Positions 1 to 64,000 of a stretch of DNA of 64,000 nucleotides are shown here, one piece after another. Each line of letters starts with the position of its first letter. The stretch's first letter is position 1. Under the pieces are notes generated by a model. It saw only the letters and a list, made by a program, of their open reading frames with translations. It did not search any database and was not told where the DNA came from. A program made the position numbers and the translations under genes. The stretch spans positions 1,738,001-1,802,000 of the forward strand of contig JASTWF010000033.1 of assembly GCA_030390025.1 (NCBI GenBank), given 5' to 3'. Origin of the DNA: Squalus acanthias. Taxonomy: Eukaryota.

Positions 1-65
1 AGCATTTCTCCTTCATTTACAGACGCTCCCTGCCCATTCCCCATTTCTCCTTCATTTACAGACAG
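1..65. repeat. 39-bp minisatellite, left remnant (interrupted by a CR1 insertion)
   Basis: Same unit (catttctccttcatttacagac...) as the array at 3000-4240. Confidence 0.8.
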
Positions 66-3000
66 AGGTGTCAGAATATGGAAAAATGGTAAAAAGAGAA
101 AATTAAAAGCTGAACACACGCAGCATTCGTAACAAGATAGATGACTTGACAGCACAAATAGAAATAAAGGGTATGATCTGATAGCCATTACAGAGACGTG
201 GTTGCAAGGTGACCAATGATTGGAACTGAATATTCAGGGGTATTTGCCATTTCGTAAGGATAGGCAGAAAGGAAAAGGAGGTGGTGTAGCTCTGTTAATA
301 AGGGATAAGATCAGTGCAGTAATGAGAAATGATATTGGCCCAGAAGATCAAGAGGTGGAATCAGTTTGGGTGGAGATAAGAAATAATAAGGGTAAAAAGT
401 CACTGGTGGGAGTGGTCTACAGGCCCCCAAACAGTAGCCACACTGTAGGACAGAGAATAAATCAAGAAATAATAGAGGCTTGTAAGAAAGGTACGGCTAT
501 AATCATGGGAGATTTTAATCTTCATAATGACTGGACAAAGCATATTGTCAAAGGTAGACTTGAGGAAGAGTTCTTACAGTGTATACGGGATGGTTTCTTG
601 GAACAATATGTTGTGGAACCAACCAGGGAGAAGACTATTTTAGATCTGGTAATGTGTAACGAGGCTGGATTAATTAATGATCTCGAAGTGAAGGATCCTC
701 TTGGGAAGAGTGATCATAGCATGGTAGAATTTCAAATTCAGTTTGAGGGTGAGAAAGCTAGGTCTCAAACTAGTGTCCTGAACTTAAACAAAGGTAATTA
801 CAAAGGTATGAAGGCAGACTTGGTTAAAGTGGACTGGGAAAATATATTACAGGATAAGACTGTAGAAAAGCAGTGGCAAACATTTAAGGAAAAATTTCAT
901 AACTCTCAGCAAAGATATATTCCAGTGAAAAAGAAAGACTCCAAGAGAAGGATGAACCATCCATGACTAACTAAGGAAGTAAAGGATGGTATCAAATTGA
1001 AAATAAAAGCATACAATGTTGCGAAGAATAGTGAAAGGCCAGAGGATTGGGAAATTTTTAAAAATCAGCAAAGGACGACTAAAAAAATAATAAAGAGAGA
1101 GAAGATAGCTTATGAGAGGAAGCTAGCAAGAAATATAAAAACAGACAGTAAGAGCTTCTACAGGTATATAAAAAGGAAGAGAGTAGCTAAAGTAAACGTT
1201 GGTCCCCTAGAGGATGAGTCTGGGGAAGTAATAATGGGAAACAGGGAATTGGCGGAGACTTTGAACAAATATTTTGTATCGGTCTTCATGGTAGAAGACA
1301 CTAAAAGCATCCCAATAATGGATAATCAAGGGGCTATTGGGGTGGGGGGGGGGAACTTAAAACAATCACTATCACTAAAGAGAAAGTACTAGGCAAACTA
1401 ATGGGACTAAAGGTGGACAAGTCCCCTGGACCCGATGGCCTGCATCCCAGAGTCTTAAAACAGGTGGCTACAGAGATAGTGGATGCATTGGTTGTAATCT
1501 ACCAAAATTCCCTGGATTCTGGAGAGGTTCCAGCGGACTGGAAAACCGTAAATATAACGCCCCTATTTAAGAAAGGAGGGAGACAGAAAGCAGGCAACTA
1601 TCGACCAGTTAGCCTAACATCTGTCATTGGGAAAATGCTGGAGTCCATCATTAAGGAAGTGATAGGACATTTAGAAAATCATAATATAGTCAAGCAGAGT
1701 CAGCATGGTTTTATGCAAGGGAAATCATGTTTGACAAATTTACTAGAGTTCTTTGAGGATGTAACGAGCAGGGTGGATAAAGGGGAACTAGTAAATGTTG
1801 TGTATTTGGATTTCCAGCAGGCATTCAATAAGGTGCCACATAAAAAGTTACTACACAAGATAAGAGCTCACGGGGTTGGGGGTAATATATTAGCATGGAT
1901 AGAGGATTGGCTAACTAACAGAAAACAGAGAGTCGGGATATATGGGTCATTTTCAGGTTGGCAAACCAACTAGTGGGGTGCTGCAGGGATCAGTGCTGGG
2001 GCCTCAACTATTTACAATCTATATTAATGACTTGGATGAAGGGACTGAGTGTAATGTAGCCAAATTTGCTGATGATATAAAGATAGGTGGGAAAGCAAGT
2101 TGTGTGGAGGAGGCAAATAATCTCCAAAGGGATAGAGATAGGCTGAGTGAGTGGGCAAAAATCTGGCAGATGGAGTTTAATGTGGGAAAATGCGAGGTTA
2201 TCCACTTTGGTAGGAAAAATAAAAAAGCAAATTATTATTTAAATGGGGAGAGATTACAAAATGCTGAGGTACAGAGGGATCTGGGGGTCCTTGTACATGA
2301 ATCACAAAAATTAGCATGCAGGTACAGCAAGTAATTAGGAAGGGAAATGGAATGTTGGCCTTTATTGCAAAGGGAATGGAGTAGAAAAGTAGGGAAGTCC
2401 TGTTACAACTGTACAGGGCGTTGGTGAGACCACACCTGGAGTACTGCGTACAGTTTTGGTCTCCTTATTTAAGGAGGGATATACTTGCATTGGAGGCAGT
2501 TCAGAGAAGGTTCACGAGGTTGATTCCGGAGATGAAAGGGTTGTCTTATGAAGAAAGGTTGAGCAGGTTGGGCCTATACTCATTGGAGTTTAGAAGAATG
2601 AGAGGGGATCTTATTGAAACATATAAGATTCTGAAGGGGCTTGACAGGGTAGATGCAGAGAGGATGTTTCCCTCGTGGGGGAATCTAGAACTAGGGGACA
2701 TAATTTCAGAATAAGGGGAAACCCCTTTAAATCGGAAATGAGGAGGAATTTCTTCCCTCAGAGGGTCGTGAATCTTTGGAATTCTCTTCCTCAGAGAGCA
2801 GTGGTGGCTGGGTCATTGAATATATTTAAGGTGGAGATAGTCACATTTTTGAATGATAAGGGAGTCAAGGGTTAAGGGGAGCGGGCAGGGAAGTGGAGTT
2901 GAGGCCAAGATCAGATCAGCCATGATCTTATTGAATGGCGGAGCAGGCTCGAGGGGCCAAATGACCTACTCCTGCTCCTACGTCTTATGTTCTTATGTTC
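66..3000 (+). mobile_element. CR1-clade LINE, near-complete ORF2 (APE endonuclease + RT), disabled by stops and frameshifts
   Basis: ORF pieces 220-2875 give the APE motifs (GVVYRPP, MGDFN, SDH) and the RT motifs (KSPGPDG, YLDF, QGSVLGP, FADD, RPHLEYC, NLWNSLP). The 3' tail is (tcttatgt)n at about 2983-3000. Confidence 0.95.
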
Positions 3001-4240
3001 TGACCAGTCACCATTTCTCCTTCATTTACAGACACTCCCTGACCAGTCAACATTTCTCCTTCATTTACAGACACTCCCTGACCAGTCACCATTTCTCCTT
3101 CATTTACAGACGCTCCCTAACCAGTCACCATTTCTCCTCCATTTATACACACTCCCTGACCACTCACCATTTCTCCTCATTTACAGACACTCCCTGACCA
3201 GTCACCATTTCTCCTTCATTTACAGACGCTCCCTAACCAGTCACCATTACTCCTTCATTTATAGATGCTCCCTGACCAGTGTCCATTTCTCCTCCATTTA
3301 CAGACACTCCTTGACCAGTCACCATTTCGCCGACATTTACAGACACTCCCTGACCAGTCACTATTTCTCCGACATTTACAGACACTCCCTGACCAGTCGC
3401 CATTTCTCCGACATTTACAGACACTCCCTGACCAGTCGCCATTTCTCCTCCATTTACAGACGCTCCTCGACCAGTCGCCATTACTCCTTCATTTATAGAC
3501 ACTCCCTGACCAGTCACCATTACTCCTTCATTTATAGACACTCCCTGACCAGTCCACATTTCTCCTTCATTTACAGACGCTCCCTGAACACTCACCATTT
3601 CTCCTCCATTTACAGACGCTCCCTGACCACTCACCATTTCTTCATTTACAGACGCTCCCTGACCAGTCACATTTCTTCTCCGTTTACAGACGCTCCCTGA
3701 TCACTCACATTTCTCCTCCATTTACAGACGCTCCCTGAACATTCACCATTTCTCCTCCATTTACACACGCCCCCTGACCATTCCCCATTTCTCCTCCATT
3801 TACAGACGCTCCCTGACCATTCACCATTTCTCCTCCATTTACACACGCCCCCTGACCATTCCCCATTTCTCCTCCATTTACACACGCTCCCTGACCACTC
3901 ACCATTTCCCCTTCATTTACAGACGCTCCCTGACCACTCACCTTTTCTCCTCCATTTACAGACGCTCCCTGACCTGTCACCATTTCTCCTCCATTTACAG
4001 ACGCTCCCTGACCACTCACCTTTTCTCCTCCATTTACAGACGCTCCCTGACCTGTCACCTTTTCTCCTCCATTTACAGATGCTCCCTGACCACTCACCAT
4101 TTCTCCTCCATTTACAGACGTTCCCTGACCAGTCACCATTTACAGACGCTCCCTGACTAGTCTCCTTTTCTCCTCCATTTACAGACGCTCCCTGACCACT
4201 CACCATTTCTCCTCCATTTACAGACGCTCCCTGACTCACT
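3000..4240. repeat. 39-bp minisatellite (ctgaccagtcaccatttctccttcatttacagacactcc)n
   Basis: Direct tandem periodicity; 13-aa periodicity (TSHHFSFIYRHSL) in the overlapping ORFs. Confidence 0.95.
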
Positions 4241-4354
4241 TCCTCCCTGTCCTGGAGTTTGCGCGGGGCCGCTTTGTGGACTTTCTGTTGTTTGCTCCAC
4301 ACCACAGATGGAACCCTGTGGGGTGGAGCAAAGATTGCAACATTTGGCAGTGAA

Positions 4355-5448
4355 ATGGATTCACTCAGGACAGACAGCAGGGATTATTTCAGGAAATAAC
4401 ACAGTGTAGTGAGAAAGGAAATGCAGTGGATGTTGTGTAGATGGATTGTCAAAAGGTGCTTGATAAGGTGCCGGACAGGAGGCTTGTTGATCAAATGAAG
4501 GCTGACGGTATTAAAGGGAGTGGGGCAGCGTGGATAGGAAGTTGGGTAAAGGGCAGAAAAGAGAGAGTAGTGGTTAATGGATGTTCTTCAGACTGGAGGG
4601 ATGTACACAGTGGTGTCTCCCAGGGTCAGTGTTGGGACCACTGCTCTTCTCAATATCGAGAAATGATCTGGGCTTGGGTATGTGGGGCACAAGATCAAAA
4701 TCTCCAGATGAGACCAAAATAGGGAGCCTGGCCAACTGTGAAGAGGACTGTAAGTGACTTCAGTGTGAATACACAGGTTAGTAAATGGGGCAGGGAGATG
4801 GCAGCTGAAATTTAATGCAGAGAATTATGAGGTGATGCATTTTGGGAGGAAGAAAATGGCAGGAAATCTACATTAAATGGAAATAGTTTAAAAGGAGTGG
4901 AGGAGCAGAACAGTAAAGAGGTTTGTGGTTTACAAGGACACTTTCCCTGGATCCCAGCAGTTACTTTTCTTCAGTAATTTTCTCATTATCCCTAAACTAC
5001 CCTGCCTTCTGTTAATGATGTTATTTTACAGTTTCACAATTATAGGTATAAACATCACACATTATAATCTGATCTATTCTATTACTCACTCTGGTTTAAG
5101 CTTATATTGTGGTTAATAACAGACAAACCCGGTTCTTTCCCCTGATCTGATTACAGTTTCACCAGAGCGGAATTTGTGGAATGGAATCTCTTATCAGTGT
5201 TGCCATGGCGACCTGTCTGCAGTGAAAGGCCTGTTTGAGTTTCTAACTCAGACTAAACTTCTCTCTCCCAGAATGCCCATTATATCAGCAATTTATGTTA
5301 ATATACTTTAGCCATGTTCTGTTAATATCACGAAAACCAACAAGGGGTTCAGATACACACACCTTTAAAGTAGGAGGGACACGCTGATCAAGTGTTTAAA
5401 AAGCACATGGGATCTTAGATTTTATAAATAGGGGTGTAGAGTACAAAA
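4355..5448 (+). mobile_element. Old degenerate CR1 RT fragment(s), about 4355-4910 and 5350-5448, with unassigned sequence between
   Basis: ORF 4441-4722 (KVLDKVPDRRL...WIGSWVKGRKERVVVNG...SGVSQG) is CR1 RT-like. Positions 5400-5448 resemble the CR1 'GILGFINRGIEYK' segment. Confidence 0.75.
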
Positions 5449-8400
5449 GGGCAGGTACAGCACGGGTTAGATACAGAGTAAAGCTCCCTCTACACAGGCC
5501 CATCAAACACTCCCAGGACAGGTGCAGCATGGGTTAGATACAGAGTAAAGGCCCATCTACACTGTCCGATCAAACACTCCCAGGGCAGGTACAGCACGGG
5601 ATAGATACAGAGCAAAGCTCCCTCGACACAGGCCCATCAAACACTCCCAGGACAGGTACAGCACGGTTTAGATACAGAGCAAAGCTCCCTCTACACTGTC
5701 CCATCAAACACTCCCAGGGCAGGTACAGCACGGGTTAGATACAGAGTAAAGTTCCCTCTACATTGTCCCAACAAACACTCCCAAGGAAGGTACAGCACGG
5801 GTTAGATACAGAGTAAAGTTCCCTCTACACTGTCCCATCAAACACTGCTAGGGCAGGTACAGCACAGGTTAGATACAGAGTAAAGCTAACTCTACACAGT
5901 CCCATCAAACACTTCCAGGGCAGTTCAGCACGGGTTAGATACAGAGTAAAGCTCCCACTACACTGTCCCATCAAACACTCCCAGGGCAGGTACAGCACGA
6001 ATTAGATACAGAGCAAAGCTCCCTCTACACAGGCCCATCAAACACTCCCAGGACAGGTACAGCACGGGTTAGATACAGAGCAAAGCTCCCTCGACACTGT
6101 CCCATCAAACAGTCCCAGGACAGGTACAGCACGGAATAGATACAGAGCAAAGCTCCCTCGACACAGGCCCATCAAACACTCCCAGGGGCAGGTACAGCAT
6201 GGGTTAGATACAGATAAAGCTCCCTCTACACTGTCCCATCAAAAACTCCCAGGGCAGGCACAGCACGGGTTAGATACAGCGCAAAGTTCCATCTACACAG
6301 GCCCATCAAACACTCCCAGGGCAGGTACAGCACGAATTAGATACAGAGTAAAGCTCCCTGTACACTGTCCTATCAAACACTCCCAGGGCAGGTACAGCAC
6401 GGGATAGATACAGAGTAAAGCTCCCTCTACACTGTCCCAACAAACACTCCCGGGGCAGGTACAGCACGGGTTAGATACAGAGTAAACTCGCTCTACACTG
6501 TCCCAATCAAATACTGCCAGGGCAGTTATAGCACGGGTTTGATACAGAGTAAAACACTCTCGACATAGTCACATCAAACACTCCCAGGGCAGGTACAGCA
6601 CGGGTCAGGTACAGTGTAAAGCTCCCTCTACACTGTCACAATCAAACACTGCCAGGGCAGGTACAGCACGGGTTAGATACAGAGTAAAGCTCCCTGTGCA
6701 CTGGCACATCAAACACTCCCAGGGCAGGTACAGCACAGGTTATATACAGAGTAAAGCTCCCTCTACACTGTCCCATCAAACAATCCCAGGGCAGTTACAG
6801 CAGGGGTTAGTTAGAGTAAAGCTCCCTCTACACTGTCCCATCAAACACTCCCAGGGTAGGTACAGCACTGGTTAGATACAGAGTAAAGCTCCCTCTACAC
6901 TGTCACATCAAACACTCCCAGGGCAGGTACAGCACTGGTTAGATACAGAGTAAAGCTCCCTCTACACTGTCCCATCAAATACTCCCAGGGTAGGTACAGC
7001 ATGGGTTAGATACATAGTAAAACTCCCTCTATACTGTGCCATCAAACATTCCCTGGGCAGGTACAGCACTGGTTAGTTACAGAGTAAAGCTCCCTATGTA
7101 CTGTCACATCAAACACTCTCAGGGCAGGAACAGCACGGGTTAGATACAGAGTAAACTCTCTCTACACTGTCCCATCAAACACGCCCAGGGCAGGTACAGC
7201 ACGGGTTAGATACAGAGTAAAGCTCCCTCTACACTGTCCCATCAAACACGCCCAGGGCAGGTACAGCACGGGTTAGATACAGAGTAAAGCGCCCTCTACA
7301 CTGTCCCATCACACACTCCCAGGTTAGGTACAGCACGGGTTAGATACAGAGTAAAGCTCCCTCTACACTGTCCCATCAAACACTCCCAGGGCAGGTACAG
7401 CACGGGTTAGATACAGAGTAAAGGTCCCCCTGCACTGTCCCATCAAACACTCCTAGGGCAGGTACAGCACGGGTTAGATACAGAGGAAAGCTCCCTCGAC
7501 AGTGTCCCACCAAACACTCCCAGGGTAGGTACAGCACAGTTTAGATACAGAGTAAAGCTCGCTCTATACTGTTCCATCAAACACTCCCGGGCAGGTACAG
7601 CACGGGTTAGATACAGAGTAAAGCTCCCTCTACACTATCCCATCAAATACCCCCAGGGCAGGTACAGCACGGGTTAGATACAGAGTAAGGCTCCCTCTAC
7701 ACTGTCCCATCAAACACTCCCAGGGCAGGTACAGCACGGGTTAGATAGAGTAAAGCTCCCTCAACACTGTCCCATCAAACACTCCCAGGGCAGGTACAGC
7801 ACGGGTTAGATACATAGCAAAACTCCCTCTATACTGTCCCATCAAACACTCCCAGGGCAGGTACAGCACTGGTTAGATACAGAGTAAAGCTCCCTCTGTA
7901 CTGTCCCATCAAACACCCCCAGGTCTGGTACAGCACGGGTTAGATACAGAGTAAAGCTCCCTCTACACTGTCGCATCAAACACTCCCACGGCAGGTACAG
8001 CACGGCTTAGATACAGAGTAAAGCTCCCTCTACACTGTCCCATCACACACTCCCAGGTTAGGTACAGCACGGATTAGATGCAGAGTAAAGCTCCCTCTAT
8101 ACTGTGCCATCAAACATTCCCAGGGCAGGTACAGCACTGGTTAGATACAGAGTAAAGCTCCCTCTGTACTGTCCCATCAAACACTCTCAGGGCAGGTACA
8201 GCACGGGTTAGATACAGAGTAAACTCTCTCTACACTGTCCCATCAAACACGCCCAGGGCAGGTACAGCACGGGTTAGATACAGAGTAAAGCTCCCTCTAC
8301 ACTGTCACATCAAACACTCCCAGGGCAGGTACAGCACTGGTTAGATACAGAGTAAAGCTCCCTCTACACTGTCCCATCAAATACTCCCAGGGTAGGTACA

Positions 8401-10808
8401 GCATGGGTTAGATACATAGTAAAACTCCCTCTATACTGTGCCATCAAACATTCCCTGGGCAGGTACAGCACTGGTTAGTTACAGAGTAAAGCTCCCTATG
8501 TACTGTCCCATCAAACACTCTCAGGGCAGGAACAGCACGGGTTAGATACAGAGTAAACTCTCTCTACACTGTCCCATCAAACACGCCCAGGGCAGGTACA
8601 GCACGGGTTAGATACAGAGTAAAGCTCCCTCTACACTGTCCCATCAAACACGCCCAGGGCAGGTACAGCACGGGTTAGATACAGAGTAAAGCGCCCTCTA
8701 CACTGTCCCATCACGCACTCCCAGGTTAGGTACAGCACGGGTTAGATACAGAGTAAAGCTCACTTTACACTGACCCATCAAACACTCCCAGGGCAGGTAC
8801 AGCACGGGTTAGATACAGAGAAAAGGTCCCCCTGCACTGTCCCATGAAACACTCCTAGGGCAGGTACAGCACGGGTTAGATACAGCGGAAAGCTCCCTCG
8901 ACAGTGTCCCACCAAACACTCCCAGGGTAGGTACAGCACAGTTTAGATACATAGTAAAACTCGCTCTATACTGTTCCATCAAACACTCCCCGGGCAGGTA
9001 CAGCACGGGTTGGATACAGAGTAAATCTCCCTCTACACTATCCCATCAAATACCCCCAGGGCAGGTACAGCACGGGTTAGATACAGAGTAAGGCTCCCAT
9101 TACACTGTCCCATCAAACACTCCCAGGGCAGGTACAGCACGGGTTAGATAGAGTAAAGCTCCCTCAACACTGTCCCATCAAATACTCCCAGGGCAGGTAC
9201 AGCACGGGTTAGATACATAGCAAAACTCCCTCTATACTGTCCCATCAAACACTCCCAGGGCAGGTACAGCACTGGTTAGATACAGAGTAAAGCTCCCTCT
9301 GTACTGTCCCATCAAACACCCCCAGGTCTGGTACAGCACGGGTTAGATACAGAGTAAAGCTCCCTCTACACTGTCGCATCAAACACTCCCACGGCAGGTA
9401 CAGCACGGCTTAGATACAGAGTAAAGCTCCCTCTACACTGTCCCATCACACACTCCCAGGTTAGGTACAGCACGGATTAGATGCAGAGTAAAGCTCCCTC
9501 TATACTGTGCCATCAAACATTCCCAGGGCAGGTACAGCACTGGTTAGATACAGAGTAAAGCTCCCTCTGTACTGTCCCATCAAACACTCTCAGGGCAGGT
9601 ACAGCACGGGTTAGATACAGAGTAAACTCTCTCTACACTGTCCCATCAAACACGCCCAGGGCAGGTACAGCACGGGTTAGCTACAGAGCAAAGCTCCCTC
9701 TACACTGTCCCATCAAACACGCCCAGGGCAGGTGCAGCACGGGTTAGATACAGAGTAAAGCGCCCTCCACACTGTCCCATCACACACTCCCAGGTTAGGT
9801 ACAGCACGGGTTAGATACAGAGTAAAGCTCCCTCTTCACTGTCCCATCAAGCACTCCCAGGGCAGGTACAGCGCGCGTTAGTTGCAGAGTAAAGCTCACT
9901 CTACACTGTCCCATCAAACACTCCCAGGGCAGGTACAGTACGGGGTTAGATACAGAGTAAAGGTCTCTCTGCACTGTCCCATCAAGCACTCCCAGGGCAG
10001 GTACAGCACCGGTTAGATGCAGAGTAAAGCGCCCTCTACACTGTCCCATCAAACACTCCCAGGGCAGGTACAGCACGGGTTATATACAGAGTAAAGCCTC
10101 CTTTACACTGTCCCATCAAACACTCCCAGGGCATGTGCAGCACTGGTTAGATACAGAGTAAAGCTCCCTCTACACTGTCCCATCAAATACTCCCAGGGCA
10201 GGTTCAGCACGGGTTAGATACCGAGTAAAGCTCCCTCTTCACTGTCCCATCAAGTACTCCCAGGGCAGCCACAGCACGGGTTAGATACAGACAAAAGCCC
10301 CCTCTACACTGTCCCATCCAACAGTCCCAGGGCACATGCAGCACAGGTTAGATGAAGCGTAAAACTCCAAGTACACTGTCTCATTAAACACTCCGAGGGT
10401 AGGTGCAGCACGCGTTAGATACAGAGTAAAGCTCCCTCTATACTGTCCCATCAAACACTCTCCGGGCAGGTACAGCACGGGTTAGATACAGAGCAAAGCT
10501 CCCTCTACACTATCCCATCAAATACACCCAGGGCAGGTACAGCACGGGTTAGATACAGAGTAAAGCTCCCTCTGCACTGTCCCATCAAACACTCCCAGGG
10601 CAGGTACAGCACAGGTTAGATACAGAGTAAAGCTCCCTCTACACTGTCCCATCAAACGTTCACAGGGCAGGTACAGCACGGGTTAGATACAGAGTTAAGC
10701 TCCCTCTACACTGTCCCATCAAACATTCAGAGAGCAGGTACAGCACGGGTTAGATACAGAGTAAAGCTCCCTCTATACTGTCCCATCAAACACTCCCAGG
10801 GCAGGTAC
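5449..10808 (-). repeat. 67-bp satellite array (about 80 monomers), reverse orientation
   Basis: Tandem unit gggcaggtacagcacgggttagatacagagtaaagctccctctacactgtcccatcaaacactccca; reverse complement of the unit at 37137-52829. Confidence 0.97.
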
Positions 10809-11195
10809 ACGGACATGTTACCGAAACCTTCGCTTGATACCAAGGCTAGGAGAGGCACTCTGGAAGGTTGGAGGAGCTGCGGCTGGAGCACGAGAGTAAC
10901 TAAAGGTGTGAGAACTGAAATAATCTTGAGTTAGAAAAGAGAAAAGGCCCAAAAATGGAGCAGTCATTAACAGGACATCAATTAGTCTCCTCTTATCTTG
11001 GAGAAATCAAGGATTCGACACACGGTGTGTTCGAAACAAAGTTAATCTATTTGACAGATATCAAAATATTAAACTCCAACCCACTTAGAGGGGTTATTAA
11101 CATCAGCAGAAACAAACTCCAACTGTCAGAATGAACATGGTTTAGTCTTGGATGTGATTAACAGCAGCAAAAACAGCAGAATCTAAGCCCTGCAG

Positions 11196-12063
<868 letters not shown>

Positions 12064-12244
12064 CTGTAAAAGGAGTTTACAAAAGACATCACTAAGTAGA
12101 GGATAGAAATTCAGAACAGACAATTCTAGTTTCTATGGAACATTCTTTCGTCTCTTGTTCCCCCAAAGCTGTAAATTTCCGTCCCACACACTCTCCCTCC
12201 TCCCTGTGCTGAAATCCAAACCCATCGCAACATCTCCAACACAC

Positions 12245-12840
12245 TGAAGGTGCTGACTCTGACTGGGTTCAGTTCGACACTCACTGGTTCCCCTCCCTCT
12301 CCTCCCCTGAAGGTGCTGACTCTGGCTGGGTTCAGTTCTACCCTCACTGGTTCCCCTCCCTCTCCTCCCCTGAAGGTGCTGACTCTGGCTGGGTTCAGTT
12401 CTGCACTCACTGGTTCCCCTCCCTCTCCTCCCCTGAAGCTGCTGACTCTGGCTGGATTCAGTTCCACACTCACTGGTTCCCCTCCCTCTCCTCCCCTGAA
12501 GGTGCTGACTCTGGCTGGGTTCAGTTCCACACTCACTGGTTCCCCTCCCTCTCCTCCCCTGAAGGTGCTGACTCTGGCTGGGTTCAGTTCTGCACTCACT
12601 GGTTCCCCTCTCTCTCTCCTCCCCTGAAGGTGCTGACTCTGGCTGGGTCCAGTTCTACACTCACTGGTTCTCCTCCCCTGAAGGTGCTGACTCTGGCTGG
12701 GTTCAGTTCTACACTCACTTGGTTCCCTCCCTCTCCTCCCCTGAAGGTGCTGACTCTGGCTGGGTTCAGTTCACTCACTGCTTCCCCTCCCTCTCCTCCC
12801 CTGAAGGTGCTGACTCTGGCTGGGTTCAGTTCACTCACTG
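12245..12840 (-). repeat. 63-bp minisatellite upstream of ZNF-A (about 9-10 units)
   Basis: Unit gtgagtgtagaactgaacccagccagagtcagcaccttcaggggaggagagggaggggaacca on the minus strand. Confidence 0.95.
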
Positions 12841-13205
12841 GGACCCTGAAGCCACGCCCCCTATTGGTTCCTTTACAAAGATGGACACGCATGCGCTTTA
12901 CCGCTCGACGAAGAAAGATGACGACGCAAAAACCCTCAGATCTCCTTTCCAAAGATGGCCGCCGTTAACCCGGGCCTAGTTTCTGGGAAAAAAGCCTCTG
13001 AGCTGCAAACACGGAACCTGTAGGTTCTCATTCCGGGCTTGCGGCCTACGCCAGGTGCTGATGAACCTCAGCGGGCGAGTGTGTTACCTCCCTGTGCCCC
13101 GCTGATTCGTAATCGGATCAAAAACCGCGTCTCCCAAATCGGCCCGCTCCCTGCCCTCAATCTACGGGCGGGCCCGGCGCCTGCGCACTGGGCTCCTGCA
13201 GTGGC
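12841..13205 (-). promoter_or_regulatory. CpG-rich promoter/first exon of ZNF-A with YY1-, NRF1-, GC-box- and CCAAT-like motifs
   Basis: aagatggccgcc at about 12952, gcgcctgcgca at about 13177, gccacgcccc and attgg at 12851-12867; block conserved in all five ZNF modules. Confidence 0.7.
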
Positions 13206-14504
13206 ATTTTCTTTCATGGTTCAAAAACAATAATACCTGTACAACTCATCAATTACATAGTAAATCCATTACATAGTAAATCCATTACATTCATCCATCA
13301 CAGTAAAAAATAAAGCCTTAAAAACAGCCTTATAGTTAATATAAATGCAATGATTAATTTTACAAATAATCAATAATGTTTACAGTACAAATACCCCTAA
13401 ACAATACCACACAACCTTTTAGATTTAAAATAATAAATCTCAAAGTTAACTCCACATAAAACAAAAACCATTTCAACACCAGTGTACAAACACATAGCAC
13501 CATCATAATCCAATTACAGGTAACATTTATTCCAATAACCCAAGAAAAAACCCATTTTACGCCAGTCCTACTGGCATTGTTCGTTTGATCTTTCGATCAT
13601 TCATTTAATTGTTTGTTCGTTCATTCAAGCGTTCGTTCGTTCGATCGAGCATAAGTTCCAATATGTAGGTCTGAATGCGTGCATGCGTATCATTTGTCTA
13701 AGTGCGCGCCTGCGTGCGTTCGCTCGATTATCGTTCGTTTGATCGTTCACCACGCGATCATTCGTTCGCTCGAGTGTAAGTTCCAATGTGCATGCTTGCG
13801 TTCGCTCGAATCGTTCATTCGACCACTACCCCATGAGGTCGTTCGTTTGATCGAGTGTAAGTTCCAATATGTCTGCTTGCGTTCGCTCGAATCGTTCATT
13901 CGACCACTACCCCATGAGGTCGTTCGTTTGATCGAGTGTAAGTTCCAATATGTCTGAATGCGTGCGTGCGTATCATTTGTCTAAGTGCGCGCCTGCGTGC
14001 ATTCGCTCGAATCGTTCGTTCTGTCACTGCACAAGTGATCATTCATTCGATAGAGTGTAAGTTCCAATATGCATGAATGCGTTCATTCGAATCGTTCGTC
14101 CGTTCGTTCACTCGAGCGTCTGTTCGTTCAATAAATTACCAATATTAATTTACTTTATCTTTTCAGCCACACCAACACTAGACAATAACCTCAAAGTAAA
14201 TTCCTACATAACCACCAATACATCATCATGTGCAAATTCCCACAGTCCTTATCAGAAAATCAATTAAGCTTCAAGTAAACTGCTTTCAAACAGAAAACCT
14301 GAAACCTTCCCAACAAAACAATTAAATACCAGTTCTACACCAGTCCTATTGGCAATCCATTAACTCATATCATTTGATGTTGTCGAACCATGTAAAGTCA
14401 AAGTCCTTGTCCACAGTCTTCAGCCCTTCCACGGAAAAAGAAGCCATCCACTTCCTGAAATCCCGTAAAAAGACCGAACACTCAAATCTTCTTCTGCTTG
14501 CTGT
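13205..14504 (-). repeat. Unclassified interspersed element: AT-rich flanks around a CpG-rich (TTCG)n-containing internal repeat
   Basis: Inverted copy at 33928-35125; internal recurring motif aagttccaat at about 13652, 13778, 13859, 13940 and 14059. Confidence 0.75.
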
Positions 14505-15050
14505 GTAAGTGGTCCCTGGAATTGGTGTAACAGTGTAAGTGGTCCCTGGATTTCGTGTCACACTGTAAGTGGGCCCTGGATTTGGTGTCTCAATGTAAGT
14601 GGTCCCTGGAATTGGTGTCACAGTGCAAATACTCCCTGGATTTGGTGTCACAATGTAAGTGGTCCCTACATTTGGTGTCACAGTGTAAGTGGTCCTAAGA
14701 TTTGGTGTCACATTGTAAGTGATCCCTGGATCTGGTGTCACAGTGTAACTGCTCCCTGGAATTGGTGTAACAGTGTAAGTGATCCCTGGATCTGGTGTCA
14801 CAGTGTAACTGCTCCCTGGAATTTGTGTAACAGTGTAAGTGGTCCCTGGATTTGGTGTCTCAGTGTAATTGGTCCCTGGATTTGGTGTCTGGGTGTAAGT
14901 GGTCCCTGGTTTTCATGTCACACTGTAAGTGGTTCCTGAATTTGGTGTCTGTGTAATTGGTCCCTGGATTTCATGTCTCATTGTAAGTGGTGCTTGGATT
15001 TGGAGCCACAGTGTTACTGTTCCTGGATTTGGTGTCTCAATGTAAGTGAC
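14505..15050. repeat. 30-bp minisatellite (cagtgtaagtggtccctggatttggtgtca)n
   Basis: Direct tandem periodicity; 10-aa period TPNPGTTYTV in ORF 14370-14801. Confidence 0.92.
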
Positions 15051-15519
15051 CCCCACACAGAGGGGGTTCCTACATGTGGCAGCCCATCTGGTGAGGCCCG
15101 CTGGTTCCGGATATAAAGAGAAAGCATGCTGTTCCTCCTCCCACTGCCTGGGGGAATGGGGCAGATATTTAAAGGGACAGGGACTCCCCTTTCTCTGTCT
15201 ATTTATATTTAAAGGGACAGACCCATTTATCTTGGAGTGTCGGCGGACTTCACTAACAGAGCTCCCATGAACAGTCGCTCCCTTCTGTACTGTGCAGTGA
15301 TTGTAAACCTGTCTGTTTCTGTGACTTGAGCCTTTCTAAAATGTCTCACTATTTTTGATGATCCATTTGACTTGCTCGTTTAATTTGGAAAGACTTCAGA
15401 ATTTTACAGTGTGAGGAAGGTTTCCTTTAAAGGTGGAGCAACATTTCTTTCAGAATGTTCTCTTCTAACCCTTCCCACCTCCACATTGGCCTCGCCCCAC
15501 CACCACCCCCACTTTAAAA

Positions 15520-15870
15520 CACTCGGCACTACTGACTGGGAAGGTCCAAAGTGCAGTCCTTGATCTGGGCTGTTAGTTGATCTCAGCCACGGCAACAGTT
15601 CAGGGGCCAGAATTGGCCTCAGCACCACTGGGCTAAATAAGAGTAAAAATTAGCCACTGCCCCCTGCTCTCGATGGAGATCCAGTCACATCAACTGGGAA
15701 GTGTATGGATGTCAATTGAGGGCAGGATTGGACTCGGCTGTGATGCCTACCACAGGGGAAATGCTGCTGACACTCACTGAGTCGGCTGACGGTGAGGCAC
15801 TAGAGGTTAACTAATGTATGTGGAATTTCACCCAGCCAGATTCAGCCCCTTCTGGAGAGAAGGGGAGAAA
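15520..15870 (+). mobile_element. Degenerate SINE-like element
   Basis: Segments (gatctcagcc...aattggcctcagc; caggattggactcggctgtgatgcc...gacactcactg; cccagccagattcagccccttctggagag) resemble a shark SINE from recall. Family not verified. Confidence 0.45.
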
Positions 15871-16090
15871 CAAAATCCCAGCCAGTGCAATGAATGTTGA
15901 TTTTAGACAGTAAGGATGGAGGCAGAGTTTGTAGAATGGGGAATTTACAGCTTAGGAGGGGCAGGAGAGGACAGAACGTTCTATAGGAACTACAATTGTG
16001 TGTTCTGACATTCTATCCTGCACTTAAAGTAACAACATTTGTAAAGGCTCCAGTGAGTTCACAGGTGACTGCAGGGGTTTGGATTCTGTT
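15870..16090 (+). pseudogene. Remnant of a ZNF module (intron segment fused to the terminal 'gagttcacaggtgactgcagggggttggattctg'; finger array deleted)
   Basis: Homologous to the intron at 17220-17350 and to the ZNF stop/3' UTR junction; inverted homologue at 26310-26520. Confidence 0.6.
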
Positions 16091-16094
16091 CACG

Positions 16095-16510
16095 GGGGAG
16101 AATGTGTCCCATTCATAATGGAGGAGCCCAGTGCGCAGGCGCAGTTCCCGCCTGTATTTGGAGCATGCGCAGTGTCACTGTGATCAGAGCCGGGCGAGTG
16201 CGGAAGCGCTGAAAGGTCGGAGTCGCGATTTTTGCGCCGATTACGAATCAGCGGGGCGCAGGGAGGTAACGTACCCGGTGGGTGGGCTTCATAAACACCT
16301 GGTGTAGGCCGCAAGCCCCGAATGAGAACCTACGGGTTCCCCGTTTGCAGCTCCGAGGCTTTTTCCCGGGAAAAGGCCCAGGTTAACGGCGGCCATCTTT
16401 GTAAAGAAAGGCTGAGGTTTTGTTCGTCTCCCTCTTGTTTCATCGAGCAGTACCGCGCATGCGCCGCCATCTTTGTAAAGGGACCAATAGTGGGCGGGGC
16501 TTCAGGGTCC
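16095..16510 (+). promoter_or_regulatory. CpG-rich promoter/first exon of ZNF-B (NRF1, YY1, CCAAT, GC box)
   Basis: tgcgcaggcgca at 16132, gcatgcgca at 16163, gccatcttt at about 16392 and 16466, ccaat and gggcgggg at 16484-16499. Confidence 0.7.
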
Positions 16511-17163
16511 CAGTGAGTGAACTGAACCCAGCCAGAGTCAGCACCTTCAGGGGTGGAGAGGGAGGGGAACCAGTGAATGTAGAACTGAACCCAGCCAGAG
16601 TCAGCACCTTCAGGGGTGGAGAGGGAGGGGAACCAGTGAGTGCAGAACTGAACCCAGCCAGAGTCAGCACCTTCAGGGGTGGAGAGGGAGGGGAACCAGT
16701 GAGTGCAGAACTGAACCCAGCCAGAGTCAGCACCTTCAGGGGAGGAGAGGGAGGGGAACCAGTGAGTGCAGAACTGAACCCAGCCAGAGTCAGCACCTTC
16801 AGGGGAGGAGAGGGAGGGGAACCAGTGAGTGAACTAAACCCAGCCAGAGTCAGCACCTTCAGGGGAGGAGAGGGAGGGGAACCAGTGAGTGTAGAACTGA
16901 ACCCAGCCATAGTCAGCACCTTCAGGGGAAGAGAGGGAGGGGAACCAGTGAGTGTAGAACTGAACCCAGCCAGAGTCAGCACCTTCAGGGGAGGAGAGAG
17001 AGGAACTAGTGAGTGTAGAACTGAACCCAGCCATAGTCAGCACCTTCAGGGGAGGAGAGGGAGGGGAACCAGTGAGTGTAGAAAGGAACCCAGCCAGAGT
17101 CAGCACCTTCAGGGGAGGAGAGGGAGGGGAACCAGTGAGTGTCAAACTGAACCCAGCCAGAGT
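16511..17163 (+). repeat. 63-bp minisatellite upstream of ZNF-B (about 10 units)
   Basis: 21-aa period VSVELNPARVSTFRGGEGGEP in ORF 16420-17202. Confidence 0.95.
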
Positions 17164-17366
17164 TGGTGGTTAAAACTGGAAGTGGAGAACAAACTGTCTT
17201 GAGACGTGCGATGTTTTTGGATTTTAGCACAGGGAGGAGAGACATTGTGTGGGATGGGGATTTGGAGGCACAAGAGAGGAAAGAATGTTCCATAGAAACT
17301 AGAATTGTCTGTTCTGAATTTCTGTCCTCTACTTACAGTGATGAGTTTTGTAAACTCTTTTTACAG

Positions 17367-18320
17367 GGTATTAGAAGGGGAGGATTTGAAGAAGGGAAAC
17401 ACAAACCAAACATCACGTCAAGATCTGACAGAGTCACTCGATTCATCAGGAACTGAATATCATCGGCCTTTGAATGTGGAAGGAGAAATGTTTGTTCTGT
17501 CTGTGGGAAAAGATTTCAAACATCAGTGTGACTGGAAAAGCACCGAGACACACACACCCGAGTGAGAGTGTTCCAGTGCACTGGCTGTGGAAAGAGCTTT
17601 AACCAGTTACACAGCCTGAAAAAACATCGCACCATTCACAGCGGGGAGAAACCGGACACGTGTTCTGTGTGTGGACACGGCTTCAACTGATCATCCAACC
17701 TGGAGAGACACAAGGACACCCGCATCACGGAGAAACCGTGGAAATGTGGGGACTGTTGGAAGGGATTCAATTACCCGTGTGAGCTGGAAATTCATCATCG
17801 CACTCACACTGGGGAGAGGCCATTCACCTGCTCTGAGTGTGGGAAGGGATTCACCCGTTCATCCCACCTCCTGAGACACCAGCGAGTTCACACTGGGGAG
17901 AGACCGTTCGCCTGCTCCGTGTGTGGGAAGGGATTCACTCAGTCACCCGATCTGCTGATTCACCAGCGAGTTCACACTGGGGAGAGGCCGTTCACCTGCT
18001 CCGAGTGTGGGAAGGAATTCACTAATTCATCCAACCTGCTGACACACCAGCGACTTCACACTGGGGAGAGGCCGTTCACCTGCTCTGAGTGTGGGAAGCG
18101 ATTCTCTCGTTCATCCAGCCTGCTGAGACACCAGCGAGTTCACACTGGAGAAAGGCCATTCACCTGCTCGGAGTGTGGGAAGGGATTCACTCGGTCATCC
18201 TACCTGCTGACACACCAGCAAGTTCACACTGGGGAGAGGCTGTTCACCTGCTCCGAGTGTGGGAAGCGATTCTCTCGTTCATCCTACCTGCTGAGACACC
18301 AGCGAGTTCACAAAAGTTGA
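17367..18320 (+). CDS. C2H2 zinc-finger exon ZNF-B; open 7-finger frame 17727-18320 lacking an ATG (gene or pseudogene)
   Basis: Acceptor ttttacAG ends at 17366; TGA at 17688. The frame is open from ACG 17727 (EKPWKCGDC...) through seven fingers to TGA 18320. The normal 3' UTR is replaced by an LTR element. Confidence 0.75.
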
Positions 18321-18679
18321 CATTTAGTGACTGTTTTCTGATCAAACTGGAGCAGGCATTGCCTAATATGGTCGTCTCTGGCTCCTGCATAGTCCAGAGA
18401 CACACGTCCACATCAACAACACACAGATAAACATCGTGGCCTTGGTATGGTGAGCAGAAACCACTAGTTCTGGACTTTCCTTATCCTAACATCAGATTTC
18501 TAATCCAAACATTCTGTTGTGAATATCGAAGGCTGGTTGGTCACAAAACACCAGCTGTTGCTCAGTGAAATCTCTCTCTCTCTCTAATGATACGAACCAC
18601 ATTTTCCCCGATATCGAATGAATTAAACATGAACCCCTTTCAGAAGCTGAATTAACCGGGGTCCATATGCCAACATGTC

Positions 18680-19662
18680 CCACTGTTTTTGCTTTTTATG
18701 TGTTCTGTTACCTCTTGTTTTAGCACCGATATGCCTGTTTCTCGTTGGAATCAAACAAAAGTGATGTTCTAGTGTGGGGCATCGGGGTGAACCCACAGTC
18801 ATATCAGTGGCAGTCGTAGTCACACAATCCTGTCCTTTTCCTTTATACACGCTATTAGTTTGGTCTTCGCCCCATTTACTTATTCCAATCTGGCATTTTG
18901 GTGATTCTTTGTCGAGGGTGAACCCACAAGCTGGAACAGTCTGTTGATGGACTACGTCACATCTACAAACCCATGTTGTCCCTTTCAGAGTTCAACACTG
19001 CAGATCTGGTGCTATCCAAGTTCCCCCCTTCTTAATCAGATATCTTGTCTGTTCCTCATTCTGTTTATGGATCGGACCAAACTCAGAGTCTTCCACCATT
19101 CCAACCCATTCTACCCGATACACCTTCCAAGGTTTCGTTTCATTTCCATTTCTCCTTCACAAAGACAAGACCAATCCCACTGGTCTAATATCTTCATTTC
19201 AATCCCCTTCCCTCGGGGCCAATAACACCATTCCCATTTGCTGCCTCACATCATAGTCTCTGTCTTGGTTCCTTTAAACCATTTTCTCTGTTGTTCTTCA
19301 TGAATAAACAAAGGGATTTGATGACCCTCGATGTTGTCCAGTCCCTTCTGGACCACATTCATCACAAATGTCACACAGAGGCTGCACACGATGCCTCGAG
19401 TAAGGCCTTGATTCTGGTTAGCCTCATTGTTTTGACAATAATCTGTTTAATTGCCTCTTCATTACCCCATCGTCTTCCCACATACTTTATCTATTCTGTT
19501 TACTCCTGCTAACCTTGCTGTGGCTCCTATTCCCAGATATCCTGTCAGCTCTCGCTTTCTTTGCGATTTAAACGGATTCTCCTTGTGTTCCCCATCTTCC
19601 TCATCCCTTAGTTCCTGTTTTCTATTCTTTACTAACACATCCTTTAATAATTCTCCGACCAT
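18680..19662 (-). pseudogene. env-like (class I fusion glycoprotein) pseudogene fragment
   Basis: QRKR|ELTGYLGIGATARLAGVNRID in ORF 19462-19662. Manual translation from 19018 gives WIAPDLQC*TLKGTTWVCRCDVVHQQTVPACGFTLDKESPKCQI...YKGKGQDCVTTT...RCPTLEHHFCLIP. Confidence 0.6.
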
Positions 19663-19932
19663 GTTGTCTATTCATTGTGAATCTCTCCCTTCACATAATC
19701 TAGATGACAGATTCAAGCTCATGATTAACTCTTTCCATTTCAATTAACAATTTCAAAACACACATCGTTCTATAATACATTTCCTGATTCAATTACTTCT
19801 AGTCCATATCATCAATTTTAATTTCACAAACAAATTATGCCCAGACTTTGTGATTTTACAAAGAAGACAAAAGTAACAATTGCGTTTGGATGCGAGTCAT
19901 TTATCCTCCCCTTCGAGCAATGTGTCTTGGAA

Positions 19933-20549
19933 AATAGGATTACACAGGATATACGGCACAGAAACAGGCCATTCGGCCCAACCAGTCCATGCCGGCGTTT
20001 ATGTTCCACTCGAGCCTCCTCCCGTCTTTCCCCATCTAACTATCAGCATAACCCTCTATTCCCTTCTCCCTCATATGCTTGTCTAGCCTCCCCTTAAATG
20101 CATCGATACTATTCGCTTCAACCACTCCCTGTGGTAGCGAGTTCCACATTCTCCCCACTCTCTGGGTAAAGAAGTTTCTCCTGAATTCCCTATTGGATTT
20201 CTTGGTGACTATCTTATATTGATGGCCTCTAGTTATGCTCTTCCCCACAAGTGGAAACACTCTCTCTGTATCTACTCTATCAAAACCTTTCATAATTTTA
20301 AAGACCTCTATTAGGTCACCCCTCAGCCTTCTTTTTTCAAGAGAAAAGAGACCCAGCCTGTCCATCCTTTCCTGACAGGTATACCCTCTCATTTCTGGTA
20401 TCATCCTTGTAAATCTTCTCTGCACCCTCTCCAGTGCCTCTATATCCTTTTTATAATATGGCGACCAGAATTGTACGCAGTGCTCCAAGTGTGGTCTAAC
20501 CAAGGTTCGATACAAGTTTAGCATAACTTCACTACTTTTCCATTCTATA
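19933..20549 (-). mobile_element. 5'-truncated CR1 LINE (3' end) nested in the LTR element
   Basis: ORF 20036-20524 (LVRPHLEHCVQFWSP...RGDLIEVFK...WNSLP) followed by a CR1-type 3' UTR hairpin and tail. Confidence 0.92.
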
Positions 20550-21852
20550 ACAATTCAATTCTATCACAATCGATCCCAATAATTGAACCCAATAGGTTAA
20601 AGTCTTAAGTCCAATTTTGTCAGCACGCTGCGACATTCGATGTCTGCAGATAACGGGAGATAAATTCTTAAAACTGCTGGATCTCTTGCTCTGCCATCAA
20701 CCTCTTATCAAACTGGAGCTGGCATTGCCTAATATGGTCGTCTCTGGCTACTGCACAGTCCAGAGACACAAGTCTGCATTTTCTTCAACACACATCAACA
20801 ACGTTAGAAGCAGGTAAAAACACTGTGGCCTTCCTGGGGCAGCACAAACCACTAGTCTCCAGACTTTCCTTATCCCAACATCATATTTCTGATCGAAACA
20901 TTCTATGATGAAAATATCCAAGGCCAGTTGGTTGCAAACACCAGCTGTTGCTCAGTGAAATCTCTCTCTCTCTCTAATGATACCAACCACATTTTCCCCG
21001 ATATCAAATGAACTAAACATGAACACCTTTCAGAAGCTGAATTAACCGAGGTCCATATGCCAACACCCCTCTCATCTTCCATTCACTTCAATTGAAAGGA
21101 AACCGACAGATTGGACCAGTCAGGATTTGAAAGATATTTACAACAGATTCTAGATGTTCTTAGAGTTGGGATCTTTCTCTATTCTGTCCACTCGAGGAGT
21201 TAGATAACAGACTTTCTCCTGTGAATATAGAGCTGGGGTATTGGGCCGTGATGTGTTCACTTGTTCATCTTGTTGACTCTAAACCTTTGCCAATTATTTG
21301 ATGTGATCTGTTTACTTGTACGTATTGTTTTAAATACACTTGCTGAGTGGATTCAAATTGAAATTGAAAGCAGGTTTGCAGGCGTGATGCTCTATTCACA
21401 CATCGAAGGTGAGAGAGATGCTGTGGGACACACGCTAAGTCCAGTAGCTGAAAGTGATTAACAGACTGGGTTTTGTGTTTAGTGATCCCGGGCGTGTTAC
21501 CGAGACCTTCCCTGGATACCAAGGCTAGGAGAGGCACTCTGGAAGGTATGGGGAGCTGGGACTTGTCCATGAGAGTAACCGAAGGTATGAGAACTGAAAT
21601 AATCTCGAGTTAGAAAGGAGAAAAGGCCCAAAAACGGAGCAGTTGGTAACAGGACATCAATTAGTCTCATCTTATCTTGGAGACATCAAATATCAACCCT
21701 CTGTGTTATTTGAAATATCAAAATATTAAACTCCAGCCCAGTTATAGGGGTTATTAACATCAGCAGAAATAAACCCCAACTGTCAGAATGAACATGGTTC
21801 AGTCCTGGATGTGATTAACAGCAGCAATAACAGCAGAATCCAACCCCTGCCG

Positions 21853-22718
21853 TCACTTGTGAACTCGCTGGTGTCTCAGCAGGTCGGATGACCGAGTGAA
21901 TCCCTTCCCACACTCAGAGCAGGTGAATGGCTTCTCTCCAGTGTGAACTTGCTGGTGTTTCAGCAGGTGGTATGACTGAGTGAATCTCTTCCCACACTCA
22001 GAGCAGGTGAACGGTCTCTCCTCAGTGTGAACTCTCTGGTGAGTTACAACCTGAGATGAACAAGTGAATCCCTTCCCACACATGGAGCAGGTGAACGGCC
22101 TCTCCCCAGTGTGAACTCGCTGGTGTGTCAGCAGGTCGGATGACCGAGTGAATCCCTTCCCACACACGGAGCAAGTGAACGGTCTCTCCCCAGTGTGAAT
22201 TTGCTGGTGTGTCAGCATATTGGATGACCGAGTGAATCCCTTCCCACACACGGAGCAGGTGAACGGCCTTTCCCCAGTGTGAGTGCGATGATGAATTTCC
22301 AGCTCAGATGGGGAATTGAATCCCTTCCCACAGTCCCCACATTTCCCTGGTTTCTCCGTGGTGCGGGTGTCCTTGTGTCTCTCCAGGTTGGACGATCAGT
22401 TGAAGCCTTGTCCACACACAGAACACGTGTACGGTTTCTCCCCGCTGTGAATGGTGCGGTGTTTTTTCAGACTGTGTAACTGGTTAAAGCTCTTTCCACA
22501 GTCAGTGCACTGGAACACTCTCACTCGGGTGTGTGTGTCTCGGTGCTTTTCCAGTCACACTGATGTTTGAAATCTGTTCCCACAGACAGAACAGACAAAC
22601 ATTTCTCCTTCCACATTCAGAGGCCGATGATATTCAGTTCCTGATGAATCGAGTGACTCTGTCAGATCTTCATGTTTGGTTTGAGTTTCCCGTCTGCAAA
22701 TCCTCCCCTTCTAATACC
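21853..22718 (-). CDS. C2H2 zinc-finger exon ZNF-C; open 6-finger frame from ACG 22359 to 21853 (gene or pseudogene)
   Basis: Acceptor at 22719-22720, shared TGA at 22396-22398, ORF 21853-22251 with HTGERPFTC linkers; inverted paralogue of ZNF-B. Confidence 0.75.
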
Positions 22719-22930
22719 CTGTAAAAGGAGTTTACAAAACTCATCACTGTAAGTACAGGACAGAAATTCAGAACAGACAATTCTAGTTTCTATGGAACAT
22801 TATTTCCTCTCTTGTTCCTCCAAAGCTGTAAATCCCCGTCCCACACATTGTCCCTCCTCCCTGTGCTGAAATCCAAACAAATCGCACGTCTCAAGACAGT
22901 TTTTCGTACTCTCCCTGTTTTCACCACCAA

Positions 22931-23648
22931 CTCTGGCTGGGTTCAGTTCTACACTCACTGGTTCCCCTCCCTCTCCTCCCCTGAAGGTGCTGACTCTGGC
23001 TGGGTTCAGTTCCACACTCACTGGTTCCCCTCCCTCTCCTCCCCTGAAGGTGCTGACTCTGGCAGGGGTTCAGTTCTACACTCACTGGTTCCCCTCCCTC
23101 TCCTCCCCTGAAGGTGCTGACTCTGGCTGGGTTCAGTTCCACACTCACTGGTTCCCCTCCCTCTCCTCCCCTGAAGGTGCTGACTCTGGCTGGGTTCAGT
23201 TCACTCACTGGTTCCCCTCCCTCTCCTCCCCTGAAGGTGCTGACTCTGGCTGGGTTCAGTTCCACACTCACTGGTTCCCCTCCCTCTCCTCCCCTGAAGG
23301 TGCTGACTCTGGCTGGGTTCAGTTCTACACTCACTGGTTCCCCTCCCTCTCCTCCCCTGAAGGTGCTGACTCTGGCTGGGTTCAGTTCTACACTCACTGG
23401 TTCCCCTCCCTCTCCTCCCCTGAAGGTGCTGACTCTGGCTGGGTTCAGTTCTACACTCACTGGTTCCCCTCCCTCTCCTCCCCTGAAGGTGCTGACTCTG
23501 GCTGGGTTCAGTTCTACACTCACTGGTTCCCCTCCCTCTCCTCCCCTGAAGGTGCTGACTCTGGCTGGGTTCAGTTCTACACTCACTGGTTCCCCTCCCT
23601 CTCCTCCCCTGAAGGTGCTGACTCTGGCTGGGTTCAGTTCACTCACTG
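22931..23648 (-). repeat. 63-bp minisatellite upstream of ZNF-C (about 11 units)
   Basis: Same unit as the other three arrays. Confidence 0.95.
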
Positions 23649-23649
23649 G

Positions 23650-24130
23650 GACCTTGAAGCCCCGCCCACTAGTGGTTCCTTTTTTCCAGTTCTGACGAAA
23701 GGTCATCGACCTGAAACGTTAACTCTGTTTCTCTCTTCACAGATGCTGCCTGACCTGCTGAGTTTCTCCAGCATTTTGTTATTATTCCTTTACAAAGATG
23801 GCCGCGCACAAACCCGCCGCTGCCCTTTGCAAAGATGGCGACCGTTAACCTGAGCCTGTTCCTGGGAAAAACCCTCTGAGCTGGAAACGCGGAACCTGTA
23901 GGTTCTCATTTCGGGCTTGCGGCCTACACCAAATGTTTATGAAATCCGCCCGCCGGGCGCTTTACCTTCCTGCGCCCCGCTGATTCGTAATCGGCGTAAA
24001 TCGCATCTGCAGTTTTTTCTTTTGATCGCCCTCGCCGTCCCGGATCACAATGACACTGCGCATGCTCCAAATACAGGCAGGCGCTGCGCCTGCGCACTGG
24101 GCTCCTCCAGTGTGAATGGGGCACATTCCA
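23650..24130 (-). promoter_or_regulatory. CpG-rich promoter/first exon of ZNF-C (YY1, NRF1, GC box)
   Basis: aagatggc at about 23795 and 23832, tgcgcatgc at 24057, tgcgcctgcgca at 24085; inverted homologue of 16095-16510. Confidence 0.7.
23683..23784 (+). mobile_element. Short Penelope-like element fragment containing a minimal hammerhead ribozyme motif
   Basis: Absent from paralogous promoters and flanked by a ttccttt duplication (23676-23682, 23785-23791). Contains agtt-CTGACGA-a-aggtc-atc-gacct-GAAA-cgtt-aact. Confidence 0.8.
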
Positions 24131-24174
24131 CAGACAGAGCAGTGAATGGATTCTCCCCCTTACCAATATGTTAG

Positions 24175-25929
24175 ATGGCAGATCAATTGAACAAGTACTT
24201 TGGTTCGGTGTTTACTGTGGAGGACACACACAACCTGCCGGAAATAAAAGGGGTCAGAGGATCTGGTAAGAGGGAGGAGCTGAGGGAAATCCTTATTAGT
24301 CGGGAAAAGGTATTGGGGAAATTGATGGGACTGAAGGCTGAAAAATCCCCGGGGCCTGATGGTCTGCATCCCAGAGTACTTAAGGAGGTGGCCTTGGAAA
24401 TAGTGGATGCATTGACGATCATTTTCCAACATTCCTTAGACTCTGGATCAGTTCCGATGGAGTGGAGGGTGGCCAATGTAACCCCTCTTTTTAAAAAAGG
24501 AGGGAGGGAGAAAGCAGGGAATTATAGACCGGTCAGCCTGACATCGGTCGTGGGTAAAATGATGGAAGCAATTATTAAAGATGTCATAACAGACCATTTG
24601 GAAAGTGGCGACATGATAGGTCCAAGTCAGCATGGATTTGTGAAAGGGAAATCATGCTTGACAAATCTTCTGGAATTTTTTGAGGATGTTTCCAATAGGG
24701 TGGACAGGGGGGAACCAGTAGATGTGGTGTATTTGGACTTTCAGAAGGCCTTCGACAAGGTCCCACACAAGAGATTGGTGAGCAAAGTTAAAGCACATGG
24801 GATTGGGGGTAATGTGTTGACGTGGATTGAGAACTGGTTGGCACACAGGAAACAAAGAGTAGGAGTAAATGGGTACTTTTCAGAATGGCAGGCAGTGACC
24901 AGCGGGGTACCGCAGGGTTCGGTGCTGGGACCCCAGCTGTTTACATTATATATTAATGATTTGGACGAAGGGATTAAATGTAATATCTCCAAATTTGCGG
25001 ATGACACTAAATTGGGAGGCAGTGTGAACAATGAGGAGGATGCTAGGAGGCTACAGAGTGACTTGGACAGGTTGGGTGAATGGGCAAATGTATGGCAGAT
25101 GAAGTACAATGTGGATAAATGTGAGGTTATCCACTTTGGTGGTAAAAATAGAGAGGCGGACTATTACCTGAATGGTGGCAGATTAGGGAAAGGGGAGGTG
25201 CAACGAGACCTGGGCGTCATGGTACATCAGTCACTGAAGGTGGGAATGCAAGTGCAGCAGGCAGTCAAGAAAGCAAACGGAATGATGGCCTTCATAGTAA
25301 GGGGATTTGAGTACAGGAGTAGGGAGGTGATGCTGCAGTTGTACAGGGCCTTGGTGAGGCCACACCTGGAGTATTGTGCGCAGTTTTGGTCTCCTAACTT
25401 AAGGAAGGACATTCTTGCTATTGAGGGAGTGCAGCGAAGGTTCACTAGATTGATTCCTGGGATGGCCGGACTGACATATCAAGAAAGATTGGGTCAACTG
25501 AACTTGTATCCTCTGGAGTTCAGAAGAATGAGGGGGGATCTTATAGAGACATTTAAAATCCTGACTGGTTTAGACAAATTAGATGCGGGCAGAATGTTCC
25601 CAATGTTAGGGAAAACTAGAACCAGGGGTCACAGACTAAGGATTAAGGGGAAGCCATTTAAGACTGAGCTGAGGAGCAACTTCTTCACCCAGAGAGTGGT
25701 GAATCTATGGAATTCTCTTCCACAGAAGGTTGTTGAGGCCAGTTCACTAAATATATTCAAAAGGGAGTTAGATATAACACTCACAACTAGGGGGATCAAG
25801 GGGTATGGCGAGAAAGCAGGAATGGGGTACTGAGGTAGCATGTTCAGCCATGAACGCATTGAATGGCGGTGCAGGCTCGAAGGACCGAATGGTCTACTCC
25901 TGTACCTATTTTCTATGTTTCTATGTTAG
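24175..25929 (+). mobile_element. Young 5'-truncated CR1 LINE with an uninterrupted 552-aa RT frame
   Basis: ORF 24175-25833 has all RT motifs (QGSVLGP, FADD) and no stops. Tail (ttctatgt)n; tatgttag is duplicated at 24167-24174 and 25922-25929. Confidence 0.97.
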
Positions 25930-26519
25930 GGTGGGAATCGATGAGATGAGTGAGTGACTCTCTATCCACACTCAGCTGGTGAACAGCCTCTCCCCGGTGT
26001 GACTGTATCCATGAGTTTGCACCTCAGACGGGCAACTGAACCCGTTCCCACATTCCCCACATTTACACTGTTGATTCAGGTGGGCGCACGAGTCTCATAG
26101 ACTGGACGATTTGTTAAAAGTGGATCCAGGCACAGAACACGTGTCCTGTTTCTCCCCGCTGTGATTGGTGCTTTTTCCTTCTGTATCCAAAGGCCGATGA
26201 TATTCAGGTCCTGATAAATCCAGTGAATCTGTCAGATCTTGACGCAATGTTTGGAGTGTGTTTCCATCTGCAGATCCTCCCCTTCTAATACCCTCAACTG
26301 GTGTTTACAACAGGATAGAACTTCAGAACAGACAAATCTAGTTTCTATACAACATTCTTTCCCCTCCTGTCCCTCCTAAGCTGTAAATTCTCCATTCTAC
26401 ACACTCTCCCTCCATCCTTACTGTCTAAAATCAACATTCATTACATCATCTGGAATTGTGTGTCTCCCCTTCTCTCCAGAAGGAACTGAATCTGGCTGGA
26501 TGCATTTCGTTAACCTCTA
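25930..26519 (-). pseudogene. Heavily decayed ZNF module remnant (partial finger exon plus intron)
   Basis: Matches paralogue segments (aaggccgatgatattcaggtcctgat, tcctccccttctaataccct, tctagtttctat, tttctccccgctgtga). Confidence 0.7.
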
Positions 26520-27100
26520 CATTTTGGTAGGAAGAACGAGGAGAGACAATATATACTAAAGGGTACAATTCTATAGGGGGGTGTGTGAACAGATACACCT
26601 GGGGGTGTATGTGCACAATTCGTTGAAGGTGGCAGGGCAGGTTGAGAAAGCGGTTAAAAAAGCATATGGGATCCTGGGCTTCATAAATAGAGGCATAGAG
26701 TACAAAAGCAAGGAAGTTATGATGAACTTTTATAAAACACTGGTCCGACCTCTCTGGAGTTTAGAAGAATGAGAGGTGATCTCATTGAAACATACAAGAT
26801 TCTGAAGGGGATTGACAGGGAAGATGCTGAGAGGTTATTTCCCCTGGAGGAGGAATTTCTTCACTCAGAGGGTTGTGAATCTTTGGAATTCTCTGCCCCA
26901 GAGGGCTGTGAATGTTCAGTCTTTGAGTATATTCCAGGCTGAGATAGATAGATTTTTGGACTCTAGGGGAATCAAGGGATATGGAGATCGGGTGGGAAAG
27001 TGGAGTTGAGGTGGATGATCAGCCATGATCTTATTAAATGGCGGAGCAGGCTCGAGGGGCCGTGTGACCTACTCCTGCTCCTAATTCTTATGATCTTTTC
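26520..27100 (+). mobile_element. Internally deleted CR1 3' fragment(s)
   Basis: LGVYVHNSLKVAGQVEKAVKKAYGILGFINRGIEYK and RNFFTQRVVNLWNSLP, plus a CR1 3' UTR. Confidence 0.9.
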
Positions 27101-27483
27101 TGATGGTCTTAATCTGCCCGGCAACTTTCCTTTCAGTGAAGACAGACGAGAAAGACCAAAGTGCCGTTTGCCCCTCTCAGTGTGGCCCTGAAGGACTGTG
27201 TCCAGGCTGTAGTTCTGTTCCCGCCGTACGATCCTCCCCCCAGATTGTCCTTTCTGAGCTCCAGCCAGGTGATGCTAAACACTCAGGTGGGAACGACAAA
27301 AATTCACAACAATGTGTTTAAAGCAAAGCTGATTTATTTGACATATATCCAGAATATTAAACTCCAGCCCAGTTATAGGGGTTATTAACATCAGCAGAAA
27401 CAAACCTCAACTGTCAGTGTGAACACGATTCAGTCCGGGATGTGATTAACGGCAGAAATAACATCAGAATCCAACCTCTGCTG

Positions 27484-28353
27484 TCACTTGTGAACTCGCT
27501 GATGTCTCAGCAGGTTGGATGACTGAGTGAATCCCTTCCCACACTCAGAGCAGGTGAACGGTCTCTCCCTAGTGTGAACTCGCTGGTGTGTCAGCAGGTG
27601 GGATGACTGAGTGAATCCCTTCCCACACACGGAGCAGGTGAACGGCCTCTCCCCAGTGTGAACTCTCTGGTGTGTCAGCAGGTTGGATGACCGAGTGAAT
27701 CCCATCCCACACTCGGAGCAGGTGAAAGGCCTCTCCCCAGTGTGAACTCGCTCGTGTTTCAGCAGGGTGGATGACTGAGTGAATCCCTTCCCACACTCAG
27801 AGCAAGTGAACGGTCTCTCCCCGGTGTGAGTGCGCTGGTGTACAGTGAGGTTTGATGATCGCCTGAAGCCAGTCCTGCAGTGAGAGCATCTGAACGGCCT
27901 CTCGTCAGTGTGAACACGTTGATGACACATCAGTTCCCCGGAACTTTTATAGCACTTTCCGCAGTCCGGGCATTTAAAAGGTCTCTCGTCAGTGTGAACG
28001 TGCTGGTGTGTCAACAGGTGGGATGAATTAGTGAATCCCTTCCCACACTCGGAGCAGGTGAACGGCCTCTCCCCGGTGTGAACTCGCTGGTGTGTCAGCA
28101 GGTGGGATGACTGAGTAAATCCCTTCCCACAAACGGAGCAGGTGAACGGCCTCTCCCCGGTGTGAACTCGCTGGTGATTCAGCAGGTGGGATGACTGAGT
28201 GAATCCCTTCCCACACTCGAAGCAGGTGAATGGCCTCTCCCCAGTGTGAATTCGCTGGTGACTCGACAGGTCAGAGGATCGGCTGAAGCCTTGTCCACAC
28301 ACAGAACACGTGTATGGTTTCTCCCCGCTCTGAACGGTGCTTTCTGCTTCCAT
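27484..28353 (-). CDS. C2H2 zinc-finger protein ZNF-D, 289 aa, 10 tandem fingers, no effector domain visible
   Basis: Intact ORF from ATG 28353 ([16 protein letters not shown]...) with ten CxxC...HxxxH fingers and TGERPF linkers. Upstream acceptor at 28446-28447; conserved 3' UTR block at 27350-27483. Confidence 0.92.
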
Positions 28354-28499
28354 GTTCAAAGGTCCTGATGAATCGAGTGACTGTCAGATCGTGAAGTGAT
28401 GTTTGGTTTGAGTTTCCCGTCTGCAAATCCTCCCCTTCTAACACCCTGGAAAATGAATTTAAAACAGGAAAAAGGGAGGGTGAGAGAGAACCCACAAAA

Positions 28500-28665
28500 A
28501 CACAAAGGCAGGTTGTGAAATTGAGCTGAATGAATCTGGGAATTTGTGGGGCCGGCACTAGAAAAAAGTGACCATGAAATCTGCCGGATTGTCGTAAAAA
28601 CCCAACTGGTTCACTAATGTCCTTCAGGGAAGGGAACCCGCCACCCGGTCTGGGCCTACACAAGA
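28500..28665 (+). mobile_element. SINE-like fragment
   Basis: gaccatgaaa...ttgtcgtaaaaacccaactggttcactaatgtccttcagggaagg resembles a common shark interspersed repeat (recall only). Confidence 0.4.
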
Positions 28666-28749
28666 CTCTGGTCTCTATGGGAGGAGAGAGAGCGAGGTGG
28701 GAGGGGGAGGGGTGAAGGAGAGCGACTTTATACATCTGTAACTTGACTA

Positions 28750-29065
28750 GAACTTTGACAGCACCTCCCAAACACGCGACCTCCACCACCTAGAAGGACA
28801 AGGGCAGCAGGTGCATGGGAACACCATCACCTCCCAGTTCCCCTCCAAGTCACACACTATCCTGACTTGGACATATATCGCCGTTCCTACATCGTCGCTG
28901 GGTGAAAATCCTGGAACTCCTCACCTAACAGCATTCTGAGAGTACCTTCACCACACGGACTGCAGAGGTTCAAGAAGGCCCAGCATCACCTTCTCAACGG
29001 GCAACTGGGGACTGGCAATATATGCTGGCATTGCTCGTGACACCCACATCGAATGAATTTAAAAA
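28750..29065 (+). mobile_element. 3' terminal fragment of an L2/CR1-group LINE
   Basis: Degenerate WNS-P...FKK...HLL C-terminal coding remnant, followed by a short 3' UTR and an A-rich end. Confidence 0.6.
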
Positions 29066-29512
29066 TCTGTATATATAAAATGGATTGAATGCCCCTGCAG
29101 AAATACTTGTTCCTAAAATGATAATCTTTTACACTGTACGGACAGTGTCTGTTTAGTAACTTAATCTCCCCTGGAATCCACCTCCCTTCACAGTCCCACA
29201 TTGGAAATTGTTGGGTACCACTGGGCTCAGAAGTACTGGGGGTTAAACCCAGCAGCTTCTCCCCCCTCTCCACTCCAGCTCAAACTGATGCAACAAGAAA
29301 GCCCTACACAGGAGTCCAGGGAGCGAGTTCCACATCCACCGCCCACCCTGATGCTAACCGGCTCTGAATTGCTCCCTCTGCTGTATAAATGCAAGTTGTT
29401 GTGTTTCTTGTCTGGGGGAGGTGCTGCACCCTGGGGTTAATGCTGCCGGGGTCCTGGCCGCACGTCCGCCGGCTCTGACTCGGGGCCTGAGACCCGCACT
29501 CGGTGTTGCTGA

Positions 29513-30968
29513 GGGAATCCAACCCTGGGACTGTACACGGGGATTCCAACCCTGGGACTGTACATGGGGATTCCAACCCTGGGACTGTACATGGGGATTC
29601 CAGCCCTGGGACTGTACATGGGGATTCAAACCCTGGGACTGTACATGGGGATTCTAACACTGGGACTGTACATGGGGATTCTAACCCTGGGACGGTACAT
29701 GGGGATTCTTACCCTGGGACTGTACATGGGGATTCCAACCCTGGGACTGTACATGGGGATTCCAACCCTGGGACTGTACATGGGGATTCTAACCCTGGGA
29801 CTGTACATGGGGATTCCAACCCTGGGACTGTACATGGGGATTCCAACCCTGGGAATGTACATGGGGATTCCAGCCCTGGGACTGTACATGGGGATTCTAA
29901 CCCTGGGACTGTACATGGGGATTCCAACCCTGGGAATGTACATGGGGATTCCAGCCCTGGGACTGTACATGGGGATTCCAACCCTGGGAATGTACATGGG
30001 GATTCTAACCCTGGGACTGTACATGGGGATTCCAACCCTGGGAATGTACATGGGGATTCTAACCCTGGGTCTGTACATGGGGATTCTAACCCTGGGACTG
30101 TACATGGGGATTCTAACCCTGGGACTGTACATGGGGATTCCAGCCCTGGGACTGTACATGGGAATTCTAACCCTGGGACTGTACATGGGGATTCTAACAC
30201 TGGGACTGTACATGGAGATTCCAGCCCTGGGACTGTACATGGGGATTCTAACCCTGGGACTGTACATGGGGATTCTAACCCTGGGACTGTACATGGGGAT
30301 TCTAGCCCTGGGACTGTACATGAGGATTCCAGCCCTGGGACTGTACATGGGGATTTCAGCCCTGGGACTGTACATGGGGATTCTAACCCTGGGACTGTAC
30401 ATGGGGATTCCAGCCCTGGGACTGTACATGGGGATTCTAACCCTGGGACTGTTCATGGGGATTCTAACCCTGGGACAGTACATGGGGATTCCAGCCCTGG
30501 GACTTTACATGGGGATTCTAACCCTGGGACTGTACATGGGGATTCTAACCCTGGGACTGTACATGGGGATTCTAACCCTGGGACTGTGCATGGGGATTCC
30601 AACCCTGGGACTGAACATGGGGATTCTAACACTGGGACTGTACATGGGGATTCCAACCCTGGGACTGTACATGGGGATTCTAACCTCCTTGAGACTGTAC
30701 ATGGGGATTCTAACCCTGGGACTGTACATGGTGATTCTAACCCTGGGATTGTACATGGGGATTCTAACCCTGGGACTGTACATGGGGATTCCAACCCTGG
30801 GACTGCACATGGGGATACCAACCCTGGGACTGCACAAGGGGATTCTAACCCTGGGACTGCACATGGGGATTCCAACCCTGGGACTGCACATGGGGATTCT
30901 AACCCTGGGACTGGAAATGGGGATTCCAACCCTGGGACCATACATGGGGATTCTAACCCTGGGACTGT
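29513..30968. repeat. 27-bp minisatellite (ccctgggactgtacatggggattctaa)n, about 54 units, in the inferred ZNF-D intron
   Basis: Direct periodicity; 9-aa period GDSNPGTVH. Confidence 0.97.
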
Positions 30969-32610
30969 AGTCATCGAGTTATACAGCACAGAAAGAGGCC
31001 CTTCGGCCCATCTTGTCCACGCCGACCATCAAGCCCTGTCTATTCTAAACCCATTTTCCAGCACTTGGTCCGTAGCCTTGTATGCTATGGCGTTTCAAGT
31101 GCTCATCTAAATGCTTCTTGAATGTTGTGAGGGTTCCTGCCTATACCACCCTTTCAGGCAGTGAGTTTCAGATTCCAACCACCCTCTGGGTGAACAAGTT
31201 TTTCCTCAAATCCCCTCTAAACCTCCTGCCCCTTACCTTGAAACTGTGCCCCCTGGTTATTGACCCCTCTACTAAGGGGAAAAGTTCCTTTCTATCTACC
31301 CTATCTATGCCCCTCATAATTTTGTACACCTCAATCAGGTACCCCCTCAGCCTTCTCTGCTCTAATGAAAACAACCCCAGCCTGTCCCATCTCTCTTCAT
31401 AGCTGAAGCGCTCCAGCCCAGATAACATCCTGGTGAATCTCCTCTGCACCCTCTCCAATGCAATCGCATCCTTCCTATAGTGTGGCGACCAGAACTGCAC
31501 ACAGTATTCCAGCTGTGGCCTAACTAGCGTTTTGTACAGCTCCATCATAACCTCCCTGCTCTTATATTTTATGCCTCGGCTAATGAAGGCAAGTATCCCA
31601 TATGCCTTTTTAACCACCTTATCTACCTGTCCTGGTGCCTTCAGGGATCTATGTACAGGCACACCAAGGTCCCTCTGATCCTCTGTCTTTCCTAGGGTCC
31701 TACCCTTGTTTATTTCCTTGCCTTGTTAGTCCTCCCAAAATGCATCACCTCACACTTTTCAGGGTTAAATTCCATTTGCCACTGTTCTGCCCATCTAACC
31801 ATCCCGTCTATATTGTCCTGTAGCCTGAGGCTTCCCTCCTCGCAATTTACCACTCCACCAATTTTTGGGTCATCTGCGAACTGACTGATCATACCTCCTA
31901 CATTCATATCTAAATCATTAATGTACACTACAAACAACAAGGGACCCAGCACCGATCCCTGTGGTACACCACTGGACACAGGCTTCCAATCACAAAAACA
32001 ACCTTCGACCATCACCCTCTGCCTCCTGCCACTAAGCCAATTTTGGATCCAATGTGCCAAATTGCCCTGGATCCCATGGGCTCTTACCTTCTTGAACAGT
32101 CTCCCATGTGGGACTTTGTCAAAAGCCTTACTGAAGTCCATGTAGACTACATCAACTGCACTACCCTCATCCACACACCTAGTCACCCCCTTGAAAAATG
32201 CAATCAAATTGGTTAAACATGATCTCCCTCTGACAAAGCTATGCTGACTATCCCTGCCTCTCCAAGTGGAGACTAATTCTGTCCCTCAGAATTTTTTCCA
32301 ATAATGTCCCTGCCTCTGATGTTAGGCTCACTGGCCTGTAATTCCCTGGTTTATCCCTACTACCCTTCTTGAATAATGGTACTACGTTAGCTGTTCTCCA
32401 GTCCTCTGTCACCTCCCCTGTGGTCATGATGCGGATCTATTTACTTCACCTGAGGAAGGGGCAATCGATAGCTCCGAAAGCTTGTGATTTCAAATAAAAC
32501 TGTTGGACTATAACCTGGTGTTGTGCGACCTCTCAATTTTGACCTCCCCTGTGGCCAGAGAGGTTCTGAAAATCTGTGTCAGAGCCCCTGCAATCTCCTC
32601 CCTTGCCTCA
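30969..32610 (-). mobile_element. 5'-truncated, disabled CR1 LINE
   Basis: ORFs 31710-32207 (YMDFSKAFDKVPH, PQGSVLGP, FADD) and 31168-31662; 3' UTR ends at about 30970. Confidence 0.95.
32424..32541 (+). mobile_element. Short Penelope-like element fragment with a minimal hammerhead ribozyme motif, inserted in the CR1
   Basis: 13-bp TSD acctcccctgtgg (32411-32423, 32542-32554). Contains tcac-CTGAGGA-a-ggggc-aatcgata-gctcc-GAAA-gctt-gtga followed by aataaa. Confidence 0.8.
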
Positions 32611-32789
32611 AGGGCGACCCAGCTCTGAGGCTCTTCTGTTACAATTGTGTGGGATGTTAACCGTGTGCTCTGCTTTTACCAGCGCCTTCAGGAGAGATGC
32701 TGAGAAATCTGAAGTGTGGAGAGTCTGAATCAAACAACTGAGTCAATTATTTACATTCCCGGGCAATAGGACCCGGTTGGGAACAGACA

Positions 32790-33150
32790 CTGAAGCCCCG
32801 CCCACTCTATGTTTGCGCGCCAAGATGATCGCGCATGCGCTATGCTACTCACTGAATCAAGATGGCGGCTGTTATCCCGGGCCTGTGACCGGGAGAAGCC
32901 CCGAAGCTGCAAACGCGGGACCTTCAGGTTATTATTCGGGGTTTGCTGCCTGCACTAGTTGTTTATGAAGCCTCCCCGCCCAGTCACCGGTCCATTACTC
33001 CGCTCCGTCCGGCCGATTCTTACGCATTAATCAGGAGCTGATCCACAAGTCACGTTCTCTGAGAAGACACGCACCGCGCATGCTCCAAACCCAGGCGGGT
33101 CCCGCGCCTGCGCACTGGGCTCCTGTAGTCCGGGTGCGGCACATTCTCCC
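32790..33150 (-). promoter_or_regulatory. CpG-rich promoter/first exon, probably of ZNF-D; candidate donor GTGAGT at 32852-32847
   Basis: Consensus YY1 site caagatggcggc at 32858, NRF1-like cgcgcatgcgc at 32830 and gcgcctgcgca at about 33104. Diverged homologue of the other ZNF promoters; has no 63-bp array. Confidence 0.65.
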
Positions 33151-33307
33151 CCGCGGGGAATACTGGGTGAACAGCCCGCCAATTGAAAGGCCACATTGGT
33201 GAATAGAACAGAATTTACTGGAATACATTGAGCACTGAAGCATGTTCATGCCCAGCCCGCCCCAATGACAAAATCGAAGCCCAGGCTGCAACATTCTCAT
33301 TTCAGTT

Positions 33308-33510
33308 TGGTGCTGTGTGAACGGGTGAGCTCCGCATCCCGGCTGCTTGCGTGGAATGCCGGTGCGGAGGGCCCGGTGCAGAAGGCCCGGGGAGGAAAGG
33401 CTGTGGGATTTCAACTCGGCTTTAGTCGGTGCTGTGTGTGAACTGGCTGCTCCACACCCCGGCTGCTCGCGGGGAATGCCGGTGCGGAGGGCCCGGTGCA
33501 GAAGGCCCAA
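33308..33510. repeat. GC-rich direct repeat with 120-bp period (two copies)
   Basis: ggaatgccggtgcggagggcccggtgcagaaggccc occurs at about 33353 and 33473. Confidence 0.8.
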
Positions 33511-33927
33511 GGTGGAAGACACGGAGGAGAGTGGCCTGGGCGGGAGGCCCAGCACGGAGAACCCCAGGCGGGTGGCCCAGGGCGGGGCGGCTGGTCGGCA
33601 GAGGTGGAGTCGGGAGATGCGGTTGGTGAGCATTGCTGCACTGGTTCTGAAAGTTGCAGAATGGTTTCGGGCCTGAATGAGTTCCAGCAGCCCAGCATCT
33701 GCTCTGCCTGGCGGCAGCTGTGAGACTTTTTCTTGGTCATGGGACCGGTTTATGCGTCGCCATATTGGTGAAGGAAAGACAAATTGTTTCCTTATGTAAT
33801 GGGGCGCGTGAGCAGTTACAAGATGGAAAATGTGAATGGTTAAAAGACGGAAAGTAAAAGACAAAGCAAAGTAATATCAGTAAGGAATGATGAGTATTCT
33901 TTTGATGGTTGGGTCCTGTGAGTGATA

Positions 33928-35125
33928 ACAGCAAGCAGAAGAAGATTTGAGTGTTCGGTCTTTTTACGGGATTTCAGGAAGTGGATGGCTTCTTTTTCCG
34001 TGGAAGGGCTGAAGACTGTGGACAAGGACTATGACTTTACATGGTTCGACAACATCAAATGATATTCGTTAATGGATTGCCAATAGGACTGGCGTAGAAC
34101 TGGTATTTAATTGTTTTGTTGGGAAGGTTTCAGGTTTTCTGTTTGAAAGCAGTTTACTTGAAGCTTAATTGATTTTCTGATAAGGACTGTGGGAATTTGC
34201 ACATGGTGATGTATTGGTGGTTATGCAGGAATTTACTTTGAGGTTATTGTCTAGTGTTGGTGTGGTTGAAAAGATAAAGTAAATTAATATTGGTAATTTA
34301 TTGAACGAACGGACACTCGAGTGAATGAACGGATGAACGATTCGAACGAACGCATTCATGCATATTGGAACTTACACTCGATCGAACGAATGATCACTTG
34401 TGCAGTGATAGAACGAACAATTCAAGCGAACTCACACAGGCGCGCACTGAGACAATGCTACGCACGCACGCATTCAGACACACATATTGGAACTTACACT
34501 CGATCAAACGAACGACCTCATGGGGTAGTGGTCGAATGAACGATTCGAGCGAACGCAAGCATGGACATTGGAACTTACACTCGATCGAACGAATGATCGC
34601 GTGGTGAACAATCAAACGAACGATAATCGAGCAAATGCACGCAGGCGCGCACTTAGACAAATGATACGCACGCACTCATACATGCATATTGGAACTTACG
34701 CTCGATCGAACGAACGAACAATTGAATGAATGATCGAATGATCGAACGAACAATGCCAATAGGACTGGCGTAAAACGGGTTTTTTCTTGGTTTATTGGAA
34801 TAAGTGTTATCTGTAGCATTTAATTGGATTATGATGGTGCTATGTGTTTGTACACTGGTGTTGAAATGGTTTTTGTTTTATGTGGAGTTAACTTTGAGAT
34901 TTATTATTTTAAATCTAAAAAGTTGTGTGGTATTGTTTAAGGATATTTGTACTGTAAACATTATTGATTATTTGTAAAATTAATCATTGCATTTATATTA
35001 ACTATAAGGCTGTCTTTAAGGCTTTATTTTTTACTGTGATGGATGAATGTAATGGATTTACTATGTAATGGATTTACTATGTAATTGTTGAGTTGTACAG
35101 GTATTATTGTTTTTGAATAATAATA
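33928..35125 (+). repeat. Second (inverted) copy of the unclassified element at 13205-14504
   Basis: Reverse-complement match, e.g. near-identical ORFs 14073-14267(+) and 34165-34359(-). Confidence 0.85.
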
Positions 35126-35127
35126 TT

Positions 35128-35525
35128 GCACTGCAGGAGCACAGTGCGCAGGCGCAGTGCCCGCCCGTAGCTGGAGCATGCGCAGTGTCACTGTGATGAG
35201 AGCCATGCGAGGGCGCGGGACAGGCCGATTTGGGAGACGCGGTTTTTGATCCGATTACGAATCAGCGGGGCGCAGGGAGGTAACGCACCCGGCGGGTGAG
35301 CTTCGTAAGCACCTGGCGTAGGCCGCAAGCCCGGAATGAGAACCTACAGGTTCCGTGTTTGCAGCTCGGAGGCTTTTTCCCAGAAACTGGGCTCGGGTTA
35401 ACGGCGGCCATCTTTGTAAAGGAGCTCCTCGTGTTTTTGCGTCGTCGTTTTGCTTCGATGATGCTGGAGCGCATGCGTGGCCATCTTTGTAAAGGAGCCA
35501 CTAGGGGGCGTGGCTTCAGGGGACC
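35128..35525 (+). promoter_or_regulatory. CpG-rich promoter/first exon of ZNF-E (NRF1, YY1, GC box)
   Basis: tgcgcaggcgca at 35145, gcatgcgca at about 35176, gccatcttt at about 35407 and 35480, ggggcgtggc at about 35505. Confidence 0.7.
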
Positions 35526-35936
35526 AGTGAGTGAACTGAACCCAGCCAGAGTCAGCACCTTCAGGGGAGGAGAGGGAGGGGAACCAGTGAGTGCAGAACT
35601 GAACCCGGTCAGAGTCAGCACCTTCAGGGGAGGAGAGGGAGGGGAACCAGTGATTGTAGAACTGAACCCAGCCAGAGTCAGCACCTTCAGGGGAGGAGAG
35701 GGAGGGGAACCAGTGAGTGTAGAACTGAACCCAGCCAGAGTCAGCACCTTCAGGGGAGGAGAGGGAGGGGAACCAGTGAGTGTAGAACTGAACCCAGCCA
35801 GAGTCAGCACCTTCAGGGGAGGAGAGGGAGGGGAACCAGTGAGTGAACTGAACCCAGCCAGAGTCAGCACCTTCAGGGGAGGAGAGGGAGGGGAACCAGT
35901 GAGTGTAGAACTGAACCCAGCCAGAGTCAGCACCTT
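35526..35936 (+). repeat. 63-bp minisatellite upstream of ZNF-E (about 6-7 units)
   Basis: Same unit as the other arrays. Confidence 0.95.
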
Positions 35937-36120
35937 TCAGTGTGTTGGAGATGGTGCGATGGGTTTGGATTTCAGCACAGGGAGGAGGGAGAGTGTGTTG
36001 GATGGAGATTTACAGCTTTGGGGGAACAAGAGAGGAAAGAATGTTCCATAGAAACTAGAATTGTCTGTTCTGAATTTCTATCCTCTACTTAGTGATGTCT
36101 TTTGTAAACTCCTTTTACAG

Positions 36121-36907
36121 GCTGTGAGAAGGGGAGGATTTACAGACAGGAAACTCAAACCAAACATCATTTTAAGATCTGACAGAGTCACTCCATTCAT
36201 CAGGACCTGAATATCATTGGCCTTTGAATGTGGAAGGAGAAATGTTTGTCTGTTTTGTCTGTGGGAAAAGATTTCAAACATCAGTGTGACTGGAAAAGCA
36301 CCGAGACACACACACCCGAGTGAGAGTGTTCCAGTGCACTGCCTGTGAAAAGAGCTTTAACCAGTTACACAGTCTGAAAAAACATCGCACCGTTCACAGC
36401 GGGGAGAAACTGTACACGTGTTCTGTGTGTGGACGAGGCTTCAACTGATCGTCCAACCCGAAGAGACACAAGGACACCCGCACCACGGTGAAACCGTGGA
36501 AATGTGGGGACTGTGGGCAGGGATTCAATTACCCATCCCAGCTGGAAGCTCATCAACGCAGTCACACTGGGGAGAGACTGTGCACGTGCTCTGAGTGTGG
36601 GAACAGATTCGCTCGGTCATCCCACCTGCTGACACACCAGCGACTTCACAGTGGGGAGAGGCCGTTCACCTGCTCTGTGTGTGGGAAGGGATTCACTAAC
36701 TCCTCCAGCCTCACGTCACACCAACGCGTTCACACTGATAAGAGAGCTTTTAAATGTTCTGAATGTGAGAAGAACTTTAAAAGCACAAGGGATCTTCTGA
36801 CACTCCAGCGAGTTCACACTGGAGAGAGGTCGTTCACCTGCTCCCTGTGTGGGAAGGAATTCACTCGGTCATCCACCCTGCTGAGACACCAGCGAGTTCA
36901 CAAGTGA
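36121..36907 (+). CDS. C2H2 zinc-finger exon ZNF-E; open 5-finger frame 36485-36907 without ATG (gene or pseudogene)
   Basis: Acceptor ttttacAG ends at 36120; shared TGA at 36446; ORF 36488-36907. Finger 4 has a His>Leu change. Inverted paralogue of ZNF-A. Confidence 0.75.
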
Positions 36908-37136
36908 CAGCAGGGGTTAGATTCTGCTGTTTTTGCTGCTGTTAATCTCATCCAGGTCTGAACCATGTTCATTCTGACAGTTGGAGTTTGTTTCTGCTGA
37001 TGATAATAACCCCTCTAACTGGGCAGGAGTTTAATATTTTGCTATTTCAAATAACAGTGTGTCGATATTTGATGTCTCCAAAATAAGAGGAGACTAAATA
37101 GATTTGTATCAAGCGATGATATCGGTAACAGGTCCG

Positions 37137-40100
37137 TATACCTGCCCTGGGATTGTTTGATGGGACAGTGTAGAGGGAGCTTTATTCTATCTAACCCGTG
37201 CTGTACCTGGCCTCGGAGTGTTTGATGGGACAGCATAGAGCGAGCTTTACTCTGTATCTAACCCGTGCTGCACCTACCCTGGGAGTGTTTGGTGGGACAA
37301 TGTAGAGGGAGCTTTACTCTGTATCTAACCCATGCTGTACCTGCCCGGGGAGTGTTTGATGGGACAGTATAGAGGGAGCTTTACTCTGTATCTAACCCCG
37401 TACTGTACCTTCCCTGGGAGTGTTTGATGGGACAGTGCAGAGGGAGCTTTACTCTGTATCTAACCCGTGCTGTACCTGCCCTGGGAGTGTTTGATGGGAT
37501 AATGTAGAGGGAGTTTTACTCTGTATCTAACCCGTGCTGTACCTGCCCTGGCAGTGTTTGATGGGACAGTGTAGAGGTAGCATTACTCTGTATCTAACCC
37601 GTGCTGTACCTGCCCTGGCAGTGTTTGATGGGACAGTGCAGAGGGAGCTTTACTCTATATTTAACCCGTGCTGTACCTACCCTGGCAGAGTTTGATGGGA
37701 CAGTATAGAGCGAGCTTTACTCTGTATCTAACCCGTGCTGTGCCTTCCCTGGGAGTGTTTGATAGGACAGTACAGAGCGAGCTTTACTCTGTATCCAACC
37801 CCTGCTGTACCTGCCCTGGGAGTGTTTGATGGGACAGTGTAGAGGGAGCTTTACTCTGTATCTGACCCGTGCTGTACCTGCCCTGGGAGTGTTTGATGGG
37901 ATAGTGTCAATGGAATTTTACTCTGTATCTAACCCGTGCTGTACCTGCGCGGGGAATGTTTGATGGTACAGTGTAGAAGGAGCTTAACACTGTATCTAAC
38001 CCGTGCTGTACCTGCCATGGGAGTGTTTGGTGGGACAATGTAGAGGGAGCTTTACTCTGTATCTAAACCATGCTGTATGTGCCCTAGGAGTGTTTGATGG
38101 GATAACGTAGAGGGAGTTTTACTCTGTATCTAACCCGTGCTGTACCTGCGCGGGGAATGTTTGATGGGACAGTGTGGAAGGAGCTTAACACTGTATCTAA
38201 CCCGTGCTGCACCTGCCCTGGGAGTGTATGATGGGACAGTGTCGAGGGAGCATTACTCTGTATCTAACCCGTGCTGTACCTGCCCGAGGAGAGTTTGATG
38301 GGACAGTATAGAGCGACCTTTACTCTGTATGTAACCCGTGCTGTACCTACCCTGGGAGTGTTTGACGGGACAGTGTAGAGGGAGCTTTACTCTGTATCTA
38401 ACCCGTGCTGTACCTGCCCTGGGAGTGTTTGATGGGACAGTGTAGAGGGAGCTTTACTCTGTATCTAACCCCGTGCTGTACCTGCCCTGAGAGTGTTTGA
38501 TGGAACAGTGTAGAGCGAGCTTTACTCTGTATCTAACCCATGCTGTACCTACCCTGGGAGTGTTTGGTGGGACAATGTAGTGGGAGCTTTACTCTGTATG
38601 TAACCCGTGCTGTACCTACCCTGGGAGTGTTTGACGGGACAGTGTAGAGGGAGCTTTACTCTGTATCTAACCCGGTGCTGTACCTGCCCTGGGAGTGTTT
38701 GATGGAACAGTGTAGAGCGAGCTTTACTCTGTATCTAACCCATGCTGTACCTACCCTGGGAGTGTTTGGTGGGACAATGTAGTGGGAGCTTTACTGTGTA
38801 TCTAACCCATTCTGTACCTGCCCTGGGAGTGTTTGATGGGATAGTGTAAAGGGAGCTTTACTGTGTATGTAACCCGTGCTGTACCTGCCCTGGGAGTGTT
38901 TGATGGGACAGTGCAGAGGGAGCTTTACTCTGTATCTAACCCGTGCTGTACCTGCCCTGGAAGTGTTTGATGGGACAATGTAGAGGGAGCTTTACTCTGT
39001 ATGTAACCTGTGCTGTACCTGCCCTGGGAGTGTTGGATGGGACAGTGCAGAGGGTGCTTTACTCTGTATCTAACCCTTGCTGTACCTGCCCTGGGAGTGT
39101 TTGATGGTACAGAAAAGCGGGAGCTTTACTCTGCAACTAACGCGTGCTGTACCTGCCCTGGGAGTGTTTGGTGGGACAGTGTAGAGGGTGCTTTACTCTG
39201 TATCTAACCCTTGCTGTACCTGCCCTGGGAGTGTTTGATGGGACAGTATAGCGGGAGTTTTACTCTGTAACTAACCCGTGCTGTACCTGCCCTGGAAGTG
39301 TTTGATGGGACAATGTACAGGGTGCTTTACTCTGTATGTAACCTGTGCTGTACCTGCCCTGGGAGTGTTGGATGGGACAGTGTAGCGCGAGCTTTATTCT
39401 GTATTTAACCCGTGCTGTAACTGCCCTGGGAGTGTTTGATGGGACAGTGTAGAGGGAGCTTTACTCTGTATCTAACCCGTGCTGTACCTGCCCTGGGAGT
39501 GTTTGATGGGACAGTGTAGAGGGAGCTTTACTCTTTATCTAACCCGTGCTGTACCTGCCCTGCGAGTGTTTGATGGGACAGTGCAGAGGGAGCTTTACTC
39601 TGTAGCTAACCCGTGCTGTACCTTCCCTGGGAGTGTTTGGTGGGACAATGTAGCGGGAGCTTTACTCTGTATCTAAACCATGCTGTACCTGCCCTGGGAG
39701 TGTTTGATGGGACAGTATAGCGGGAGTTTTACTCTGTAACTAACCCGTGCTGTACCTGCCCTGGAAGTGTTTGATGGGGCAATGTACAGGGTGCTTTACT
39801 CTGTATGTAACCTGTGCTGTACCTGCCCTGGGAGTGTTGGATGGCACAGTGTAGCGCGAGCTTTACTCTGTATCTAACCTGTGCTGTAGATGCCCTGGGA
39901 CTGTTTGATGGGACTGTGTAGAGGGAGCTATACTCTATATTTAACCCGTGCTGTACCTGCCCAGGCAGTGTTTGATGGGACAGTGCAGAGGGAGCTTTAC
40001 TCTGTATCTGACCCGTGCTGTACCTGCCCTGGGAGTGTTTGATGGGACCGTGTAGAGGGAGTTTTACTCTGTAACTAACCCCTGCTGTACCTGCCCTGGG

Positions 40101-43100
40101 AGGGTTTGATGGGACAGTGTAGAGGGAGCTTTACTCTGTATCTGACCCGTGCTGCACCTGCCCTGTGAGTGTTTGATGGGATAGTGTCAATGTAGTTTTA
40201 CTCTGTATCTCACCCGTGCTGTGCCTGCCATGGGAGTGTTTGATGGGACAGTGTGGAGGAAGCTTTACTCTGTATTTAACCCGTGCTGTACCTGCCCTGG
40301 GAGTGTTTGATGGGACAGTGTAGAGGGAGCTTTACTCTGTAGCTAACCCGTGCTGTACCTGCCCTGGGAGTGTTTGATGGGACAGTGTAGAGGGAGCTTT
40401 ATTCTGTATTTAACCCGTGCTGTAACTGCCCTGGGAGTGTTTGATGGGACAGTGTAGAGGGAGCTTTACTGTGTATCTAACCCATTCTGTACCTGCCCTG
40501 GGAGTGTTTGATGGGATAGTGTAAAGGGAGCTTTACTGTGTATGTAACCAGTGCTGTACCTACCCTGGGAGTGTTTGATGGGACAGTGCAGAGGGAGCTT
40601 TACTCTGTATCTAACCCGTGCTGTACCTGCACTGGAAGTGTTTGATGGGACAATGTTGAGGGAGCTTTACTCTGTATGTAACCTGTGCTGCACACGCCCT
40701 CGGAGTGTTGGATGGGACAGTGCAGAGGGTGCTTTACTCTGTATCTAACCCTTGCTGTACCTGCCCTGGGAGTGTTTGATGGGACAGAAAAGCGGGAGCT
40801 TTACTCTGCAACTAACCCGTGCTGTACCTGCCCTGGGAGTGTTTGGTGGGTCAGTGTAGAGGGTGCTTTACTCTGTATCTAACCCTTGCTGTACCTGCCC
40901 TGGGAGTGTTTGATGGGACAGTATAGCGGGAGTTTTACTCTGTAACTAACCCGTGCTGTACCTGCCCTGGAAGTGTTTGATGGGACAATGTACAGGGTGC
41001 TTTACTCTGTATGTAACCTGTGCTGTACCTGCCCTGGGAGTGTTGGATGGGACAGTGTAGCGCGAGCTTTACTCTGTATCTAACCCGTGCTGTAGATGCC
41101 CTGGGACTGTTTGATGGGACAGTGCAGAGGGAGCTATACTCTATATTTAACCCGTGCTGTACCTGCCCAGGCAGTGTTTGATGGGACAGTGTAGAGGGAG
41201 CTTTACTCTGTATCTGACCCGTGCTGTACCTGCCCTGGGAGTGTTTGATGGGACCGTGTAGAGGGAGTTTTACTCTGTAGCTAACCCCTGCTGTACCTGC
41301 CCTGGGAGAATTTGATGGGACAGTGTAGAGGGACCTTTACTCTGTATCTGACCCGTGCTGCACCTGCCCTGTGAGTGTTTGATGGGATAGTGTCAATGGA
41401 GTTTTACTCTGTATCTCACCCGTGCTGTGCCTGCCCTGGGAGTGTTTGATGGGACAGTGTGGAGGAAGCTTTACTCTGTATCTAACCCGTGCGGTACCTG
41501 CCCTGGGAGTGTTTGATGGGACAGTGTAGAGGGAGCTTTACTCTGTAGCTAACCCGTGCTGTACCTGCCCTGGGAGTGTTTGATGGGACAGTGTAGAGGG
41601 ACCTTTATTCTGTATTTAACCCGTGCTGTACCTGCCCTGGGAGTGTTTGATGGGACAGTGTAGAGGGAGCTTTACTCTTTATCTAACCCGTGCTGTACCT
41701 GCCCTGCGAGTGTTTGATGGGACAGTGCAGAGGGAGCTTTTCTCTGTAGCTAACCCGTGCTGTACCTGCCCTGGGAGTGTTTGCTGGGACAATGTAGAGG
41801 GAGCTTTAATCTGTATCTAACCCGTGCTGTACCTTCCCTGGGAGTGTTTGGTGGGACAATGTAGCGGGGGCTTTACTCTGTATCTAACCCGTGCTGTACA
41901 TGCCCTGGGACTGTTTGATGAGACAGTATAGAGGGAGCTTTACTCTGTATCTAACCCGTGCTGTACCTGCCCTGGGAGTGTTTGATGGGATAGTGTAAAG
42001 GAAGCTTTACTCTGTATGTTGCCTGTGCTGTACCTGCCCTGGAAGTGTTTGATGTGACAGTGTAGAGGGAGCTTTACTCTGTTTCTAACCTGTGCTGTAC
42101 CTGCCCTCGGAGTGTTTGATGGGACAGTATAGAGCGAGCTTTACTCTGTATCTAACCCGTGCTGTACCGACCCTGTGAGTGTTTGGTGGGACAGTGCAGA
42201 GGGAGCTTTACTCTGTATCTAACCCGTGCTGTACCTGCCCTGGGAGTGCTTGATGGGACAGTGTAGAGGGAGCTTTACTCGATATTTATCCCGTGCTGTA
42301 CATGCATTGGCAGTGTTTGATGGGACAGTGTAGAGGGAGCTTTGCTCTGTATCTAACCTGTGCTGTACCTACCCTGGGAGTGTTTGATGGGACGATGTAG
42401 AGGGACCTTTACTCTATCTTTCCCGTGCTGTACCTACCCTGGGAGTGTTTGATGGGACAGTTAGAGCGTGCTTTACTCTGTATCTAACCCGTGCTGTACC
42501 TCTCCTGGGAGTGTTTGGTGGGACAGAGCAGAGGGAGCTATACTCTGTATCTAACCCGTGCTTTACCTGCCCTGGGAGTGCTTGATGGGACAGTACAGAG
42601 GGAGCTTTACTCTGTCTCTAACCCCGTGCTGTACCTGCCCTGGGAGTGTTTGATGGAACAGTATAGAGCGAGCTTTACTCTGTATCTAACCCATGCTGTA
42701 CCTACCCTGGGAGTGTTTGGTGGGACAATGTAGTGGGAGCTTTACTGTGTATCTAACCCGTGCTGTAACTGCCCTGGGAGTGTTTGATGGGATAGTGCAA
42801 AGGGAGCTTTACTGTGTATGTAACCCGTGCTGTACCTGCCCTGGGAGTGTTTGATGGGACAGTGCAGAGGGAGCTTTACTCTGTATCTAACCCGTGCTGT
42901 ACCTGCCCTGGAAGTGTTTGATGGGACAATGTAGAGGGAGCTTTACTCTGTATGTAACCTGTGCTGTACCTGCCCTGGGAGTGTTTGATGGGACAGTGTA
43001 GAGGGTGCTTTACTCTGTATGTAACCCTTGCTGTACCTGCCCTGGGAGTGTTTGATGGGACAGTATAGCGGGAGATTTACTCTGTAACTAACCCGTGCTG

Positions 43101-46100
43101 TACCTGCCCTGGGAGTGTTTGGTGGGACAGTGTAGAGGGAGCTTTACTCTGTATCTAACACGTGCTGTACCTGCCCTAGGAATGTCAGATGGGATAATGT
43201 AGAGGGAGTTTTACTCTTTATCTAACCCGTGCTGTAGATGCCCTGGGACTGTTTGATGGGACAGTGTAGAGGGAGCTATACTCTGTATCTAACCTGTGCT
43301 GTACCTACCCTGGGAGTGTTTGATGGGACAGTGCAGAGGGAGCTATACTCTGTATCTAACCTGTGCTGTACCTGCCTTGGGAGTGTTTGATGTGACAGTA
43401 TGGAGCGAGTTTTACACTGTATCTAACCCGTGCTGTGCCTGCCCTGGGAGTGTTTGATGGGACAGTGTGGAGGGAGCTTTACTCTGTATGTAACCGTGCT
43501 GTACCTGCCCTGGAAGTGTTTGATGCGACAGTGTAGAGGGAGCTTTACTCTGTATCTATACCGTGCTGTACCTGCCCTGGGAGTGTTGGATGGGACAGTG
43601 CAGAGGGTGCTTTACTCTGTATCTAACCCTTGCTGTACCTGCCCTGGGAGTGTTTGATGGGACAGAAAAGCGGGAGCTTTACTCTGCAACTAACCCGTGC
43701 TGTACCTGCCCTGGGAGTGTTTGGTGGGTCAGTGTAGAGGGTGCTTTACTCTGTATCTAACCCTTGCTGTACCTGCCCTGGGAGTGTTTGATGGGACAGT
43801 ATAGCGGGAGTTTTACTCTGTAACTAACCCGTGCTGTACCTGCCCTGGAAGTGTTTGATGGGACAATGTACAGGGTGCTTTACTCTGTATGTAACCTGTG
43901 CTGTACCTGCCCTGGGAGTGTTGGATGGGACAGTGTTGCGCGAGCTTTACTGTGTATCTAACCCGTGCTGTAGATGCCCTGGGACTGTTTGATGGGACAG
44001 TGTAGAGGGAGCTATACTCTATATTTAACCCGTGCTGTACCTGCCCAGGCAGTGTTTGATGGGACAGTGTAGAGGGAGCTTTACTCTGTATCTGACCCGT
44101 GCTGTACCTGCCCTGGGAGTGTTTGATGGGACCGTGTAGAGGGAGTTTTACTCTGTAACTAACCCCTGCTGTACCTGCCCTGGGAGAATTTGATGGGACA
44201 GTGTAGAGGGAGCTTTACTCTGTATCTGACCCGTGCTGCACCTGCCCTGTGAGTGTTTGATGGGATAGTGTCAATGGAGTTTTACTCTGTATCTCACCCG
44301 TGCTGTGCCTGCCCTGGGAGTGTTTGATGGGACAGTGTGGAGGAAGCTTTACTCTGTATATATCCCGTGCGGTACCTGCCCTGGGAGTGTTTGATGGGAC
44401 AGTGTAGAGGGAGCTTTACTCTGTAGCTAACCCGTGCTGTACCTGCCCTGGGATTGTTTGATGGGACAGTGTAGAGGGAGCTTTATTCTGTATTTAACCC
44501 GTGCTGTACCTGCCCTGGGAGTGTTTGATGGGACAGTGTAGAGGGAGCTTTACTCTTTATCTAACCCGTGCTGTACCTGCGCTGCGAGTGTTTGATGGGA
44601 CAGTGCAGAGGGAGCTTTACTCTGTAGCTAACCCGTGCTGTACCTGCCCTGGGAGTGTTTGCTGGGACAATGTAGAGGGAGCTTTAATCTGTATCTAACC
44701 CGTGCTGTACCTTCCCTGGGAGTGTTTGGTGGGACAATGTAGCGGGAGCTTTACTCTGTATCTAAACCATGCTGTACCTGCCCTAGGAGTGTTTGATGGG
44801 ATAGTGTAAAGGGAGCTTTACTCTGTATCTAACCCGTGCTGTACATGCCCTGGGACTGTTTGATGAGACAGTATAGAGGGAGCTTTACTCTGTTTCTAAC
44901 CTGTGCTGTACCTGCCCTCGGAGTGTTTGATGGGACAGTGTAGAGGGAGCTTTACTCTGTATCTAACCCGTGCTGTACCTGCCCTGGGAGTGTTTGATGG
45001 GACAGTGTAGAGGGAGTTTTACTCTGTATCTAACCCGTGCTGTACCTGCCCTGGGAGTGTTTGATGGGACAGTGTAGAGGGAGTTTTACTCTGTATCTAT
45101 ACCGTGCTGTACCTGCCCTGGGAGTGTTGGATGGGACAGTGCAGAGGGTGCTTTACTCTGTATCTAACCCTTGCTGTACCTGCCCTGGGAGTGTTTGATG
45201 GGACAGAAAAGCGGGAGCTTTACTCTGCAACTAACCCATGCTGTACCTGCCCTGGGAGTGTTTGGTGGGTCAGTGTAGAGGGTGCTTTACTCTGTATCTA
45301 ACCCTTGCTGTACCTGCCCTGGGCGTGTTTGATGGGACAGTATAGCGGGAGTTTTACTCTGTAACTAACCCGTGCTGTACCTGCCCTGGAAGTGTTTGAT
45401 GGGACAATGTACAGGGTGCTTTACTCTGTATGTAACCTGTGCTGTACCTGCCCTGGGAGTGTTGGATGGGACAGTGTTGCGCGAGCTTTACTCTGTATCT
45501 AACCCGTGCTGTAGATGCCCTGGGACTGTTTGATGGGACAGTGTAGAGGGAGCTATACTCTATATTTTACCCGTGCTGTACCTGCCCAGGCAGTGTTTGA
45601 TGGGACAGTGTAGAGGGAGCTTTACTCTGTATCTGACCCGTGCTGTACCTGCCCTGGGAGTATTTGATGGGACCGTGTAGAGGGGGTTTTACTCTGTAAC
45701 TAACCCATGCTGTACCTGCCCTGGGAGAATTTGATGGGACAGTGTAGAGGGAGCTTTACTCTGTATCTGACCCGTGCTGCACCTGCCCTGTGAGTGTTTG
45801 ATGGGATAGTGTCAATGGAGTTTTACTCTGTATCTCACCCGTGCTGTGCCTGCCCTGGGAGTGTTTGATGGGACAGTGTGGAGGAAGCTTTACTCTGTAT
45901 CTAACCCGTGCAGTACCTGCCCTGGGAGTGTTTGATGGGACAGTGTAGAGGGAGCTTTACTCTGTAGCTAACCCGTGCTGTACCTGCCCTGGGAGTGTTT
46001 GCTGGGACAATGTAGAGGGAGCTTTAATCTGTATCTAACCCGTGCTGTACCTTCCCTGGGAGTGTTTGGTGGGACAATGTAGCGGGAGCTTTACTCTGTA

Positions 46101-49100
46101 TCTAAACCATGCTGTACCTGCCCTAGGAGTGTTTGATGGGATAGTGTAAAGGGAGCTTTACTCTGTATCTAACCCGTGCTGTACATGCCCTGGGACTGTT
46201 TGATGAGACAGTATAGAGGGAGCTTTACTCTGTTTCCTAACCTGTGCTGTACCTGCCCTCGGAGTGTTTGATGGGACAGTGTAGAGGGAGCTTTACTCTG
46301 TATCTAACCCGTGCTGTACCTGCCCTGGGAGTGTTTGATGGGACAGTGTAGAGGGAGCTTTACTCTGTATCTAACCCGTGCTGTACCTGCCCTGGGAGTG
46401 TTTGATGGGACAGTGTAGAGGGAGCTTTACTCTGTATCTAACCCGTGCTGTACCTGCCCTGGGAGTGTTTGATGGGACAGTGTAGAGGGAGCTTTACTCT
46501 GTATCTAACCCGTGCTGTACCTGCCCTGGGAGTGTTTGATGGGACAGTGTAGAGGGAGCTTTACTCTGTATCTAACCCGTGCTGTACCTGCCCTGGAGTG
46601 TTTGATGGGACAGTGTAGAGGGAGCTTTACTCTGTATCTAACCCGTGCTGTACCTGCCCTGGGAGTGTTTGATGGGACAGTGTAGAGGGAGCTTTACTCT
46701 GTATCTAACCCGTGCTGTACCTGCCCTGGGAGTGTTTGATGGGACAGTGTAGAGGGAGCTTTACTCTGTATCTAACCCGTGCTGTACCTGCCCTGGGAGT
46801 GTTTGATGGGACAGTGTAGAGGGAGCTTTACTCTGTATCTAACCCGTGCTGTACCTGCCCTGGGAGTGTTTGATGGGACAGTGTAGAGGGAGCTTTACTC
46901 TGTATCTAACCCGTGCTGTACCTGCCCTGGGAGTGTTTGATGGGACAGTGTAGAGGGAGCTTTACTCTGTATCTAACCCGTGCTGTACCTGCCCTGGGAG
47001 TGTTTGATGGGACAGTGTAGAGGGAGCTTTACTCTGTATCTAACCCGTGCTGTACCTGCCCTGGGAGTGTTTGATGGGACAGTGTAGAGGGAGCTTTACT
47101 CTGTATCTAACCCGTGCTGTACCTGCCCTGGGAGTGTTTGATGGGACAGTGTAGAGGGAGCTTTACTCTGTATCTAACCCGTGCTGTACCTGCCCTGGGA
47201 GTGTTTGATGGGACAGTGTAGAGGGAGCTTTACTCTGTATCTAACCCGTGCTGTACCTGCCCTGGGAGTGTTTGATGGGACAGTGTAGAGGGAGCTTTAC
47301 TCTGTATCTAACCCGTGCTGTACCTGCCCTGGGAGTGTTTGATGGGACAGTGTAGAGGGAGCTTTACTCTGTATCTAACCCGTGCTGTACCTGCCCTGGG
47401 AGTGTTTGATGGGACAGTGTAGAGGGAGCTTTACTCTGTATCTAACCCGTGCTGTACCTGCCCTGGGAGTGTTTGATGGGACAGTGTAGAGGGAGCTTTA
47501 CTCTGTATCTAACCCGTGCTGTACCTGCCCTGGGAGTGTTTGATGGGACAGTGTAGAGGGAGCTTTACTCTGTATCTAACCCGTGCTGTACCTGCCCTGG
47601 GAGTGTTTGATGGGACAGTGTAGAGGGAGCTTTACTCTGTATCTAACCCGTGCTGTACCTGCCCTGGGAGTGTTTGATGGGACAGTGTAGAGGGAGCTTT
47701 ACTCTGTATCTAACCCGTGCTGTACCTGCCCTGGGAGTGTTTGATGGGACAGTGTAGAGGGAGCTTTACTCTGTATCTAACCCGTGCTGTACCTGCCCTG
47801 GGAGTGTTTGATGGGACAGTGTAGAGGGAGCTTTACTCTGTATCTAACCCGTGCTGTACCTGCCCTGGGAGTGTTTGATGGGACAGTGTAGAGGGAGCTT
47901 TACTCTGTATCTAACCCGTGCTGTACCTGCCCTGGGAGTGTTTGATGGGACAGTGTAGAGGGAGCTTTACTCTGTATCTAACCCGTGCTGTACCTGCCCT
48001 GGGAGTGTTTGATGGGACAGTGTAGAGGGAGCTTTACTCTGTATCTAACCCGTGCTGTACCTGCCCTGGGAGTGTTTGATGGGACAGTGTAGAGGGAGCT
48101 TTACTCTGTATCTAACCCGTGCTGTACCTGCCCTGGGAGTGTTTGATGGGACAGTGTAGAGGGAGCTTTACTCTGTATCTAACCCGTGCTGTACCTGCCC
48201 TGGGAGTGTTTGATGGGACAGTGTAGAGGGAGCTTTACTCTGTATCTAACCCGTGCTGTACCTGCCCTGGGAGTGTTTGATGGGACAGTGTAGAGGGAGC
48301 TTTACTCTGTATCTAACCCGTGCTGTACCTGCCCTGGGAGTGTTTGATGGACAGTGTAGAGGGAGCTTTACTCTGTATCTAACCCGTGCTGTACCTGCCC
48401 TGGGAGTGTTTGATGGGACAGTGTAGAGGGAGCTTTACTCTGTATCTAACCCGTGCTGTACCTGCCCTGGGAGTGTTTGATGGGACAGTGTAGAGGGAGC
48501 TTTACTCTGTATCTAACCCGTGCTGTACCTGCCCTGGGAGTGTTTGATGGGACAGTGTAGAGGGAGCTTTACTCTGTATCTAACCCGTGCTGTACCTGCC
48601 CTGGGAGTGTTTGATGGGACAGTGTAGAGGGAGCTTTACTCTGTATCTAACCCGTGCTGTACCTGCCCTGGGATGTTTTTGATGGGACAGTGTAGAGGGA
48701 GCTTTACTCTGTATCTAACCCTGCTGTACCTGCCCTGGGAGTGTTTGATGGGACAGTGTAGAGGGAGCTTTACTCTGTATCTAACCCGTGCTGTACCTGC
48801 CCTGGGAGTGTTTGATGGGACAGTGTAGAGGGAGCTTTACTCTGTATCTAACCCTGCTGTACCTGCCCTGGGAGTGTTTGATGGGACAGTGTAGAGGGAG
48901 CTTTACTCTGTATCTAACCCGTGCTGTACCTGCCCTGGGAGTGTTTGATGGGACAGTGTAGAGGGAGCTTTACTCTGTATCTAACCCGTGCTGTACCTGC
49001 CCTGGGAGTGTTTGATGGGACAGTGTAGAGGGAGCTTTACTCTGTATCTAACCCGTGCTGTACCTGCCCTGGGAGTGTTTGATGGGACAGTATAGAGGGA

Positions 49101-52100
49101 GCTTTACTCTGTATCTAACCCGTGCTGTACCTGCCCTGGGAGTGTTTGATGGGACAGTGTAGAGGGAGCTTTACTCTGTATCTAACCCGTGCTGTACCTG
49201 CCCTGGGAGTGTTTGATGGGACAGTGTAGAGGGAGCTTTACTCTGTATCTAACCCGTGCTGTACCTGCCCTGGGAGTGTTTGATGGGACAGTGTAGAGGA
49301 GCTTTACTCTGTATCTAACCCGTGCTGTACCTGCCCTGGGAGTGTTTGATGGGACAGTGTAGAGGGAGCTTTACTCTGTATCTAACCCGTGCTGTACCTG
49401 CCCTGGGAGTGTTTGATGGGACAGTGTAGAGGGAGCTTTACTCTGTATCTAACCCGTGCTGTACCTGCCCTGGGAGTGTTTGATGGGACAGTGTAGAGGA
49501 GCTTTACTCTGTATCTAACCCGTGCTGTACCTGCCCTGGGAGTGTTTGATGGGACAGTGTAGAGGGAGCTTTACTCTGTATCTAACCCGTGCTGTACCTG
49601 CCCTGGGAGTGTTTGATGGGACAGTGTAGAGGGAGCTTTACTCTGTATCTAACCCGTGCTGTACCTGCCCTGGGAGTGTTTGATGGGACAGTGTAGGGAG
49701 CTTTACTCTGTATCTAACCCGTGCTGTACCTGCCCTGGGAGTGTTTGATGGGACAGTGTAGAGGGAGCTTTACTCTGTATCTAACCCGTGCTGTACCTGC
49801 CCTGGGAGTGTTTGATGGGACAGTGTAGAGGGAGCTTTACTCTGTATCTAACCCGTGCTGTACCTGCCCTGGGAGTGTTTGATGGGACAGTGTAGAGGGA
49901 GCTTTACTCTGTATCTAACCCGTGCTGTACCTGCCCTGGGAGTGTTTGATGGACAGTGTAGAGGGAGCTTTACTCTGTATCTAACCCGTGCTGTACCTGC
50001 CCTGGGAGTGTTTGATGGGACAGTGTAGAGGGAGCTTTACTCTGTATCTAACCCGTGCTGTACCTGCCCTGGAGTGTTTGATGGGACAGTGTAGAGGGAG
50101 CTTTACTCTGTATCTAACCCGTGCTGTACCTGCCCTGGGAGTGTTTGATGGGACAGTGTAGAGGGAGCTTTACTCTGTATCTAACCCGTGCTGTACCTGC
50201 CCTGGGAGTGTTTGATGGGACAGTGTAGAGGGAGCTTTACTCTGTATCTAACCCGTGCTGTACCTGCCCTGGGAGTGTTTGATGGGACAGTGTAGAGGGA
50301 GCTTTACTCTGTATCTAACCCGTGCTGTACCTGCCCTGGGAGTGTTTGATGGGACAGTGTAGAGGGAGCTTTACTCTGTATCTAACCCGTGCTGTACCTG
50401 CCCTGGGAGTGTTTGATGGGACAGTGTAGAGGGAGCTTTACTCTGTATCTAACCCGTGCTGTACCTGCCCTGGGAGTGTTTGATGGGACAGTGTAGAGGG
50501 AGCTTTACTCTGTATCTAACCCGTGCTGTACCTGCCCTGGGAGTGTTTGATGGGACAGTGTAGAGGGAGCTTTACTCTGTATCTAACCCGTGCTGTACCT
50601 GCCCTGGGAGTGTTTGATGGGACAGTGTAGAGGGAGCTTTACTCTGTATCTAACCCGTGCTGTACCTGCCCTGGGAGTGTTTGATGGGACAGTGTAGAGG
50701 AGCTTTACTCTGTATCTAACCCGTGCTGTACCTGCCCTGGGAGTGTTTGATGGGACAGTGTAGAGGGAGCTTTACTCTGTATCTAACCCGTGCTGTACCT
50801 GCCCTGGGAGTGTTTGATGGGACAGTGTAGAGGGAGCTTTACTCTGTATCTAACCCGTGCTGTACCTGCCCTGGAGTGTTTGATGGGACAGTGTAGAGGG
50901 AGCTTTACTCTGTATCTAACCCGTGCTGTACCTGCCCTGGGAGTGTTTGATGGGACAGTGTAGAGGGAGCTTTACTCTGTATCTAACCGTGCTGTACCTG
51001 CCCTGGGAGTGTTTGATGGGACAGTGTAGAGGGAGCTTTACTCTGTATCTAACCCGTGCTGTACCTGCCCTGGGAGTGTTTGATGGGACAGTGTAGAGGG
51101 AGCTTTACTCTGTATCTAACCCGTGCTGTACCTGCCCTGGGAGTGTTTGATGGGACAGTGTAGAGGGAGCTTTACTCTGTATCTAACCCGTGCTGTACCT
51201 GCCCTGGGAGTGTTTGATGGGACAGTGTAGAGGGAGCTTTACTCTGTATCTAACCGTGCTGTACCTGCCCTGGGAGTGTTTGATGGGACAGTGTAGAGGG
51301 AGCTTTACTCTGTATCTAACCCGTGCTGTACCTGCCCTGGGAGTGTTTGATGGGACAGTGTAGAGGGAGCTTTACTCTGTATCTAACCCGTGCTGTACCT
51401 GCCCTGGGAGTGTTTGATGGGACAGTGTAGAGGGAGCTTTACTCTGTATCTAACCCGTGCTGTACCTGCCCTGGGAGTGTTTGATGGGACAGTGTAGAGG
51501 AGCTTTACTCTGTATCTAACCCGTGCTGTACCTGCCCTGGGAGTGTTTGATGGGACAGTGTAGAGGAGCTTTACTCTGTATCTAACCCGTGCTGTACCTG
51601 CCCTGGGAGTGTTTGATGGGACAGTGTAGAGGGAGCTTTACTCTGTATCTAACCCGTGCTGTACCTGCCCTGGGAGTGTTTGATGGGACAGTGTAGAGGA
51701 GCTTTACTCTGTATCTAACCCGTGCTGTACTGCCCTGGGAGTGTTTGATGGGACAGTGTAGAGGGAGCTTTACTCTGTATCTAACCCGTGCTGTACCTGC
51801 CCTGGGAGTGTTTGATGGACAGTGTAGAGGGAGCTTTACTCTGTATCTAACCCGTGCTGTACCTGCCCTGGGAGTGTTTGATGGGACAGTGTAGAGGGAG
51901 CTTTACTCTGTATCTAACCCGTGCTGTACCTGCCCTGGGAGTGTTTGATGGGACAGTGTAGAGGGAGCTTTACTCTGTATCTAACCCGTGCTGTACCTGC
52001 CCTGGGAGTGTTTGATGGGACAGTGTAGAGGGAGCTTTACTCTGTATCTAACCCGTGCTGTACCTGCCCTGGGAGTGTTTGATGGGACAGTGTAGAGGGA

Positions 52101-52829
52101 GCTTTACTCGTATTTAACCCGTGCTGTACCTGCCCTGGCAGTGTTTGATGGACAGTATAGAGGGAGCTTTACTCTGTATCTAACCCGTGCTTACCTGCCC
52201 TGGGAGTGTTTGATGGGACAGTGTAGAGGGAGCTTTACTCTGTATCTAACCCGTGCTGTACCTGCCCTGGAAGTTTGATGGGACAGTGTAGAGGGAGCTT
52301 TACTCTGTATCTAACCCGTGCTGTACCTGCCCTGGGAGTGTTTGATGGGACAGTGCTGAGTGAGCTTTACTCTGTATCTAACCAGTGCTGTACCTGCCCT
52401 AGGCGTGTTTGATGGAACAGTACAGAGGGAGCTTTACTCTGTATCTAACCCGTGCTGTACCTGCCCTGGGAGTGTTGATGGGACATGTAGCGGGAGCTTT
52501 ACTCTGTATCTAACCCGTGCTGTACCTGCCCTGGGAGTGTTTGATGGGACATGTAAGGGGAGCTTTACTGTATAGTAACCCGTGCTGTACCTGCCCTGGG
52601 AGTGTTTGATGGGACAGTGTAGAGGGAGCTTTTACTCTGTATCTAACCCGTGCTGTACCTGCCCTGGGAGTGTTTTGATGGGACAGTGCAGAGGGAGCTT
52701 TACTCTGTATCTAACCTGTGCTGTACCTCCGCCCTGGACTGTTTGAATGGGACAGTGTAGAGGGAGCTTTCTCTGTATCTAACACCGTGCTGTAACCTCT
52801 GGGAGTGTTGATGTGACAGTGTAGAGGAG
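37137..52829 (+). repeat. 67-bp satellite array (about 234 monomers), forward orientation, running into the gap
   Basis: Unit cctgccctgggagtgtttgatgggacagtgtagagggagctttactctgtatctaacccgtgctgta. Confidence 0.98.
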
Positions 52830-53029
52830 NNNNNNNNNNNNNNNNNNNNNNNNNNNNNNNNNNNNNNNNNNNNNNNNNNNNNNNNNNNNNNNNNNNNNNN
52901 NNNNNNNNNNNNNNNNNNNNNNNNNNNNNNNNNNNNNNNNNNNNNNNNNNNNNNNNNNNNNNNNNNNNNNNNNNNNNNNNNNNNNNNNNNNNNNNNNNNN
53001 NNNNNNNNNNNNNNNNNNNNNNNNNNNNN
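52830..53029. other. Assembly gap (200 N)
   Basis: Run of exactly 200 N, typical of a fixed-size scaffolding gap. Confidence 0.99.
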
Positions 53030-54771
53030 TAGAGTGGAATAAAATGTATGCAAAGATCCACAAAGTCATTTTTCAGTATCTCACTGACTGCCTTGAAGTG
53101 AAGTGAAATAAAGTGATAAACAGCATTACATGTGGACCAAACAAGAATGAAATCAATAGGGTTTAATACAGCAACAGCAGTTAATAAGACAGCAGTCCAC
53201 ATCTCACACAAACACCAGCTTTTGCTCTCGACTTCTCTCTCTCTCACTCACACACACACTCACAGCCTGGCCAGCCTTCAGAGGGATGAATGCCGTGTTG
53301 AAAAATTAAAACCAAAAATACACTTTTCTGTATCTTATCTTTTCACTTTGTGGCCTACTGAAACAGGCTTTCTATTCTGCACCTTGCCTTGTGATTTCAT
53401 GTTTCGCTCTCTCACTGGCCATCTGTCTGTCTGTCTCTCACTCACATACTCTCCCTCCCATCCAGTGTGAACTAAAACTTTGTGACATGACACACAGATT
53501 CTGCAATTTGCAGACATACAGACACACTCACACAGACGCTGCAATTTCCAGAAACTCACACACATACATCCATTTTGAAAGATGTGGAGCCTGGGAGTGT
53601 CAATGTTTGATGATGTCCCTTCCTGGCTGTGCGGCCATGTTTGATGAGGATAATCAAACTGGAAGAAGTGAAGCCGAGGCCCCAGAAATCCGGGTCCCCG
53701 AGAGGAAATGAAAGCCCGGAGGGTGAAAAGAAATAAATACAATCAGGAATAAATATTAATATATATACTTTACTTCTGTTAACTAAATGTCTGCCTGTCT
53801 GTGGTTTGCCTGGAGTGTAATAAAATGAATGGAAAGATCGCACAGCAGCTTTTGCTCTGAAAAGATCCCAAGCATATTCCCCAATAAAGAACAGTCAAGA
53901 AAAAAATCAAATGGAATATTCTGAAAATAATTTAAAAAACATAATTTTTTTTTAGCAAATGTCTTGTCTTGTTTAAGTTGGGCTGAAGCGGAGAGTAAGA
54001 TCCCACAGCAGGATGTGCCATGAAATACACCACAAACACATTCCCCTATAAAGTCCAGTCCAGTAAAATATCAAATGGCTTGATGTATATATGTAGAATT
54101 GCTTTTTACAAAATTCTTGAAAGAAAGGCAAAGTAAGATCCCACCACAGCGTAGTCTGGAATTAAATCAGTATGATCTAATGGTGTATACTTTCAGTTGT
54201 TTTCAGACATGAGATGCAATAGCAATGCACACGGCAGATAACTTGAACACAGACAAGCCCTGCATACACAGCTTTTGCTGTCTGTCTCTCTCTCTCTGTC
54301 TCTCTCACACACACACAGCCAGCCTGCAAAATTGCCACAAATCACTGTCAGCAATGAAAGAAAGTTGATTCCTTTCATAGCTCTGCTCTGTTTGTGAGTT
54401 TAAAAGCAAACAGACAGTTTTCAGTATTTTATTCTGCATTTTGTCTTGATTTCTCTCTCTGCCTGCCAGCCTGCCTTGTCACACACAAACTCACAGCCTG
54501 GCCAGCCTACAGAGGGATGACTGCCGAGTTGGAAGATTAAAACCAAAATGACATACAGACACACTCAGACACACTCTGCAATTTGCAGAAACTCACACTC
54601 ACACACATACAGACACACTCTGCAATTTGCAGAAACTCACACTCATACTCACATCCATTTTGAAAAGGGTGCAGCCTGGGAGCGGCTGAGTCACGTGACC
54701 CTGTGGCTGGGCCTCTGACCTCACAATGGGCGATGACGCGATCAGCTCGACCGGGGAACCCTTCAATTAAA

Positions 54772-55745
54772 TTAAATGCAATTAAAGGACACTGTCAATC
54801 CGGGTCTTGTTCCTTGCAGAGTCTTCAGCTGTTTCTGTCCGGATGAACTGAACTCATTGTTCACCAGCCTGAAACAGATTAAAGAGTAAACAGGAAATAA
54901 ACAGATTGAACATCAGTGTAAATAACCGCGAGACTGGGCTTAATATTTCAATAATAATTACAGACAAATATTACCCACAGTGACTGAATCCCATTGATAT
55001 TTTATTGATTACATTAAACATTAACACAAACACTCACCCGATCTGCTCCAGACTCCGGCAGGTCAGTATGAGGCGGCGGAGAGCGGGGACAGATCGGTCT
55101 GTGAAGGAGTTTGATCCCAGGATCAGATCCGTCAGTGAGCGGTTTGTACTGAGAGCGGAGGCGAGATCCTCGGCACAAGAATCTGTGAGACCGACAGACT
55201 GTAGACTGGGGATCAGTGAGAGAAATAACAGGAATCAGAGTCAATCCCCACAGTTTATTAATAACACTATTACTGATACTAATAATAATGTTCAGTGTCA
55301 GACATCCAGTTATTATAAACACAATCTCACACAGTCTGGTACTTACCCCAGTGTCTGTATTTTACAGTCCGGGTTCCTCAGAGCCGCAGTCAATAGTTTC
55401 ACTCCTGAATCTCCCAGTTTATTGTGACTCAGGTCTAGAACCGTCAGTGAGCGGTTTGTACTGAGAGCGGAGGCGAGATCCTCGGCACAAGAATCTGTGA
55501 GACCGACAGCCCCTAGACTGGGGATCAGAGAGAGAAATAACAGGAATCAGAGTCAATCCCCACAGTTTATTAATAACACTATTAGTGATACTAATAATAA
55601 TGTTCAGTGTCAGACATCCAGTTATTATAAACACAATCTCACACAGTCTGGTACTTACCACAGTGTCTGTATTTTACAGTCCGGGTTCCTCAAAGCCGCA
55701 GACAATAGTTTCACTCCTGAATCTCCCAATTTATTGTCACTCAGT
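54772..55745 (-). CDS. 3' four exons of an NLR-family (NACHT-LRR, NLRP/NLRC3-like) gene encoding ribonuclease-inhibitor-type LRRs: 55745-55659, 55517-55347, 55205-55038, 54868-54772
   Basis: Exons of 87, 171, 168 and 97 nt, all with AG/GT(A/G)AGT boundaries in phase 2. They splice in frame to [173 protein letters not shown]. The NACHT domain is not in the window. Confidence 0.88.
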
Positions 55746-55884
55746 CTAAACACAAACAGAGAGAGAAACACACTGAATCAAAGCCCGGATCTGATATATT
55801 TTTCTCTCTCGGATATTACAGCAATCACTGAAAGTACTTCAGGACATTAATAATCCGGTTTCTCCCCGCGATTTCCCCCCTGGG

Positions 55885-58800
55885 CGGGTCGGTGCCGGTG
55901 GATGGTCGGGTGGAGTCGGGGTCGGTGGATGGTCGGGTGGAGTCGGGGGATGGTCGGGTGGGGTCCGTGGATGGTCGGGTGGGGTCGGGGGATGGTCGGG
56001 TGGGGCCGGTGTCGGTGGATGGTCGGGTGGGGCCGGGGTCGGTGGATGGTCGGGTGGGGTCGGTGGATGGTCGGGTGGGGTCGGTGGATGGTCGGGTGGA
56101 GTCGGGGTCGGTGGATGGTTGGGTGGGGCCGGGGTCGGTGGATGGTCGGGTGGGGCCGGGGCCGGTGGATGGTCGGGTGGGGCCGGGGTCGGTGGATGGT
56201 CGGGTGGGGCCGGGGGATGGTCGGGTGGGGTCGGTGGATGGTCGGGTGGGGTCGAGGGATGGTCGGGTGGGGTCGGGGTCGGTGGATGGTCGGGTGGGGC
56301 CGGGGTCGGGGGATGGTCGGATGGGGCCGGAGGATGGTCAGGTGGGGTCGGTGGATGGTCGGGTGGGGTCGAGGGATGGTCGGGTGGGGTCGGGGGATGG
56401 TCGGGTGCGGTCGGGGTCGGTGGATGGTCGGGTGGGGCCGAGGTCGGGGGATGGTCGGGTGGGGCCGGGGGATGGTCGGGTGGGGTCGGTGGATGGTCGG
56501 GTGGGGCCGGAGTCGGGGGATGGTCGGGTGGGGCCGGGGTCGGTGGATGGTCGGGTGGGGTCGGGGGATGGTCGGGTGGGGTCGGTAGATGGTCGGGTGG
56601 GGCCGGGGTCGGGGGATGGTCGGGTGGGGCCGGGGTCGGGGAATGGTCGGGTGGGGCCGGGGTCGGGTCGAGTGGGGTCGGGGTCGGGGGATGGTCGGGT
56701 GGGGCCGGGGTCGGGGGTTGGTCGGGTGGGGCCGGGGTCAGGGGATGGTCGGGTGGGGTCGGGGTCGGGGGATGGTCGGGTGGGGTCGGTGGTTGGTCGG
56801 GTGGGGTCGGTGGATGGTCGGGTGGGGCCGGGGTCGGTGGATGGTCGGGTGTGGCCGGGGTCGGGGGATGGTCAGGTGGGGCCGGGGTCGGGGGATGGTC
56901 GGGTGGGGCCGGGGTCGGGGGACGGTCAGGTGGGGCCGGGGTCGGAGGACGGTCGGGTGGGGTCGGTGTCGGTGGATGGTCGGGTGGGGTCGGGGTCGGT
57001 TGTTGGTCGGGTGGGGCCGGGGCGGGGTGGTTCCGGGGTCGGTGGATGGTCGGGTCGGGGGAGGGGGAGGGTCGGGTGGGGCCGGGGTCGGTGGATGGTC
57101 GGGTGGGGCCGAGGGAGGGGGATGGTCGGGTGGGGCCGGGGTCGGGGGATGGTCGGGTGGGATCGGGGTCGTGGATGATCGAGTGGGGTCGGTGGATGGT
57201 CGGGTCGGGCCGGGGTCGGTGGATGGTCGGGTGGGGTCGGTGGATGGTCGGGTGGGGCCAGTGGAAAATCGGGTAGGGTCTGTGGATGGTCGGGTGGGGT
57301 CGGGGCCGGTGGATGGTCGGGTGGGGCCAGTGTCAAGTGGGGCCGGGGTCGGTGGATGGTCGGGTGGGGCTGGTGTCGGGGGATGGACGGGTGGGGTCGG
57401 GGTCGGTGGATGGTCGGGTGGGGCCAGTGTCAAGTGGGGCCGGGGTCGGTGGATGGTCGGGTGGGGCTGGTGTCGGGGGATGGACGGGTGGGGTCGGGGT
57501 CGGGGGATGGTCGGGTGGGGTCGGTGGATGGTCGGGTGGGGTCGGTGGATGTTCGGGTGGGGCCGGGGTCGGTTAATGGTCGGGTGGGGTCGGGGTCGGG
57601 GGATGGTCAGGTGGGGCCGGGGTCGGGGGATGGTCGGGTGGGGTCGGGGTCGGTGGATGGTCGGGTGGGGCCGGGGTTGGTGAATGGTCGGGTCGGGGGA
57701 GGCGGAGGGTGGGGTGGGTCCGGGATCGGTGGATGGTCGGGTGGAGCCGGGGACGGGGGATGGTCGGGTGGGGCAGGGGTCGGGGGATGGTCATCTGGGG
57801 CCGGGGTCGGTGGATGGTCGGGTGGGGTCGGGGTCGGTGGATGGTCGGATGGGGCCGGGGTCGGTGGATTTTCGGGTGGTGTCGGGGTCGGTGGATGGTC
57901 GGGTGGGGTCGGGGTCGGTGGATGGTCGGGTGGGGTCGGGTCGGTGGATGGTCGGGTGGGGCCGGGGTCGGTGGATGGTCGGGTGGGGTCTTGGTCGGTG
58001 GATAGTCGTGTGGGGCTGGGGTCGGTGGATGGTCGGTTGGGGCCGGGGACGGTGGATGTTCGGGTGGTGCCGGGATCGGTGGATGGTCGGGTGGGGCCGG
58101 GGTCGGTGGATGGTCGGGTGGGGCCGGGGTCGGTAGATGGTCGGGTGGGTCGGTGGGTAGTCGGTTGGGGCCGGGGTCGGCGGATGGTCGGGTGGGGTCG
58201 GGGTCGGTGGGTGGTCGGTTGGGGCCGGGGTCGTGGGATGGTCGGGTGGGGTCGGGGTCGGTGGATGGTCGGGTGGGGGTCGGTGGATGGTCGTGTGGGG
58301 CCGGGGTCGGGGGATAGTCGGGTGGAGTCGGTGGATGGTCGGGTGGGGCCGGGGTCGGTGGATGGTCAGGTGGGGCCGGGGACAGGGGATGGTCGGGTGG
58401 GGCCGAGGGCGGGGGATAGTCAGGTGGGGCTGGGGTCGGGGAATGGTCGGGTGGGGTCGGGGTCGGTGGATGGTCGGGTGGGGCCGGGGTCGGTAGATGG
58501 TCGGGTGGGTCGGTGGGTAGTCGGTTGGGGCCGGGGTCGGCGGATGGTCGGGTGGGGTCGGGGTCAGTGGGTGGTCGGTTGGGCCCGGGGTCGTGGGATG
58601 GTCGGGTGGGGTCGGGGTCGGTGGATGGTCGGGTTGGGTCGGTGGATGGTCGTGTGGGGCCGGGGTCGGGGGATAGTCGGGTGGACTCGGTGGATGGTCG
58701 GGTGGAGCCGGGGTCGGTGGATGGTCGGGTGGGGCCGGGGTCGGTAGATGGTCGGGTGGGTCGGTGGGTAGTCGGTTGGGGCCGGGGTCGGCGGATGGTC

Positions 58801-61800
58801 GGGTGGGGTCGGGGTCGGTGGGTGGTCGGTTGGGGCCGGGGTCGTGGGATGGTCGGGTGGGGTCGGGTCGGTGGATGGTCGGTGGGGTCGGTGGATGGTC
58901 GTGTGGGGCGGGGTCGGGGGATAGTCGGGTGGAGTCGGTGGATGGTCGGGTGGGGCCGGGGTCGGTGGATGGTCAGGTGGGGCCGGGGACGGGGGATGGT
59001 CGGGTGGGGCCGAGGGCGGGGTATAGTCAGGTGGGGCTGGGGTCGGGGAATGGTCGGGTGGGGTCGGGGTCGGTGGATGGTCGGGTGGGGCCGGGGTCGG
59101 TGGATGGTCGCGTCGGGGTCGGGGAAGGGTCGGGTGGGGCCGGGGTCTGTGGATGGTCGGGTGGGGCCGGGGTCGGGGAATGGTCGGGTGGGGCCGTGGT
59201 CGGGGGATGGTCGGGTGGGGCTGGGGTCGGTGGATGGTCGGTTGGGGTCGGGGTCGGTGGATGATCGGGTGGGGTCGGTGGATGGTCGGGTGGGGACGGT
59301 GGATGATCGGGTAGGGTCGGTGGATGGTCGGGTGGGGTCGGTGGATAGTCAGGTGGGGTCGGGGTCGGTGGATGGTCGATTGGGGCCGGGGTCGGTGGAT
59401 GGTCGGGTGGGGTCGGGTCGGTGGATTGTCGGGTGGGGTCGGGGTCGGTGGATGGTTGGTTGGGGTCGGGTTAGGTGGATGGTCGGGTGGGGCCTGGGTC
59501 GGTGGATGGTCGGGTGGGGTCTTGGTCGGTGGTTGGTCGGGTGGGGCTGGGGTCGGTGGATGGTCAAGTCGGGTCGGGTTCGGTGGATGGTCGGTTGGGG
59601 CCGGGGTCGGTGGATGGTCGGGTGTTTCGGTGGGTGGTCGGGTGGGGTCGGGGTCGGTGGATGGTCGGGTGGGGTCGGTGGATGGTCGGGTGGGGCCGGG
59701 GTCGGTGGATGGTCGGGTGTGGCCGGGGTCGGGGGATGGTCAGGTGGGGCCGGGGTCGGGGGATGGTCGGGTGGGGCCGGGGTCGGGGGACGATCAGGTG
59801 GGGCCGGGGTCGGAGGACGGTCGGGTGGGGTCGATGTCGGTGGATGGTCGGCTGGGGTCGGGGTCGGTTGTTGGTCGGGTGGGGCCGGGGCCAGGTGGTT
59901 CCGGGGTCGGTGGATGGTCGGGTCGGGGGAGGGGGAGGGTCGGTGGGGCCGGGGTCGGTGGATGGTCGGGTGGGGCCGGGTCGGGGGATGGTCGGGTGGG
60001 GCCGGGTCGGGGGATGGTCGGGAGGGGCCGGGGTCGGTGGATGGTCGGGTGGGATCGGGTTCGTGGATGATCGAGTGGGGTCGGTGGATGGTCGGGTCGT
60101 GCCGGGGTCGGTGGATGGTCGGGTGGGGTCGGTGGATGGTCGGGTGGGGCCAGTGGAAAATCGGGTAGGGTCTGTGGATGGTCGGGTGGGGTCGGGGCCG
60201 GTGGAAGATCGAGTGGGACCGGTGGATGGTCGGGTGGGGCCGGGGTCGGTGGATGGTCGGGTGGGGCCAGTGTCAAGTGGGGCCGGGTTCGGTGGATGGT
60301 CGGATGGGGCTGGTGTCGGGGGATGGACGGGTGGGGTCGGGGTCGGGGGATGGTCGGGTGGGGTCGGTGGATGGTCGGGTGGGGTCGGTGGATGTTCGGG
60401 TGGGACCGGGGTCGGTTACTGGTCGGGTGGGGTCGGGGTCGGGGGATGGTCAGGTGGGGCCGGGGTCGGGGGATGGTCGGGTGGGGTCGGGGTCGGTGGA
60501 TGGTCGGGTGGGGCCGGGGTCGGTGGATGGTCGCGTCGGGGTCGGGGAAGGGTCGGGTGGGGCCGGGGTCTGTGGATGGTCGGGTGGGGCCGGGTTCGGG
60601 GAATGGTCGGGTGGGGCCGTGGTCGGGGATGGTCGGGTGGGGCTGGGGTCGGTGGATGGTCGGTTGGGTCGGGGTCGGTGGATGATCGGTGGGGTCGGTG
60701 GATGGTCGGGTGGGGCCGGTGGATAATCGGGTAGGGTCGGTGGATGGTCGGGTGGGGTCGGTGGATAGTCAGGTGGGGTCGGGGTCGGTGGATGGTCGAT
60801 TGGGGCCGGGGTCGGTGGATGGTCGGGTGGGGTCGGGTCGGTGGATGGTCGGGTGGGGTCGGGGTCGGTGGATGGTTGGTTGGGTCGGGTTAGGTGGATG
60901 GTCGGGTGGGGCCTGGGTCGGTGGATGGTCGGTGGGGTCTTGGTCGGTGGTTGGTCGGGTGGGGCTGGGGTCGGTGGATGGTCGTGTGTTCGGTGGGTGG
61001 TCGGTTGGGGCCGGGGTCGGGGGATGGTCGGGTGGGGTCGGGGTCGGTGGATGGTCGGGTGGGGTCGTTGGATGGTCGGTTGGGGCCGGGGTCGGGGATG
61101 GTCGGTTGGGGTCGGGGTCGGTGGATGGTTGGGTGGGGTCGGTGGATGGTCGTGTGGGGCCGGGGTCGGGGGATGGTCGGGTGGAGTCGGGTGTCGGTGG
61201 ATGGTCGGGTGGTGCCGGTGTCGAGTCGGGTGGGGTCGGGGTCGGTGGATGGTCGGGTGGGGCCGGGGTCGGTGGATGGTCGGGTTGGGTCGTTGGATGG
61301 TCGGGTGGGGCCAGGGTCGTTTGATGGTCGGGTGGGGCCGGGGTCGGTGGATGGTCGGGTGGGCGGGGTCGGTGGATGGTCGGGTGGGGCCGGGTCGGTG
61401 GATGGTCGGGTAGGGACGGGTCGGTGGATGGTCGGGTGGTTCGGTGGGTGGTCGGTTGGGGCCGGGGTCGGGGGATGGTCGGGTGGGGTCGGGGTCGGTG
61501 GATGGTCGCGTGGGGTCGGTGGATGGTCGGTTGGGGCCGGGGTCGGGGGATGGTCGGGTGGGGTCGGGGTCGGTGGATGGTCGGGTGCGGTCGGTGGATG
61601 GTCGTATGGGGCCGGGGTCGGGGGATGGTCGGGTGGATTCGGGTGTCGGTGGATGGTCGGGTGGGTCCGGGTCGGATCGGGTGGGGTCGGGGTCGGTGGA
61701 TGGTCGGGTGGGGCCGGGGTCGGTGGATAGTCGGGTGGAGTCGGTGGATGGTCGGGTGGGGCCGGGGTCGGTGGATGGTCAGGTGGGGCCGGGACGGGGG

Positions 61801-64000
61801 ATGGTCGGGTGGGGCCGAGGGCGGGGTATAGTCAGGTGGGGCTGGGGTCGGGGAATGGTCGGGTGGGGTCGGGGTCGGTGGATGGTCGGGTGGGGCCGGG
61901 GTCGGTGGATGGTCGCGTCGGGGTCGGGGAAGGCTCGGGTGGGGCCGGGGTCTGTGGATGGTCGGGTGGGGCCGGGGTCGGGGAATGGTCGGGTGGGGCC
62001 GTGGTCGGGGGATGGTCGGGTGGGGCTGTGGTCGGTGGATGGTCGGTTGGGGTCGGGGTCGGTGGATGATCGGGTGGGGTCGGTGGATGGTCGGGTGGGG
62101 CCGGTGGATGATCGGGTAGGGTCGGTGGATGGTCGGGTGGGGTCGGTGGATAGTCAGGTGGGGTCGGGGTCGGTGGATGGTCGATTGGGGCCGGGGTCGG
62201 TGGATGGTCGGGTGGGGTCGGGTCGGTGGATGGTCGGGTGGGGTAGGGGTCGGTGGATGGTTGGTTGGGGTCGGGTTAGGTGGATGGTCGGGTGGGGCCT
62301 GGGTCGGTGGATGGTCGGGTGGGGTCTTGGTCGGTGGTTGGTCGGGTGGGGCTGGGGTCGGTGGATGGTCGGTTGGGGCCGGGGTCGGTGGATGGTCGGG
62401 TGTTTCGGTGGGTGGTCGGGTGGGGTCGGGGTCGGGGGATGGTCGGGTGGGGTCGGTGGATGGTCGGGTGGGGTCGGTGGATGGTCGGGTGGGGCCGGGG
62501 TCGGTGGATGGTCGGTTGTGGCCGGGGTCGGGGGATGGTCAGGTGGGGCCGGGGTCGGGGGATGGTCGGGTGGGGCCGGGGTCGGGGGACGATCAGGTGG
62601 GGCCGGGGTCGGAGGACGGTCGGGTGGGGTCGATGTCGGTGGATGGTCGGGTGGGGTCGGGGTCGGTTGTTGGTCGGGTGGGGCCGGGGCCGGGTGGTTC
62701 CGGGATCGGTGGATGGTCGGGTCGGGGGAGGGGGAGGGTCGGGTGGGGCCGGGGTCGGTGGATGGTCGGGTGGGGCCGGGGTCGGGGGATGGTCGGGTGG
62801 GGCCGGGGTCGGGGGATGGTCGGGAGGGGCCGGGGTCGGTGGATGGTCGGGTGGGATCGGGTTCGTGGATGATCGAGTGGGGTCGGTGGATGGTCGGGTC
62901 GTGCCGGGGTCGGTGGATGGTCGGGTGGGGTCGGTGGATGGTCGGGTGGGGCCAGTGGAAAATCGGGTAGGGTCTGTGGATGGTCGGGTGGGGTCGGGGC
63001 CGGTGGAAGATCGAGTGGGACCGGTGGATGGTCGGGTGGGGCCGGGGTCGGTGGATGGTCGGGTGGGGCCAGTGTCAAGTGGGGCCGGGGTCGGTGGATG
63101 GTCGGATGGGGCTGGTGTCGGGGGATGGACGGGTGGGGTCGGGGTCGGGGGATGGTCGGGTGGGGTCGGTGGATGGTCGGGTGGGGTCGGTGGATGTTCG
63201 GGTGGGGCCGGGGTCGGTTACTGGTCGGGTGGGGTCGGGGTCGGGGATGGTCAGGTGGGGCCGGGGTCGGGGGATGGTCGGGTGGGGTCGGGGTCGGTGG
63301 ATGGTCGGGTGGGGCCGGGGTTGGTGAATGGTCGGGTCGGGGGAGGCGGAGGGTCGGGTGGGGTCGGTGGATGGTCGGGTGGGGTCGAGGGATGGTCGGG
63401 TGGGGTCGGGGGATGGTCGGGTGCGGTCGGGGTCGGTGGATGGTCGGGTGGGGCCGAGGTCGGGGATGGTCGGGTGGGGCCGGGGATGGTCGGGTGGGGT
63501 CGGTGGATGGTCGGGTGGGGCCGGAGTCGGGGGATGGTCGGGTGGGCCGGGGTCGGTGGATGGTCGGGTGGGGTCGGGGATGGTCGGGTGGGGTCGGTAG
63601 ATGGTCGGGTGGGGCCGGGGTCGGGGATGGTCGGGTGGGGCCGGGTCGGGTCGAGTGGGGTCGGGTCGGGGGATGGTCGGGTGGGGCCGGGGTCGGGGGA
63701 TGGTCGGGTGGGGCCGGGGTCGGGGAATGGTCGGGTGGGGCCGGGGTCGGGTCGAGTGGGGTCGGGGTCGGGGATGGTCGGGTGGGGCCGGGGTCGGGGG
63801 ATGGTCGGGTGGGGCCGGGGTCGGGGAATGGTTGGGTGGGGCCGGGGTCTGGTCGAGTGGGGTCGGGGTCGGGGGATGGTCGGGTGGGGCCGGGGTCGGG
63901 GGATGGTCGGGTGGGGCCGGGGGTCGGGGGACGGTCAGGTGGGGCCGGAGTCGGTGGACGGTCGGGTGGGGTCGGTGGATGGTCGGGTGGGGTCGGTGGA
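55885..64000. repeat. G/T-rich satellite, units of 21/27 bp (ggtggatggtcgggtgggg[ccgggg]tc)n, over 8 kb
   Basis: Direct periodicity with extreme strand asymmetry; continues to the window end. Confidence 0.97.

Follow-up and report, generated by a model that had tools for sequence, protein, structure and literature searches.

The inverted zinc finger (ZNF) locus described here is best explained, with a probability of about 55%, by an old satellite-tailed ZNF subfamily. The palindrome would be a by-product of family duplication, and the 67-bp satellite would be mainly a passenger. Support for this reading comes from the unfused flank of module C, junction variants outside the locus, star-like flank divergence, the lack of common order in the two satellite arrays, and a second inverted pair of modules, B and C. 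The interpretation given in the initial annotation is partly supported.

Architecture of the locus

The stretch of DNA analyzed, here called the window, is 64 kb in length. It contains five ZNF modules (A to E) in mixed orientation. Two of the five (A and E) touch the satellite, and three (B, C, and D) are without it. The features are listed below by coordinates in the window and strand.

5448-10809, plus: left 67-bp array, 80 units, 6.4% from consensus
10800-10825, no strand: left satellite/ZNF junction, where homology to satellite-less module C stops
10810-11200, minus: module A 3' flank, 88.9% identical to E and 88.3% to C
11201-12243, minus: module A finger exon and intron, 6 fingers; leader and intron 96.2% identical to E
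12244-12840, minus: module A 63-bp array, 9.5 copies
12841-13205, minus: module A GC-rich region, putatively a promoter, 88.5% identical to E
13206-14502, no strand: upstream element common to A and E at the same site, unclassified, 95.5% identical; missing from B and C
16100-18320, plus: module B, without satellite; inverted partner of C, 92.2% identical
21489-24128, minus: module C, without satellite; A-type 3' flank to the junction base
27313-28467, minus: module D, 10 fingers, open 299-codon frame, more distant, without satellite
33930-37136, plus: arm E, with upstream element, promoter-like region, 63-bp array (6.8 copies), intron, 5-finger exon, and 3' flank with a deletion of approximately 145 bp
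37137-46314, minus: right array, diverged part of 137 units that lie 6.4-6.5% from consensus; separate higher-order blocks at lags 18, 23, 25, and 43
46315-52829, minus: right array, nearly pure consensus, up to the N gap at 52830-53029

Arm A (10810-14502) lies inverted relative to arm E (37136-33930), with 94.6% identity over 3162 gap-free columns; a second alignment gives 94.7% over 3152 columns. The reverse complement first placed at 10809-14504 and 33928-37136 is thus borne out with slightly different limits. The arms are 3.2-3.7 kb in length, with a 19.4-kb spacer between them and exact-match tracts of 100-113 bp. Large indels of approximately 145 bp (junction flank), 83-84 bp (one finger), 179 bp (63-bp array), and 77 bp (upstream element) separate them, which confirms the annotated differences in fingers (6 versus 5) and in 63-bp copies (9.5 versus 6.8). 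Alignment of unit and flank also confirms that both arms meet the satellite at the homologous base. The annotated domain size of approximately 47 kb is not a measured size, because the right array closes with 6.5 kb that appear consensus-polished and stop at a gap; its right end, 52829, is the edge of 200 Ns. Left of the left array and right of the gap, sequence in the window matches only through dispersed repeats, and there is no outer arm. A search of Rfam over 4200-38000 gave no matches.

Modules B and C form an inverted pair inside the A-E interior with no satellite. This pair is comparably close to A/E, with leader and intron identity of 95.7% for B/C and 96.2% for A/E. With this pair, a dependence of inversion on the satellite is not supported.

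The module A exon contains two frameshifts, each a 1-bp loss in a short run, and two in-frame TGA stops in the leader. Its 3' flank keeps a segment of approximately 20 bp that is present in D and missing from E and C. PF00096 stretches number five in E and 10 in D, and KRAB does not appear among the 25 top-ranked families for the finger exons in these two modules. The homology of arm A ends at 14502 against a 30-bp array; the other end of E is not in a tandem array. The upstream element may resemble a LINE of the Tx1/L1 clade, an assignment that was dropped for want of a match in Pfam or among protein representatives. The 46-residue frame at its end gave no Pfam family and no match among 1.84 billion representatives. 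The listed holders of locus sequence include no RNA record.

Satellite arrays and the satellite/ZNF junction

The right array as a whole (37137-52829) has 234 units. Its 67-bp unit is that of the left array in opposite orientation. The left array has its own 21-unit higher-order duplication, with copies 98.8% identical, and its outer end adjoins a short CR1-like fragment and not a continuation of the C flank. Units R138-R224 of the right array (approximately 46.3-52.1 kb) follow the consensus almost perfectly, apart from single-base deletions. This near-consensus end is probably an assembly product, a consensus-polished contig end.

The two arrays resemble each other only as members of one satellite family. 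Monomer divergence is 12.2% between arrays and 11.9% within each array. The best 5-unit match in ordered variants between arrays is 6, compared with 6.0 when shuffled and 21-24 within an array. In-register and anti-diagonal unit matching between arrays at k = 3, 5, and 8 all fell inside the shuffled range, no higher-order block is common to both arrays on either diagonal, and the longest exact match is 87 bp of plain consensus. The left array and the distal part of the right one are 93% identical by BLAST; this value was rejected as evidence of relatedness because it reflects similarity to the consensus. An event 4-5% old is expected to leave 12-14 shared variants in five units, and one 11% old only 3.1, at which age the test has no power. 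With a best value of 6 against 6.0 by chance, array co-duplication as young as 4-5% is rejected, and the arrays are therefore not recent extensions of the arms. Because array divergence (12%) equals flank divergence (11%), co-duplication at approximately 11% is still compatible with these data. Of the proposal that the arrays extend the arms outward, the same unit and the opposite orientation hold, while recent duplication together with the arms does not.

Module C matches A through the 3' flank as far as the junction base and then has no satellite, nor was a satellite remnant found at that site; it represents the unfused state. The same unfused continuation appears as loose ends, one contig each, in runs of two organisms (coded B and E, not the modules). 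Further junction variants occur in three of the four public runs compared, from two studies of one organism and from a second organism. Junction-side letters unlike both A and E are carried by 5 contigs of X1, 10-12 of X3, 2 of X6, and 0 of X13. Junction-spanning depth in X13 is nil, which is not taken as absence since contigs show presence only. Of 86,315 pieces, 32 are listed, and none of these spans the junction by 31 letters in each direction. From the variants it follows that the junction is multi-copy, though in a minority of the ZNF family. It is one old inherited event and, as had been expected, not confined to this locus. The view of satellite and ZNF module as a unit of inverted duplication thus stands as to a junction inherited once, and is not supported as to arrays recently duplicated with it.

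Contig depth is a rough guide and not a copy number. On that footing, junction depth in three runs amounts to 0.4%, approximately 1%, and 20% of 3'-UTR depth, and the ratio is approximately 15-fold apart between two studies of one organism. Together with the presence of satellite at two of five modules, these values give no support to this architecture as the general route of ZNF family spread. Summed satellite depth is 7-58 million in X1 and X3; on the flank it ranges from thousands to hundreds of thousands. Public contigs include both A-type letters and the E-type flank deletion. The deletion has a depth of 169.5 in X1 (one contig), which exceeds that of all eight X1 pieces listed (3-79) and hints at closer relatives of E at other sites. 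No paper on this satellite or junction was found in literature listings and the openings of abstracts, mostly open-access. With its unfused state known and its presence in two organisms, the junction serves as a useful, dated marker of a single ZNF subfamily.

Age of the arms and competing explanations

Flank identities are star-like (A-E 88.9%, A-C 88.3%, and E-C 88.0%), and E and C have in common an indel relative to A and D. No part of the arms is as old as the flank at the junction, where A is no closer to E than to the satellite-less C. Between A and E, non-CpG divergence reaches 11.2% for the flank and 9.6% for the promoter, compared with 3.0% in the leader and upstream element (p = 6e-7 and 4e-6). 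Arm identity is a patchwork of 89% and 96%, for which conversion is a probable cause. Within the window, A and E are mutual closest relatives at 22 of 23 informative sites in the leader and 20 of 26 in the promoter, and they have a minority letter in common at 10832 in the flank. This closeness, the common upstream element, and the 10832 letter also fit one local inverted duplication. A sharp change of ancestry within finger 5 was rejected because a single in-register 84-bp indel accounts for the 6-versus-5 finger difference and identity declines gradually with proximity to the junction.

Under the favored history, a rearrangement would once have joined a C-type module, at its 3' flank, to a 67-bp array, taking the unfused flank seen in C as the earlier state. 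Many copies of the satellite-tailed module may then have arisen as the very large C2H2 family underwent ordinary segmental duplication. A and E would be two such copies, inverted within a mixed-orientation cluster. Their arrays have turned over separately through local unequal exchange, and gene parts may have exchanged tracts with paralogues, leaving the 89%/96% patchwork. The locus carries two cautions: inverted arrays follow automatically from inverted genes, since gene and satellite keep a constant relative direction, and an array can seem longer and higher in identity than it is where a contig end has been polished.

A tentative alternative makes the satellite the agent, in which recombination or template switching would begin copying inside the tail array and place the new copy in any of the satellite's other arrays, so that host arrays would differ between copies. 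The multi-copy junction and the extreme abundance of the satellite fit this, as do the CR1-like outer flank of the left array and the tandem array at the other end of A. Unrelated unit order is expected if each array belongs to its landing site, but age by itself would produce it too. Divergence within the arm is greatest, not least, in the flank next to the junction, three of five modules were duplicated without satellite, and the other end of E lies outside any tandem array. If true, this would be a testable route to very high ZNF copy numbers, with a base-exact tracing marker. A stronger form is doubtful: one fusion to a genome-wide 67-bp satellite would have made one ZNF subfamily a satellite-anchored mobile cassette, with arrays as landing pads, copies in the hundreds or more, copy number strongly different between individuals, and inverted array pairs able to flip small gene clusters. 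It draws on the 15-fold depth difference noted above.

The model first proposed is unlikely. It derives arms and arrays from one local inverted duplication and sees a conversion-kept palindrome whose arrays can flip the interior. The mutual closeness of A and E, their upstream insertion at the same site, the 95-96% tracts, and the exact matches of 100-113 bp agree with it, and co-duplication 11% old would be undetectable in the arrays. Short, diverged arms with large indels around a 19.4-kb spacer speak against it, as do the 87-bp consensus limit on array matches, the lack of a common higher-order block, and the hint of closer kin of E from a single X1 contig. In principle the 26.3-kb interior could flip; no trace of inversion was found in the window and short public contigs, and the outer part of the right array, which ends at the gap, is uninformative. 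An assembly fold-back or chimeric join through the satellite is very improbable, in agreement with the initial annotation. The consensus-like end and gap of the right array and the two 1-bp losses in A would suit such an artifact, but the arms differ by approximately 5% and by gene-specific indels, both arrays have their own diverged higher-order structure beside the junctions, and A-type letters and the E-type deletion both recur in public contigs.

Comparison with known systems

ZNF genes and beta-satellite were reportedly duplicated together in humans (Eichler et al. 1998, Genome Res 8:791), as the title also suggests. The locus resembles the Kruppel-type ZNF cluster of human 19p12, which has interspersed beta-satellite blocks according to the citing passages of PMC3018141 and PMC2671837. 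Both are C2H2 clusters with satellite blocks, with a unit of 67 bp here and 68 bp in the Y beta-satellite monomer (PMC2671837). As in a 19p12-type cassette, poly-finger genes are clustered (five modules), and the satellite has a fixed position relative to several gene copies (two of five modules, with variants in three of four runs). The conserved 9-base beta-satellite block given in PMC2671837 is absent from both strands of the 67-bp unit. Unlike 19p12 as described there, the fusion to the 3' flank is base-exact, the copies are inverted, and the two finger exons scanned show no KRAB among their best 25 families; the locus is also apparently in a cartilaginous-fish genome.

Beta-satellite was amplified together with DUX in a primate Y cassette (PMC2671837), and SST1 arrays flank ZNF genes at 19q13.12 (PMC3018141). 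These cases likewise have a gene-satellite cassette, independent higher-order repeats in orthologous blocks, and ZNF genes between two arrays, but differ in genes, units, and lineage. Y palindrome P1, as described in PMC5816366, also has inverted gene-bearing arms around a spacer, but its arms are 1.5 Mb with 99.97% identity and a 2-kb center, in contrast to 3.2-3.7 kb, 94.6% with indels up to 179 bp, and 19.4 kb here. Conversion-maintained palindromes have near-identical arms and a spacer much shorter than the arms; the locus has neither.

The terms "cartilaginous" and "chondrichth" have no occurrences in the main text of PMC10547256, and neither cartilaginous fish nor a fused satellite tail figures in the consulted parts of PMC10547256 and PMC2443715. 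The lineage-specific tandem C2H2 expansions described in those parts resemble this locus in their clustered poly-finger genes, mixed orientation, variable finger number, and decayed members.

Zinc-finger modules and their coding state

The window holds a repeat-rich C2H2 zinc-finger (ZNF) cluster of vertebrate type. Finger arrays are present in five modules, named A to E, plus two remnants within the window.

Zinc-finger modules and remnants
10.8-13.2 kb, minus strand, module A, finger array
16.1-18.3 kb, plus strand, module B, finger array
21.5-24.1 kb, minus strand, module C, finger array
25930-26450, decayed finger-exon remnant
27.3-28.5 kb, minus strand, module D, finger array
32859-33153, promoter-only remnant, head-to-head with E
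35.1-37.1 kb, plus strand, module E, finger array

Pfam assigns zf-C2H2 to modules E and D. In module A the frame is shifted twice by 1 bp, which may reflect assembly errors; finger 4 of module E has a His-to-Leu change. A leader with two TGA stops is present in A, B, C, and E. The listed finger frames of B and E, and that of the 5' part of A, are free of Met, and the first Met of C lies 41 codons beyond the start of its first finger. The 10-finger frame of D is open. Judged from sequence, the coding state fits that of decaying copies.

Modules A and B are likewise head-to-head. Modules B and C lie tail-to-tail, and between them the 3' flank of B is directly repeated (18337-18675 and 20703-21065, 82.7%). 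Adjoining the promoter of C is a 5'-truncated CR1-like LINE with a 552-codon open reverse-transcriptase frame (24175-25833, PF00078).

Inverted arms and satellite arrays

Module A (10810-14502) aligns with the reverse complement of module E (33930-37136) at 94.6% identity over 3162 gap-free columns, with indels of about 145, 84, 179, and 77 bp. The arms are 19.4 kb apart. Both adjoin arrays of one 67-bp unit (left, 5448-10809, 80 units; right, 37137-52829, 234 units) that lie 26.3 kb apart in opposite orientation and end at the homologous base. The arms and their common junction are thus as the initial annotation described them. The opposite orientation is also seen, but it is not separate evidence, because tail direction is fixed to the gene and A and E are inverted. 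Between the arms, modules B and C are likewise inverted to each other, without satellite (92.2% overall, 95.7% in leader plus intron).

Module C matches the 3' flank of A up to the junction base and continues in unique sequence without satellite. Identity of this flank is 88.9% for A-E, 88.3% for A-C, and 88.0% for E-C, and a deletion of about 20 bp common to E and C is absent in A and D. A-E identity is 96.2% in leader plus intron, 88.5% in the promoter-like region, and 95.5% in the upstream element. These differences persist without CpG sites (p 6e-7 for flank and 4e-6 for promoter, versus leader plus upstream element). By sequence comparison the arm is a patchwork whose junction end is oldest.

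The upstream element (13206-14502 and 33930-35130) is unclassified and 1.2-1.3 kb long, with repeats of 16 and 81 bp inside it. Neither Pfam nor a protein search gave a match to the 46-residue frame that lies at one of its ends. A 63-bp array occupies one shared place in four modules (12244-12840, 16519-17163, 22930-23640, and 35518-35936) and is 95-97% identical between them, above its surroundings. Every 63-bp unit contains a putative splice donor.

Units of either satellite array diverge from consensus by 6.4%, and the left-right unit distance (12.2%) equals that inside each array (11.9%). The first ten units counted from each junction have one variant in register in common. The best 5-unit diagonal between arrays shares 6 variants, against 6.0 in shuffles (95th percentile 7) and 21-24 for within-array duplications. 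Anti-diagonals, and k = 3 and 8, revealed no ordered sharing between left and right arrays. Each array has its own young blocks, a 21-unit duplication at 98.8% on the left and blocks at 96-99% on the right. Simulated arrays copied together with the arms (4-5%) share 12-14 variants; recent co-duplication or exchange of the arrays is therefore rejected, and with it a recent extension of the arms by the arrays. Ancient co-duplication, at about 11% divergence, is possible; its simulated expectation is 3.1, below the shuffled 6.0.

At about 46.3 kb the right array changes abruptly: units 6.5% diverged give way to almost pure consensus interrupted by 1-bp deletions (46315-52829), and the array terminates at an N gap. 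Units R1-R137 include one exact consensus copy among 137, with 589 substitutions and 7 deletions. In R138-R224, 67 of 87 units are identical to consensus; the segment has 3 substitutions and lacks 20 bases, 16 of them in runs of bases (background 37%). The distal segment is probably the end of a contig that polishing drew to the family consensus. Satellites are described as prone to over-polishing in passages of bioRxiv 10.1101/2021.07.02.450803. The alternative is a young homogeneous array. Under either reading, with the array ending at a gap, the domain size of about 47 kb originally given is not a measured length.

Both ends of the left array (5425-5459 and 10798-10809) share one 12-base phase of the 67-bp unit, and the outer end adjoins a 56-bp CR1-like fragment, 82% identical to 26653-26708.

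The junction in public sequencing runs

Four of 20 listed runs were compared over 10765-11200 at 80% likeness: X1 (possibly the source of the assembly) and X3, from two studies of organism A (95% and 55% read), X6 from organism B, and X13 from organism E. Contigs passing through 10810-10815 with letters unlike modules A and E numbered 5 in X1, 10-12 in X3, 2 in X6, and 0 in X13. Such contigs must anchor on the satellite side, we infer, because their alignment continues despite three changes among six bases. The junction also occurs outside the window, in line with the initial annotation, and in further variants. The contig pieces are too short to tie each junction to a gene, and among the 32 listed out of 86,315, none extends across it by 31 letters on both sides.

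Summed depth at 10810-10815 was about 6,900 (X1), 131,000 (X3), 145 (X6), and 0 (X13); at 10825 it was 11,400, 158,000, 918, and 52. Contig depth is not copy number. As a share of 3'-UTR depth at 11143, the junction reached 1.4% in X1, 0.4% in X6, and 20% in X3. By this depth measure, junction-bearing copies are a minority of the family; the junction is multi-copy, but the suggested general architecture of family spread is not supported. Set against the ZNF 3' UTR, the junction and flank (10810-10869) reach about 15-fold greater depth in X3 than in X1, two runs labelled organism A; copy-number difference, library type, and contig sampling are candidate causes.

The unfused continuation of module C was found as a loose end in one contig each of X6 and X13, and fusion is therefore probably the derived condition. 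One X1 contig (depth 169.5) has the E-type skip from 10840 to 10982. At 10832 the letter of C makes up 84-100% of depth; A and E have the other letter in common and therefore form a subgroup.

Origin of the satellite-tailed pair

Observed directly were the shared junction, an unfused paralogue, other junction variants, independent array turnover, and patchwork identity. In the preferred history, given a probability of about 0.55, the satellite would have fused once to a ZNF 3' flank, the fused module would have spread through segmental duplication, and tracts would have been exchanged among paralogues, with the satellite as passenger. Counting against this history, 22 of 23 informative leader sites and 20 of 26 promoter sites place A and E together, and they alone have the upstream element. 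Copying anchored by the satellite into other arrays is a tentative alternative. A maintained local palindrome able to flip, as first envisaged, is unlikely; the pair lacks the properties of the Y-chromosome palindrome P1 as given in passages of PMC5816366. The local-palindrome reading overlaps with the passenger history, because the pair may be of local origin inside the larger subfamily. An artefact is very improbable.

The inverted satellite-tailed ZNF pair is a real feature of an already known kind. In the parts of the sources consulted, the human 19p12 beta-satellite/ZNF arrangement and the beta-satellite/DUX cassette are similar to this locus; the 67-bp unit is not shown to belong to beta-satellite. 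A literature search, with subscription papers and supplements outside its scope, found no description of the 67-bp satellite or the junction. Short shark chromosomes have high simple-repeat content according to passages of PMC10620051, which make no mention of zinc fingers.

Further tandem arrays of the window
3000-4235, 39-bp unit
14503-15048, 30-bp unit
29513-30969, 27-bp unit
55125-55748, 312-bp unit
55886-64000, unit about 27 bp, 71-76% GC with strong strand skew, continuing past the window end
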